A DNA stretch of 64,000 bases from Leucoraja ocellata. Lineage: Eukaryota. Both the position numbers and the translations under genes were made by a program. Shown here one piece after another: positions 1 to 64,000 of the stretch. The stretch spans positions 11,904,001 through 11,968,000 of the forward strand of contig JAWMAR010000006.1 of NCBI GenBank assembly GCA_036785375.1, read 5' to 3'. How positions within the stretch are numbered: position 1 is the first letter of the stretch; the number at the start of each line of letters is the position of its first letter. Under the pieces are notes generated by a model that was not told the DNA's origin, searched no databases, and saw only the letters and a list, made by a program, of their open reading frames with translations.

Positions 1-2914
1 ACCTGGAAGCAAAGAAAGAAACATAGGTAGTTTACAACCAACAGTATGAACTTTGAATTTTCCTATTTTAGGTAACTTCTAACAAAGCCCCCCCCCCCCC
101 CCTTCTGTGCACCACCTGGATTCACACGTATTTCACCCCTCCTGTAAGTGAGGATGCCTTAGAATCATAGAGGCATACTGCGTGGGAAAAGGCCCTTCAG
201 CCCCATTTGACCACACCAGCCAACGTCCTAGCTAAATAGTCCCACCTGCCTATGTTTGATCCATACACCTCCAAACCAGTCCTATCGATGTACCTGTCGA
301 ACTTTGCGATAGTCCCTGCCTCAACAACCTCTCCTGGCAGCTCGTTCCATACACTCACCACCCTTTGTATGAAAATTTGACCCCTCAGATTCCTATTAAA
401 TGTTTGCACCTTAAACCCATGTCCTCTGGTCCTCTATTCCCTTTCTCTGCACAAGAGACTCTGTGCATCTAACCAATCTATTCCTCTCATGATTTTCTAC
501 ACCTCAATCAGATCACCCTCATCCTCTTGTGCTCCAAGGAATAGAGACCCAGCCTGCTCAAACTCTCCCTATAGCTCAGATCCTCGAATACTGGCAACAT
601 CCTTGTAATTATTCTCTGTACCCATTCCAGCTTGACAACATCTTTCCTATAACATGGTGAACATAATACCCTTAATGCGGCCTCACCAGCATCTTATATA
701 ACTCTAGCATGACCTCCCAACATCTATACTCGATACACTGCTGAAGTCCAATGTGCCAAAAGCCTTTTTGACCACCCTATCTACATGTGGCTCCTCCTTC
801 ATGGAATTATGTACCTGTACTCTTAGATCCCCCTGGTCTATAACACTCCCAAGGGCCCTATCATTCACTGTGTAGGTCCTGCCCATGTTTGACTTTCCAA
901 AATGTAACACCTCACACCTTGGTTCCATCAACCATTCCTCAGCCAACTTGGCCAGCTGATCAAGATCCTGCTGTAAGTTAGCACATTTTCACTACCTGCA
1001 ATACCATCTGAAAACTTGTTAATCTTCCCATGTACATTGTCACCCAAATCATTGATATGGATGACAAACAGTAACAGGCCCAGCAGCAAACCCTGAGGCA
1101 CATCACTGGTCACAGGCATCCATTCTAAGAAGCAACCTTCCACCATCACCCTTTGCTTCTTTCCATAAAGCCAATTTTCTATCCATTCAGCTACCTCTCC
1201 TTGGATCCCGTGCGATCTGACCTTCCAAGGCAGCCTACCATGCAGAACCTTGTAGAATGCTTTGCTGAAGTCTATTTATACACATCTATAACTGTGCCCT
1301 CATCAACCCTTTTGGTCACATCTTCAAAATCTCAATCGGATTCATGAGGCACAAAGTCCCATAAACAAAACCATGCTGACTTTCCCTAATCAGCCATTGC
1401 CCAACTAAATACATGTATATTGTATCCCTCAGAATACTCTTCAGTAAATTTCCAACTACATGTGTTAAGCTCACAGGCCTATAGTCCCTGCCTTTGCTCT
1501 GCAGCCCTTTTTGAATCACGGATAGATCTGATCAGGCCCAGAAGATTTGACTGCCTTCATACACGATAATACCTTCAGCACTTCTTCAACTGCAATATTA
1601 ACTTTAATGAATGACTTTAAGATTTGCTTTCCCAAAGTCCATCGGATATCATACCTGGTCGTACCGGATCTGAATATGTAATTACCAAACAATTTGACCC
1701 CAGGTCGACACCTACAATATGTTGCGTGAATAACAATATGTACAGAAACACTGTGGAATATTTTGATAAGTACCGTCTACATAGAGGCTGTAGCGTTGCA
1801 GCGCGTATGGACCCAGTGAGGAACTGTTAATGGTCTTCTCTATAAATACATCGTAAACATCTTCACGGCTGATGGGTTCCATGGTGGACACGTTTTGGAA
1901 TGAACAATTAGCTGTCACTCGGGTGCTGTGAACCATTACCTCACTGCAAAAACAGCAAAAGACATTTGTAGTAAGTGGAAACGAATTTGGTGCAAAGTTG
2001 TTTGCAGTGTTCGCAAGAGAACAGCTGAAAATTTTCCGTGGCTGATTACAAGAGGAGAAGCAATGGTCAGAGATATCTAAATTTGTCCGTCTCTGCCACA
2101 TCAGCTCCTCTAATGAGTCATCCCATTTTAGGGCATCAGAGATGTCCACTTTCTTGATAAATGTGTATTAGCCTTGCTTGATTAAATGGGTCACTCCTCC
2201 ACGTCATCTTCTAGATCTGTTCTCACATCACCCTCACCCAGATGACACAAGGACAGAGTTCATATCGTCCCTTGCTTTCACCACACCTCGTCCAGGTTTC
2301 TCACCCCTACTGCAATTTGTCTGAAAAGGGCCCGATCCAAAACTTTGTCTAGTCATTTGCTGTCTGTCCCGTTGAGATACTCCAGTATATTATGGGGTTT
2401 TTTTCTGATAGCATTTATATTAACTTTGCATTGAAATGTGTGGGAAATTTGCTTATGAGACTTTTGGGTTTGCAACTTGGAAGCAGAGCATGAACAATTG
2501 GAAGTTAGACAAAAATGCTGGAGGATCTCAGCGGGTGAGGCAGCATCTATGGAGAGAAGGAATAGGCAACGTTTCGGGTTGAGACAAAGGAATTTTGCGT
2601 AGCATAATAGAAAAGTTACTCTAGTTACCTGAATGATTCCACAACACACTTTAATAATGTTGCATTGATACTGCTGTTATTGAACAGGTCCGTGAGCTGT
2701 GGGCATTAAGAAAAATTGTGTCAGAATGAGAGGTGAAAAAGGAAGGATGAAGTCATATATCAGCAGGGAAGTATCTTGTACAAATCTCTCACCTCAGCTG
2801 CAATCATGGTTGCTGTATCTGAAGGGTTTGCTTGAATTTCTTCAATAGACAGACTGTCAACAATGAATGTCACGTTGTACTCAATGGGATTTATTACCTC
2901 GATTGGAACTGGAA
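1..2914 (-). CDS. SEA module M1 (divergent outer type)
   Basis: Exons A 2908/2914-2793, B 2696-2629 (LTDLFNNSSINATLLKCVVESFS), C 1943-1774, D 1669-1655 (DPVRP, GT donor). E begins at position 2 after acceptor tttgcttccag and is cut by the window edge. Confidence 0.85.
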
Positions 2915-5900
2915 CTGTGGTAATAGAGTAAGCAATTCAACATTTGAAATCAGAGATTACATTTCATTTGTGCTCAGTTTGTTGTGAAGTGGTCTAGGTC
3001 ATGCTGAGGTTGTGCAATGCTTTTTGTTATTTTGATTATTTTTTTTACAATCATAAGGGGAAAACAAACTGCTGTTATAACCTAGCATTCCAGCAGTATC
3101 TGAGAAGGGAATTGACAGTTGACAGTCAATTTCAGATCTGAAATGTTGTCTATCCATTTCCTTCCGCGGGTATTGCCGGACTTATTGAGTGCCTCCAGTA
3201 TTTTGTTGTTCGCTCCAGTTTCCAGCATCTGTAACCTCTTATGTCTCCCCTTTGGAATCAAAGCCTCTACTTTTCCTTCTTCATCCACAATTTCCCTTCA
3301 ATTATAATGAAAGCTATAAAATATCATACTGGGAGATCCAATCCTGATCATCCACCACCTGACTCATTGTAGTGATAGTAGGCGGAGTACAACCCAGTTT
3401 TGGTTTTATTTTGTGGTTCTTTGCGAATTATGTATGCTTTTAGTACTTGGAGATCTCCATATACTTGATGTGAGCAGAGCATGTAGCTGAATTACCTGGA
3501 TTCTCTTGATTGTTTGGATTATTTAGTTCAGGAACAATTTGTGGCTCTGTAAAGAAAAATTCAAAGAAACAATTGGAATAATGTTATTAAAAGCTATGAA
3601 ATCATCATAAATTTGTACAAACAGAAAATGCTCCAAACTAATTCAAGGATATGTGCCAAGACAATTGGAATTCAAATTTCTTGGATCTTATAGTACACCT
3701 GTTATATGTGTTTTGACCTTAATTTTTGTTATCTCGCTCTTTGTCAGCTGACCCAGTCATAAAATCTTTCGCCAAATAAATCACAACAATTTGCTTCTCA
3801 GGTTATTTTAATGTTTGTTTCTCTCTAAATGAAAGCAGTGGTGCAACATGGGAATTATTTGTCAAGGTCCACTGGTAAGACAGTTTTTCAAGTACAGGTG
3901 TCTAAAAGGCATTTGATTTAAGAAGTCATAAAAAAACATGTTCAACTTTGATGAAATTCTGCACAGTTTAAGCAACAGATGGAGAAGAACAAATATAACA
4001 TGAGACAATTGTTTGATGAATTGATACAAACTCACCATTGACATTGTGCTGTACAGTGAAATCTGAAAACAAACAAGGAAATATATGTAGGACCAATCCA
4101 ATGGCATGAACTTTAAATTCTTCAAATTTAGTCAAACTTTAAAAACCCACCAACCACAGCAACACTGTGTCCGACTTGGGCTCGCACTTATTAAACTCCC
4201 CCCCTTGCCCTCCATCTACATTCCTTCTGCTGGCATCAAATTTGCAACTTCAATCTTTTTCCCTCACACTTTATGTTTTTTCGTCATTCACCTTCGTCCA
4301 ACCTTCTGCGTATCTAAACTCCACCTCACCTGTGTCCACCTATTAATGACGTGCTTTGTACTGCCTCCCTTCTCTTCCAGCTTTCTTCTCCCCCCACCAC
4401 CCCACAATCAGTTCGAAGAAGGATCTCGTGCTGAAGTGTCACCCATTCACGTTCTCCAGTGATGCTGCCTGACCCACTTTGTGCCTTCTAAAAAAACATG
4501 TAACTTTTTAATGGAGTTTTTTTTTGGGTCTACTTGAACATTTATCAGGAAGAAGACATTCTTATGAGTGGGTCATATCAGTGTGGCAGTGTGTTTGTGC
4601 AAAGGCAGACTCCGAAGAGCAAGACTGAATGATTTTAAGGTTTGCTTTCTCAGATCCCATTGGATATCATGCCTGGCTGTCACTGGTCTAAATATGTAAA
4701 TACCTAAGAACTTGTCTATAAATCAATAGTTACCGTAGATTGGACAAATACAATATGAAGAAAAACACGAAAGAATATTTTGATAAGTACCGTCTACATA
4801 GAGGCTGTTGCTTTGCAGTTCGTATGAACCCAGTGAGAAAATGCCATCGGTCATCTCGCTAAATTCAGCATAAACAACTTCTCGGTTGATGGGTTCCATG
4901 GTGGACACATTTTGGAATGAACAATTAGCTGTCACTCTGGTGCTGTGAACCATTTCCTCTCTGCGAAAAAGCAAAAGACATTTGTGATGTGCAAAATAAT
5001 TTAATGCAAAGTTGTTTGCAATGCCAGCAAGTGCACAGCTGAAATGTTGCCATGGCCCATTACTGGTGTCTAAGCAATGGGTTGAGAAATCTGATTCTCA
5101 ATTTGTCCGTCTCCAGCCCATCTTCAACTACGATGTGGCTTCCCATTCTATGGCATCAATTATGTCATATTAGCCTTATATATATGTAGCCTTATGATAT
5201 ATATTAGCCTTGGCTGTTTTAGATGGATCCCTCACCCAATTCACCCGAGATCTGCTCTCACACCACCCTCATCCAGACGGAACAAGGATAGAGTTCCCCC
5301 CATCCTTAGTTTACACCCCACCTGTCACTAACACCACCTAATGCATTTGCTGCACCTTATGTGGTGTCTGATACGTTTGCAAGACCAAACAGTATCTAGG
5401 TGACTTTTTCGCCAAACATGTGCGGTCATCCAAGGTCTGCTGGAAATCATGGTTCAAAAACAATTTAACTCCCTTTCCATTCCCAAACCAATCTGTCTGT
5501 ACTGGGCGTCATCCATTGCAGAGTGAGGCCACACTCAAACTGGAGGAACAGCACCTCATATTTCGAAGAGTAGCTTAGAGCCTTATTTGTCTGTCTCACT
5601 TAAGCGATATTTTCGGTGACTGCTGGCAACTGTCACAGTCATAGCAGGTCACCGAAAAACCGGCGGCTGGACCTCCCTACGACAAAACTTTGCCTCGCCA
5701 GCGTCTACAGAATTGCTGCCTGACTCACAAGGAGACTCTGGTACATTGTACCTTTTTCCTGGTAGAATTTATATTAATTCTACATGATATTTGTGGGAAA
5801 TTTGCTTATTAATTTTTAATTAAATTGAAATTAATGCGTTTGCAAATTGGAATTATTGAGTGTTATCAATTTTATCATTTAATAGGAAAGTTATTTTGAG

Positions 5901-8900
5901 TTACCTGAATGATTCCACAACACATGTCAAGAATGTAGCATAGATATTGCTATTTTCGAACAGTTCGGTGAGCTGAAAGCAATAACAATAATTGAGTCAG
6001 AATGCGAAATAAAAAGGGTACGATGAAGTAAAACAACATCAGTGAATTAACTTGTAAATTCTCTCACCTCATTTGCAATCATGGTTGCTGTTTCTGAAGG
6101 GTTTGCTTGAATTTCTTCAATAGACAGATTGTCAACAACGAAAGTCACGTTGTATTCAATGGGATTTGTTACCTCGGTTGGAACTGGAAGTGTGGAAATA
6201 GAGTAAGCAATTTAGCATGTTGTGAGAACCACGATTTTCAAATAGTTTAAAAACTGTTTCCCAGTACTGGATTTCTACAGAGTTTAAGCAACAGATGGAG
6301 AAGAACAAATGTAGCTTAAGACAATTATTTCATGCATTTGATACAAACTCACCATTGACATTGTGCTGTACATTGAAATCTGAAAACAAACAGAGAAATA
6401 TAGGTTGAAATTTAAATGTTCAAGTTTAGGCAGCCTTTAAAAACCCACCAACCACAACAACAACTGGGCATGCACCTAGTAAACTCCTCCCCCTTGCCCT
6501 CCCTCTACATTCCTTTTTCTGGCTTCAAATTTGCAACTCTTCAATCCTTTTCCCTCACACATATGTTTTTTCGTCTCTGGCCTTTGTCCAACCTTCTGCG
6601 TATCTAAACTCCACCTCACCTGTGTCCACCTATTAATGACGTGCTTTGTACTGCCTCCCTTCTCTTACAGCTTTCTTCTCCCCCCACCACCCCACAATCT
6701 GTCTGAAGAAGGATTTTGAGCTGAAATGTCACCCATTCACGTTCTCCAGTGATGCTGCCTGACCCGCTGAGTTACTCTAGCACTTTGTTTCTTCTAAAAA
6801 AGCATGCAACTTTTTAATGGGGTATTTTTTTCCCTCTCCTTGAACATTTATCAGGAAGAAAACCCTTTTGTGAGTGGGTCATACCAGTGAGGCAGTGTGT
6901 TTGTGCAAAGGCAGGCTCCTAAGAGCAAGACTGTGAATGATTTTAAGGTTTGCTTTCTCAGATCCTATAGGACATCAGAGAGAGTTCATGTGGACAAGCT
7001 TTTCCCTTTGAGAATAGTGAAGATTCAAACAAGAGGACATGACTTCAGAATTAAGGAACAGAAGTTTAGGGGTAATATGAGGGGGAACTTCTTTACTCAG
7101 AGAGTGGTAGCGGTGTGGAATGAGCTTCCAGTGGAAGTGGTGGAGGCAGGTTCATTGGTATCATTTAAAAATAAATTGGATAGGCATATGGATGAGAAGG
7201 GAATGGAGGGTTATGGTATGAGTGCAGGCAGGTGGGACTAAGGGGAAAAAACAAATAATTTGTTCGGCACGGACTTGTAGGGCCGAGATGGCCTGTTTCA
7301 GTGCTGTAATTGTTATATATATCATGCCTGGTTGTCCCTGATCTAAATATGTAAATACCAAATAACTTGTCTATAAATCAATAGTTACTGTAGATTGGAC
7401 AAATACATTACGAAGAAAAACACCAAGGAATATTTTGATAAGTACCATCTACATAGAGGCTGTTGCTTTGCAGTTCGTATGGCCCCAGTGAGGAAATGTC
7501 TTTGGTCATCTCGCTAAATTCATCATAAACATCTTCTCGGTTGATGGGTTCCATGGTGGACACATTTTGAAATAAACATTCAGCTGTCACTCTGGTGCTG
7601 TTAACCATTTCCTCTCTGCGATAAAGCAAAAGACATTTGTGATAAGTGTAAAAGAATTTAGTGCAAAGTTGTTTGCAATGCCAGCAAGAGCACAGCTGAA
7701 ATGTTGCCGTGGCTCATTACTGGTGTCTAAGCAATGGTCAGAGAACTCCGACTCTCAATTTGTCCGTCTCCAGCCCATCTTCAACCACGATGTGGCTTCC
7801 CATTCTCGGGCATCCATGATGTCGTCTTTCTAGTGTAAATATATATTAGCCTTGGCTGTTTTAGAAGGATCCCTCACCCAAGTCTCCCTTAGATCTGGTC
7901 TCACACCACCCTCACCCAGACGGAACAAGGATAGAGTTCCCCCCATCCTCAGTTTACACCCCAACGGTTACTAACACCACCTAATGCATTTGCTGCACCT
8001 TATGTGGTATCCTATACGTTGGCAAGACCAAACAGTATCTAGGTGACTTTTTCGCCAAACATGTGCAGTCATCCAAGGTCTGCTGGAAATCCTGGTTGAA
8101 AAACAATTTATCTCCCTTTCCATTCCCAAACCAATCTGTCTGTCCTGGGCCTCATCCATTGCAGAGTGAGGCCACACTCAAACTGGAGGAACAGCACCTC
8201 ATATTTCGAAGAGTAGCTTAGATCCTTATGTATTTGTCCCACTTAAGCGATATTTTCGGTGACTGCTGGCGACTGTCACAGGCGTAGCAGGTCACCGAAA
8301 ACCCGGCAACTGGACCCCCCTACGACAAAACTTTGCCTCGCCAGCGACTACAGAATTGCTGCCTGACTCACAAGGAGACTCTGGTACATTGTACCTTTTT
8401 TCTGGTAGAATTTATATTAATTCTACATGATATTTGTGGGAAATTTGCTCATTAATTTTTAATTAAATTGAAATGAATGCGTTTGCAAATTGGAATTATT
8501 GAGCGTTATCAATTTTATCATTTAATTGGAAAGTTATTTTGAGTTACCTGAAGGATTCCACAACACATGTCAAGAATGTAGCATTGACATTGCTATTTTC
8601 GAACAGTTTGGTGAGCTGAAAGCAGTAACAATAATTGAGTCAGAATGAGAAATAAAAAGGGTACGATGAAGTAAAACAACATCAGTGAATTAACTTGTAA
8701 ATTCTCTCACCTCATTTGCAATCATGGTTGCTGTTTTTGAAGGGTTTGCTTGAATTTCTTCAATAGACAGATTGTCAACAATGAAAGTCACGTTGTATTC
8801 AATGGGATTTCTTACCTCGGTTGGAACTGGAAGTGTGGAAATAGAAAAAGCAATTTAGCATGTTGTGAGAACCACGATTTTCAAATAGTTTAAAAACTGT

Positions 8901-11900
8901 TTCCCAGTACTGGATTTCTACAGAGTTTAAGCAACAGATGGAGAAGAACAAATGTAGCTAAAGACAATTATTTCATGCATTTGATACAAACTCACCATTG
9001 ACATTGTGCTGTACATTAAAATCTGAAAACAAACAAAGAAATATGGGTTGAACTTTAAATGTTCAAGTTTAGGCAACCTTTAAAAACCCACCAACCACAA
9101 CAACATCTGGGCATGCACCTAGTAAACTCCTCCCCCTTGCCCTCCATCTACATTCCTTTTCCTGGCCTCAAATTTGCAACTCTTCAATCCTTTTCCCTCA
9201 CACTTTATGTTTTTTCGTCTCTGGCCTTTGTCCAATCTTCTGCGTATCTAAACTCCACCTCACCTGTGTCCACCTATTAATGACGTGCTTTGTACTGCCT
9301 CCCTTCTCTTACAGCTTTCTTCTCTCCCCACCACCCCACAATCAGTCTGAAGAAGGATTTTGAGCTGAAATGTCACCCATTCACGTTCTCCAGTGATGCT
9401 GCCTGACCCGCTGTTACTCTAGCTCATTGTTTCTTCTAAAAAAGCATGCAACTTTTTAATGGGGTATTTTTTCCCTCTCCTTGAACATTTATCAGGAAGA
9501 AAACCCTTTTGTGAGTGGGTCATACCAGTGAGGCAGTGTGTTTGTGCAAAGGCAGGCTCCGAAGAGCAAGACTGTGAATGATTTTAAGGTTTGCTTTCTC
9601 AGATCTTATAGGATATAATGCCTGGTTGTCCCTGATCTAAATATGTAAATACCAAAGAACTTGTCTAAAAATCAATAGTTACCGTAGATTGGACAAATAC
9701 AATACGAAGAAAAACACCAAGGAATATTTTGATAAGTACCATCTACATAGAGGCTGTTGCTTTGCAGTTCGTATGGCCCCAGTGAGGAAATGTCTTTGGT
9801 CATCTCGCTAAATTCATCATAAACATCTTCTCGGTTGATGGGTTCCATGGTGGACACATTTTGAAATAAACATTCAGCTGTCACTCTGGTGCTGTTAACC
9901 ATTTCCTCTCTGCGATAAAGCAAAATACATTTGTGATAAGTGTAAAAGAATTTAGTGCAAAGTTGTTTGCAATGCCAGCAAGAGCACAGCTGAAATGTTG
10001 CTGTGGCTCATTACTGGTGTCTAAGCAATGGTTAGAGAAATCCGACTCAATTTGTCCGTCTCCAGCCCATCTTCAATCACGATGTGGCTTCCCATTCTCG
10101 GGCATCCATGATGTCGTCTTTCTAGTGTAAATATATATTAGCCTTGGCTGTTTTAGAAGGATCCCTCACCCAAGTCTCCCTTAGATCTGCTCTCACACCA
10201 CCCTCACCCAGACGGAACAAGGATAGAGTTCCCCCCATCCTCAGTTTACACCCCAACTGTTACTAACACCACCTAATGCATTTGCTGCACCTTATGTGGC
10301 ATCCTCTACGTTGGCAAGACCAAACAGTATCTAGATGACTTTTTCGCCAAACATGTGCAGTCATCCAAGGTCTGCTGGAAATCCTGGTTGAAAAACAATT
10401 TATCTCCCTTTCCATTCCCAAACCAATCTGTCTGTCCTGGGCCTCATCAATTGCAGAGTGAGGCCACACTCAAATTGGAGGAACAGCACCTCATATTTCG
10501 AAGAGTAGCTTAGATCTTTATGTATTTGTCCCACTTAAGCGATATTTTCGGTGACTGCTGGCGACTGTCACAGGCGTAGCAGGTCACCGAAAAACCGGCA
10601 ACTGGACTCCCCTACGACAAAACTTTGCCTCGCCAGCGTCTACAGAATTGCTGCCTGACTCACAACGAGACTCTGGTACATTGTACCTTTTTTCTGGTAG
10701 AATTTATATTAATTCTACATGATATTTGTGGGAAATTTTCTCATTAATTTTTAATTAAATTGAAATTAATGCGTTTGCAAATTGGAATTATTGAGCGTTA
10801 TCAATTTTATCATTTAATTGGAAAGTTATTTTGAGTTACCTGAAGGATTCCACAACACATGTCAAGAATGTAGCATTGACATTGCTATTTTCGAACAGTT
10901 CGGTGAGCTGAAAGCAGTAACAATAATTGAGTCAGAATGAGAAATAAAAAGGGTGCGATGAAGTAAAACAACATCAGTGAATTAACTTGTAAATTCTCTC
11001 ACCTCATTTGCAATCATGGTTGCTGTTTCTGAAGGGTTTGCTTGAATTTCTTCAATAGACAGATTGTCAACAATGAAAGTCACGTTGTATTCAATGGGAT
11101 TTCTTACCTCAGTTGGAACTGGAAGTGTGGAAATAGAGTAAGCAATTTAGCATGTTGTGAGAACCACGATTTTCAAATAGTTTAAAAACTGTTTCCCAGT
11201 ACTGGATTTCTACAGAGTTTAAGCAACAGATGGAGAAGAACAAATGTAGCTTAAGACAATTATTTCATGCATTTGATACAAACTCACCATTGACATTGTG
11301 CTGTACATTGAAATCTGAAAACAAACAGAGAAATAAGGGTTGAACTTTAAATGTTCAAGTTTAGGCAACCTTTAAAAATCCACCAACCACAACAACAACT
11401 GGGCATGCACCTAGTAAACTCCTCCCCCTTGCCCTCCATCTACGTTCCTAGTTCTGGCTTCAAATTTGCAACTCTTCAATCCTTTCCCCCAGACTTTATG
11501 TTTTTTCGTCTCTGGCCTTTGTCCAACCTTCTGCGTATCTAAACTCCACCTCACCTGTGTCCACCTATTAATGACGTGCTTTGTACTGCCTCCCTTCTCT
11601 TACAGCTTTCTTCTCCCCCCACCACCCTACAATCTGCCTGAAAAAGGATTTTGAGCTGAAATGCCACCCATTCACGTTCTCCAGTGATGCTGCCTGACCC
11701 GCTGAGTTACTCTAGCACTTTATTTCTTCTAAAAAAGAATGCAACTTTTTAATCGGGTATTTTTTTCCTTCTCCTTGAATATTTATCAGGAAGAAAATCC
11801 TTTTGTGAGTGGGTCATACCAGTGAGGCAGTGTGTTTGTGCAAAGGCAGGCTCCGAAGAGCAAGACTGTGAATGAATTTAAGGTTTGCTTTCTCAGATCC

Positions 11901-14900
11901 TATAGGATATCATGCCTGGTTGTCCCCGATCTAAATATGTAAATACCAAAGAACTTGTCTATAAATCAATAGTTACTGTAGATTGGACAAATACAATATG
12001 ATGAAAAACACCAAAGAATATTTTGATAAGTACCGTCTACATAGAGGCTGTTGCTTTGCAGTTCGTATGGCCCCAGTGATGAAATGTCTTTGGTCATCTC
12101 GCTAAATTCATCATAAACATCTTCTCGGTTGATGGGTTCCATGGTGGACACATTTTGAAATAAACATTCAGCTGTCACTCTGGTGCTGTTAACCATTTCC
12201 TCTCTGCGATAAAGCAAAAGACATTTGTGATAAGTGTATAAGAATTTAGTGCAAAGTTGTTTGCAATGCCAGCAAGAGCACAGCTGAAATGTTGCCGTGG
12301 CTCATTACTGGTGTCTAAGCAATGGTCAGAGAAATCTGACTCTCAATTTGTCCGATTCCAGCCATCTATAGCCAGAGGGAGACCATATTTAAGTTGGAGG
12401 AAAATCATCTCATTATCTGATGTGTGGATTTGGAGCTTAACAATATGAATCATTATACGTGACAACCTACAAACTAACTGTATGAACAATGAGTTGTTCA
12501 ATTTTACGTGTCAAACTACAAATGCCCTTCTACCCCACAATTTCCTCCCCACTCTTCCCTGTGCTACATTTAAATATGCACCCATTTTTCCCTTTTCCCT
12601 TCACCCCTTCCCTACCCCCATTCTCCTCTTCCACTATGCTTCCTCAACTTTCATGATTAATTTGACTTCTATGCCTAACTTCCTATATTGAACCTTTTGT
12701 CTTCTCATCTCAGGATTTTCTGTAACCATTTGCCAATCAACTGCTCCCTCCCCATCACTTGTATCCCCGTATCACTTGCCACACTTTGTCATCCCCTCAC
12801 CACCTCTCTTGCAGCTTTCTCACCCCTACTGCAATCAGTCTGAAGTAGGGCCCGACCGAAAACTCTGCCAACTCATGTTCTCCAGATTTGCCGACTGACC
12901 CACTGAGATACTCCAGCACATCGTGTCTTATTCTGTTTGAATTTATATTGACTTCGCACTGATATTTGTAGGAAATGTGTTTATGAGATTATCATCTTTA
13001 CCATTTGGAATCACTGTGCATTAACAATTTGGAGACAAAGGAACGCAATTTTCATGATTTAATTGGAATTTTTTTTGTGAGTTACCTGAATGATTTCACG
13101 TCACATTTTAAGAATGTTGCATTGACACTGCTGTTCTCAAACAGGTCTGTGAGCTGGGGGCAAGAAAAATGGTGTTAGAATTAGACATAAAAAGGGGATG
13201 AATAAGTAGTATATCAGCAGAAAACTAATTGGTAAACTCTCTCACCTCATTTGCAATCATGGTTGTTGTTTCTGAAGGGTTTGCTTGAATTTCTTCAATA
13301 GACAGATTGTCAACAATGAAAGTCACGTTGTATTTAATGGGATTTGTTACTTCGGTTGGAACTGGAAGTGTGGAAATAGAGTAAGCAATTTAGCATGTTG
13401 TGAGTACCACGATTTTCAAATAGTTTAAAAACTGTTTCCTAGTACTGGATTTCTACAGAGTTTAAGCAACAGATGGAGAAGAACAAATGTAGTGTTAGAC
13501 AATTATTTCATGCATTTGATACAAACTCACCATTGACATTGTGCTGTACATTGAAATCTGAAAACAAACAGAGAAATATAAGTTGAACTTTAAATGTTCA
13601 AGTTTAGGCAACCTTTAAAAACCCACCAACCACAACAACAACTGGGCATGCACCTAGTAAACTCCTCCCCCTTGCCCTCCATCTACATTCCTTTTTTCTG
13701 GCTTCAAATTTGCAACTCTTCAATCCTTTTCCCTCAGACTTTATGTTTTTTCATCTCTGGCCTTTGTCCAACCTTCTGCGTATCTAAACTCCACCTCACC
13801 TGTGTCCACCTATTAATGACGTGCTTTGTACTGCCTCCCTTCTCTTAAAGCTTTCTTCTCACCCCACAATCAGTCAGAAGAAGGATCCTGAGCTGAAATG
13901 TCACCCATTCACGTTCTCTAGTGATGCTGCCTGACTCGCTGAGTTACTCTAGCACTTTGTTTCTTCTAAAGAAGCATGCAACTCTTTAATCGGGTATTTT
14001 TTGCCTCTCCTTGAACATTTATCAGGAAGAATACCCTTTTTTGAGTGGGTCATACCAGTGAGGCAGTGTGTTTGTGCAAAGGCAGGCTCCGAAGAGCAAG
14101 ACTGTGAATGATTTTAAGGTTTGCTTTCTCAGATCCTATAGGATATCATGCTTGGTTGTCCCTGATCTAAATATGTAAATACCAAAGAACTTGTCTATAA
14201 ATCAATAGTTACTATAGATTGGACAAATACAATATGAAGAAAAACACCAAAGAATATTTTGATAAGTACCGTCTACATAGAGGCTGTTGCTTTGCAGTTC
14301 GTATGGCCCCAGTGAGGAAATGTCTTTGGTCATCTCGCTAAATTCATCATAAACATCTTCTCGGTTGATGGGTTCCATGGTGGACACATTTTGAAATAAA
14401 CATTCAGCTGTCACTCTGGTGCTGTTAACCATTTCCTCTCTGCGATAAAGCAAAAGACATTTGTGATAAGTGTAAAATAATTTAGTGCAAAGTTGTTTGC
14501 ATGCCAGCAAGAGCGCAGCTGAAATGTTGCCGTGGCTCATTACTGTTGTCTAAGCAATGGTCAGTGAAATACGACTCTCAATTTGTCCGATTCCAGCCCA
14601 TCTATAGCCAGAGGGAAACCATATTTAAGTTGGAGGAAAATCATCTCATTATCTGATGTGTGGATTTGGAGCTTAACAATATGAATCATTATATGTGACA
14701 ACCTACAAACTAACTGTATGATCAATGAGTTGTTCAATTTTACGTGTCAAACTACAAATGCCCTTCTACCCCACAATTTCCTCCCCCCTCTTCCCTGTGC
14801 TACATTTGAATATGCACCCATTTTTCCCTTTTCCCTTCACCCCTTCCCTACCCCCATTCTCCTCTTCCACTATGCTTCCTCAACTTTCATGATTAATTTG

Positions 14901-17900
14901 ACTTCTATGCCTAACTTCCTATATTGAACCTTTTGTCTTCTCATCTCAGGATTTTCTGTAACCATTTGCCAATCAACTGCTCCCTCCCCATCACTTGTAT
15001 CCCCGTATCACTTGCCACACTTTGTCATCCCCTTCCCACCTCTCTTGCAGCTTTCTCACCCCTACTGCAATCAGCCTGAAGTAGGGCCCGACCGAAAACT
15101 CTGCCAACTCATGTTCTCCAGATTTGCCGACTGACCCACTGAGATACTCCAGCACATCGTGTCTTATTCTGTTAGAATTTATATTGACTTCGCACTGATA
15201 TTTGTAGGAAATGTGTTTATGAGATTATCATCTTTACCATTTGGAATCACTGTGCATTAACAATTTGGAGACAAAGGAACGCAATTTTCATGATTTAATT
15301 GGAATTTTTTTTGTGAGTTACCTGAATGATTTCACGTCACATTTTAAGAATGTTGCATTGACACTGCTGTTCTCAAACAGGTCTGTGAGCTGGGGGCAAG
15401 AAAAATGGTGTTAGAATTAGACATAAAAAGGGGATGAATAAGTAGTATATCAGCAGAAAACTAATTGGTAAACTCTCTCACCTCATTTGCAATCATGGTT
15501 GTTGTTTCTGAAGGGTTTGCTTGAATTTCTTCAATAGACAGATTGTCAACAATGAAAGTCACGTTGTATTTAATGGGATTTGTTACCTCGGTTGGAACTG
15601 GAAGTGTGGAAATAGAGTAAGCAATTTAGCATGTTGTGAGTACCACGATTTTCAAATAGTTTAAAAACTGTTTCCTAGTACTGGATTTCTACAGAGTTTA
15701 AGCAACAGATTGAGAAGAACAAATGTAGTGTTAGACAATTATTTCATGCATTTGATACAAACTCACCATTGACATTGTGCTGTACATTGAAATCTGAAAA
15801 CAAACAGAGAAATATAAGTTGAACTTTAAATGTTCAAGTTTAGGCAACCTTTAAAAACCCACCAACCACAACAACAACTGGGCATACATCTAGTAAACTC
15901 CTCCCACTGCCCTCCATCTACATTCCTTTTTCTGGCTTCAAATTTGCAACTCTTCAATCCTTTTCCCTCAGACTTTATATTTTTTCGTCTCTGGCCTTTG
16001 TCCAACCTTCTGCGTATCTAAACTCCACCTCACCTGTGTCCACCTATTAATGACGTGCTTTGTACTGCCTCCCTTCTCTTAAAGCTTTCTTCTCACCCCA
16101 CAAACAGTCAGAAGAAGGATTTTGAGCTGAAATGTCACCCATTCACGTTCTCTAGTGATGCTGCCTGACTCCCTGAGTTACTCTAGCACTTTGTTTCTTC
16201 TAAAGAAGCATGCAACTTTTTAATCGGGTATTTTTTGCCTCTCCTTGAACATTTATCAGGAAGAAAACCCTTTTTTGAGTGGGTCATACCAGTGAGGCAG
16301 TGTGTTTGTGCAAAGGCAGGCTCCGAAGAGCAAGACTGTGAATGATTTTAAGGTTTGCTTTCTCAGATCCTATAGGATATCATGCCTGGTTGTCCCTGAT
16401 CTAAATATGTAAATAACAAAGAACTTGTCTATAAATCAATAGTTACCGTTGTATTGGACAAATACAATATGAAGAAAAACACCAAATAATATTTTGATAA
16501 GTACCGTCTACATAGAGGCTGTTGCTTTGCAGTTCGTATGGCCCCAGAGAGGAAATGTCTTTGGTCATCTCGCTAAATTCATCATAAACATCTTCTCGGT
16601 TGATGGGTTCGATGGTGGACACATTTTGAAATAAACATTCGGCTGTCACTCTGGTGCTGTTAACCATTTCCTCTCTGCGATAAAGCAAAAGACATTTGTG
16701 ATAAGTGTAAAAGAATTTAGTGCAAAGTTGTTTGCAATGCCAGCAAGAGCACAGCTGAAATGTTGCCGTGGTGCATTACTGGTGTCTAAGCAATGGTCAG
16801 AGAAATCTGACTCTCAATTTGTCCATCTCCAGCCCATCTATAGCCAGAGGGAGACCATATTTAAGTTGGAGGAAAATCATATCATTATCTGATGTGTGGA
16901 TTCGGAGCTTAACAACATGAATCATTACACGTGACAACCTACAAACTAACTGTATGAACAATGAGTTGTTCAATTTTACGTGTCAACCTACAAATGCCCT
17001 TCTACCCCACAATTTCCTCCCCACTCTTCCCTGTGCTACATTTGAATATGCACCCATTTTCCCCTTTTCCCTTCACCCCTTCCCTACCCCCATTCTCCTC
17101 TTCCACTATGCCTCCTCAACTTTCATGATTAATTTGACTTCTATGCCTAACTTCCTATATTGAACCTTTTGTCTTCTCATCTCAGGATTTTCTGTAACCA
17201 TTTGCCAATCAACTGCTCCCTCCCCATCACTTGTATCCCCGTATCACTTGCCACACTTTGTCATCCCCTTCCCACCTCTCTTGCAGCTTTCTCACCCCTA
17301 CTGCAATCAGTCTGAAGTAGGGCCCGACCAAAAACTCTGCCAACCCATGTTCTCCAGATTTGCCGACTGACCCGCTGAGATACTCCAGCACATCGTGTCT
17401 TATTCTGTTAGAATTTATATTGACTTTGCACTGATATTTGTAGGAAATGTGTTTATGAGATTATCATCTTTACCATTTGGAATCACTGTGCATTAACTAT
17501 TTGGAGACAAAGGAATGCAATTTTCATGATTTAATTGAACATTTTTTTGTGAGTTACCTGAATGATTTCACGTCACATTTTAAGAATGTTGCATTGACAC
17601 TGCTGTTCTCAAACAGGTCTGTGAGCTGGGGGCAAGAAAAATGGTGTTAGAATTAGACATAAAAAGGGGATGAATAAGTAGTATATCAGCAGAAAACTAA
17701 TTGGTAAACTCTCTCACCTCATTTGCAATCATGGTTGCTGTTTCTGAAGGGTTTGCTTGAATTTCTTCAATAGACAGATTGTCAACAATGAAAGTCACGT
17801 TGTATTTAATGGGATTTGTTACCTCAGTTGGAACTGGAACAGTGGAAATAGAGTAAGCAATTTAGCATGTTGTGAGTACCTCAATTTTCAAATAGTTTAA

Positions 17901-20900
17901 AAACTGTTTCCCAGTACTGGATTTCTACAGAGTTTAAGCAACAGGTTGAGAAGAACAAATGTAGCTTAAGACAATTATTTCATGCATTTGATACAAACTC
18001 ACCATTGACATTGTGCTGTACATTGAAATCTGAAAACACACAGAGAAATATAAGTTGAACTTTAAATGTTCAAGTTTAGGCAACCTTTAAAAACCCACCA
18101 ACCACAACAACAACTGGGCATGCACCTAGTAAACTCCTCCCACTTGCCCTCCATCTACATTCCTTTTTCTGGCTTCAAATTTGCAACTCTTCAATCCTTT
18201 CCCCCAGACTTTATGTTTTTTCGTCTCTGGCCTTTGTCCAACCTTCTGCGTATCTAAACTCCACCTCACCTGTGTCCACCTATTAATGACGTGCTTTGTA
18301 CTGCCTCCCTTCTATTACAGCTTTCTTCTCACCCCACCACCCCACAATCTGCCTGAAGAAGGATTTTGTGCTGAAATGCCACCCATTCACGTTCTCCAGT
18401 GATGCTGTCTGACCCGCTGAGTTACTCTAGCACTTTGTTTCTTCTAAAAAAGCAAGCAACTTTTTAATCGGGTATTTTTTTCCCTCTCCTTGAATATTTA
18501 TCAGGAAGAAAACCCTTTTTTGAGTGGGTCATACCAGTGAGGCAGTGTGTTTGTGCAAAGGCAGGCTCCGAAGAGCAAGACTGTGAATGAATTTAAGGTT
18601 TGCTTTCTCAGATCCTATAGGATATCATGCCTGGTTGTCCCCGATCTAAATATGTAAATACCAAAGAACTTGTCTATAAATCAATAGTTACTGTAGATTG
18701 GACAAATACAATATGAAGAAAAACACCAAGGAATATTTTGCTAAGTACCGTCTACATAGAGGCTGTTGCTTTGCAGTTCGTATGGCCCCAGTGAGGAAAT
18801 GTCTTTGGTCATCTCGCTAAATTCATCATAAACATCTTCTCGGTTGATGGGTTCCATGGTGGACACATTTTGAAATAAACATTCAGCTGTCACTCTGGTG
18901 CTGTTAACCATTTCCTCTCTGCGATAAAGCAAAAGACATTTGTGATAAGTGTAAAATAATTTAGTGCAAAGTTGTTTGCAATGCCAGCAAGAGCACAGCT
19001 GAAATGTTGCCGTGGCTCTTTACTGGTGTCTAAGCAATGGTCAGAGAAATCTGACTCTCAATTTGTCCGTCTCTAGCCCATGTATAGCCAGAGGGAGACC
19101 ATATTTAAGTTGGAGGAAAATCATCTTATTATCTGATGTGTGGATTTGGAGCTTAACAACATGAATCATTTTACGTGTCAACCTACAAACAAACTGTATG
19201 AACAATGAGTTGTTCAATTTTACGTGTCAACCTACAAATGCCCCTCTACCCCACAAATTTTTCCCCACTCTTCCCTGTGCTACACTTGAATGTGCACCCA
19301 TTTTCCCCTTTTCCCTTCACCCCTTCCCTACCCCATTCTCCACTTCCACTATGCTTCCTCAACTTTGATAATTAATTTGTCTTTTATGCCTAACTCCCTA
19401 TATTAAACATAGAAACATAGAAAATAGGTGCTTGAGTAGGCCATTCGGCCCTTCGAGCCTGCACCGCCATTCAATATGATCATGGTTGATCATCCAACTC
19501 AGTATGCTGTTCCTGCCTTCTCTCCATGCCCCCTGATCCCTTTAGCCAGAAGGGCCACATCTAACTCCCTCTTAAATATAACAAATTAACTGGCCTCAAT
19601 TACCTTCTGCGGCAGAGAATTCCAGAGATTCACCACTCTCTGTGTGAATATTGAACCCTTTGTCTTCTCATCTCAGGATTTTCTGTAACCATTTACGTGT
19701 CAACCTACAAATGCCCTTCTACCCCACAATTTCCTCCCCACTCTTCCCTGTGCTACACTTGAATATGCACCCATTTCCCCTTTTCCCTTCACCCCTTCCC
19801 TACCCCCATTCTCCTCTTCCACTATGCCTCCTCAACTTTCATGATTAATTTGACTTCTATGCCTAACATCCTATATTGAACCTTTTGTCTTCTCATGTCA
19901 GGATTTTCTGTAACCATTTGCCAATCAACTGCTCCCTCCCCATCACTTGTATCCCCGTATCACTTGCCACACTTTGTCATCCCCTTCCCACCTCTCTTGC
20001 AGCTTTCTCACCCCTACTGCAATCAGTCTGAAGTAGGGCCCGACCAAAAACTCTGCCAACCCATGTTCTCCAGATTTGCCGACTGACCCACTGAGATACT
20101 CCAGCACATCGTGTCTTATTCTGTTAGAATTTATATTGACTTTGCACTGATATTTGTAGGAAATGTGTTTATGAGATTATCATCTTTACCATTTGGAATC
20201 ACTGTGCATTAACAATTTGGAGACAAAGGAATGCAATTTTCATGATTTAATTGAACATTTTTTTGTGAGTTACCTGAATGATTTCACGTCACATTTTAAG
20301 AATGTTGCATTGACACTGCTGTTCTCAAACAGGTCTGTGAGCTGGGGGCAAGAAAAATGGTGTTAGAATTAGACATAAAAAGGGGATGAATAAGTAGTAT
20401 ATCAGCAGAAAACTAATTGGTAAACTCTCTCACCTCATTTGCAATCATGGTTGCTGTTTCTGAAGGGTTTGCTTGAATTTCTTCAATAGACAGATTGTCA
20501 ACAATGAAAGTCACGTTGTATTTAATGGGATTTGTTACCTCAGTTGGAACTGGAACAGTGGAAATAGAGTAAGCAATTTAGCATGTTGTGAGTACCTCAA
20601 TTTTCAAATAGTTTAAAAACTGTTTCCCAGTACTGGATTTCTACAGAGTTTAAGCAACAGGTTGAGAAGAACAAATGTAGCTTAAGACAATTATTTCATG
20701 CATTTGATACAAACTCACCATTGACATTGTGCTGTACATTGAAATCTGAAAACACACAGAGAAATATAAGTTGAACTTTAAATGTTCAAGTTTAGGCAAC
20801 CTTTAAAAACCCACCAACCACAACAACAACTGGGCATGCACCTAGTAAACTCCTCCCACTTGCCCTCCATCTACATTCCTTTTTCTGGCTTCAAATTTGC

Positions 20901-23900
20901 AACTCTTCAATCCTTTCCCCCAGACTTTATGTTTTTTCGTCTCTGGCCTTTGTCCAACCTTCTGCGTATCTAAACTCCACCTCACCTGTGTCCACCTATT
21001 AATGACGTGCTTTGTACTGCCTCCCTTCTATTACAGCTTTCTTCTCACCCCACCACCCCACAATCTGCCTGAAGAAGGATTTTGTGCTGAAATGCCACCC
21101 ATTCACGTTCTCCAGTGATGCTGTCTGACCCGCTGAGTTACTCTAGCACTTTGTTTCTTCTAAAAAAGCAAGCAACTTTTTAATCGGGTATTTTTTTCCC
21201 TCTCCTTGAATATTTATCAGGAAGAAAACCCTTTTTTGAGTGGGTCATACCAGTGAGGCAGTGTGTTTGTGCAAAGGCAGGCTCCGAAGAGCAAGACTGT
21301 GAATGAATTTAAGGTTTGCTTTCTCAGATCCTATAGGATATCATGCCTGGTTGTCCCCGATCTAAATATGTAAATACCAAAGAACTTGTCTATAAATCAA
21401 TAGTTACTGTAGATTGGACAAATACAATATGAAGAAAAACACCAAGGAATATTTTGCTAAGTACCGTCTACATAGAGGCTGTTGCTTTGCAGTTCGTATG
21501 GCCCCAGTGAGGAAATGTCTTTGGTCATCTCGCTAAATTCATCATAAACATCTTCTCGGTTGATGGGTTCCATGGTGGACACATTTTGAAATAAACATTC
21601 AGCTGTCACTCTGGTGCTGTTAACCATTTCCTCTCTGCGATAAAGCAAAAGACATTTGTGATAAGTGTAAAATAATTTAGTGCAAAGTTGTTTGCAATGC
21701 CAGCAAGAGCACAGCTGAAATGTTGCCGTGGCTCTTTACTGGTGTCTAAGCAATGGTCAGAGAAATCTGACTCTCAATTTGTCCGTCTCTAGCCCATGTA
21801 TAGCCAGAGGGAGACCATATTTAAGTTGGAGGAAAATCATCTTATTATCTGATGTGTGGATTTGGAGCTTAACAACATGAATCATTTTACGTGTCAACCT
21901 ACAAACAAACTGTATGAACAATGAGTTGTTCAATTTTACGTGTCAACCTACAAATGCCCCTCTACCCCACAAATTTTTCCCCACTCTTCCCTGTGCTACA
22001 CTTGAATGTGCACCCATTTTCCCCTTTTCCCTTCACCCCTTCCCTACCCCATTCTCCACTTCCACTATGCTTCCTCAACTTTGATAATTAATTTGTCTTT
22101 TATGCCTAACTCCCTATATTAAACATAGAAACATAGAAAATAGGTGCTTGAGTAGGCCATTCGGCCCTTCGAGCCTGCACCGCCATTCAATATGATCATG
22201 GTTGATCATCCAACTCAGTATGCTGTTCCTGCCTTCTCTCCATGCCCCCTGATCCCTTTAGCCAGAAGGGCCACATCTAACTCCCTCTTAAATATAACAA
22301 ATTAACTGGCCTCAATTACCTTCTGCGGCAGAGAATTCCAGAGATTCACCACTCTCTGTGTGAATATTGAACCCTTTGTCTTCTCATCTCAGGATTTTCT
22401 GTAACCATTTACGTGTCAACCTACAAATGCCCTTCTACCCCACAATTTCCTCCCCACTCTTCCCTGTGCTACACTTGAATATGCACCCATTTCCCCTTTT
22501 CCCTTCACCCCTTCCCTACCCCCATTCTCCTCTTCCACTATGCCTCCTCAACTTTCATGATTAATTTGACTTCTATGCCTAACATCCTATATTGAACCTT
22601 TTGTCTTCTCATGTCAGGATTTTCTGTAACCATTTGCCAATCAACTGCTCCCTCCCCATCACTTGTATCCCCGTATCACTTGCCACACTTTGTCATCCCC
22701 TTCCCACCTCTCTTGCAGCTTTCTCACCCCTACTGCAATCAGTCTGAAGTAGGGCCCGACCAAAAACTCTGCCAACCCATGTTCTCCAGATTTGCCGACT
22801 GACCCACTGAGATACTCCAGCACATCGTGTCTTATTCTGTTAGAATTTATATTGACTTTGCACTGATATTTGTAGGAAATGTGTTTATGAGATTATCATC
22901 TTTACCATTTGGAATCACTGTGCATTAACAATTTGGAGACAAAGGAATGCAATTTTCATGATTTAATTGAACATTTTTTTGTGAGTTACCTGAATGATTT
23001 CACGTCACATTTTAAGAATGTTGCATTGACACTGCTGTTCTCAAACAGGTCTGTGAGCTGGGGGCAAGAAAAATGGTGTTAGAATTAGACATAAAAAGGG
23101 GATGAATAAGTAGTATATCAGCAGAAAACTAATTGGTAAACTCTCTCACCTCATTTGCAATCATGGTTGTTGTTTCTGAAGGGTTTGCTTGAATTTCTTC
23201 AATAGACAGATTGTCAACAATGAAAGTCACGTTGTATTTAATGGGATTTGTTACCTCGGTTGGAACTGGAACTGTGGAAATAGAGTAAGCAATTTAGCAT
23301 GTTGTGAGTACCACGATTTTCAAATAGTTTAAAAACTGTTGCCTAGTACTGGATTTCTACAGAGTTTAAGCAACAGGTTGAGAAGAACAAATGTAGTGTT
23401 AGACAATTATTTCATGCATTTGATACAAACTCACCATTGACATTGTGCTGTACATTGAAATCTGAAAACAAACAGAGAAATATAAGTTGAACTTTAAATG
23501 TTCAAGTTTAGGCAACCTTTAAAAACCCACCAACCACAACAACAACTGGGCATGCACCTAGTAAACTCCTCCCACTTGCCCTCCATCTACATTCCTTTTT
23601 CTGGCTTCAAATTTGCAACTCTTCAATCCTTTTCCCTCAGACTTTATGTTTTTTCGTCTCTGGCCTTTGTCCAACCTTCTGCGTATCTAAACTCCACCTC
23701 ACCTGTGTCCACCTATTAATGACGTGCTTTGTACTGCCTCCCTTCTCTTACAGCTTTCTTCTCCCCCCACCACCCCACAATCTGCCTGAAGAAGGATTTT
23801 GTGCTGAAATGCCACCCATTCACGTTCTCCAGTGATGCTGTCTGACCCGCTGAGTTACTCTAGCACTTTGTTTCTTCTAAAAAAGCAAGCAACTTTTTAA

Positions 23901-26900
23901 TCGGGTATTTTTTTCCCTCTCCTTGAATATTTATCAGGAAGAAAACCCTTTTTTGAGTGGGTCATACCAGTGAGGCAGTGTGTTTGTGCAAAGGCAGGCT
24001 CCGAAGAGCAAGACTGTGAATGAATTTAAGGTTTGCTTTCTCAGATCCTATAGGATATCATGCCTGGTTGTCCCCGATCTAAATATGTAAATACCAAAGA
24101 ACTTGTCTATAAATCAATAGTTACTGTAGATTGGACAAATACAATATGAAGAAAAACACCAAGGAATATTTTGCTAAGTACCGTCTACATAGAGGCTGTT
24201 GCTTTGCAGTTCGTATGGCCCCAGTGAGGAAATGTCTTTGGTCATCTCGCTAAATTCATCATAAACATCTTCTCGGTTGATGGGTTCCATGGTGGACACA
24301 TTTTGAAATAAACATTCAGCTGTCACTCTGGTGCTGTTAACCATTTCCTCTCTGCGATAAAGCAAAAGACATTTGTGATAAGTGTAAAATAATTTAGTGC
24401 AAAGTTGTTTGCAATGCCAGCAAGAGCACAGCTGAAATGTTGCCGTGGCTCTTTACTGGTGTCTAAGCAATGGTCAGAGAAATCTGACTCTCAATTTGTC
24501 CGTCTCTAGCCCATGTATAGCCAGAGGGAGACCATATTTAAGTTGGAGGAAAATCATCTTATTATCTGATGTGTGGATTTGGAGCTTAACAACATGAATC
24601 ATTTTACGTGTCAACCTACAAACAAACTGTATGAACAATGAGTTGTTCAATTTTACGTGTCAACCTACAAATGCCCCTCTACCCCACAAATTTTTCCCCA
24701 CTCTTCCCTGTGCTACACTTGAATGTGCACCCATTTTCCCCTTTTCCCTTCACCCCTTCCCTACCCCATTCTCCACTTCCACTATGCTTCCTCAACTTTG
24801 ATAATTAATTTGTCTTTTATGCCTAACTCCCTATATTAAACATAGAAACATAGAAAATAGGTGCTTGAGTAGGCCATTCGGCCCTTCGAGCCTGCACCGC
24901 CATTCAATATGATCATGGTTGATCATCCAACTCAGTATGCTGTTCCTGCCTTCTCTCCATGCCCCCTGATCCCTTTAGCCAGAAGGGCCACATCTAACTC
25001 CCTCTTAAATATAACAAATTAACTGGCCTCAATTACCTTCTGCGGCAGAGAATTCCAGAGATTCACCACTCTCTGTGTGAATATTGAACCCTTTGTCTTC
25101 TCATCTCAGGATTTTCTGTAACCATTTACGTGTCAACCTACAAATGCCCTTCTACCCCACAATTTCCTCCCCACTCTTCCCTGTGCTACACTTGAATATG
25201 CACCCATTTCCCCTTTTCCCTTCACCCCTTCCCTACCCCCATTCTCCTCTTCCACTATGCCTCCTCAACTTTCATGATTAATTTGACTTCTATGCCTAAC
25301 ATCCTATATTGAACCTTTTGTCTTCTCATGTCAGGATTTTCTGTAACCATTTGCCAATCAACTGCTCCCTCCCCATCACTTGTATCCCCGTATCACTTGC
25401 CACACTTTGTCATCCCCTTCCCACCTCTCTTGCAGCTTTCTCACCCCTACTGCAATCAGTCTGAAGTAGGGCCCGACCAAAAACTCTGCCAACCCATGTT
25501 CTCCAGATTTGCCGACTGACCCACTGAGATACTCCAGCACATCGTGTCTTATTCTGTTAGAATTTATATTGACTTTGCACTGATATTTGTAGGAAATGTG
25601 TTTATGAGATTATCATCTTTACCATTTGGAATCACTGTGCATTAACAATTTGGAGACAAAGGAATGCAATTTTCATGATTTAATTGAACATTTTTTTGTG
25701 AGTTACCTGAATGATTTCACGTCACATTTTAAGAATGTTGCATTGACACTGCTGTTCTCAAACAGGTCTGTGAGCTGGGGGCAAGAAAAATGGTGTTAGA
25801 ATTAGACATAAAAAGGGGATGAATAAGTAGTATATCAGCAGAAAACTAATTGGTAAACTCTCTCACCTCATTTGCAATCATGGTTGTTGTTTCTGAAGGG
25901 TTTGCTTGAATTTCTTCAATAGACAGATTGTCAACAATGAAAGTCACGTTGTATTTAATGGGATTTGTTACCTCGGTTGGAACTGGAACTGTGGAAATAG
26001 AGTAAGCAATTTAGCATGTTGTGAGTACCACGATTTTCAAATAGTTTAAAAACTGTTGCCTAGTACTGGATTTCTACAGAGTTTAAGCAACAGGTTGAGA
26101 AGAACAAATGTAGTGTTAGACAATTATTTCATGCATTTGATACAAACTCACCATTGACATTGTGCTGTACATTGAAATCTGAAAACAAACAGAGAAATAT
26201 AAGTTGAACTTTAAATGTTCAAGTTTAGGCAACCTTTAAAAACCCACCAACCACAACAACAACTGGGCATGCACCTAGTAAACTCCTCCCACTTGCCCTC
26301 CATCTACATTCCTTTTTCTGGCTTCAAATTTGCAACTCTTCAATCCTTTTCCCTCAGACTTTATGTTTTTTCGTCTCTGGCCTTTGTCCAACCTTCTGCG
26401 TATCTAAACTCCACCTCACCTGTGTCCACCTATTAATGACGTGCTTTGTACTGCCTCCCTTCTCTTACAGCTTTCTTCTCCCCCCACCACCCCACAATCT
26501 GCCTGAAGAAGGATTTTGTGCTGAAATGCCACCCATTCACGTTCTCCAGTGATGCTGTCTGACCCGCTGAGTTACTCTAGCACTTTGTTTCTTCTAAAAA
26601 AGCAAGCAACTTTTTAATCGGGTATTTTTTTCCCTCTCCTTGAATATTTATCAGGAAGAAAACCCTTTTTTGAGTGGGTCATACCAGTGAGGCAGTGTGT
26701 TTGTGCAAAGGCAGGCTCCGAAGAGCAAGACTGTGAATGAATTTAAGGTTTGCTTTCTCAGATCCTATAGGATATCATGCCTGGTTGTCCCCGATCTAAA
26801 TATGTAAATACCAAAGAACTTGTCTATAAATCAATAGTTACTGTAGATTGGACAAATACAATATGAAGAAAAACACCAAAGAATATTTTGATAAGTACCG

Positions 26901-29900
26901 TCTACATAGAGGCTGTTGCTTTGCAGTTCGTATGGCCCCAGTGAGGAAATGTCTTTGGTCATCTCGCTAAATTCATCATAAACATCTTCTCGGTTGATGG
27001 GTTCCATGGTGGACACATTTTGAAATAAACATTCAGCTGTCACTCTGGTGCTGTTAACCATTTCCTCTCTGCGATAAAGCAAAAGACATTTGTGATAAGT
27101 GTAAAATAATTTAGTGCAAAGTTGTTTGCAATGCCAGCAAGAGCACAGCTGAAATGTTGCCGTGGCTCTTTACTGGTGTCTAAGCAATGGTCAGAGAAAT
27201 CTGACTCTCAATTTGTCCGTCTCTAGCCCATGTATAGCCAGAGGGAGACCATATTTAAGTTGGAGGAAAATCATCTTATTATCTGATGTGTGGATTTGGA
27301 GCTTAACAACATGAATCATTTTACGTGTCAACCTACAAACAAACTGTATGAACAATGAGTTGTTCAATTTTACGTGTCAACCTACAAATGCCCCTCTACC
27401 CCACAAATTTTTCCCCACTCTTCCCTGTGCCACACTTGAATGTGCACCCATTTTCCCCTTTTCCCTTCACCCCTTCCCTACCCCATTCTCCACTTCCACT
27501 ATGCTTCCTCAACTTTGATAATTAATTTGTCTTTTATGCCTAACTCCCTATATTAAACATAGAAACATAGAAAATAGGTGCTTGAGTAGGCCATTCGGCC
27601 CTTCGAGCCTGCACCGCCATTCAATATGATCATGGTTGATCATCCAACTCAGTATGCTGTTCCTGCCTTCTCTCCATGCCCCCTGATCCCTTTAGCCAGA
27701 AGGGCCACATCTAACTCCCTCTTAAATATAACAAATTAACTGGCCTCAATTACCTTCTGCGGCAGAGAATTCCAGAGATTCACCACTCTCTGTGTGAATA
27801 TTGAACCCTTTGTCTTCTCATCTCAGGATTTTCTGTAACCATTTACGTGTCAACCTACAAATGCCCTTCTACCCCACAATTTCCTCCCCACTCTTCCCTG
27901 TGCTACACTTGAATATGCACCCATTTCCCCTTTTCCCTTCACCCCTTCCCTACCCCCATTCTCCTCTTCCACTATGCCTCCTCAACTTTCATGATTAATT
28001 TGACTTCTATGCCTAACATCCTATATTGAACCTTTTGTCTTCTCATGTCAGGATTTTCTGTAACCATTTGCCAATCAACTGCTCCCTCCCCATCACTTGT
28101 ATCCCCGTATCACTTGCCACACTTTGTCATCCCCTTCCCACCTCTCTTGCAGCTTTCTCACCCCTACTGCAATCAGTCTGAAGTAGGGCCCGACCAAAAA
28201 CTCTGCCAACCCATGTTCTCCAGATTTGCCGACTGACCCACTGAGATACTCCAGCACATCGTGTCTTATTCTGTTAGAATTTATATTGACTTTGCACTGA
28301 TATTTGTAGGAAATGTGTTTATGAGATTATCATCTTTACCATTTGGAATCACTGTGCATTAACAATTTGGAGACAAAGGAATGCAATTTTCATGATTTAA
28401 TTGAACATTTTTTTGTGAGTTACCTGAATGATTTCACGTCACATTTTAAGAATGTTGCATTGACACTGCTGTTCTCAAACAGGTCTGTGAGCTGGGGGCA
28501 AGAAAAATGGTGTTAGAATTAGACATAAAAAGGGGATGAATGAGTAGTATATCAGCAGAAAACTAATTGGTAAACTCTCTCACCTCATTTGCAATCATGG
28601 TTGTTGTTTCTGAAGGGTTTGCTTGAATTTCTTCAATAGACAGATTGTCAACAATGAAAGTCACGTTGTATTTAATGGGATTTGTTACCTCGGTTGGAAC
28701 TGGAACTGTGGAAATAGAGTAAGCAATTTAGCATGTTGTGAGTACCACGATTTTCAAATAGTTTAAAAACTGTTGCCTAGTACTGGATTTCTACAGAGTT
28801 TAAGCAACAGGTTGAGAAGAACAAATGTAGTGTTAGACAATTATTTCATGCATTTGATACAAACTCACCATTGACATTGTGCTGTACATTGAAATCTGAA
28901 AACAAACAGAGAAATATAAGTTGAACTTTAAATGTTCAAGTTTAGGCAACCTTTAAAAACCCACCAACCACAACAACAACTGGGCATGCACCTAGTAAAC
29001 TCCTCCCACTTGCCCTCCATCTACATTCCTTTTTCTGGATTCAAATTTGCAACTCTTCAATCCTTTTCCCTCAGACTTTATGTTTTTTCGTCTCTGGCCT
29101 TTGTCCAACCTTCTGCGTATCTAAACTCCACCTCACCTGTGTCCACCTATTAATGACGTGCTTTGTACTGCCTCCCTTCTCTTACAGCTTTCTTCTCCCC
29201 CCACCACCCCACAATCTGCCTGAAGAAGGATTTTGTGCTGAAATGCCACCCATTCACGTTCTCCAGTGATGCTGTCTGACCCGCTGAGTTACTCTAGCAC
29301 TTTGTTTCTTCTAAAAAAGCATGCAACTTTTTAATCGGGTATTTTTTTCCCTCTCCTTGAATATTTATCAGGAAGAAAATCCTTTTTTGAGTGGGTCATA
29401 CCAGTGAGGCAGTGTGTTTGTGCAAATGCGGGCTCGGAAGAGCAAGACTGTGAATGAATTTAAGGTTTGCTTTCTCAGATCCTATAGGATATCATGCCTG
29501 GTTGTCCCCGATCTAAATATGTAATGACCAAAGAACTTGTCTATAAATCAATAGTTACTGTAGATTGGACAAATACAATATGATGAAAAACACCAAGGAA
29601 TATTTTGATAAGTACCGTCTACATAGAGGCTGTTGCTTTGCAGTTCGTATGGCCCCAGTGAGGAAATGTCTTTGGTCATCTCGCTAAATTCATCATAAAC
29701 ATCTTCTCGGTTGATGGGTTCCATGGTGGACACATTTTGAAATAAACATTCAGCTGTCACTCTGGTGCTGTTAACCATTTCCTCTCTGCGATAAAGCAAA
29801 AGACATTTGTGATAAGTGTAAAAGAATTTAGTGCAAAGTTGTTTGCAATGCCAGCAAGAGCACAGCTGAAATGTTGCCGTGGCGCATTACTGGTGTCTAA

Positions 29901-32900
29901 GCAATGGTCAGAGAAATCTGACTCTCAATTTGTCCGTCTCTAGCCCATCTATAGCCAGAGGGAGACCATATTTAAGTTGGAGGAAAATCATCTCATTATC
30001 TGATGTGTGGATTTGGAGCTTAACAACATGAATCATTACACGTGACAACCTACAAACTAACTGTATGAACAATGAGTTGTTCAATTTTACGTGTCAACCT
30101 ACAAATGCCCTTCTACCCCACAATTTCCTCCCCACTCTTCCCTGTGCTACACTTGAATATGCACCCATTTCCCCTTTTCCCTTCACTCCTTCCCTACCCC
30201 CATTCTCCTCTTCCACTATGCCTCCTCAACTTTCATGATTAATTTGACTTCTATGCCTAACTTCCTATATTGAACCTTTTGTCTTCTCATCTCAGGATTT
30301 TCTGTAACCATTTGCCAATCAACTGCTCCCTCCCCATCACTTGTATCCCCGTATCACTTGCCACACTTTGTCATCCCCTTCCCACCTCTCTTGCAGCTTT
30401 CTCACCCCTACTGCAATCAGTCTGAAGTAGGGCCCGACCAAAAACTCTGCCAACCCATGTTCTCCAGATTTGCCGACTGACCCACTGAGATACTCCAGCA
30501 CATCGTGTCTTATTCTGTTAGAATTTATATTGACTTTGCACTGATATTTGTAGGAAATGTGTTTATGAGATTATCATCTTTTCCATTTGGAATCACTGTG
30601 CATTAACAATTTGGAGACAAAGGAACGCAATTTTCATGATTTAATTGAACATTTTTTTGTGAGTTACCTGAATGATTTCACGTCACATTTTAAGAATGTT
30701 GCATTGACACTGCTGTTCTCAAACAGGTCTGTGAGCTGGGGGCAAGAAAAATGGTGTTAGAATTAGACATAAAAAGGGGATGAATAAGTAGTATATCAGC
30801 AGAAAACTAATTGGTAAACTCTCTCACCTCATTTGCAATCATGGTTGTTGTTTCTGAAGGGTTTGCTTGAATTTCTTCAATAGACAGATTGTCAACAATG
30901 AAAGTCACGTTGTATTTAATGGGATTTGTTACCTCGATTGGAACTGGAACTGTGGAAATAGAGTAAGCAATTTAGAATGTTGTGAGTACCACAATTTTCA
31001 AATAGTTTAAAAACTGTTTCCTAGTACTGGATTTCTACAGAGTTTAAGCAACAGATTGAGAAGAACAAATGTAGTGTTAGACAATTATTTCATGCATTTG
31101 ATACAAACTCACCATTGACATTGTGCTGTACATTGAAATCTGAAAACAAACAGAAATATAGGTTGAAGTTTAAATGTTCATGTTTAGGCAACCTTTAAAA
31201 ACCCACCAACCACAACAACAACTGGGCATGCACCTAGTAAACTCCTCCCACTTGCCCTCCATCTACATTCCTTTTTCTGGCTTCAAATATGCAACTCTTC
31301 AATCCTTTTCCCTCACACTTTATGTTTTTTCGTCTCTGGCCTTTGTCCAACCTTCTACGTATCTAAACTCCACCTCACCTGTGTCCATCTATTAATGACG
31401 TGCTTTGTACTGCCTCCCTACTCTTACAGCTTTCTTCTCACCCCACAATCAGTCGGAAGAAGGATCTTGAGCTGAAATGTCACCCATTCACCTCTCCAGT
31501 GATGCTACCTGACCCACTGAGTTATTCTAGCACTTTGTTTCTTCTAAAGAAGCAGGCAACTTTTTAATCGGGTATTTTTTCCCTCTCCTTGAACATTTAT
31601 CAGGAAGAAAACCCTTTTTTCAGTGGGTCATACCAGTGAGGCAGTGTGTTTGTGCAAAAGCAGGCTCCGAAGAGCAAGACTGTGAATGATTTTAAGGTTT
31701 GCTTTCTCAGATCCTATAGGATATCATGCCTGGTTGTCCCTGATCTAAATATGTAAATACCAAAGAACTTGTCTATAAATCAATAGTTACCGTTGTATTG
31801 GACAAATACAATATGAAGAAAAACACCAAGGAATATTTTGATAAGTACCGTCTACATAGAGGCTGTTGCTTTGCAGTTCGTATGGCCCCAGTGAGGAAAT
31901 GTCTTTGGTCATCTCGCTAAATTCATCATAAACATCTTCTCGGTTGATGGGTTCCATGGTGGACACATTTTGAAATAAACATTCAGCTGTCACTCTGGTG
32001 CTGTTAACCATTTCCTCTCTGCGATAAAGCAAAAGACATTTGTGATAAGTGTAAAAGAATTTAGTGCAAAGTTGTTTGCAATGCCAGCAAGAGCACAGCT
32101 GAAATGTTGCCGTGGCGCATTACTGGTGTCTAAGCAATGGTCAGAGAAATCTGACTCTCAATTTGTCCGTCTCTAGCCCATCTATAGTCCGAGGGAGACC
32201 ATATTTAAGTTGGAGGAAAATCATCTCATTATCTGGTGTGTGGATTTGGAGCTTAACAATGTGAATCATTTTACGTGACAACCTACAAACTAACTGTATG
32301 AACAACGAGTTGTTCAATTTTACGTGTCAACCTACAAATGCCCTTCTACCCCACAATTTCCTCCCCACTCTTCCCTGTGCTACACTTGAATATGCACCCA
32401 TTTTCCCCTTTTCCCTTCACCCCTTCCCTACCCCCATTCTCCTCTTCCACTATGCTTCCTCAACTTTCATGATTAATTTGACTTCTATGCCTAACTTCCT
32501 ATATTGAACCTTTTGTCTTCTCATCTCAGGATTTTCTGTAACCATTTGCCAATCAACTGCTCCCTCCCCATCACTTGTATCCCCGTATCACTTGCCACAC
32601 TTTGTCATCCCCTCCCCACCTCTCTTGCAGCTTTCTCACCCCTACTGCAATCAGTCTGAAGTAGGGCCCGACCAAAAACTCTGCCAACCCATGTTCTCCA
32701 GATTTGCCGACTGACCCACTGAGATACTCCAGCACATCGTGTCTTATTCTGTTAGAATTTATATTGACTTCGCACTGATATTTGTAGGAAATGTGTTTAT
32801 GAGATTATCATCTTTACCATTTGGAATCACTGTGCATTAACAATTTGGAGACAAAGGAAACGCAATTTTCATGATTTAATTGGACATTTTTTTGTGAGTT

Positions 32901-35900
32901 ACCTGAATGATTTCACGTCACATTTTAAGAATGTTGCATTGACACTGCTGTTCTCAAACAGGTCTGTGAGCTGGGGGCAAGAAAAATGGTGTTAGAATTA
33001 GACATAAAAAGGAGATGAATAAGTAGTATATCAGCAGAAAACTAATTGGTAAACTCTCTCACCTCATTTGCAATCATGGTTGCTGTTTCTGAAGGGTTTG
33101 CTTGAATTTCTTCAATAGACAGATTGTCAACAATGAAAGTCACGTTGTATTTAATGGGATTTGTTACCTCGGTTGGAACTGGAAGTGTGGAAATAGAGTA
33201 AGCAATTTAGCATGTTGTGAGTACCACGATTTTCAAATAGTTTAAAAACTGTTTCGCAGTACTGGATTTCTACAGAGTTTAAGCAACAGATGGAGAAGAA
33301 CAAATGTAGCTTAAGACAATTAGTTCATGCATTTGATACAAACTCACCATTGACATTGTGCTGTACATTGAAATCTGAAAACAAACAGAGAAATAAAGGT
33401 TGAAATTTAAATGTTCAAGTTTAGGCAACCTTTAAAAACCCACCAACCACAACAACAACTGGGCACGCACCTAGTAAACTCCTCCCACTTGCCCTCCATC
33501 TACATTCCTTTTTTCTGGCTTCAAATTTGCAACTCTTCAATCCTTTTCCCTCAGACTTTATGTTTTTTTGTCTCTGGCCTTTGTCCAACCTTCTGCGTAT
33601 CTAAACTCCACCTCACCTGTGTCCACCTATTAATGACGTGCTTTGTACTGCGTCCCTTCTCTTACAGCTTTCTTCTCCCCCCACCACCCCACAATCTGTC
33701 TGAAGAAGGATTTTGAGCTGAAATGTCACCCATTCACGTTCTCCAGTGATGCTGCCTGACCCGCTGAGTTACTCTAGCTCATTGTTTTTTCTAAAAAAGC
33801 ATGCAACTTTTTAATGGGGTATTTTTTTCCCTCTCCTTGAATATTTATCAGGAAGAAAATCCTTTTGTGAGTGGGTCATACCAGTGAGGCAGTGTGTTTG
33901 TGCAAAGGCAGGCTCCGAAGAGCAAGACTGTGAATGAATTTAAGGTTTGCTTTCTCAGATCCTATAGGATATCATGCCTGGTTGTCCCCAATCTAAATAT
34001 GTAAATACCAAAGAACTTGTCTATAAATCAATAGTTACTATAGATTGGACAAATACAATATGAAGAAATACACCAAGGAATATTTTGATAAGTACCGTCT
34101 ACATAGAGGCTGTTGCTTTGCAGTTCGTATGGCCCCAGTGAGGAAATGTCTTTGGTCATCTCGCTAAATTCATCATAAACATCTTCTCGGTTGATGGGTT
34201 CCATGGTGGACACATTTTGAAATAAACATTCAGCTGTCACTCTTGTGCTGTTAACCATTTCCTCTCTGCGATAAAGCAAAAGACATTTGTGATAAGTGTA
34301 AAATAATTTAGTGCAAAGTTGTTTGCAATGCCAGCAAGAGCGCAGCTGAAATGTTGCCGTGGCTCATTACTGGTGTCTAAGCAATGGTCAGAGAATTCCG
34401 ACTCTCAATTTGTCCTATTCCAGCCCATCTATAGCCAGAGGGAAACCATATTTAAGTTGGAGGAAAATCATCTCATTATCTGATGTGTGGATTTGGAGCT
34501 TAACAATATGAATAAATTATACGTGACAACCTACAAACTAACTGTATGAATAATGAGTTGTTCAATTTTACGTGTCAACCTACAAATGCCCTTCTACCCC
34601 ACAATTCCACCCCCCCCCCCCCCCCACTCTTCTCTGTGCTACATTTGAATATGCACCCATTTTTCCCTTTTCCCTTCACACCTTCCCTACCCCCATTCTC
34701 CTCTTCCACTATGCTTCATCAACTTTCATGATTAATTTGACTTCTATGCCTAACTCCCTATATTGAACCTTTTGTCTTCTCATCTCAGGATTTTCTGTAA
34801 CCATTTGCCAATCAACTGCTCCCACCCCATCACTTGTATCCCCGTATCACTTGCCACACTTTGTCATCCCCTTCCCACCTCTCTTGCAGCTTTCTCACCC
34901 CTACTGCAATCAGTCTGAAGTAGGGCCCGACCAAAAACTCTGCCAACCCATGTTCTCCAGATTTGCCGACTGACCCACTGAGATGCTCCAGCACATCGTG
35001 TCTTTTTCTGTTAGAATTTATATTGACTTTGCACTGATATTTGTAGGAAATGTGTTTATGAGATTATCATCTTTACCATTTGGAATCACTGTGCATTAAC
35101 AATTTGGAGACAAAGGAATGCAATTTTCATGATTTAATTGGAAATTTTTTTGTGAGTTACCTGAATGATTTCACGTCACATTTTAAGAATGTTGCGTTGA
35201 CACTGCTGTTCTCAAACAGGTCTGTGAGCTGGGGGCAAGAAAAATGGTGTTAGAATTAGACTTAAAAAGGAGATGAATAAGTAGTATATCAGCAGAAAAC
35301 TAATTGGTAAACTCTCTCACCTCATTTGCAATCATTTTTGCTGTTTCTGAAGGGTTTGCTTGAATTTCTTCAATAGACAGATTGTCAACAATGAAAGTCA
35401 CGTTGTATATAATGGGATTTGTTACCTCGGTTGGAACTGGAACTGTGGAAATAGAGTAAGCAATTTAGCTTGTTGTGAGTACCACGATTTTCAAATGGTT
35501 TAAAAACTGTTTCCAGGAATGGATTTCTACAGAGTTTAAGCAACAGATGGAGAAGAACAAATGTAGTGTAAGCCAATTATTTCATGCATTTGATACAAAC
35601 TCACCATTGACATTGTACTGTACATTGAAATCTGAAAACAAACAGAAATATAGGTTGAAGTTTAAATGTTCATGTTTAGGCAACCTTTAAAAACCCACCA
35701 ACCACAACAACAACTGGGCATGCACCTAGTAAACTCCTCCCACTTGCCCTCCATCTACATTCCTTTTTCTGGCTTCAAATTTGCAACTCTTCAATCCTTT
35801 CCCTCACACTTTATGTTTTTTCGTCTCTGGCCTTTGTCCAACCTTCTGCGTATCTAAACTCCACCTCACCTGTGTCCATCTATTAATGACGTGCTTTGTA

Positions 35901-38900
35901 CTGCCTCCCTACTCTTACAGCTTTCTTCTCACCCCACAATCAGTCGGAAGAAGGATCTTGAGCTGAAATGTCACCCATTCACCTCTCCAGTGATGCTACC
36001 TGACCCACTGAGTTATTCTAGCACTTTGTTTCTTCTAAAGAAGCAGGCAACTTTTTAATCGGGTATTTTTTCCCTCTCCTTGAACATTTATCAGGAAGTA
36101 AATCATTTTTTGAGTGGGTCATACCAGTGAGGCAGTTTGTTTGTACAAAAGCAGGCTCCGAAGAGCAAGACTGTGAATGATTTTAAGGTTTGCTTTCTCA
36201 GATCCTATAGGATATCATGCCTGGTTGTCCCTGATCTAAATATGTAAATACCAAAGAACTTGTCTATAAATCAATAGTTACCGTAGATTGGACAAATACA
36301 ATATGAAGAAAAACACCAAAGAATATTTTGATATGTACCGTCTACATAGAGGCTGTTGCTTTGCAGTTCGTATGGCCCCAGCGAGGAAATGTCTTTGGTC
36401 ATCTCGCTAAATTCATCATAAACATCTTCTCGGTTGATGGGTTCCATGGTGGACACATTTTGAAATAAACATTCAGCTGTCACTCTGGTGCTGTTAACCA
36501 TTTCCTCTCTGCGATAAAGCAAAAGACATTTGTGATAAGTGTAAAAGAATTTAGTGCAAAGATGTTTGCAATGCCAGCAAGAGCACAGCTGAAATGTTGC
36601 CGTGGCTCATAACTGGTGTCTAAGCAATGGTCAGAGAAATCTGACTCTCAATTTGTCCATCCCCAGCCCATCTATAGCCAGAGGGAAACCATATTTAAGT
36701 TGGAGGAAAATCATCTCATTATCTGATGTGTGGATTTGGAGCTTAACAATATGAATCATTATACGTGACAACCTACAAACTAACTGCATGAACAATGAGT
36801 TGTTCAATTTTACGTGTCAACCTACAAATGCCCTTCTATCCCACAATTTCTCCCCACTCTTCCCTGTGCTACATTTGAATATGCACCCATTTTTCCCTTT
36901 TCCCTTCACCCCTTCCCTACCCCCATTCTCCTCTTCCACTATGCTTCCTCAACTTTCATATTTAATTTGACTTCTATGCCTAACTCCCTATATTGAACCT
37001 TTTGTCTTCTCATCTCAGGATTTTCTGTAACCATTTGCCAATCAACTGCTCCCTCCCCATCACTTGTATCCCCGTATCACTTGCCACACTTTGTCATCCC
37101 CTTCATATCTCTCTTGCAGCTTTCTCACCCCTACTGCAATCAGTCTGAAGTAGGGCCCGACCAAAAACTCTGCCAACCCATGTTCTCCAGATTTGCCGAC
37201 TGACCCGCTGAGATACTCCAGCACATCGTGTCTTTCTCTGTTAGAATTTATATTGACTTTGCACTGATATTTGTAGGAAATGTGTTTATGAGATTATCAT
37301 CTTTACCATTTGGAATCACTGTGCATTAACAATTTGGAGACAAAGGAATGCAATTTTCATGATTTAATTGGACATTTTTTTGTGAGTTACCTGAATGATT
37401 TCACGTCACATTTTAAGAATGTTGCATTGACACTGCTGTTCTCAAACAGGTCTGTGAGCTGGGGGCAAGAAAAATTGTGTTAGAATTAGACATAAAAAGG
37501 GGATGAATAAGTAGTATATCAGCAGAAAACTAATTGGTAAACTCTCTCACCTCATTTGCAATCATGGTTGCTGTTTCTGAAGGGTTTGCTTGAATTTCTT
37601 CAATAGACAGATTGTCAACAATGAAAGTCACGTTGTATTTAATGGGATTTGTTACCTCGGTTGGAACTGGAAGTGTGGAAATAGAGTAAGCAATTTAGCA
37701 TTTTGTGAGTACCACGATTTTCAAATATGTTTAAAAACTGTTTCCCAGTACTGGATTTCTACAGAGTTTAAGCAACAGATGGAGAAGAACAAATGTAGCT
37801 TAAGACAATTATTTCATGCATTTGATACAAACTCACCATTGACATTGTGCTGTACATTGAAATCTGAAAACAAACAGAGAAATAAAGGTTGAAATTTAAA
37901 TGTTTGTGCAAAGGCAGGCTCCGAAGAGCAAGACTGTGAATGAATTTAAGGTTTGCTTTCTCAGATCCTATAGGATATCATGCCTGGTTGTCCCTGATCT
38001 AAATATGTAAATACCAAAGAACTTGTCTATAAATCAATAGTTACTGTAGATTGGACAAATACAATATGAAGAAAAACACCAAGGAATATTTTGATAAGTA
38101 CCGTCTACATAGAGGCTGTTGCTTTGCAGTTCGTATGGCCCCAGCGAGGAAATGTCTTTGGTCATCTCGCTTAATTCATCATAAACATCTTCTCGGTTGA
38201 TGGGTTCCATGGTGGACACATTTTGAAATAAACACTCGGCTGTCACTCTGGTGCTGTTAACCATTTCCTCTCTGCGATAAAGCAAAAGACATTTGTGATA
38301 AGTGTAAAAGAATTTAGTGCAAAGTTGTTTGCAATGCCAGCAAGAGCACAGCTGAAATGTTGCCATGGCTCATTACTGGTGTCTAAGCAATGGTCAGAGA
38401 AATCTGACTCTCAATTTGTCAGTCTCCAGCCCATCTATAGCCAGAGGGAGACCATATTTAAGTTGGAGGAAAATCATCTCATTATCTGATGTGTGGATTT
38501 GGAGCTTAACAATATGAATCATTATACGTGACAACCTACAAACTTACTGTATGAACAATGAGTTGTTCAATTTTACCTGTCAACCTACAAATGCCCCTCT
38601 ACCCCACAAACTTTTCCCCACTCTTCCCTGTGCTACACTTGAATGTGCATACATTTTCCCCTTTTCCCTTCACTCCTTCCCTACCCCATTCTCCACTTCC
38701 ACTATGCCTCCTCAACTTTGATAATTAATTTGTATTTTATGCCTAACTCCCTATATTAAACATAGAAACATACAAAATAGGTGCATGAGTAGGCGATTCG
38801 GCCCTTCGAACCTGCACCGCCATTCAATATGATCATGGCTGATCATCCAACTCAGTATCCTGTTCCTGCCTTCTCTCCATGCCCCCTGATCCCTTTAGCC

Positions 38901-41900
38901 ACAAGGGCGACATCTAACTCCATCTTAAATATAGCCAATGAACTGGCCTCAACTACCTTCTGCGGCAGAGAATTCCAGAGATTCACCACTCTCTGTGTGA
39001 ATATTGAACCTTTTGTCTTCTCATCTTAGGATTTTCTGTAACCATTTGCCAATCAACTGCTCCCTCCCCATCACTTGTATCCCCGTATCACTTGCCACAC
39101 TTTGTCATCCCCTTCCCACCTCTCTTGCAGCTTTCTCACCTCTACTGCAATCAGTCTGAAGTAGGGCCCGACCAAAAACTCTGCCACCCCATGTTCTCCA
39201 GATTTGCCGACTGACCCGCTGAGATACTCCAGCACATCGTGTCTTTCTCTGTTAGAATTTATATTGACTTTGCACTGATATTTGTAGGAAATGTGTTTAT
39301 GAGATTATCATCTTTACCATTTGGAATCACTGTGCATTAACAATTTGGAGACAAAGGAATGCAATTTTCATGATTTAATTGGACATTTTTTTGTGAGTTA
39401 CCTGAATGATTTCACGTCACATTTTAAGAATGTTGCATTGACACTGCTGTTCTCAAACAGGTCTGTGAGCTGGGGGCAAGAAAAATTGTGTTAGAATTAG
39501 ACATAAAAAGGGGATGAATAAGTAGTATATCAGCAGAAAACTAATTGGTAAACTCTCTCACCTCATTTGCAATCATGGTTGCTGTTTCTGAAGGGTTTGC
39601 TTGAATTTCTTCAATAGACAGATTGTCAACAATGAAAGTCACGTTGTATTTAATGGGATTTGTTACCTCAGTTGGAACTGGAAGTGTGGAAATAGAGTAA
39701 GCAATTTAGCATGTTGTGAGTACCACGATTTTCAAATATGTTTAAAAACTGTTTCCCAGTACTGGATTTCTACAGAGTTTAAGCAACAGATGGAGAAGAA
39801 CAAATGTAGCTTAAGACAATTATTTCATGCATTTGATACAAACTCACCATTGACATTGTGCTGTACATTGAAATCTGAAAACAAACAGAGAAATAAAGGT
39901 TGAAATTTAAATGTTTGTGCAAAGGCAGGCTCCGAAGAGCAAGACTGTGAATGAATTTAAGGTTTGCTTTCTCAGATCCTATAGGATATCATGCCTGGTT
40001 GTCCCTGATCTAAATATGTAAATACCAAAGAACTTGTCTATAAATCAATAGTTACTGTAGATTGGACAAATACAATATGAAGAAAAACACCAAGGAATAT
40101 TTTGATAAGTACCGTCTACATAGAGGCTGTTGCTTTGCAGTTCGTATGGCCCCAGCGAGGAAATGTCTTTGGTCATCTCGCTTAATTCATCATAAACATC
40201 TTCTCGGTTGATGGGTTCCATGGTGGACACATTTTGAAATAAACACTCGGCTGTCACTCTGGTGCTGTTAACCATTTCCTCTCTGCGATAAAGCAAAAGA
40301 CATTTTTGATAAGTGTAAAAGAATTTAGTGCAAAGTTGTTTGCAATGCCAGCAAGAGCACAGCTGAAATGTTGCCATGGCTCATTACTGGTGTCTAAGCA
40401 ATGGTCAGAGAAATCTGACTCTCAATTTGTCAGTCTCCAGCCCATCTATAGCCAGAGGGAGACCATATTTAAGTTGGAGGAAAATCATCTCATTATCTGA
40501 TGTGTGGATTTGGAGCTTAACAATATGAATCATTATACGTGACAACCTACAAACTTACTGTATGAACAATGAGTTGTTCAATTTTACCTGTCAACCTACA
40601 AATGCCCCTCTACCCCACAAACTTTTCCCCACTCTTCCCTGTGCTACACTTGAATGTGCATACATTTTCCCCTTTTCCCTTCACTCCTTCCCTACCCCAT
40701 TCTCCACTTCCACTATGCCTCCTCAACTTTGATAATTAATTTGTATTTTATGCCTAACTCCCTATATTAAACATAGAAACATACAAAATAGGTGCATGAG
40801 TAGGCGATTCGGCCCTTCGAACCTGCACCGCCATTCAATATGATCATGGCTGATCATCCAACTCAGTATCCTGTTCCTGCCTTCTCTCCATGCCCCCTGA
40901 TCCCTTTAGCCACAAGGGCGACATCTATCTCCATCTTAAATATAGCCAATGAACTGGCCTCAACTACCTTCTGCGGCAGAGAATTCCAGAGATTCACCAC
41001 TCTCTGTGTGAATATTGAACCTTTTGTCTTCTCATCTTAGGATTTTCTGTAACCATTTGCCAATCAACTGCTCCCTCCCCATCACTTGTATCCCCGTATC
41101 ACTTGCCACACTTTGTCATCCCCTTCCCACCTCTCTTGCAGCTTTCTCACCTCTACTGCAATCAGTCTGAAGTAGGGCCCGACCAAAAACTCTGCCACCC
41201 CATGTTCTCCAGATTTGCCGACTGACCCGCTGAGATACTCCAGCACATCGTGTCTTTCTCTGTTAGAATTTATATTGACTTTGCACTGATATTTGTAGGA
41301 AATGTGTTTATGAGATTATCATCTTTACCATTTGGAATCACTGTGCATTAACAATTTGGAGACAAAGGAATGCAATTTTCATGATTTAATTGGACATTTT
41401 TTTGTGAGTTACCTGAATGATTTCACGTCACATTTTAAGAATGTTGCATTGACACTGCTGTTCTCAAACAGGTCTGTGAGCTGGGGGCAAGAAAAATGGT
41501 GTTAGAATTAGACATAAAAAAGGGATGAATAAGTAGTATATCAGCAGAAAACTAATTGGTAAACTCTCTCACCTCATTTGCAATCATGGTTGCTGTTTCT
41601 GAAGGGTTTGCTTGAATTTCTTCTATAGACAGATTGTCAACAATGAAAGTCACGTTGTATTTAATGGGATTTGTTACCTCGGTTGGAACTGGAACTGTGG
41701 AAATAGAGTAAGCAATTTAGCTTGTTGTGAGTACCACAATTTTCAAATGGTTTAAAAACTGTTTCCCAGGACTGGATTTCTACAGAGTTTAAGCAACAGA
41801 TGGAGAAGAACAAATGTAGCGTAAGCCAATTATTTCATGCATTTGATACAAACTCACCATTGACATTGTGCTGTCCATTGAAATCTGAAAACAAACAGAG

Positions 41901-44900
41901 AAAAATAGGTTGAAGTTTAAATGTTCAAATTTAGGCAACCTTTAAAAACCCACCAACCACAACAACAACTGGGCATGCACCTAGAAAACTCCTCCCACTT
42001 GCCCTCCATCTACATTCCTTTTTCTGGCTTCAAATTTGCAACTCTTCAATCCTTTCCCTCACACTTTATGTTTTTTTGTCTCTGGCCTTTGTCCAACCTT
42101 CTGCGTATCTAAACTACACCTCACCTGTGTCCACCTATTAATGACGTGCTTTGTACTGCCTCCCTTCTCTTACAGCTTCCTTTTCCCACCACCCCACAAT
42201 CTGTCGGAAAAAGGATCTTGAGCTGAAATGCCACCCATTCACGTTCTCTAGTGATGCTACCTGACCCGCTGAGTTACTCTAGCACTTTGTTTCTTCTAAA
42301 AAAGCATGCAACCTTTTAATCGGGTATTTTTTCCCTCTCCTTGAATATTTATCAAGAAGAAAATCCTTTTGTGAGTGGGTCATACCAGTGAGGCAGTGTG
42401 TTTGTGCAAAGGCAGGCTCCGCAGAGCAAGACTGTGAATGAATTTAAGGTTTGCTTTCTCAGATCCTATAGGATATCATGCCTGGTTGTCCCCGATCTAA
42501 ATATGTAAATACCATAGAACTTGTCTATAAATCAATAGTTACTGTAGATTGGACAAATACAATATGAAGAAAAACACCAAGGAATATTTTGATAAGTACC
42601 GTCTACATAGAGGCTGTTGCTTTGCAGTTCGTATGGCCCCAGTGAGGAAATGTCTTTGGTCATCTCGCTAAATTCGTCATAAACATCTTCTCGGTTGATG
42701 GGTTCCATGGTGGACACATTTTGAAATAAACATTCAGCTGTCACTCTGGTGCTGTTAACCATTTCCTCTCTGCGATAAAGCAAAATACATTTGTGATAAG
42801 TGTAAAATAATTGAGTGCAAAGTTGTTTGCAATGCCAGCAAGAGCACAGCTGAAATGTTGCCGTGGCTCATTACTGGTGATAAAGCAATGGTCAGAGAAA
42901 TCCGACTCTCAATTTGTCCTTCTCCAGCCCATCTATAGTCCGAGGGAGACCATATTTAAGTTGGAGGAAAATCATCTCATTATCTGATGTGTGGATTTGG
43001 AGCTTAACAACATGAATCATTATACGTGTCAACCTACAAACTAACTGTATGAACAATGAGTTGTTCAATTTTACTTGTCAACCTACAAATGCCCCTCTAC
43101 CCCATAAAATTTTCCCCACTCTTCCCTGTGCTACACTTGAATGTGCACACATTTACCCCTGTTCCCTTCACTCCTTTCCTACCCCATTCTCCACTTCCAC
43201 TATGCCTCCTCAACTTTGCTAATTAATTTGTCTTTTATGCCTAACGCCCTATATTAAACATAGAAACATAGAAAATAGGTGCAGGAGTAGGCCATTCGGC
43301 CCATCGAGCCTGCACCGCCATTCAATATGATCATGGCTGATCATCCAGTCAGTATCCTGTTCCTGCCTTCTCTCCATGCCCCCTGATCCCTTTAGCCACA
43401 AGGGCGACATCTAACTCCATCTTAAATATAGCCAATGAACTGGCCTCAACTACCTTCTGCGGCAGAGAATTCCAGAGATTTACCACTCTCTGTGTGAATA
43501 TTGAACCTTTTGTCTTCTCATCTTAGGATTTTCTGTAACCATTTGCCAATCAACTGCTCCCTCCCCATCACTTGTATCCCCGTATCACATGCCACACTTT
43601 GTCATCCCCTCACCACCTCTCTTGCAGCTTTCTCACCTCTACTGCAATCAGTCTGAAGTAGGGCCCGACCCAAAACTCTGCCAACCCATGTTCTCCAGAT
43701 TTGCCGACTCACCCACTGAGATACTCCAGCACATCGTGTCTTTTTCTGTTAGAATTTATATTGACTTTGCACTGATATTTGTAGGAAATGTGTTTATGAG
43801 ATTATCATCTTTACCATTTGGAATCACTGTGCATTAACAATTTGGAGACAAAGGAATGCAATTTTCATGATTTAATTAGACATTTTTTTGTGAGTTACCT
43901 GAATGATTTCACGTCACATTTTAAGAATGTTGCATTGACACTGCTGTTCTCAAACAGGTCTGTGAGCTGGGGGCAAGAAAAATGGTGTTAGAATTAGACA
44001 TAAAAAGGGGGTGAATAAGTAGTATATCAGCAGAAAACTAATTGGTAAACTCTCTCACCTCATTTGCAATCATGGTTGCTGTTTCTGAAGGGTTTGCTTG
44101 AATTTCTTCAATAGACAGATTGTCAACAATGAAAGTCACGTTGTATTTAATGGGATTTGTTACCTCGGTTGGAACTGGAAGTGTGGAAATAGAGTAAGCA
44201 ATTTAGCATGTTGTGAGTACCACGATTTTCAAATAGTTTAAAAACTGTTTCCCAGTACTGGATTTCTACAGAGTTTAAGCAACAGATGGAGAAAAACAAA
44301 TGTAGCGTAAGACAATTATTTCATGCATTTGATACAAACTCACCATTGACATTGTGCTGTACATTGAAATCTGAAAACAAACAGAGAAATAAAGGTTGAA
44401 ATTTAAATGTTCAAGTTTAGGCAACCTTTAAAAACCCACCAACCACAACAACAACTGGGCATGCACCTAGTAAACTCCTCCCACTTGCCCTCCATCTACA
44501 TTCCTTTTTCTGGCTTCAAATTTGCAACTCTTCAATCCTTTCCCCCAGACTTTATGTTTTTTTGTCTCTGGCCTTTGTCCAACCTTCTGCGTATCTAAAC
44601 TCCACCTCACCTGTGTCCACCTATTAATGACGTGCTTTGTACTGCCTCCCTTCTCTTACAGCTTTCTTCTCCCCCCACCACCCCACAATCTGTCTGAAGA
44701 AGGATTTTGAGCTGAAATGTCACCCATTCACGTTCTCCAGTGATGCTACCTGACCCGCTGAGTTACTCTAGCACTTTGTTTCTTCTAAAAAAGCATGCAA
44801 CTTTTTAATCGGGTATTTTTTGCCTCTCCTTGAACATTTATCATGAGGAAAACCCTTTTTTGAGTGGGTCATACCAGTGAGGCAGTTTGTTTGTGCAAAA

Positions 44901-47900
44901 GCAGGCTCCGAAGAGCAAGATGTGAATGAATTTAAAGTTTGCTTTCTCAGATCCTATAGGATATCATGCCTGGTTGTCCCTGATCTAAATATGTAAATAC
45001 CAAAGAACTTGTCTATAAATCAATAGTTACCGTAGATTGGACAAATACAATATGAAGAAAAACACCAAAGAATATTTTGATAAGTACCGTCTACATAGAG
45101 GCTGTTGCTTTGCAGTTCGTATGGCCCCAGCGAGGAAATGTCTTTGGTCATCTCGCTAAATTCATCATAAACATCTTCTCGGTTGATGGGTTCCATGGTG
45201 GACACATTTTGAAATAAACATTCAGCTGTCACTCTGGTGCTGTTAACCATTTCCTCTCTGCGATAAAGCAAAAGACATTTGTGATAAATGGTGGCAAAAA
45301 CGGGAAAGCAGACTATTATCTAAATGGTGGCCGATTGGGAAAGGGGGAGATGCAGCGAGACCTGGGTGTCATGGTACACCAGTCATTGAAGGTAGGCATG
45401 CAGGTGCAGCAGGCAGTAAAGAAAGCGAATGGTATGTTAGCTTTCATTGCAAAAGGATTTGAGTATAGGAGCAGGGAGGTTCTACTGCAGTTGTACAGGG
45501 TCTTGGTGAGACCACACCTGGAGTATTGCGTACAGTTTTGGTCTCCAAATCTGAGGAAGGACATTATTGCCATAGAGGGAGTGCAGAGACGGTTCACCAG
45601 ACTGATTCCTGGGATGTCAGGACTGTCTTATGAAGAAAGACTGGATAGACTTGGTTTATACTCTCTAGAATTTAGGAGATTGAGAGGGGATCTTATAGAA
45701 ACTTACAAAATTCTTAAGGGGTTGGACAGGCTAGATGCAGGAAGATTGTTCCCGATGTTAGGGAAGTCCAGGACGAGGGGTCACAGCTTAAGGATAAGGG
45801 GGAAATCCTTTAAAACCGAGATGAGAAGAACTTTTTTCACACAGAGAGTGGTGAATCTCTGGAACTCTCTGCCACAGAGGGTAGTTGAGGCCAGTTCATT
45901 GGCTATATTTAAGAGGGAGTTAGATGTGGCCCTTGTGGCTAAGGGAATCAGGGGGTATGGAGAGAAGGCAGGTACGGGATACTGAGTTGGATGATCAGCC
46001 ATGATCATATTGAATGGCGGTGCAGGCTCGAAGGGCCGAATGGCCTACTCTTGCACCTAATTTCTATGTTTCTATGTTTCTAAGTGTAAAAGAATTTAGT
46101 GCAAAGTTGTTTGCAATGCCAGCAAGAGCACAGCTGAAATGTTGCTGTGGCTCATTACTGGTGTCTAAGCAATGGTCAGAGAAATCTGACTCAATTTGTC
46201 CGTCTACAGCCCATCTATAGCAAGAGGGAAACCATATTTAAGTTGGAGGAAAATCATCTCATTATCTGATGTGTGGATTTGGAGCTTAACAACATGAATC
46301 ATTTTACGTGACAACTTACAAACTAACTGTATGAACAATGAGTTGTTCAATTTTACGTGTCAACCTACAAATGCCCTTCTATCCCACAATTTCTCCCCAC
46401 TCTTCCCTGTGCTACATTTGAATATGCACCCATTTTCCCCTTTTCCCTTCACCCCTTCCCTACCCCCATTCTCCTCTTCCACTATGCTTCCTCAACTTTC
46501 ATGATTAATTTGACTTCTATGCCTAACTTCCTATGTTGAACCTTTTGTCTTCTCATCTCAGGATTTTTTGTAACCATTTGCCAATCAACTGCTCCCTCCC
46601 CATCACTTGTATCCCCGTATCACTTGCCACACTTTGTCATCCCCTACCCACCTCTCTTGCAGCTTTCTCACCCCTACTGCAATCAGTCTGAAGTAGGGCC
46701 CGACCCAAAACTCTGCCAACCCATGTTCTCCAGATTTGCCGACTGACCCGCTGAGATAATCCAGCACATCGTGTCTTTTTCTGTTAGAATTGATATTGAC
46801 TTTGCACTGATATTTGTAGGAAATGTGTTTATGAGAATATCATCTTTACCATTTGGAATCACTGTGCATTAACAATTTGGAGACAAAGGAATGCAATTTT
46901 CATGATTTAATTGGACATTTTTTTGTGAGTTACCTGAATGATTTCACGTCACATTTTAAGAATGTTGCATTGACACTGCTGTTCTCAAACAGGTCTGTGA
47001 GCTGGGGACAAGAAAAATGGTGTTAGAATTAGACATAAAAAGGAGATGAATAAGTAGTATATCAGCAGAAAACTAATTGGTAAACTCTCTCACCTCATTT
47101 GCAATCATTTTTGCTGTTTCGGAAGGGTTTGCTTGAATTTCTTCAATAGACAGATTGTCAACAATGAAAGTCACGTTGTATATAATGGGATTTGTTACCT
47201 CGGTTGGAACTGGAAGTGTGGAAATAGAGTAAGTAATTTAGCTTGTTGTGAGTACCACGATTTTCAAATGATTTAAAAACTGTTTCCAGGACTGGATTTC
47301 TACAGAGTTTAAGCAACAGATGGAGAAGAACAAATGTAGTGTAAGCCAATTATTTCATGCATTTGATACAAACTCACCATTGACATTGTGCTGTACATTG
47401 AAATCTGAAAACAAACAGAGAAATATAGGTTGAAGTTTAAATGTTCAAGTTTAGGCAACCTTTAAAAACCCACCAACCACAACAACAACTGGGCATGCAC
47501 CTAGTAAACTCCTCCCACTTGCCCTCCATCTACATTCCTTTTTCTGGCTTCAAATTTGCAACTCTTCAATCCTTTACCCTCACACTTTATGTTTTTTCGT
47601 CTCTGGCCTTTGCCCAACCTTCTGCGTATCTAAACTCCACCTCACCTGTGTCCACCTATTAATGACGTGCTTTGTACTGCCTCCCTTCTCTTACAGCTTT
47701 CTTCTCCCCCCACCACCCCACAATCTGTCGGAAAAAGGACCTTGAGCTGAAATGTCACCCATTCACGTTCTCCAGTGATGCTACCTGACCCACTGAGTTA
47801 CTCTAGCACTTTGTTTCTTCTAAAAAAGCATGCAACCTTTTAATCGGGTATTTTTTTCCCTCTCCTTGAATATTTATCAAGAAGAAAATCCTTTTGTGAG

Positions 47901-50900
47901 TGGGTCATACCAGTGAGGCAGTGTGTTTGTGCAAAGGCAGGCTCCGAAGAGCAAGACTGTGAATGAATTTAAGGTTTGCTTTCTCAGATCCTATAGGATA
48001 TCATGCCTGGTTGTCCCCGATCTAAATATGTAAATACCAAAGAACTTGTCTATAAATCAATAGTTACTGTAGATTGGACAAATACAATATGAAGAAAAAC
48101 ACCAAGGAATATTTTGATAAGTACCGTCTACATAGAGGCTGTTGCTTTGCAGTTCGTATGGCCCCAGTGAGGAAATGTCTTTGGTCATCTCGCTAAATTC
48201 GTCATAAACATCTTCTCGGTTGATGGGTTCCATGGTGGACACATTTTGAAATAAACATTCAGCTGTCACTCTGGTGCTGTTAACCATTTCCTCTCTGCGA
48301 TAAAGCAAAAGACATTTGTGATAAGTGTAAAATAATTGAGTGCAAAGTTGTTTGCAATGCCAGCAAGAGCACAGCTGAAATGTTGCCATGGCTCATTACT
48401 GGTGTCTAAGCAATGGTCAGAGAAATCCGACTCTCAATTTGTCCATCTCCAGCCCATCTATAGTCCGAGGGAGACCATATTTAAGTTGGAGGAAAATCAT
48501 CTCATTATCTAATGTGTGGATTTGGAGCTTAACAATATGAATCATTTTACGTGACAACCTACAAACTTACTGTATGAACAATGAGTTGTTCAATTTTACC
48601 TGTCAACCTACAAATGCCCTTCTATCCCACAAATTTTTCCCCACTCTTCCCTATGCTACACTTGAATGTGCACACATTTTCCCCTTTTCCCTTCACTCCT
48701 TCCCTACCCCATTCTCCACTTCCACGATGCCTCCTCAACTTTGATAATTAAGTTGTCTTTTATGCCTAACTCCCTATATTAAACATAGAAACATAGAAAA
48801 TAGGTGCAGGAGTAGGCCATTCGGCCCTTCGAGCCTGCACCGCCATTCAATATGATCATGGCTAATCATCCAACTCAGTATCCTGTTCCTGCCTTCTCTC
48901 CATGCCCCCTGATCCCTTTAGCCACAAGGGCGTCATCTAATCCATCTTAAATATAGCCAATGAACTGGCCTCAACTACCTTCTGCGGCAGAGAATTCCAG
49001 AGATTCACCACTCTCTGTGTGAATATTGAACCTTTTGTCTTCTCATCTTAGGATTTTCTGTAACCATTTGCCAATCAACTGCTCCCTCCCCATCACTTGT
49101 ATCCCCGTATCACTTGCCACACTTTGTCATCCCCTTCCCACCTCTCTTGCAGCTTTCTCACCCCTACTGCAATCAGTCTGAAGTAGGGCCCGACCCAAAA
49201 CTCTGCCAACCCATGTTCTCCAGATTTTCCGACTGACCCACTGAGATACTCCAGCACATCGTGTCTTTTTCTGTTAGAATTTATTTTGACTTTGCACTGA
49301 TATTTGTAGGAAATGTGTTTATGAGAATATCATCTTTACCATTTGGAATCACTGTGCATTAACAATTTGGAGACAAAGGAATGCAATTTTCATGATTTAA
49401 TTGGAAATTTTTTTGTGAGTTACCTGAATGATTTCACGTCACATTTTAAGAATGTTGCATTGACACTGCTGTTCTCAAACAGGTCTGTGAGCTGGGGGCA
49501 AGAAAAATGGTGTTAGAATTAGACTTAAAAAGGGGATGAATAAGTAGTATATCAGCAGACAACAAATTGGTAAACTCTCTCACCTCATTTGCAATCATGG
49601 TTGCTGTTTCTGAAGGGTTTGCTTGAATTTCTTCAATAGACAGATTGTCAACAATGAAAGTCACGTTGTATTTAATGGGATTTGTTACCTCGGTTGGAAC
49701 TGGAAGTGTGGAAATAGAGTAAGCAATTTAGCATGTTGTGAGTACCACGATTTTCAAATAGTTTAAAAACTGTTTCCCAGTACTGGATTTCTACAGAGTT
49801 TAAGCAACAGATGGAGAAGAACAAATGTAGCTTAAGACAATTATTTCATGCATTTGATACAAACTCACCATTGACATTGTGCTGTACATTGAAATCTGAA
49901 AACAGAGAAATAAAGGTTGAAATTTAAATGTTCAAGTTTAGGCAACCTTTAAAAACCCACCAACCACAACAACAACTGGGCATGCACCTAGTAAACTCCT
50001 CCCACTTGCCCTCCATCTACATTCCTTTTTCTGGCTTCAAATTTGCAACTCTTCAATCCTTTTCCCCCAGACTTTATGTTTTTTTCGTCTCTGGCCTTTG
50101 TCCAACCTTCTGCGTATCTAAACTCCACCTCACCTGTGTCCACCTATTAATGACGTGCTTTGTACTGCCTCCCTTCTCTTACAGCTTTCTTCTCACCCCA
50201 CCACCCCACAATCAGTCGGAAGAAGGATCTTGAGCTGAAATGTCACCCGTTCACGTTCTCCAGTGATGCTGCCTGACCCGCTGAGTTACTCTAGCACTTT
50301 GTTTCTTCTAAAGAATCATGCAACTTTTTAATCGGGTATTTTTTCCCTCTCCTTGAACATTTATCAGGAAGAAAATCCTTTTGTGAGTGGGTCATACCAG
50401 TGAGGCAGTTTGTTTGTGCAAAAGCAGGCTCCGAAAAGCAAGACTGTGAATGATTTTAAGGTTTGCTTTCTCAGATCCTATAGGATATCATGCCTGGTTG
50501 TCCCGGATCTAAATATGTAAATACCAAAGAACTTGTCTATAAAACAATAGTTACCGTAGATTGGACAAATACAATATGAAGAAAAACACCAAGGAATATT
50601 TTGATAAGTACCGTCTACATAGAGGCTGTTGCTTTGCAGTTCGTATGGCCCCAGTGAGGAAATGTCTTTGGTCATCTCGCTAAATTCATCATAAACATCT
50701 TCTCGGTTGATGGGTTCCATGGTGGACACATTTTGAAATAAACATTCAGCTGTCACTATGGTGCTGTTAACCATTTCCTCTCTGCGACAAAGCAAAAGAC
50801 ATTTGTGATAAGTGTAAAATAATTTGGTGCAAAGTTGTTTGCAATGCCAGCAAGAGCACAGCTGAAATGTTGCCATGGCTCATTACTGGTGTCTAAGCAA

Positions 50901-53900
50901 TGGTCAGAGAAATACGACTCTCAATTTGTCCGATTCCAGCCCATCTATAGCCAGAGGGAAACCATATTTAAGTTGGAGGAAAATCATCTCATTATCTGAT
51001 GTGTGGATTTGGAGCTTAACAATATGAATCATTATACGTGACAACCTACAAACTAACTGTATGAACAATGAGTTGTTCAATTTTACGTGTCAACCTACAA
51101 ATGCCCTTCTACCCCACAATTTCCCCCCCCCCCCTCTTCCCTGTGCTACATTTGAATATGCACCCATTTTTCCCTTTTCCCTTCACCCCTTCCCTACCCC
51201 CATTCTCCTCTTCCACTATGCCTCCTCAACTTTCATGATTAATTTGACTTCTATGCCTAACTTCCTATGTTGAACCATTTGTCTTCTCATCTCAGGATTT
51301 TCTGTAACCATTTGCCAATCAACTGCTCCCTCCCCATCACTTGTATCCCCGTATCACTTGCCACACTTTGTCATCCCCTTCCCACCTCTCTTGCAGCTTT
51401 CTCACCCCTACTGCAATCAGTCTGAAGTAGGGCCCGACCCAAAACTCTGCCAACCCATGTTCTCCAGATTTTCCGACTGACCCACTGAGATACTCCAGCA
51501 CATCGTGTCTTTTTCTGTTAGAATTTATTTTGACTTTGCACTGATATTTGTAGGAAATGTGTTTATGAGAATATCATCTTTACCATTTGGAATCACTGTG
51601 CATTAACAATTTGGAGACAAAGGAATGCAATTTTCATGATTTAATTGGAAATTTTTTTGTGAGTTACCTGAATGATTTCACGTCACATTTTAAGAATGTT
51701 GCATTGACACTGCTGTTCTCAAACAGGTCTGTGAGCTGGGGGCAAGAAAAATGGTGTTAGAATTAGACTTAAAAAGGGGATGAATAAGTAGTATATCAGC
51801 AGACAACAAATTGGTAAACTCTCTCACCTCATTTGCAATCATGGTTGCTGTTTCTGAAGGGTTTGCTTGAATTTCTTCAATAGACAGATTGTCAACAATG
51901 AAAGTCACGTTGTATTTAATGGGATTTGTTACCTCGGTTGGAACTGGAAGTGTGGAAATAGAGTAAGCAATTTAGCATGTTGTGAGTACCACGATTTTCA
52001 AATAGTTTAAAAACTGTTTCCCAGTACTGGATTTCTACAGAGTTTAAGCAACAGATGGAGAAGAACAAATGTAGCTTAAGACAATTATTTCATGCATTTG
52101 ATACAAACTCACCATTGACATTGTGCTGTACATTGAAATCTGAAAACAGAGAAATAAAGGTTGAAATTTAAATGTTCAAGTTTAGGCAACCTTTAAAAAC
52201 CCACCAACCACAACAACAACTGGGCATGCACCTAGTAAACTCCTCCCACTTGCCCTCCATCTACATTCCTTTTTCTGGCTTCAAATTTGCAACTCTTCAA
52301 TCCTTTTCCCCCAGACTTTATGTTTTTTTCGTCTCTGGCCTTTGTCCAACCTTCTGCGTATCTAAACTCCACCTCACCTGTGTCCACCTATTAATGACGT
52401 GCTTTGTACTGCCTCCCTTCTCTTACAGCTTTCTTCTCACCCCACCACCCCACAATCAGTCGGAAGAAGGATCTTGAGCTGAAATGTCACCCGTTCACGT
52501 TCTCCAGTGATGCTGCCTGACCCGCTGAGTTACTCTAGCACTTTGTTTCTTCTAAAGAATCATGCAACTTTTTAATCGGGTATTTTTTCCCTCTCCTTGA
52601 ACATTTATCAGGAAGAAAATCCTTTTGTGAGTGGGTCATACCAGTGAGGCAGTTTGTTTGTGCAAAAGCAGGCTCCGAAAAGCAAGACTGTGAATGATTT
52701 TAAGGTTTGCTTTCTCAGATCCTATAGGATATCATGCCTGGTTGTCCCGGATCTAAATATGTAAATACCAAAGAACTTGTCTATAAAACAATAGTTACCG
52801 TAGATTGGACAAATACAATATGAAGAAAAACACCAAGGAATATTTTGATAAGTACCGTCTACATAGAGGCTGTTGCTTTGCAGTTCGTATGGCCCCAGTG
52901 AGGAAATGTCTTTGGTCATCTCACTAAATTCATCATAAACATCTTCTCGGTTGATGGGTTCCATGGTGGACACATTTTGAAATAAACATTCAGCTGTCAC
53001 TATGGTGCTGTTAACCATTTCCTCTCTGCGACAAAGCAAAAGACATTTGTGATAAGTGTAAAATAATTTGGTGCAAAGTTGTTTGCAATGCCAGCAAGAG
53101 CACAGCTGAAATGTTGCCATGGCTCATTACTGGTGTCTAAGCAATGGTCAGAGAAATACGACTCTCAATTTGTCCGATTCCAGCCCATCTATAGCCAGAG
53201 GGAAACCATATTTAAGTTGGAGGAAAATCATCTCATTATCTGATGTGTGGATTTGGAGCTTAACAATATGAATCATTATACGTGACAACCTACAAACTAA
53301 CTGTATGAACAATGAGTTGTTCAATTTTACGTGTCAACCTACAAATGCCCTTCTACCCCACAATTTCCCCCCCCCCCTCTTCCCTGTGCTACATTTGAAT
53401 ATGCACCCATTTTTCCCTTTTCCCTTCACCCCTTCCCTACCCCCATTCTCCTCTTCCACTATGCCTCCTCAACTTTCATGATTAATTTGACTTCTATGCC
53501 TAACTTCCTATGTTGAACCATTTGTCTTCTCATCTCAGGATTTTCTGTAACCATTTGCCAATCAACTGCTCCCTCCCCATCACTTGTATCCCCGTATCAC
53601 TTGCCACACTTTGTCATCCCCTTCCCACCTCTCTTGCAGCTTTCTCACCCCTACTGCAATCAGTCTGAAGTAGGGCCCAACCAAAAACTCTGCCAACCCA
53701 TGTTCTCCAGATTTGCCGACTGACCCGCTGAGATACTCCAGCACATCGTGTCTTTTTCTGTTAGAATTTATATTGACATTTGCACTGATATTTGTAGGAA
53801 ATGTGTTTATGAGAATATCATCTTTACCATTTGGAATCACTGTGCATTAACTATTTGGAGACAAAGGAATGCAATTTTCATGATTTAATTGGACATTTTT

Positions 53901-56900
53901 TTTGTGAGTTACCTGAATGATTTCACGTCACATTTTAAGAATGTTGCATTGACACTGCTGTTCTCAAACAGGTCTGTGAGCTGGGGGCAAGAAAAATTGT
54001 GTTAGAAATAGACATAAAAAGGGGATGAATAAGTAGTATATCAATAGAAAACTAATTGGTAAACTCTCTCACCTCATTTGCAATCATGGTTGCTGTTTCT
54101 GAAGGGTTTGCTTCAATTTCTTCAATAGACAGATTGTCAACAATGAAAGTCACGTTGTATTTAATGGGATTTGTTACCTCGGTTGGAACTGGAAGTGTGG
54201 AAATAGAGTAAGCAATTTAGCATGTTGTGAGTACCACGATTATCAAATAGTTTAAAAACTTTTTCCCAGTACTGGATTTCTACAGAGTTTAAGCAAGAGA
54301 TGGAGAAGAACAAATGTAGCGTAAGACAATTATTTCATGCATTTGATACAAACTCACCATTGACATTGTGCTGTACATTGAAATCTGAAAACAAACAGAG
54401 AAATAAAGGTTGAAATTTAAATGTTCATGTTTGGGCAACCTTTAAAAACCCACCAACCACAACAACAACTGGGCATGCACCTAGTAAACTCCTCCCACTT
54501 GCCCTCCATCTACATTCCTTTTTCTGGCTTCAAATTTGCAACTCATGTTTCCTTTCCCTCACACTTTAGGTTTTTTCGTCTCTGGCCTTTGTCCAACCTT
54601 CTGCGTATCTAAACTCCACCTCACCTGTGCCCACCTATTAATGACGTGCTTTGTACTGCCTCCCTTCTCTTACAGCTTTCTTCTCCCCCCACCACCCCAC
54701 AATCTGCCTGAAGAAGGATTTTGAGCTGAAATGTCACCCATTCACGTTCTCCAGTGATGCTACCTGACCCGCTGAGTTACTCTAGCACTTTGTTTCTTCT
54801 AAAAAGCATGCAACTTTTTAATCGGGTATTTTTTTGCCTCTCCTTGAATATTTATCAGGAGGAAAACCCTTTTTTGAGTGGGTCATACCAGTGAGGCAGT
54901 GTGTTTGTGCAAAGGCAGGCTCCGAAGAGCAAGACTGTGAATAAATTTAAGGTTTGCTTTCTCAGATCCTATAGGATATCATGCCTGGTTGTCCCCGATC
55001 TAAATATGTAAATACCAAAGAACTTGTCTATAAATCAATAGTTACTGTAGATTGGACAATTACAATATGAAGAAAAACACCAAGGAATATTTTGATAAGT
55101 ACCGTCTACATAGAGGCTGTTGCTTTGCAGTTCGTATGGCCCCAGTGAGGAAATGTCTTTGGTCATCTCGCTAAATTCATCATAAACATCTTCTCGGTTG
55201 ATGGGTTCCATGGTGGACACATTTTGAAATAAACATTCAGCTGTCACTCTGGTGCTGTTAACCATTTCCTCTCTGCGATAAAGCAAAAGACATTTGTGAT
55301 AAGTGTAAAATAATTTAGTGCAAAGTTGTTTGCAATGCCAGCAAGAGCGCAGCTGAAATGTTGCCGTGGCTCATTACTGGTGATAAAGCAATGGTCAGAG
55401 AAATCTGACTCAATTTGTCCGTCTCTAGCCCATCTATAGCCAGAGGGAGACCATATTTAAGTTGGAGGAAAATCACCTCATTATCTAATGTGTGGATTTC
55501 GAGCTTAACAACATGAATCATTTTACGTGACGACCTAAAAACTAACTGTATGAACAATGAGTTGTTCAATTTTACGTGTCAACCTACAAATGCCCTTCTA
55601 CCCCACAATTTCCCCCCCCCACTCTTCCCTGTGCTACACTTGAATATGCACCCATTTTTCCCTTTTCCCTTCACCCCTTCCCTACCCCCATTCTCCTCCT
55701 CCACTATGCTTCCTCAACTTTCATGATTAATTTGACTTCTATGCCTAACTCCCTATATTGAACCTTTTGTCTTCTCATCTCAGGATTTTCTGTAACCATT
55801 TGCCAATCAACTGCTCCCTCCCCATCACTTGTATCCCCGTATCACTTGCCACACTTTGTCATCCCTTTCCCACCTCTCTTGCAGCTTTCTCACCCCTACT
55901 GCAATCAGTCTGAAGTAGGGCCCGACCAAAAACTCTGCCAACCCATGTTCTCCAGATTTGCCGACTGACCCGCTGAGATAATCCAGCACATCGTGTCTTT
56001 CTCTGTTAGAATTTATATTGACTTTGCACTGATATTTGTAGGAAATGTGTTTATGAGATTATCATCTTTACCATTTGGAATCACTGTGCATTAACAATTT
56101 GGAGACAAAGGAATGCAATTTTCATGATTTAATTGAACATTTTTTTGTGAGTTACCTGAATGATTTCACGTCACATTTTAAGAATGTTGCATTGACACTG
56201 CTGTTCTCAAACAGGTCTGTGAGCTGGGGGCAAGAAAAATTGTGTTAGAAATAGACATAAAAAGGGGATGAATAAGTAGTATATCAGCAGAAAACTAATT
56301 GGTAAACTCTCTCACCTCATTTGCAATCATGGTTGCTGTTTCTGAAGGGTTTGCTTGAATTTCTTCAATAGACAGATTGTCAACAATGAAAGTCACGTTG
56401 TATTTAATGGGATTTGTTACCTCGGTTGGAACTGGAAGTGTGGAAATAGAGTAAGCAATTTAGCATGTTGTGAGTACCACGATTATCAAATAGTTTAAAA
56501 ACTTTTTCCCAGTACTGGATTTCTACAGAGTTTAAGCAAGAGATGGAGAAGAACAAATGTAGCGTAAGACAATTATTTCATGCATTTGATACAAACTCAC
56601 CATTGACATTGTGCTGTACATTGAAATCTGAAACCAAACAGAGAAATAAAGGTTGAAATTTAAATGTTCATGTTTAGGCAACCTTTAAAAACCCACCAAC
56701 CACAACAACAACTGGGCATGCACCTAGTAAACTCCTCCCACTTGCCCTCCATCTACATTCCTTTTTCTGGCTTCAAATTTGCAACTCTTCAATCCTTTCC
56801 CCCAGACTTTAGGTTTTTTCGTCTCTGGCCTTTGTCCAACCTTCTACGTATCTAAACTCCACCTCACCTGTGTCCACCTATTAATGACGTGCTTTGTACT

Positions 56901-59900
56901 GCCTCCCTTCTATTACAGCTTTCTTCTCCCCCCACCACCCCACAATCTGCCTGAAGAAGGATTTTGAGCTGAAATGTCACCCATTCACGTTCTCCAGTGA
57001 TGCTACCTGACCCACTGAGTTACTCTAGCACTTTGTTTCTTCTAAAAAGCATGCAACCTTTTAATCGGGTATTTTTTTGCCTCTCCTTGAATATTTATCA
57101 GGAGGAAAACCCTTTTTTGAGTGGGTCATACCAGTGAGGCAGTGTGTTTGTGCAAAGGCAGGCTCCGAAGAGCAAGACTGTGAATGAATTTAAGGTTTGC
57201 TTTCTCAGATCCTCTAGGATATCATGCCTGGTTGTCCCCGATCTAAATATGTAAATACCAAAGAACTTGTCTATAAATCAATAGTTACTGTAGATTGGAC
57301 AATTACAATATGAAGAAAAACACCAAGGAATATTTTGATAAGTACCGTCTACATAGAGGCTGTTGCTTTGCAGTTCGTATGGCCCCAGTGAGGAAATGTC
57401 TTTGGTCATCTCGCTAAATTCATCATAAACATCTTCTCGGTTGATGGGTTCCATGGTGGACACATTTTGAAATAAACATTCAGCTGTCACTCTGGTGCTG
57501 TTAACCATTTCCTCTCTGCGATAAAGCAAAAGACATTTGTGATAAGTGTAAAATAATTTAGTGCAAAGTTGTTTGCAATGCCAGCAAGAGCGCAGCTGAA
57601 ATGTTGCCGTGGCTCATTACTGGTGATAAAGCAATGGTCAGAGAAATCTGACTCAATTTGTCCGTCTCTAGCCCATCTATAGCCAGAGGGAGACCATATT
57701 TAAGTTGGAGGAAAATCACCTCATTATCTAATGTGGATTTCGAGCTTAACAACATGAATCATTTTACGTGACGACCTAAAAACTAACTGTATGAACAATG
57801 AGTTGTTCAATTTTACGTGTCAACCTACAAATGCCCTTCTACCCCACAATTTCCTCCCCCACTCTTCCCTGTGCTACACTTGAATATGCACCCATTTTCC
57901 CCTTTTCTCTTCACCCCTTCCCTACCCCCATTCTCCTCCTCCACTATGCTTCCTCAACTTTCATGATTAATTTGACTTCTATGCCTAACTTCCTATATTG
58001 AACCTTTTGTCTTCTCATCAGGATTTTCTGTAACCATTTGCCAATCAACTGCTCCCTCCCCATAACTTGTATCCCCGTATCACTTGCCACACTTTGTCAT
58101 CCCCTTCCCACCTCTCTTGCAGCTTTCTCACCCCTACTGCAATCAGTCTGAAGTAGGGCCCGACCAAAAACTCTGCCAACCCATGTTCTCCAGATTTGCC
58201 GACTGACCCGCTGAGATACTCCAGCACATCGTGTCTTTCTCTGTTAGAATTTATATTGACTTTGCACTGATATTCGTAGGAAATGTGTTTATGAGATTAT
58301 CATCTTTACCATTTGGAATCACTGTGCATTAACAATTTGGAGACAAAGGAATGCAATTTTCATGATTTAATTGGAAATTGTTTTGTGAGTTACCTGAATG
58401 ATTTCACGTCACATTTTAAGAATGTTGCATTGACACTGCTGTTCTCAAACAGGTCTGCGAGCTGGGGGCAAGATAAATTGTGTTAGAATTAGACATAAAA
58501 AGGGGATGAATAAGTAGTATATCAGCAGAAAACTAATTGGTAAACTCTCTCACCTCATTTGCAATCATTTTTGCTGTTTCTGAAGGGTTTGCTTGAATTT
58601 CTTCAATAGACAGATTGTCAACAATGAAAGTCACGTTGTATTTAATGGGATTTGTTACCTCGGTTGGAACTGGAAGTGTGGAAATAGAGTAAGCAATTTA
58701 GCATGTTGTGAGTACCACGATTTTCAAATATGTTTAAAAACTGTTTCCCAGTACTGGATTTCTACAGAGTTTAAGCAACAGATGGAGAAGAACAAATGTA
58801 GCTTAAGACAATTATTTCATGCATTTGATACAAACTCACCATTGACATTGTGCTGTACATTGAAATCTGAAAACAAACAGAGAAATAAAGGTTGAAATTT
58901 AAATGTTTGTGCAAAGGCAGGCTCCGAAGAGCAAGACTGTGAATGAATTTAAGGTTTGCTTTCTCAGATCCTATAGGATATCATGCCTGGTTGTCCCTGA
59001 TCTAAATATGTAAATACCAAAGAGCTTGTCTATAAATCAATAGTTACTGTAGATTGGACAAATACAATATGAAGAAAAACACCAAGGAATATTTTGATAA
59101 GTACCGTCTACATAGAGGCTGTTGCTTTGCAGTTCGTATGGCCCCAGTGAGGAAATGTCTTTGGTCATCTCGCTAAATTCATCATAAACATCTTCTCGGT
59201 TGATGGGTTCCATGGTGGACACATTTTGAAATAAACATTCAGCTGTCACTCTGGTGCTGTTAACCATTTCCTCTCTGCGATAAAGCAAAAGACATTTGTG
59301 ATAAGTGTAAAATAATTTGGTGCAAAGTTGTTTGCAATGCCAGCAAGAGCACAGCTGAAATGTTGCCGTGGCTCATTACTGGTGATAAAGCAATGGTCAG
59401 AGAAATCCGACTCACAACTTGTCCGTCTCCAGCCCATCTATAGTCCGAGGGAGACCATATTTAAGGTGGAGGAAAATCATCTCATTATCTGATGTGTGAA
59501 TTTGGAGCTTAACAATATGAATCATTATACGTGTCAACCTACAAACTAACTGTATGAACAATGAGTTGTTCAATTTTACGTGTCAACCTACAAATGCCCC
59601 TCTACCCCACAAATATTCCCCCACTCTTCCCTGTGCTACACTTGAATGTGCACACATTTTCCACTTTTCCCTTCACTCCTTCCCTACCCCATTCTCCACT
59701 TCCACTATGCTTCCTCAACTTTGATAATTAAGTTGTCTTTTATGCCTAACTCCCTATATTAAACATAGAAACATAGAAAATAGGTGCAGGAGTAGGCCAT
59801 TCGGCCCTTCGAGCCTGCACCGCCATTCAATATGATCATGGCTGATCATCCAACTCAGTATCCTGTTCCTGCCTTCTCTCCATGCCCCCTGATCCCTTTA

Positions 59901-62900
59901 GCCACAAGGGCGACATCTAACTCCATCTTAAATATAGCCAATGAACTGGCCTCAACTATCTTCTGCGGCAGAGAATTCCAGAGATTCACCACTCTCTGTG
60001 TGAATATTGAACCCTTTGTCTTCTCATTTTAGGATTTTCTGTAACCATTTGCCAATCAACTGCTCCCTCCCCATCACTTGTATCCCCGTATCACTTGCCA
60101 CACTTTGTCATCCCCTTCATATCTCTCTTGCAGCTTTCTCACCCCTACTGCAATCAGTCTGAAGTAGGGCCCGACCAAAAACTCTGCCAACCCATGTTCT
60201 CCAGATTTGCCGACTGACCCGCTGAGATACTCCAGCACATCGTGTCTTTTTCTGTTAGAATTTATATTGACTTTGCACTGATATTTGTAGGAAATGTGTT
60301 TATGAGATTATTATCTTTACCATTTGGAATCACTGTGCATTAACAATTTGGAGACAAAGGAATGCAATTTTCATGATTTAATTGGAATTTTTTTTGTGAG
60401 TTACCTGAATGATTTCACGTCACATTTTAAGAATGTTGCATTGACACTGCTGTTCTCAAACAGGTCTGTGAGCTGGGGGCAAGAAAAATGGTGTTAGAAT
60501 TAGACATAAAAAGGGGATGAATAAGTAGTATATCAGCAGAAAACTAGTTGGTAAACTCTCTCACCTCATTTGCAATCATGGTTGCTGTTTCTGAAGGGTT
60601 TGCTTGAATTTCTTCAATAGACAGATTGTCAACAATGAAAGTCACATTGTATTTAATGGGATTTGTTACCTCGGTTGGAACTGGAACTGTGGAAATAGAG
60701 TAAGCAATTTAGCATGTTAAGAGTACCACGATTTTCAAATAGTTTAAAAACTGTTTCCCAGTACTGGAATTCAACAGAGTTTAAGCAACAGATGGAGAAG
60801 AACAAATGTAGCGTAAGCCAATTATTTCAAGCATTTGATACAAACTCACCATTGACATTGTGCTGTCCATTGAAATCTGAAAACAAACAGAGAAATATAG
60901 GTAGAACTTTAAATGTTCAAGTTTAGGCAACCTTTAAAAACCCACCAACCACAACAACACCTGGGCATGCACCTAGTAAACTCCTTCCACTTGCCCTCCA
61001 TCTACATTCCTTTTTCTGGCTTCAAATTTGCAACTCTTCAATCCTTTCCCTCACACTTTATGTTTTTCCGTCTCTGGCCTTTGTCCAACCTTCTGCATAT
61101 CTAAACTCCACCTCACCTGTGTCCACCTATTAATGACGTGCTTTGTACGGCCTCCCTTCTCTTACAGCTTTCTTCTTCTCTCCCCACCACCCCACAATCA
61201 GTCTGAAGAAGGATCTTGAGCTGAAATGTCACCCATTCACGTTCTCCAGTGATGCTGCCTGACCCGCTGAGTTACTCTAGCACTTTGTTTCTTCTAAAAA
61301 AGCATGCAACTTTTTAATGGGGTATTTTTTTCCCTCTCCTTGAATATTTATCAGGAAGAAAATCCTTTTGTGAGTGGGTCATACCAGTGAGGCAGTGTGT
61401 TTGTGCAAAGGCAGGCTCCGAAGAGCAAGACTGTGAATTAATTTAAGGTTTGCTTTCTCAGATCCTATAGGATATCATGCCTGGTTGTCCCCGATCTAAA
61501 TATGTAAATACCAAAGAACTTGTCTATAAATCAATAGTTACTGTAGATTGGACAAATACAATATGAAGGAAAACACCAAGGAATATTTTGATAAGTACCG
61601 TCTACATAGAGGCTGTTGCTTTGCAGTTTGTATGGCCCCAGTGAGGAAATGCCATCGGTCTTCTCGCTAAATATATCATAAACATCTTCTCGGTTGATGG
61701 GTTCCATGGTGGGCACATTTTGAAATAAACATTTAGCTGTCACTCTGCTGCAGGTTACCATTTCCTCTCTGCGATAAAGCAAAAGTCATTTGTGATAAGT
61801 GCAAAAGAATTTAGTGCAAAGTTTTTTGCAATGCCAGCAAGAGCACAGCTGAAATGTTGCCGTGGCTCATTACTGGTGTCTAAGCAATGGTCAGAGAAAT
61901 CCGACTCTCAATTTGTCCGTCTCCAGCCCATCTTCAAGCACGATGTGGCTTCCCATTCTAGGGCATCCATGATGTCGTCTTTCTAGTGTAAATATATATT
62001 AGCCTTGGCTGTTTTAGATGGATCCCTCACCCAAGTCTCCCCTAGATCTGCTCTCACACCACCCTCACCCAGACGGAACAATGATAGAGTTCCCCCCATC
62101 CTCAGTTGACACCCCAACTATTACTAACACCACCTAATGCATTTGCTGCACTTTATGTGGTGTCCTATACGTTAGCAAGACCAAGCAGTATTTACGTGAC
62201 TTTTTCGCCAAACATGTGCGGTCATCCAAGGTCTGCTGGAAATCCTGGTTGAAAAACAATTTATCTCCCTTGAAATTCCCAAACCAATCTGTCTGTCCTG
62301 GGCGTCATCCATTGCAGAGTGAGGCCACACTCAAACTGGAGGAACAGCACCTCATATTTCGAAGAGTAGCATAGATCCTTATGTATTTGTCCCACTTAAG
62401 TGATATTTTCAGTGACTGCCGGCCACTGCCATAGTCGTAGTAGGTCACCGAAAAACCGGCAACTGGACCCCCCTACAACAAAACTTTGCCTCGCCAGCGT
62501 CCACAGAATTGCTGCCTGACAAACTACCAGACTCTAGTACATTGTACCTTTTTCTGGTAGAAGTTATATTAATTCTACATGATATTTGTGGGAAATTTGC
62601 TTATGAGATTAATGCGTGTGCAAATTGGAATTATTGAGTGTTAACAATTGGAAATTAAAGGATGCGGTTTTTATCATTTAATAGGAAAGTTATTTTGAGT
62701 TACCTGAAGGATTCCACAACACATGTCAAGAATGTAGCATTGACATTGCTATTTTTGAACAGGTCGATGAGCTGAAAACAGTAACAATAATTGAGTCAGA
62801 ATGAGAAATAAAAAGGGTACGATGAAGTAAAACATCATCTGTAAACTAACTTGTAAAAAGCTCTCTCACCTCAGATGCAATCATGGTTGCTGTTTGTGAG

Positions 62901-63932
62901 GGGGTGTCTTGAATTTCGTCAATAGACAGGTTGTCAACAATGAATGTCACGTTGTAACTAGTGGGATTTGATTCCTCGACTGGAACTGTGGAAATAGAGG
63001 AATTCATTTAGCATGTTGCATGTACCACGATATTTCAATGGTTTGACAACTGTTTCCCTGTAATGGAATTAGTTGCAGCTGAGCAACAGATCAAAAAGAA
63101 CAAATGTGATCTGAGGCAATTGTTTGATGCATTTGAGTGAAATGTTGCACAAGATGTCGACTGGAAAATTTGTGGGTTGTATCTAGCTTTGGCCGAGAAA
63201 TCTGATTCAAAAATACTTTTGTTAAAAAAAAACCTTGCGAACAGCACAGAGAGTTTTCAATTCATTCATTTCTCAACCAAGATTGTATTTGTGAATAAAG
63301 GGCAAGGCATCATTTCACGAGTTTCAACAAATATTCTTGCAGAATATGGGTGCTGGATGTGTCATGTAAGCAGTGAACAAGCAAAGAAACCGGAAACAAT
63401 TCAATGGAAGCCCAAACTCACCAATGACAATGGGCTGCACTGTGTAACCTGGAAGCAAAGAAAGAAACATATGCTGTTTACAACCAACAGGATCAACTTT
63501 GAGTTTTCCAATTTTAAGTATCCTCGAACAAATTGCACCCTTCCCCACGTCCCTCTCCTGTGCCCCAACTGGCACAAATTTTTCCTCTCTTTAAGTCTCT
63601 TTAAGACTTTAAGATTCACTTTCCCAAAGCCCATTGGACATCAAACCTGATCCTCCTGGATCTGAATATGTAATTACCAAAGGTCTTGACTCCGTCAACA
63701 CCAACGGTAGATGGCAGGAAATAGAATACATAGAAAAAGTTGAGGATTATTTTGATAAGTACCATCAACATAGAGGCTGTCAATTTGCAATGGATATTGT
63801 CCCAGAGTGGTCATCTTATAGGTCCGCTCTCTAAATACATCATAAACCACTTCTTGCTTGATGGGTTCCATGGTGGACACATTTTGGAATGAACAATCAG
63901 CTGTAACTCTGGTGCTGTTAGCCATGACCTCT
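1..63932 (-). CDS. MUC16: Internal part of a very large spliced MUC16/CA125-like tandem SEA-domain glycoprotein gene (26 complete SEA domains plus one partial; no start, stop, signal peptide or TM segment in window)
   Basis: Repeated exon C peptide INREDVYDEFSEMTKDISSLGPYELQSNSLYVD resembles the MUC16 SEA C-terminal motif LNREQLYWELSKLTNDIEELGPYTLDRNSLYVNG (recalled, not searched). Exon A has YNVTFIVDNL (cf. FTLNFTITNL) and exon B has LTDLFENSSV..KC (cf. LKPLFKNTSV..SGC). Two conserved Cys per module. AG/GT boundaries and phases (1-0, 0-2, 2-1, 1-1, 1-1) splice in frame. Orthology to MUC16 is not proven. Confidence 0.8.
160..1560 (-). mobile_element. Decayed CR1/HER1-type LINE, RT and 3' portion, in the M1 D-E intron
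   Basis: Frameshifted ORF pieces carry CR1 ORF2 motifs: DYRPVSLT..VG, SQHGF, VTSDVPQG.LLG.LLFVIHINDL, CEVLHFGKSN, FIQRVVSVWNELPGEVVEAGT. Boundaries approximate. Confidence 0.9.
2500..2585 (-). mobile_element. Short Penelope-like terminal-repeat fragment
   Basis: The reverse strand reads gtctcaacccgaaacgttgcctattccttctctccatagatgctgcctcacccgctgagatcctccagca, the same motif family as the ...gatgctgcctgacccgctgagttactc... segments in the array introns. Family call is from recall. Confidence 0.55.
4036..6183 (-). CDS. SEA module M2
   Basis: A 6183-6068, B 5972-5905, C 4960-4791, D 4687-4673 (in-frame TGA, GC donor), E 4062-4036 (DFTVQHNVN). Confidence 0.85.
5200..5580 (+). mobile_element. Penelope-like (GIY-YIG) retroelement remnant in the B-C intron of M2; copies at about 7850-8220 (M3), 10140-10510 (M4) and 62000-62370 (M26)
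   Basis: Degenerate coding traces such as aagaccaaacagtatctaggtgactttttcgccaaacat (ETKRRLGDRFAEH-like) and gaggccacactcaaactggaggaacagcacctcatatttcg (EATLKLEEQHLIFR) resemble the Penelope GIY-YIG endonuclease C-terminus. Recognised from recall, not searched. Confidence 0.6.
5588..5720. mobile_element. MITE-like fragment with internal inverted repeat; copies at about 8235-8360, 10527-10650 and 62388-62520
   Basis: TTTTCGGTGAC-TGCT ... AGCA-G-GTCACCGAAAA inverted repeat inside a GC-richer patch beginning tgtcccacttaagcga. Found only in M2-M4 and M26. Confidence 0.45.
6353..8826 (-). CDS. SEA module M3
   Basis: A 8826-8711, B 8615-8548, C 7615-7446, D 7342-7328, E 6379-6353. Confidence 0.85.
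6480..6790 (+). mobile_element. Penelope-like 3' end remnant in the D-E intron (representative; present in M2-M26 except M16, M17 and M25)
   Basis: Pyrimidine-rich tract followed by ctgaagaagg...gaaatgtcacccattcacgttctccagtgatgctgcctgacccgctgagttactctagca. Confidence 0.5.
6973..7318 (+). mobile_element. 5'-truncated CR1-type LINE 3' end, unique to M3
   Basis: Interrupts the module consensus ctatagga|tatcatgcc. Encodes TRGHDFRIKEQKFRGNMRGNFFTQRVVAVWNELPVEVVEAG...GRWD* followed by a 3' UTR. Confidence 0.92.
8996..11118 (-). CDS. SEA module M4
   Basis: A 11118-11003, B 10907-10840, C 9909-9740, D 9636-9622, E 9022-8996. Confidence 0.85.
11288..13361 (-). CDS. SEA module M5
   Basis: A 13361-13246, B 13153-13086, C 12203-12034, D 11930-11916, E 11314-11288. 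Confidence 0.85.
12368..12920 (+). mobile_element. Penelope-like remnant in the B-C intron of core modules M5-M25 (representative copy)
   Basis: QRETIFKLEENHLI matches the EATLKLEEQHLIF trace of the M2-type intron. It is followed by a pyrimidine-rich tract and ctgaagtagggcccgaccgaaaac...gactgacccactgagatactccagca. Confidence 0.55.
13531..15597 (-). CDS. SEA module M6
   Basis: A 15597-15482, B 15389-15322, C 14439-14270, D 14166-14152, E 13557-13531. Confidence 0.85.
15767..17833 (-). CDS. SEA module M7
   Basis: A 17833-17718, B 17625-17558, C 16674-16505, D 16400-16386, E 15793-15767. Confidence 0.85.
18003..20549 (-). CDS. SEA module M8
   Basis: A 20549-20434, B 20341-20274, C 18918-18749, D 18645-18631, E 18029-18003. 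Confidence 0.85.
19405..19647 (-). mobile_element. 243-bp CR1/HER1 3' fragment in the B-C intron of M8
   Basis: aaacatagaaacatagaaa tail, reverse-complement match to 45840-46080, flanked by ATATT direct repeat. Confidence 0.9.
20719..23265 (-). CDS. SEA module M9
   Basis: A 23265-23150, B 23057-22990, C 21634-21465, D 21361-21347, E 20745-20719. Confidence 0.85.
22121..22363 (-). mobile_element. CR1/HER1 3' fragment, M9 copy
   Basis: Same element, site and ATATT flanks as 19405-19647. Confidence 0.9.
23435..25982 (-). CDS. SEA module M10
   Basis: A 25982-25867, B 25774-25707, C 24351-24182, D 24078-24064, E 23461-23435. Confidence 0.85.
24838..25080 (-). mobile_element. CR1/HER1 3' fragment, M10 copy
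   Basis: Same element, site and flanks. Confidence 0.9.
26152..28699 (-). CDS. SEA module M11
   Basis: A 28699-28584, B 28491-28424, C 27068-26899, D 26795-26781, E 26178-26152. Confidence 0.85.
27555..27797 (-). mobile_element. CR1/HER1 3' fragment, M11 copy
   Basis: Same element, site and flanks. Confidence 0.9.
28869..30943 (-). CDS. SEA module M12
   Basis: A 30943-30828, B 30735-30668, C 29785-29616, D 29512-29498, E 28895-28869. Confidence 0.85.
31113..33178 (-). CDS. SEA module M13
   Basis: A 33178-33063, B 32970-32903, C 32018-31849, D 31744-31730, E 31139-31113. Confidence 0.85.
33348..35436 (-). CDS. SEA module M14
   Basis: A 35436-35321, B 35228-35161, C 34265-34096, D 33992-33978, E 33374-33348. 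Confidence 0.85.
35605..37666 (-). CDS. SEA module M15
   Basis: A 37666-37551, B 37458-37391, C 36508-36339, D 36235-36221, E 35631-35605. Confidence 0.85.
37837..39677 (-). CDS. SEA module M16 (short D-E intron)
   Basis: A 39677-39562, B 39469-39402, C 38271-38102, D 37998-37984, E 37863-37837. Confidence 0.85.
38758..39000 (-). mobile_element. CR1/HER1 3' fragment, M16 copy
   Basis: Same element, site and flanks. Confidence 0.9.
39848..41688 (-). CDS. SEA module M17 (short D-E intron)
   Basis: A 41688-41573, B 41480-41413, C 40282-40113, D 40009-39995, E 39874-39848. Confidence 0.85.
40769..41011 (-). mobile_element. CR1/HER1 3' fragment, M17 copy
   Basis: Same element, site and flanks. 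Confidence 0.9.
41858..44174 (-). CDS. SEA module M18
   Basis: A 44174-44059, B 43966-43899, C 42769-42600, D 42496-42482, E 41884-41858. Confidence 0.85.
43256..43497 (-). mobile_element. CR1/HER1 3' fragment, M18 copy
   Basis: Same element, site and flanks. Confidence 0.9.
44344..47209 (-). CDS. SEA module M19 (LINE inserted next to the exon C acceptor)
   Basis: A 47209-47094, B 47001-46934, C 45257-45088, D 44984-44970, E 44370-44344. Confidence 0.8.
45288..46080 (+). mobile_element. Young 5'-truncated CR1/HER1-type LINE (793 bp), unique to M19
   Basis: Stop-free ORF2 C-terminus to 45985 (QRDLGVMVHQSLK, LYRVLVRPHLEYCVQFWSP, RRLRGDLIETYKILKG, FFTQRVVNLWNSLP), 3' UTR, (tttctatg)n tail, and putative TAA target duplication at 45285-45287 and 46081-46083. 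Confidence 0.96.
47378..49699 (-). CDS. SEA module M20
   Basis: A 49699-49584, B 49491-49424, C 48294-48125, D 48021-48007, E 47404-47378. Confidence 0.85.
48781..49022 (-). mobile_element. CR1/HER1 3' fragment, M20 copy
   Basis: Same element, site and flanks as 19405-19647. Confidence 0.9.
49869..51943 (-). CDS. SEA module M21
   Basis: A 51943-51828, B 51735-51668, C 50781-50612 (NSTIVT variant), D 50508-50494, E 49895-49869. Confidence 0.85.
52113..54188 (-). CDS. SEA module M22
   Basis: A 54188-54073, B 53980-53913, C 53025-52856 (NSTIVT variant), D 52752-52738, E 52139-52113. Confidence 0.85.
54358..56431 (-). CDS. SEA module M23
   Basis: A 56431-56316, B 56223-56156, C 55272-55103, D 54999-54985, E 54384-54358. 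Confidence 0.85.
56601..58669 (-). CDS. SEA module M24
   Basis: A 58669-58554, B 58461-58394, C 57515-57346, D 57242-57228, E 56627-56601. Confidence 0.85.
58840..60680 (-). CDS. SEA module M25 (short D-E intron)
   Basis: A 60680-60565, B 60472-60405, C 59274-59105, D 59001-58987, E 58866-58840. Confidence 0.85.
59761..60003 (-). mobile_element. CR1/HER1 3' fragment, M25 copy
   Basis: Same element, site and flanks as 19405-19647. Confidence 0.9.
60850..62985 (-). CDS. SEA module M26 (divergent, extra Cys)
   Basis: A 62985-62870 (VPVEESNPTSYNVTFIVDNLSIDEIQDTPSQTATMIASE), B 62771-62704 (LIDLFKNSNVNATFLTCVVESFR), C 61768-61599, D 61495-61481, E 60876-60850. Confidence 0.85.
63422..63932 (-). 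CDS. SEA module M27 (partial, divergent outer type; exons A and B lie beyond the window)
   Basis: C 63932-63763 (EVMANSTRVTADCSFQNVSTMEPIKQEVVYDVFRERTYKMTTLGQYPLQIDSLYVD), D 63661-63647 (DPGGS, GT donor), E 63448-63422 (GYTVQPIVI, donor gtgagt). Confidence 0.85.
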
Positions 63933-64000
63933 CTGCAAAAAAGCAAAAGACATTTATAAAAATAATTTAGTGCAAAGTAGTTGCAATGTTAGAAAGAGCA

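Follow-up and report, generated by a model that had tools for sequence, protein, structure and literature searches.

The window, a stretch of 64,000 nucleotides of contig C6 (11,904,001-11,968,000), is in all probability (we would say about nine chances in ten) the central array of an intact skate gene of the MUC16 family, whose four-exon repeats are predicted to fold as SEA domains and whose product, a predicted transmembrane mucin of 6,011 residues, is likely a long, N-glycan-coated spacer of the epithelial glycocalyx. The gene is a member of a known family, and its relatives are already annotated as mucin-16-like. An earlier note on this DNA had called the array hidden; this word says too much, since NCBI already names multi-SEA mucin-16-like proteins in relatives. 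What is presented here is a complete model for a gene that the databases keep only in fragments.

The repeat array and the complete gene model

When the window was compared with itself using BLAST, a tandem array with a period of 2.0-3.0 kb was observed over its entire length. Tandem Repeats Finder fails to detect this array because its period limit is 500. An exon scan of the minus strand found exon C (170 nt) 27 times and exons A (116 nt), B (68 nt) and E (27 nt) 26 times each. All 105 of these exons have AG...GT ends and no stop, their phases fit together in the order E(1-1) A(1-0) B(0-2) C(2-1), and the exons within the window sum to 10,127 nt, or about 3,375 aa. The earlier note's count of at least 27 repeats, its open frame through A, B, C and E and its estimate of more than 3300 aa in the window were thus confirmed, and an extra E exon that terminates at window base 1 accounts for the start of its feature. 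The main features of the window are as follows.

1..63932, minus strand: central SEA array, 26 full E-A-B-C units and one further C (SEA 8 to 34 of 43)
63763..63932, minus strand: first exon C of the window, 170 nt, encoding the latter half of an SEA domain
63422..63448, minus strand: linker exon E, 27 nt, phase 1-1, also in NCBI model P0001
62870..62985, minus strand: exon A, 116 nt, from the exon scan
62704..62771, minus strand: exon B, 68 nt, bearing the first loop Cys; joined to C in a contig of run X2 (62704/61768, intron ends GT..AG)
61599..61768, minus strand: exon C, 170 nt, from the exon scan and a spliced contig
61481..61495, minus strand: "exon D", 15 nt, an intronic pseudo-exon with a GC donor, skipped; one of 27 window copies
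60850..60876, minus strand: exon E, 27 nt, core type, from the exon scan
60565..60686, minus strand: exon A, whose tandem acceptors give a length of 116 nt (from 60680) or 122 nt (from 60686)
60405..60472, minus strand: exon B, 68 nt, core type, from the exon scan and a spliced contig
59105..59274, minus strand: exon C, 170 nt, core type; alone, a weak Pfam SEA match (E 0.003)
13086..58866, minus strand: homogenised core, 20 units with exons about 99% identical, not colinear with contig C864
16975..30275, minus strand: four 2,716-2,717-bp units, mutually 99.4-99.9% identical, without a full-length match in C864
4673..4687, minus strand: copy of pseudo-exon D with an in-frame stop
3496..3546, minus strand: linker exon F, 51 nt, phase 1-1, which NCBI model P0008 also contains
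1774..1943, minus strand: final exon C of the window, diverged type, from the exon scan

The first exon C (63763-63932) is 100% identical to the NCBI mucin-16-like model P0001 of Leucoraja erinacea, which agrees with the earlier attribution of the DNA to a cartilaginous fish, and its sole PDB match is MUC16. Two features had been missed in the earlier note: the 122-nt alternative of exon A, whose acceptor is possible in 8 of the 26 window copies, and the 51-nt exon F, which recurs just once, ahead of the first SEA and beyond the window.

Several observations concern the introns. One B-C intron (1,676 nt) carries a larger insertion at 45218-46079. It contains a 255-codon plus-strand ORF, which we take to resemble the nearby LINE reverse-transcriptase fragments, and a 244-bp piece of it matches nine other introns in inverted orientation. 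Short interspersed-repeat fragments at 61210-61290 and 62300-62460 attracted thousands of reads in all four sequencing runs. Length classes of the B-C and C-E introns (about 880, 1130 and 1355; 238 and 720) mark sub-lineages of units.

The gene was built with 100 kb of flank on either side of the window and spans C6 11,998,383 to 11,869,280 on the minus strand. From its 5' end the gene has a start exon of 70 nt and a PTS exon of 1,215 nt, then F and 43 SEA units, and at its 3' end a TM exon of 113 nt followed by a tail exon of 93 nt. The model has 176 exons and 6,011 aa with 0 non-canonical sites and 0 internal stops; it is our splice of genomic exons, and no full-length transcript was seen. 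By exon order, 39 of the 43 units have four exons, and linker exon F occurs twice. The start exon matches residues 1-23 of P0002 (the signal peptide was judged by eye), and the PTS exon (405 codons, 46% P/T/S) is 96% identical to an NCBI mucin-16-like protein of Leucoraja erinacea, which marks the genome as that of a skate near this species. The TM exon (C6 11,870,117-229) and the tail exon (C6 11,869,280-372; a tail of 30 residues) were found to the left of the window, where the earlier note had pointed. Just 5' of the TM exon lies a 200-N gap (C6 11,870,487-11,870,686), which contig C864 bridges with about 1.9 kb; this sequence holds one weak exon candidate, left out of the model. The 6,011-aa model contains 220 N-glycosylation sequons. 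All 43 units have the Cys pair (with a spacing of 19 in 40 of them), and the inter-SEA linkers have 19 residues with 11% S/T. In a few units the loop pair is accompanied by one or two further Cys (61599-61768 / 62870-62985 region; SEA 1, 7, 42 and 43), and such free cysteines could permit cross-links.

The NCBI models of the little skate imply a number of short mucin-16-like genes standing apart, or else a secreted, truncated form, and we regard this as very unlikely. At least four separate models do cover the matching region, namely P0002 (5' end), P0001, P0008 and P0129/P0010 (3' end), and no single contig of the runs spans the whole array. However, both genomic contigs have one signal exon and one TM-tail pair flanking an in-frame array (43 units in C6), P0001 and P0008 terminate by read-through from exon C into the intron, P0002 is without a TM and P0129 without a signal peptide. 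In addition, the sawfish model P0004 joins 28 SEA and the same tail in one chain. The fragmentation of the gene into at least four little-skate models is what the earlier note had expected of automated annotation, and we retain the single intact gene.

Contig C864 matches the flanks of the gene at 98.7-99.6% and carries the same gene at 398,000-516,000, with 38 SEA units, 156 exons, 5,376 aa and 0 stops. As many other genes are also found in two copies in the assembly, C864 is most likely the other haplotype. When the two contigs were compared, the outer units paired one to one (98-99.9%) and core units 11-26 were not colinear. The four 2,716-2,717-bp units could be a very recent expansion or an assembly over-expansion. 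All units are phase-symmetric, so the frame is kept at any copy number (43 versus 38), and what the two haplotypes would represent is a whole-domain, multi-exon length polymorphism with both forms in frame.

Unit structure, splicing and selection

The repeat unit consists of four exons and 127 aa, not of five exons. The earlier note had included a 15-nt exon D and likened the unit to the five exons of human MUC16, and the idea of an ancient five-exon unit equivalent to the human one is, in our estimate, a shade less credible still than separate genes. Exon D keeps the frame and has an AG acceptor, and human MUC16 repeats do have five exons (as given in a part of PMC3431878). In the window, however, the donor of exon D is GC in 25 of 27 copies. 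Over contig C6 (n=36) the donors are 27 GC, 8 GT and 1 TA, in-frame stops occur in 3 copies and the AG acceptor is lost in 1. The 127-aa period is also found in the sawfish and stingray orthologues, and a tandem paralogue described below likewise has a four-exon unit.

Reads and contigs of four runs (X1, X2, X10 and X14) were compared with window positions 60300-63960. X1 and X2, the latter from another organism, are runs that we only guess to be RNA. In contig 8 of X2 (297 nt), C, E, A, B and C follow one another at the predicted boundaries so closely that D has no space, and exon A is in its 122-nt form. A second X2 joint links C directly to an E-type exon, and contig 1 of X1 contains an exact A-to-B joint. 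Joints at the predicted sites are therefore A-B (X1) and B-C, A-B, E-A and C-E (X2). Spliced contigs were present in two of the four runs (tissue not given), and the exons had zero read depth in the raw RNA runs X10 and X14, in each of which 5-6% was read; with the tissue not given, this zero says little. NCBI models P0001 and P0002 also omit exon D. As a fifth exon, D is rejected on account of its GC donors, its stops and the C-to-E joints that skip it; occasional inclusion at the copies with a GT donor is possible.

Purifying selection acts on the exons of the four-exon array. The exon sequences of the 20 core units diverge by 1.1% and have 0 internal gaps, and the four introns diverge by 2.4-3.9% with 21, 14, 2 and 0 distinct gaps, in line with the many intronic indels and TE insertions of the earlier note. 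On average, pN/pS is 0.24 for the core and 0.43 when all 26 units are taken, and of the distinct variant codons of the core 13 are synonymous and 11 non-synonymous on 78:300 sites, values from unit copies that are related and from pairs that are not independent.

A tree was also drawn for 199 distinct SEA domains of 13 proteins. Skate units 1-37 form a single clade (support 1.0) apart from those of sawfish and stingray, and the last five or six skate SEAs pair with their sawfish, and partly catshark, counterparts. By this tree, the distal array evolves in concert and the proximal domains are conserved. Of the recent, lineage-specific expansion proposed in the earlier note, recent homogenisation is supported, but sawfish (28 SEA), stingray, sharks, lungfish and bichir have arrays too. 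Only the homogenised repeat sequence is peculiar to the species, not the presence of an array.

A neutrally duplicated array, a pseudogene or an artefact of the assembly is already largely refuted: the core units are 96-99.9% identical, both haplotypes are apparently in the assembly and four units are without a C864 match, but 0 stops or indels occur in the 86 or more SEA-unit sets of two contigs whose introns are full of indels and TE insertions, the pN/pS of 0.24 and the spliced contigs speak against a neutral array or a pseudogene, and an assembly artefact might shift the count by a few units and could not produce the array.

Family identity, possible synteny and the tandem paralogue

The MUC16-type SEA polymer of the earlier note was recovered by Pfam, PDB and fold searches. 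The near-identical NCBI models P0001 and P0002 match Pfam SEA above the cut-off (E 4e-21 and 2e-22). When single exons were used, two of three C exons gave SEA matches that fell short of the cut-off, and neither of two A exons matched. A profile made from 98 amniote MUC16 SEA domains found 43 domains in the gene model (33-91 bits). All four matches at E<=0.1 in the PDB sequence search are MUC16 SEA structures. For P0129, the top 4 of 5 PDB matches are MUC16 (E 1e-15 to 3e-13), and the best non-MUC16 match is a transmembrane-protease SEA (E 0.003); the MUC1 SEA is not among the PDB sequence matches. The AlphaFold model of P0001 has a mean pLDDT of 87.7 with low-confidence linkers, and its top five Foldseek matches are MUC16 SEA, with a target TM of 0.76-0.83 for four of the five. 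The skate Cys pair aligns with the human MUC16 Cys pair, and 22 proteins, lamprey and rodents included, can be aligned in the TM and tail.

A representative search gave 127 proteins, and names were looked up for 30. Twenty-five of these are named mucin-16, mucin-16-like, MUC16 or similar (including one "mucin-2-like" of a lamprey), and the remainder are hypothetical, unnamed or "SEA domain-containing". The relatives span sharks, rays, lungfish, bichirs, coelacanth, frogs, reptiles, rodents and lamprey. The "mucin-2-like" proteins P0069/P0130 of Lethenteron reissneri have 15 MUC16-type SEA together with a MUC16-type TM and tail, and are probably a misnamed MUC16 homologue, judged by this domain content.

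Agrin, IMPG, TMPRSS and UMODL1 were considered as other SEA families and rejected, as the model holds only PTS, 43 SEA, TM and tail. Those families have one or two SEA among other modules (LamG, EGF, protease, ZP).

MYO1F and ADAMTS10 had been predicted beforehand as neighbours, from the gene content of human 19p13.2. According to a portion of PMC8220141, this human locus includes MYO1F, ADAMTS10 and MUC16. On C6, Myosin_TH1 exons with SH3-like exons behind them were found at 11.07-11.08 Mb (a long-tailed myosin-I of MYO1E/F type), and an ADAMTS spacer exon on the same strand as the myosin-I tail gene was found at 11.17 Mb. This spacer exon is 88-89% identical to shark proteins with the mixed names ADAMTS10 and ADAMTS6-like. 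The myosin-I and ADAMTS6/10-type genes thus lie 0.7-0.8 Mb from the window; the myosin may be MYO1E or MYO1F. The myosin was found by a motif scan. A genome-wide SH3 search did not include the C6 myosin among the 150 of 325 candidates that were scored, and Atlas and PDB searches gave no name for the myosin exon. Pfam searches of 150 of the 249 filtered flank ORFs gave retroelement-type matches only.

A second minus-strand MUC16-like gene lies 3' of the window gene and begins about 42 kb beyond its tail (C6 about 11,827,500-11,626,200). Its 5' end was not found. In this gene 220-225 T/S-rich exons were detected over 122 kb with a 486-bp period, and 214 of 220 are 159 nt long; if all were used, its PTS would have roughly 11,700 or more codons. 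A PTS domain made of so many exons is striking. Next come about 30 four-exon SEA units with a period of 140 aa, including about 17 near-identical core C exons, and the gene's TM and tail match Amblyraja P0006 (C6 11,629,141-11,626,194). Between the two mucin genes, at C6 11,845,000-11,853,000, there are two local duplications of 2.0 and 1.3 kb with 98-99% identity.

In the C-terminal tree, which contains MUC16 only, has a long lamprey branch and includes an amniote last SEA that is not equivalent to the last SEA of the others, the two tail types form two elasmobranch clades (support 100/99 and 96/99). The joint elasmobranch clade has a support of 81/79, too low to date the duplication.

Candidate cleavage site, proposed function and comparison with known mucins

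A GS-V-K-V motif after the first loop Cys is present in SEA 43 only (1 of 43). It lies at the beta2-beta3 hairpin, where MUC1 cuts itself, and has Lys where MUC1 has Val. Among 26 named proteins, 17 of the 18 from non-amniotes have GS[VI] in their last SEA by pattern, and the alignment shows it in the 18th; in the penultimate SEA it was found in four of four turtles and lizards and in none of four rodents. In the SEA tree, the turtle penultimate SEA clusters with the last SEA of fishes. The penultimate SEA of human MUC16 has DSVLV, which has been likened to GSVVV of MUC1 and is uncut there (excerpts of PMC4456727 and PMC3431878). From these patterns we infer that the ancestral juxtamembrane SEA was self-cleaving, and skate SEA 43 probably keeps a predicted self-cleavage.

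The protein would enter the secretory pathway, where each SEA would close its two-Cys loop and bear about five N-glycans. The short, S/T-poor linkers of 19 residues would give a beads-on-a-string chain, which may hold the O-glycosylated PTS cap off the cell surface. The ectodomain would probably be cut at GS-V-K-V of SEA 43 and so be sheddable. Whole units may be gained and lost by unequal crossing-over or gene conversion.

A broader history can be proposed, for which the odds seem to us even. MUC16 would date to the vertebrate stem, not to land vertebrates, with a self-cleaving, MUC1-like last SEA, behind which amniotes would have added a further SEA, and mammals would have lost the Gly-Ser. 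The elasmobranch tandem copies would have split the work between a SEA chain coated almost wholly with N-glycans (38-43, with allelic length variation) and a giant O-glycan mucin (more than 220 exons). Two questions on CA125/MUC16 are made testable by this material: what role SEA repeats play where an O-glycan linker is absent, and whether the uncut human DSVLV is a relic of an ancestral self-cleavage site.

A literature search, mostly without subscription journals, brought up nothing on MUC16 from cartilaginous fishes or lampreys. The accessible parts of PMC10875768, PMC6027344, PMC12958477 and PMC4948705 have nothing on fish MUC16, and that of the last has no mention of MUC16. In the available portion of PMC1552070, Muc16 is present in chicken and not in Fugu, and so is assigned to birds and mammals but not to fish; the lamprey-to-mammal history seems undescribed in that portion, though NCBI names already imply such a history.

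The direct orthologues are in Pristis pectinata (XP_051893943.1) and Leucoraja erinacea (XP_055514609-11, P0001/P0002), which belong to the same tail clade (100/99), share the 127-aa period and correspond one to one in the last five or six SEAs. The little-skate NCBI models are fragments, and the sawfish model, with its 28 SEA, lacks the N-terminus. The second elasmobranch paralogue (for example in Amblyraja, XP_032902718.1, Mustelus and Chiloscyllium) has the same domain order and a four-exon unit, but differs in its 140-aa period, T/P-rich linkers, tail, and PTS of 220 or more near-identical 159-nt exons. A precedent for this PTS array is chicken Muc13, whose PTS is encoded by many exons (same portion of PMC1552070); it belongs to a different mucin family, and the comparison concerns the neighbour, not the window gene.

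With MUC1-type SEA mucins the skate gene shares the GS[VI] motif, placed at the hairpin of the SEA next to the membrane (GSVVV in MUC1); MUC1, MUC12, MUC13 and MUC17 have one SEA each, in contrast to the skate array (both from the same excerpt of PMC4456727).

Human MUC16 resembles the skate protein in its N-terminal PTS, tandem SEA with a two-Cys loop, single TM, tail of about 30 residues, more divergent membrane-proximal SEAs and, possibly, linkage to MYO1/ADAMTS genes. The skate has 43 or 38 SEA versus 19 human tandem repeats (from part of PMC10829539), and 43 is the highest SEA count among the proteins counted, followed by 28 in sawfish. The skate unit of 127 aa and four exons is without the S/T-rich linker of the human repeat of 156 aa and five exons; MUC16 periods in database proteins range from about 110 to 156 aa. 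The Cys loop encloses 18 residues in skate versus 19 in human MUC16, and the PTS has about 405 aa versus about 12,000. The GS-type SEA is the last in skate, whereas human has DSVLV in the penultimate. In three rodent proteins the linkers have 35-42 residues with 28-35% S/T, versus 19 residues and 11% in skate. Sequons per SEA are about 5.0 in skate versus 2.6-3.1 in Dipodomys and Urocitellus; as 4-6 are usual in non-mammals, dense N-glycan sites look ancestral rather than skate-specific.

Follow-up and report, generated by a model that had tools for sequence, protein, structure and literature searches.

Based on our data, segment D, a 15-nt stretch following exon C in each SEA module of a mucin-16-like array, is most probably an exon-like sequence that is skipped in the transcript contigs covering it, with a GT-to-GC donor change that would be a neutral passenger, arisen once and copied together with the amplification of the modules. 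In GC-type modules, as in one module of the GT type, exon C is joined straight to exon E; D changes at the rate of the intron, and individual copies are damaged by stops, a frameshift or the loss of splice sites. The window, that is the whole 64,000-nt stretch of DNA that was analysed, corresponds to positions 11904001-11968000 of contig C6; positions outside it are given as "w" followed by the extended window coordinate, and the w labels for one module may vary by 1-3 bases.

Positions 1..63932 of the window are, on the minus strand, a section of a mucin-16-like gene with 27 tandem SEA modules (M1 to M27). The array extends past both window ends, with seven further modules upstream of M27 and three downstream of M1, giving 37 modules in total on C6. 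Each module consists of exon C (170 nt), the linker exon E (27 nt), exon A (122 nt, except for 116 nt after M27) and exon B (68 nt). In M25, which serves as the reference GC module, exon C lies at 59105..59274 and exon E (DFN type), spliced directly to C in the contigs, at 58840..58866, followed by exon A at 58554..58675 and exon B at 58394..58461, all on the minus strand. The corresponding minus-strand positions are 63763..63932 for exon C and 63422..63448 for exon E (GYT type) of M27, and 1774..1943 for exon C of M1. An extra 51-nt linker exon, F (EPQIVP...QENP; 3496..3546, minus strand), is present in models P0001 and P0002; it occurs only after M2 within the window and once more upstream at w85513, and the Amblyraja models place it between two E-type exons.

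The gene is of a known kind for which skate models already exist. Among named proteins, the nearest are models labelled "mucin-16-like" from the skates Leucoraja erinacea and Amblyraja radiata, and model P0004 contains a stretch with 100% identity to exon C of M27. The Pfam cut-off for SEA is exceeded in P0004 and P0008, two of the matching models, and a single exon C by itself scores below it. The closest known systems are the MUC16 and mucin-16-like arrays (Pfam SEA PF01390; skate RefSeq XP_055514607-11, XP_032903216, XP_032902719), a name that rests on RefSeq labels together with PDB matches. As in MUC16, which bears many SEA repeats (PMC4046138; PMC1552070), the tandem SEA repeats would be preceded by an N-terminal region rich in Thr/Pro and followed by a membrane-type C-terminal segment, and P0004 matches the human MUC16 structures 8gkl and 7sa9. 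P0008 has its Thr/Pro-rich N-terminus some 24-30 kb upstream of the window; on the downstream side P0003 can be followed to residue 1164 of 1280, its hydrophobic tail falling past the DNA examined. Unlike human MUC16 with its repeat of 156 aa (PMC4046138), the repeat here has 129 aa (387 nt), and unlike the skate mucin models, all of which lack it, the genomic array contains segment D.

D is a 15-nt, AG-flanked segment that is found in 27 of the 27 window modules at a distance of 101-104 nt from exon C (103 nt in 23 modules, 104 nt in M1, M7 and M13, and 101 nt in M27); the earlier note on this DNA had described it at about 103 nt. It is a minus-strand feature, as the reverse-complement pattern search finds it and plus-strand patterns find none, and in a dispersed-repeat check the 40 segments scored among 63 candidates all lay in the two copies of the array described below, which is still compatible with D being a dispersed repeat. 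Within the window only M1 and M27 have a GT donor at D; all 25 other modules (M2-M26) have GC, and these donors and the flanks of M1 and M27 were correctly reported before. In M27 (63647..63661, minus strand) the context reads ttcag ATCCAGGAGGATCAG gtttga and in M1 (1655..1669, minus strand) ttcag ATCCGGTACGACCAG gtatga, and both copies have an AG acceptor, a GT donor and an open frame and are candidate exons. The GC copies, likewise on the minus strand, are situated at 61481..61495 (M26, skipped in contigs), 58987..59001 (M25), 57228..57242 (M24), 54985..54999 (M23), 52738..52752 (M22, CCG codon), 50494..50508 (M21, CCG codon), 48007..48021 (M20), 44970..44984 (M19), 42482..42496 (M18), 39995..40009 (M17), 37984..37998 (M16), 36221..36235 (M15), 33978..33992 (M14, TGG codon), 31730..31744 (M13), 29498..29512 (M12), 26781..26795 (M11), 24064..24078 (M10), 21347..21361 (M9), 18631..18645 (M8), 16386..16400 (M7), 14152..14166 (M6), 11916..11930 (M5), 9622..9636 (M4), 7328..7342 (M3) and 4673..4687 (M2). 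The donor is weakened further in M6, where the segment ends CCAA/gc, and in M4, where gcatta has lost the +5 G; these two changes and the variation of the second codon (CAG, CGG, CCG or TGG) are as previously noted. The common inner sequence ATC(A/G)GGGACAACCAG was only partly right: it fits 20 of the 25 GC copies, and M2 differs, as it reads ACCAGTGACAGCCAG with an in-frame TGA that had been overlooked. The stretch ATATCCTA directly after the GC donor resembles a minor-spliceosome donor, a resemblance that is absent from M27 and M3.

Across the 37 modules on C6, the donors of D comprise 27 GC, nine GT and one GA. Upstream of M27 their order is GT, GT, GT, GT, GC, GT, GC, and the earlier view of M1 and M27 as the outer modules has to be given up, since ten modules lie beyond them and two of the upstream copies are GC among GT. 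This interleaving implies that the symmetry of outer GT and inner GC modules is partly a product of the window boundaries. A second copy of the array at C864:420001-510000 contains 32 modules vs 37 on C6, and its long GC run has 20 modules vs 25. Its donors are 22 GC, nine GT and one GA, with the same lesions as on C6, and it is probably the other haplotype, differing by allelic length variation, or else an assembly difference.

Evidence for the skipping of D comes from transcript contigs spanning exons C to E. Eight of 24 public runs were mapped, of which five were informative and three, with raw reads, yielded no junction; the runs were taken as RNA by guess and may stem from related species, and contigs lose rare isoforms. 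The junctions covered belong to GC-type modules and one GT-type module, with those of M1 and M27, for M27 including the 3' end of exon C, outside the coverage. In five of five informative runs exon C was joined straight to exon E. No D was seen in transcripts from the eight mapped runs, in which rare inclusion would be invisible to contigs, nor did the contigs contain a joint of D to E made from a GC donor. With inclusion in none of the five informative runs, the term "microexon", in the sense of a used exon, is not borne out. In M25, contigs from X2, X3 and X4, three runs from three studies, share a joint from 59105 to 58866 that skips 238 nt with GT-AG ends; the C-E joint has depths of 9.1, 18.5 and 19.8, respectively, and the depth over D, which lies within the skipped intron, is 0. 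Joints with such GT-AG ends indicate spliced molecules, although the runs were taken as RNA by guess. The 417-nt contigs of these three runs fit the 387-nt unit without D, which we read as one unit plus a 30-nt overlap, and 432 nt would be expected with D.

A second contig from X3 and X4 agrees at 15 of the 15 alleles listed with the GT-donor module w-2213, which lies a short way past the downstream end of the window; the next best modules match at 11. The contig has 83 letters between exon C and the matched part of exon A, and the length predicted for this interval is 83 without D (E plus A) and 98 with D. In this genome the D of w-2213 carries a TAA. For M26-M27, exactly 27 letters separate C from A in a contig of X1, and the bin depths of X8 fit a full exon E and no D, as calculated from the depth table. 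X16 and X20, of each of which about 5-6% was sampled, gave no exon reads, and X23 gave eight reads and no joint. In the mapping to M26-M27, a short intronic repeat at 61200-61290 attracts tens of thousands of unrelated reads, and the results for these two modules are those among the rows listed.

The skate protein models agree with the contigs. In eight models, 47 of 47 array-type SEA ends enter exon E directly and D is present in none of them; of the other SEA ends, 15 pass into older linkers and three into the C-D intron. The models lacking D include M27-type ends (P0004, P0006, P0007) and an M1-type end (P0001). Automatic protein prediction often misses microexons, and the models, being predictions, are therefore given less weight than the contigs. 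Among 694 SEA ends in 103 fetched proteins of relatives, no D-like or 5-residue insert was found before the G/D-Y/F position, so that no homologue of D used as an exon appears in this set, and 583 of these ends continue with G/D/A/E plus an aromatic residue or His. The conserved SEA ending is YV[DN] followed by G/D and an aromatic residue, and human MUC16 aligns at this point as NSLYVNGF. Direct joining of C to E yields this ending, and inclusion of D would split it.

Besides, D changes at a rate like that of the intron, and its lesions fit neutral decay. In 13 representative modules that we chose from the 37, exon C shows 1.04 changes per site and the C-D intron 1.45; D as a whole has 1.67, and its middle nine bases have 2.33. 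Three stops are seen in D vs 2.5 expected under a simple neutral model with 25 changes, and none in exon C vs 5.8 expected (P about 0.003), in line with an exon C that is open in 37 of 37 modules. Among the nine GT copies, four are broken: w82749 contains a TGA and w-2214 a TAA, w80193 has only 14 nt, and w-5671 has lost the AG. Degradation is also seen in the GA copy. AG and an open frame are retained in 24 of the 25 GC copies. The edges of D change less: over the 20 nt of the acceptor (-20..-1) there are 16 changes, or 0.8 per site, vs 100 in 69 nt, or 1.45, in the intron. This gives P 0.013 with the window taken as fixed (0.008 if the AG is omitted) and P 0.24 when the window may be chosen freely. 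The terminal CAG shows no change among the 13 representatives, M6 with its CAA standing outside these.

A tree built from the intron stretch minus the donor dinucleotide (33 distinct of 37 rows) supports the claim that a single GT-to-GC change was copied through the array: one change suffices for GC, with a support of 87/86, which is under the starred level and with the bootstrap unsettled. The GC copies lie in a clade with four GT members, three of them broken, and this neighbourhood suggests that the GC change most likely hit an already idle segment. A separate clade of M1, M27, w70172 and w75080 (support 99/96) keeps AG, GT and an open frame in four of four copies, with donor changes at +3 (T in M27) and by a 10-nt deletion at w70172. 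Exon C differs at 0-4 positions among M3-M25. These near-identical inner modules and the different copy number on C864 suggest that unequal crossing-over or conversion carried the GC copy through the array. As one ancestral segment stands behind all copies, the 27 copies count as one event, and 25 identical GC sites in a tandem array should be read with caution as one mutation and not as 25 conserved signals.

The splice signals of D offer a plausible reason for its skipping. Its acceptors have 10-11 pyrimidines of 17 vs 12-15 in nine real acceptors, and no TGC occurs at -40..-4 in M1, M25 and M27, the three of 27 copies checked. In a simple count of matches over 11 donor positions, made without a trained model, the four GC copies scored reach 5-6 vs 6-8 for real GT donors; CAG/gcatga matches 6 of 11 and misses +4 and +6. 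Functioning GC donors tend toward a better match in the remaining consensus (PMC3167603; PMC2490688), and the GC donor of D has no compensating consensus, with further matches lost in M4 and M6. We therefore propose that D would fail exon definition, given its length of only 15 nt, the poorest pyrimidine tract compared and the lack of known microexon enhancer motifs. Skipping would preserve the conserved SEA ending. To assess chance resemblance, we required a YAG, 11 or more pyrimidines out of 17, an in-frame length of 9-30 nt and AG/GTR[AT]G; this strict pattern occurs 0.05 times per 8,452 nt in shuffled intron and is matched by two of seven real GT-module stretches tested.

This rare strict pattern, together with the somewhat conserved acceptor and the intact M1/M27 clade, is compatible with a past role of D as an exon or with a minor present one, and we keep both in consideration. 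As to its origin, we judge it slightly more likely that D is the remnant of a linker exon that existed briefly in skates than that it is a chance look-alike. Linker exons were gained and lost elsewhere in the gene, as seen from exon F and E-like remnants, which makes such a relic plausible. Three candidate relationships were rejected: exon E, not D, is homologous to the first linker exon in other MUC16 repeats (GYT/DFN vs GYH/DYH); the D-like stingray linkers that start with DQLEL or DNMEF are, by length alignment, 9-residue E-type linkers followed by exon A; and D as the tail of exon F is unconvincing, with local alignment P values of 0.018-0.52 for seven copies, uncorrected.

A minor present role could take the form of a live, regulated microexon in the M1/M27 GT clade that was lost in the other clade, where GC finished it. 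We consider this unlikely, even though the well-supported clade is intact in all four members, the acceptor is more conserved than the intron and the clade's own junctions fall outside the read coverage. Against it, M27-, M1- and w75080-type modules skip D in the skate models, the members of the closest clade pair are each altered at the donor (M27 and w70172), and the changes within D are so few that an open frame is likely by chance, as estimated from the stop rate; moreover, D would split the conserved SEA ending, and three of four GT members were already broken in the clade that holds the GC copies. The earlier proposal that GC silenced a working microexon is not supported, as a GT-type module skips D too, four of nine GT copies are broken and M1/M27-type models lack it. 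Were D nevertheless live in the GT clade, the array would provide a natural test of the effect of a GT-to-GC change on a microexon in near-identical contexts. A related scenario appears quite improbable to us: D would be included rarely, lengthening the linker in modules of the M1/M27 clade and serving as a poison exon in copies with a stop, and the GC-silenced module would have become the unit of amplification because it could increase 25-fold without a matching increase in mis-splicing. If true, the array would record splice-site selection deciding which repeat expands.

It is extremely improbable that the 25 GC sites function as weak donors of GC-AG introns and so let the linker vary by five residues per module. 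Such a system would fit the reported enrichment of GC donors in alternative splicing (PMC2490688) and the AG and open frame of 24 of the 25 GC copies, and a minor isoform would be hidden by contigs. However, only skipping is found in the five informative runs, including all GC-type contigs, the donor CAG/gcatga is uncompensated and weaker still in M4 and M6, M2 has a stop, and the near-identity of the copies would reflect recent amplification and not selection; the variable linker of the earlier note is therefore not supported. Very improbable, too, is a noncoding D whose ends act on splicing, either in the manner of a decoy or poison exon, or through recursive splicing at the terminal CAG/GTATGA, which would be used first as acceptor and next as donor and give the same C-E product. 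The contrast of conserved edges (acceptor 0.8 and terminal CAG 0 changes per site) with an interior at 2.33 and the stops in three copies would suit this idea, and recursive and direct splicing are indistinguishable in spliced contigs. Yet the edge signal is weak with a free window (P 0.24) and the edges had prompted the original notice, the donor was repeatedly lost or weakened (GC, GA, +3 T, deletion) while C-E splicing persists, the terminal CAG would face competition from an AG 15 nt upstream of it, and the introns, such as the 238-nt one of M25, are short.

Our preferred reading, a skipped exon look-alike with a passenger GC change, places D among pseudo-exons. This class covers cryptic or relic exons that are skipped despite plausible splice sites. 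D resembles its members in its AG and GT/GC flanks, its skipping in transcripts and its neutral decay with stops and lost sites, but unlike a typical pseudo-exon it is present in 37 tandem copies, so that the decay can be read along the array. With regulated microexons (3-27 nt, SRRM4-type; PMC12871342), D shares its size of 15 nt, a symmetrical phase and perhaps some conservation upstream of the acceptor, which is weak with a free window. The same source describes functional microexons as highly conserved and usually frame-keeping (PMC12871342), whereas inclusion of D is unseen, its frame is unconserved, its interior changes faster than the intron and TGC, a motif that is not universal, is missing from the three acceptors checked. 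The GT-to-GC change at +2 is likewise shared with GC-AG alternative introns (PMC2490688; PMC3167603), but use of the site is unseen and the remaining donor consensus offers no compensating match. D has the properties of a pseudo-exon and, in the modules covered by transcripts, does not behave as a functional microexon or a working GC-AG intron. A literature search, with most subscription papers outside its scope, found no paper on this skate array or on D. As a skipped exon look-alike within an already annotated gene type, D is of little significance in itself; its modest use lies in a 37-copy series of splice signals decaying in differing ways.

Some further features of the array were observed. 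The acceptor of exon A is AC in 15 of 26 modules and TG in two of 26 instead of AG, for example at 58676-58677 (M25) and 20556-20557 (M9) on the minus strand. An in-frame CAG lies 6 nt downstream of it, and its use would remove two residues; the contigs use the upstream position, giving a 122-nt exon A, but may derive from AG modules. E-like remnants without an acceptor are located near w-6514 (C6:11897486) and w84800, and one of them is apparently fused by deletion to the preceding intron. The A-B intron after the exon A ending at w69275 measures about 1.26 kb vs the usual 92 nt or so, due to an insertion, and exon B is intact at w68015. The D-E gap is 120 nt in M25 (58867-58986), M17 (39875-39994) and M16 (37864-37983) and about 600 nt elsewhere, and such shared deletions could serve to order the duplications. 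Within the D-E intron of M1 (about 40-1600) there is a long stretch without counterpart in the other modules, which by eye has the look of retroelement fragments. A second, more divergent SEA-exon cluster at C6:11635001-11675000, roughly 230-270 kb from the window, has a short intron after exon C. The donor of exon C in the array lacks the +5 G, the first 14 intron bases behind it (e.g. 59091-59104) show only two changes among 13 divergent modules, and a similar intron start is found in that distant cluster.
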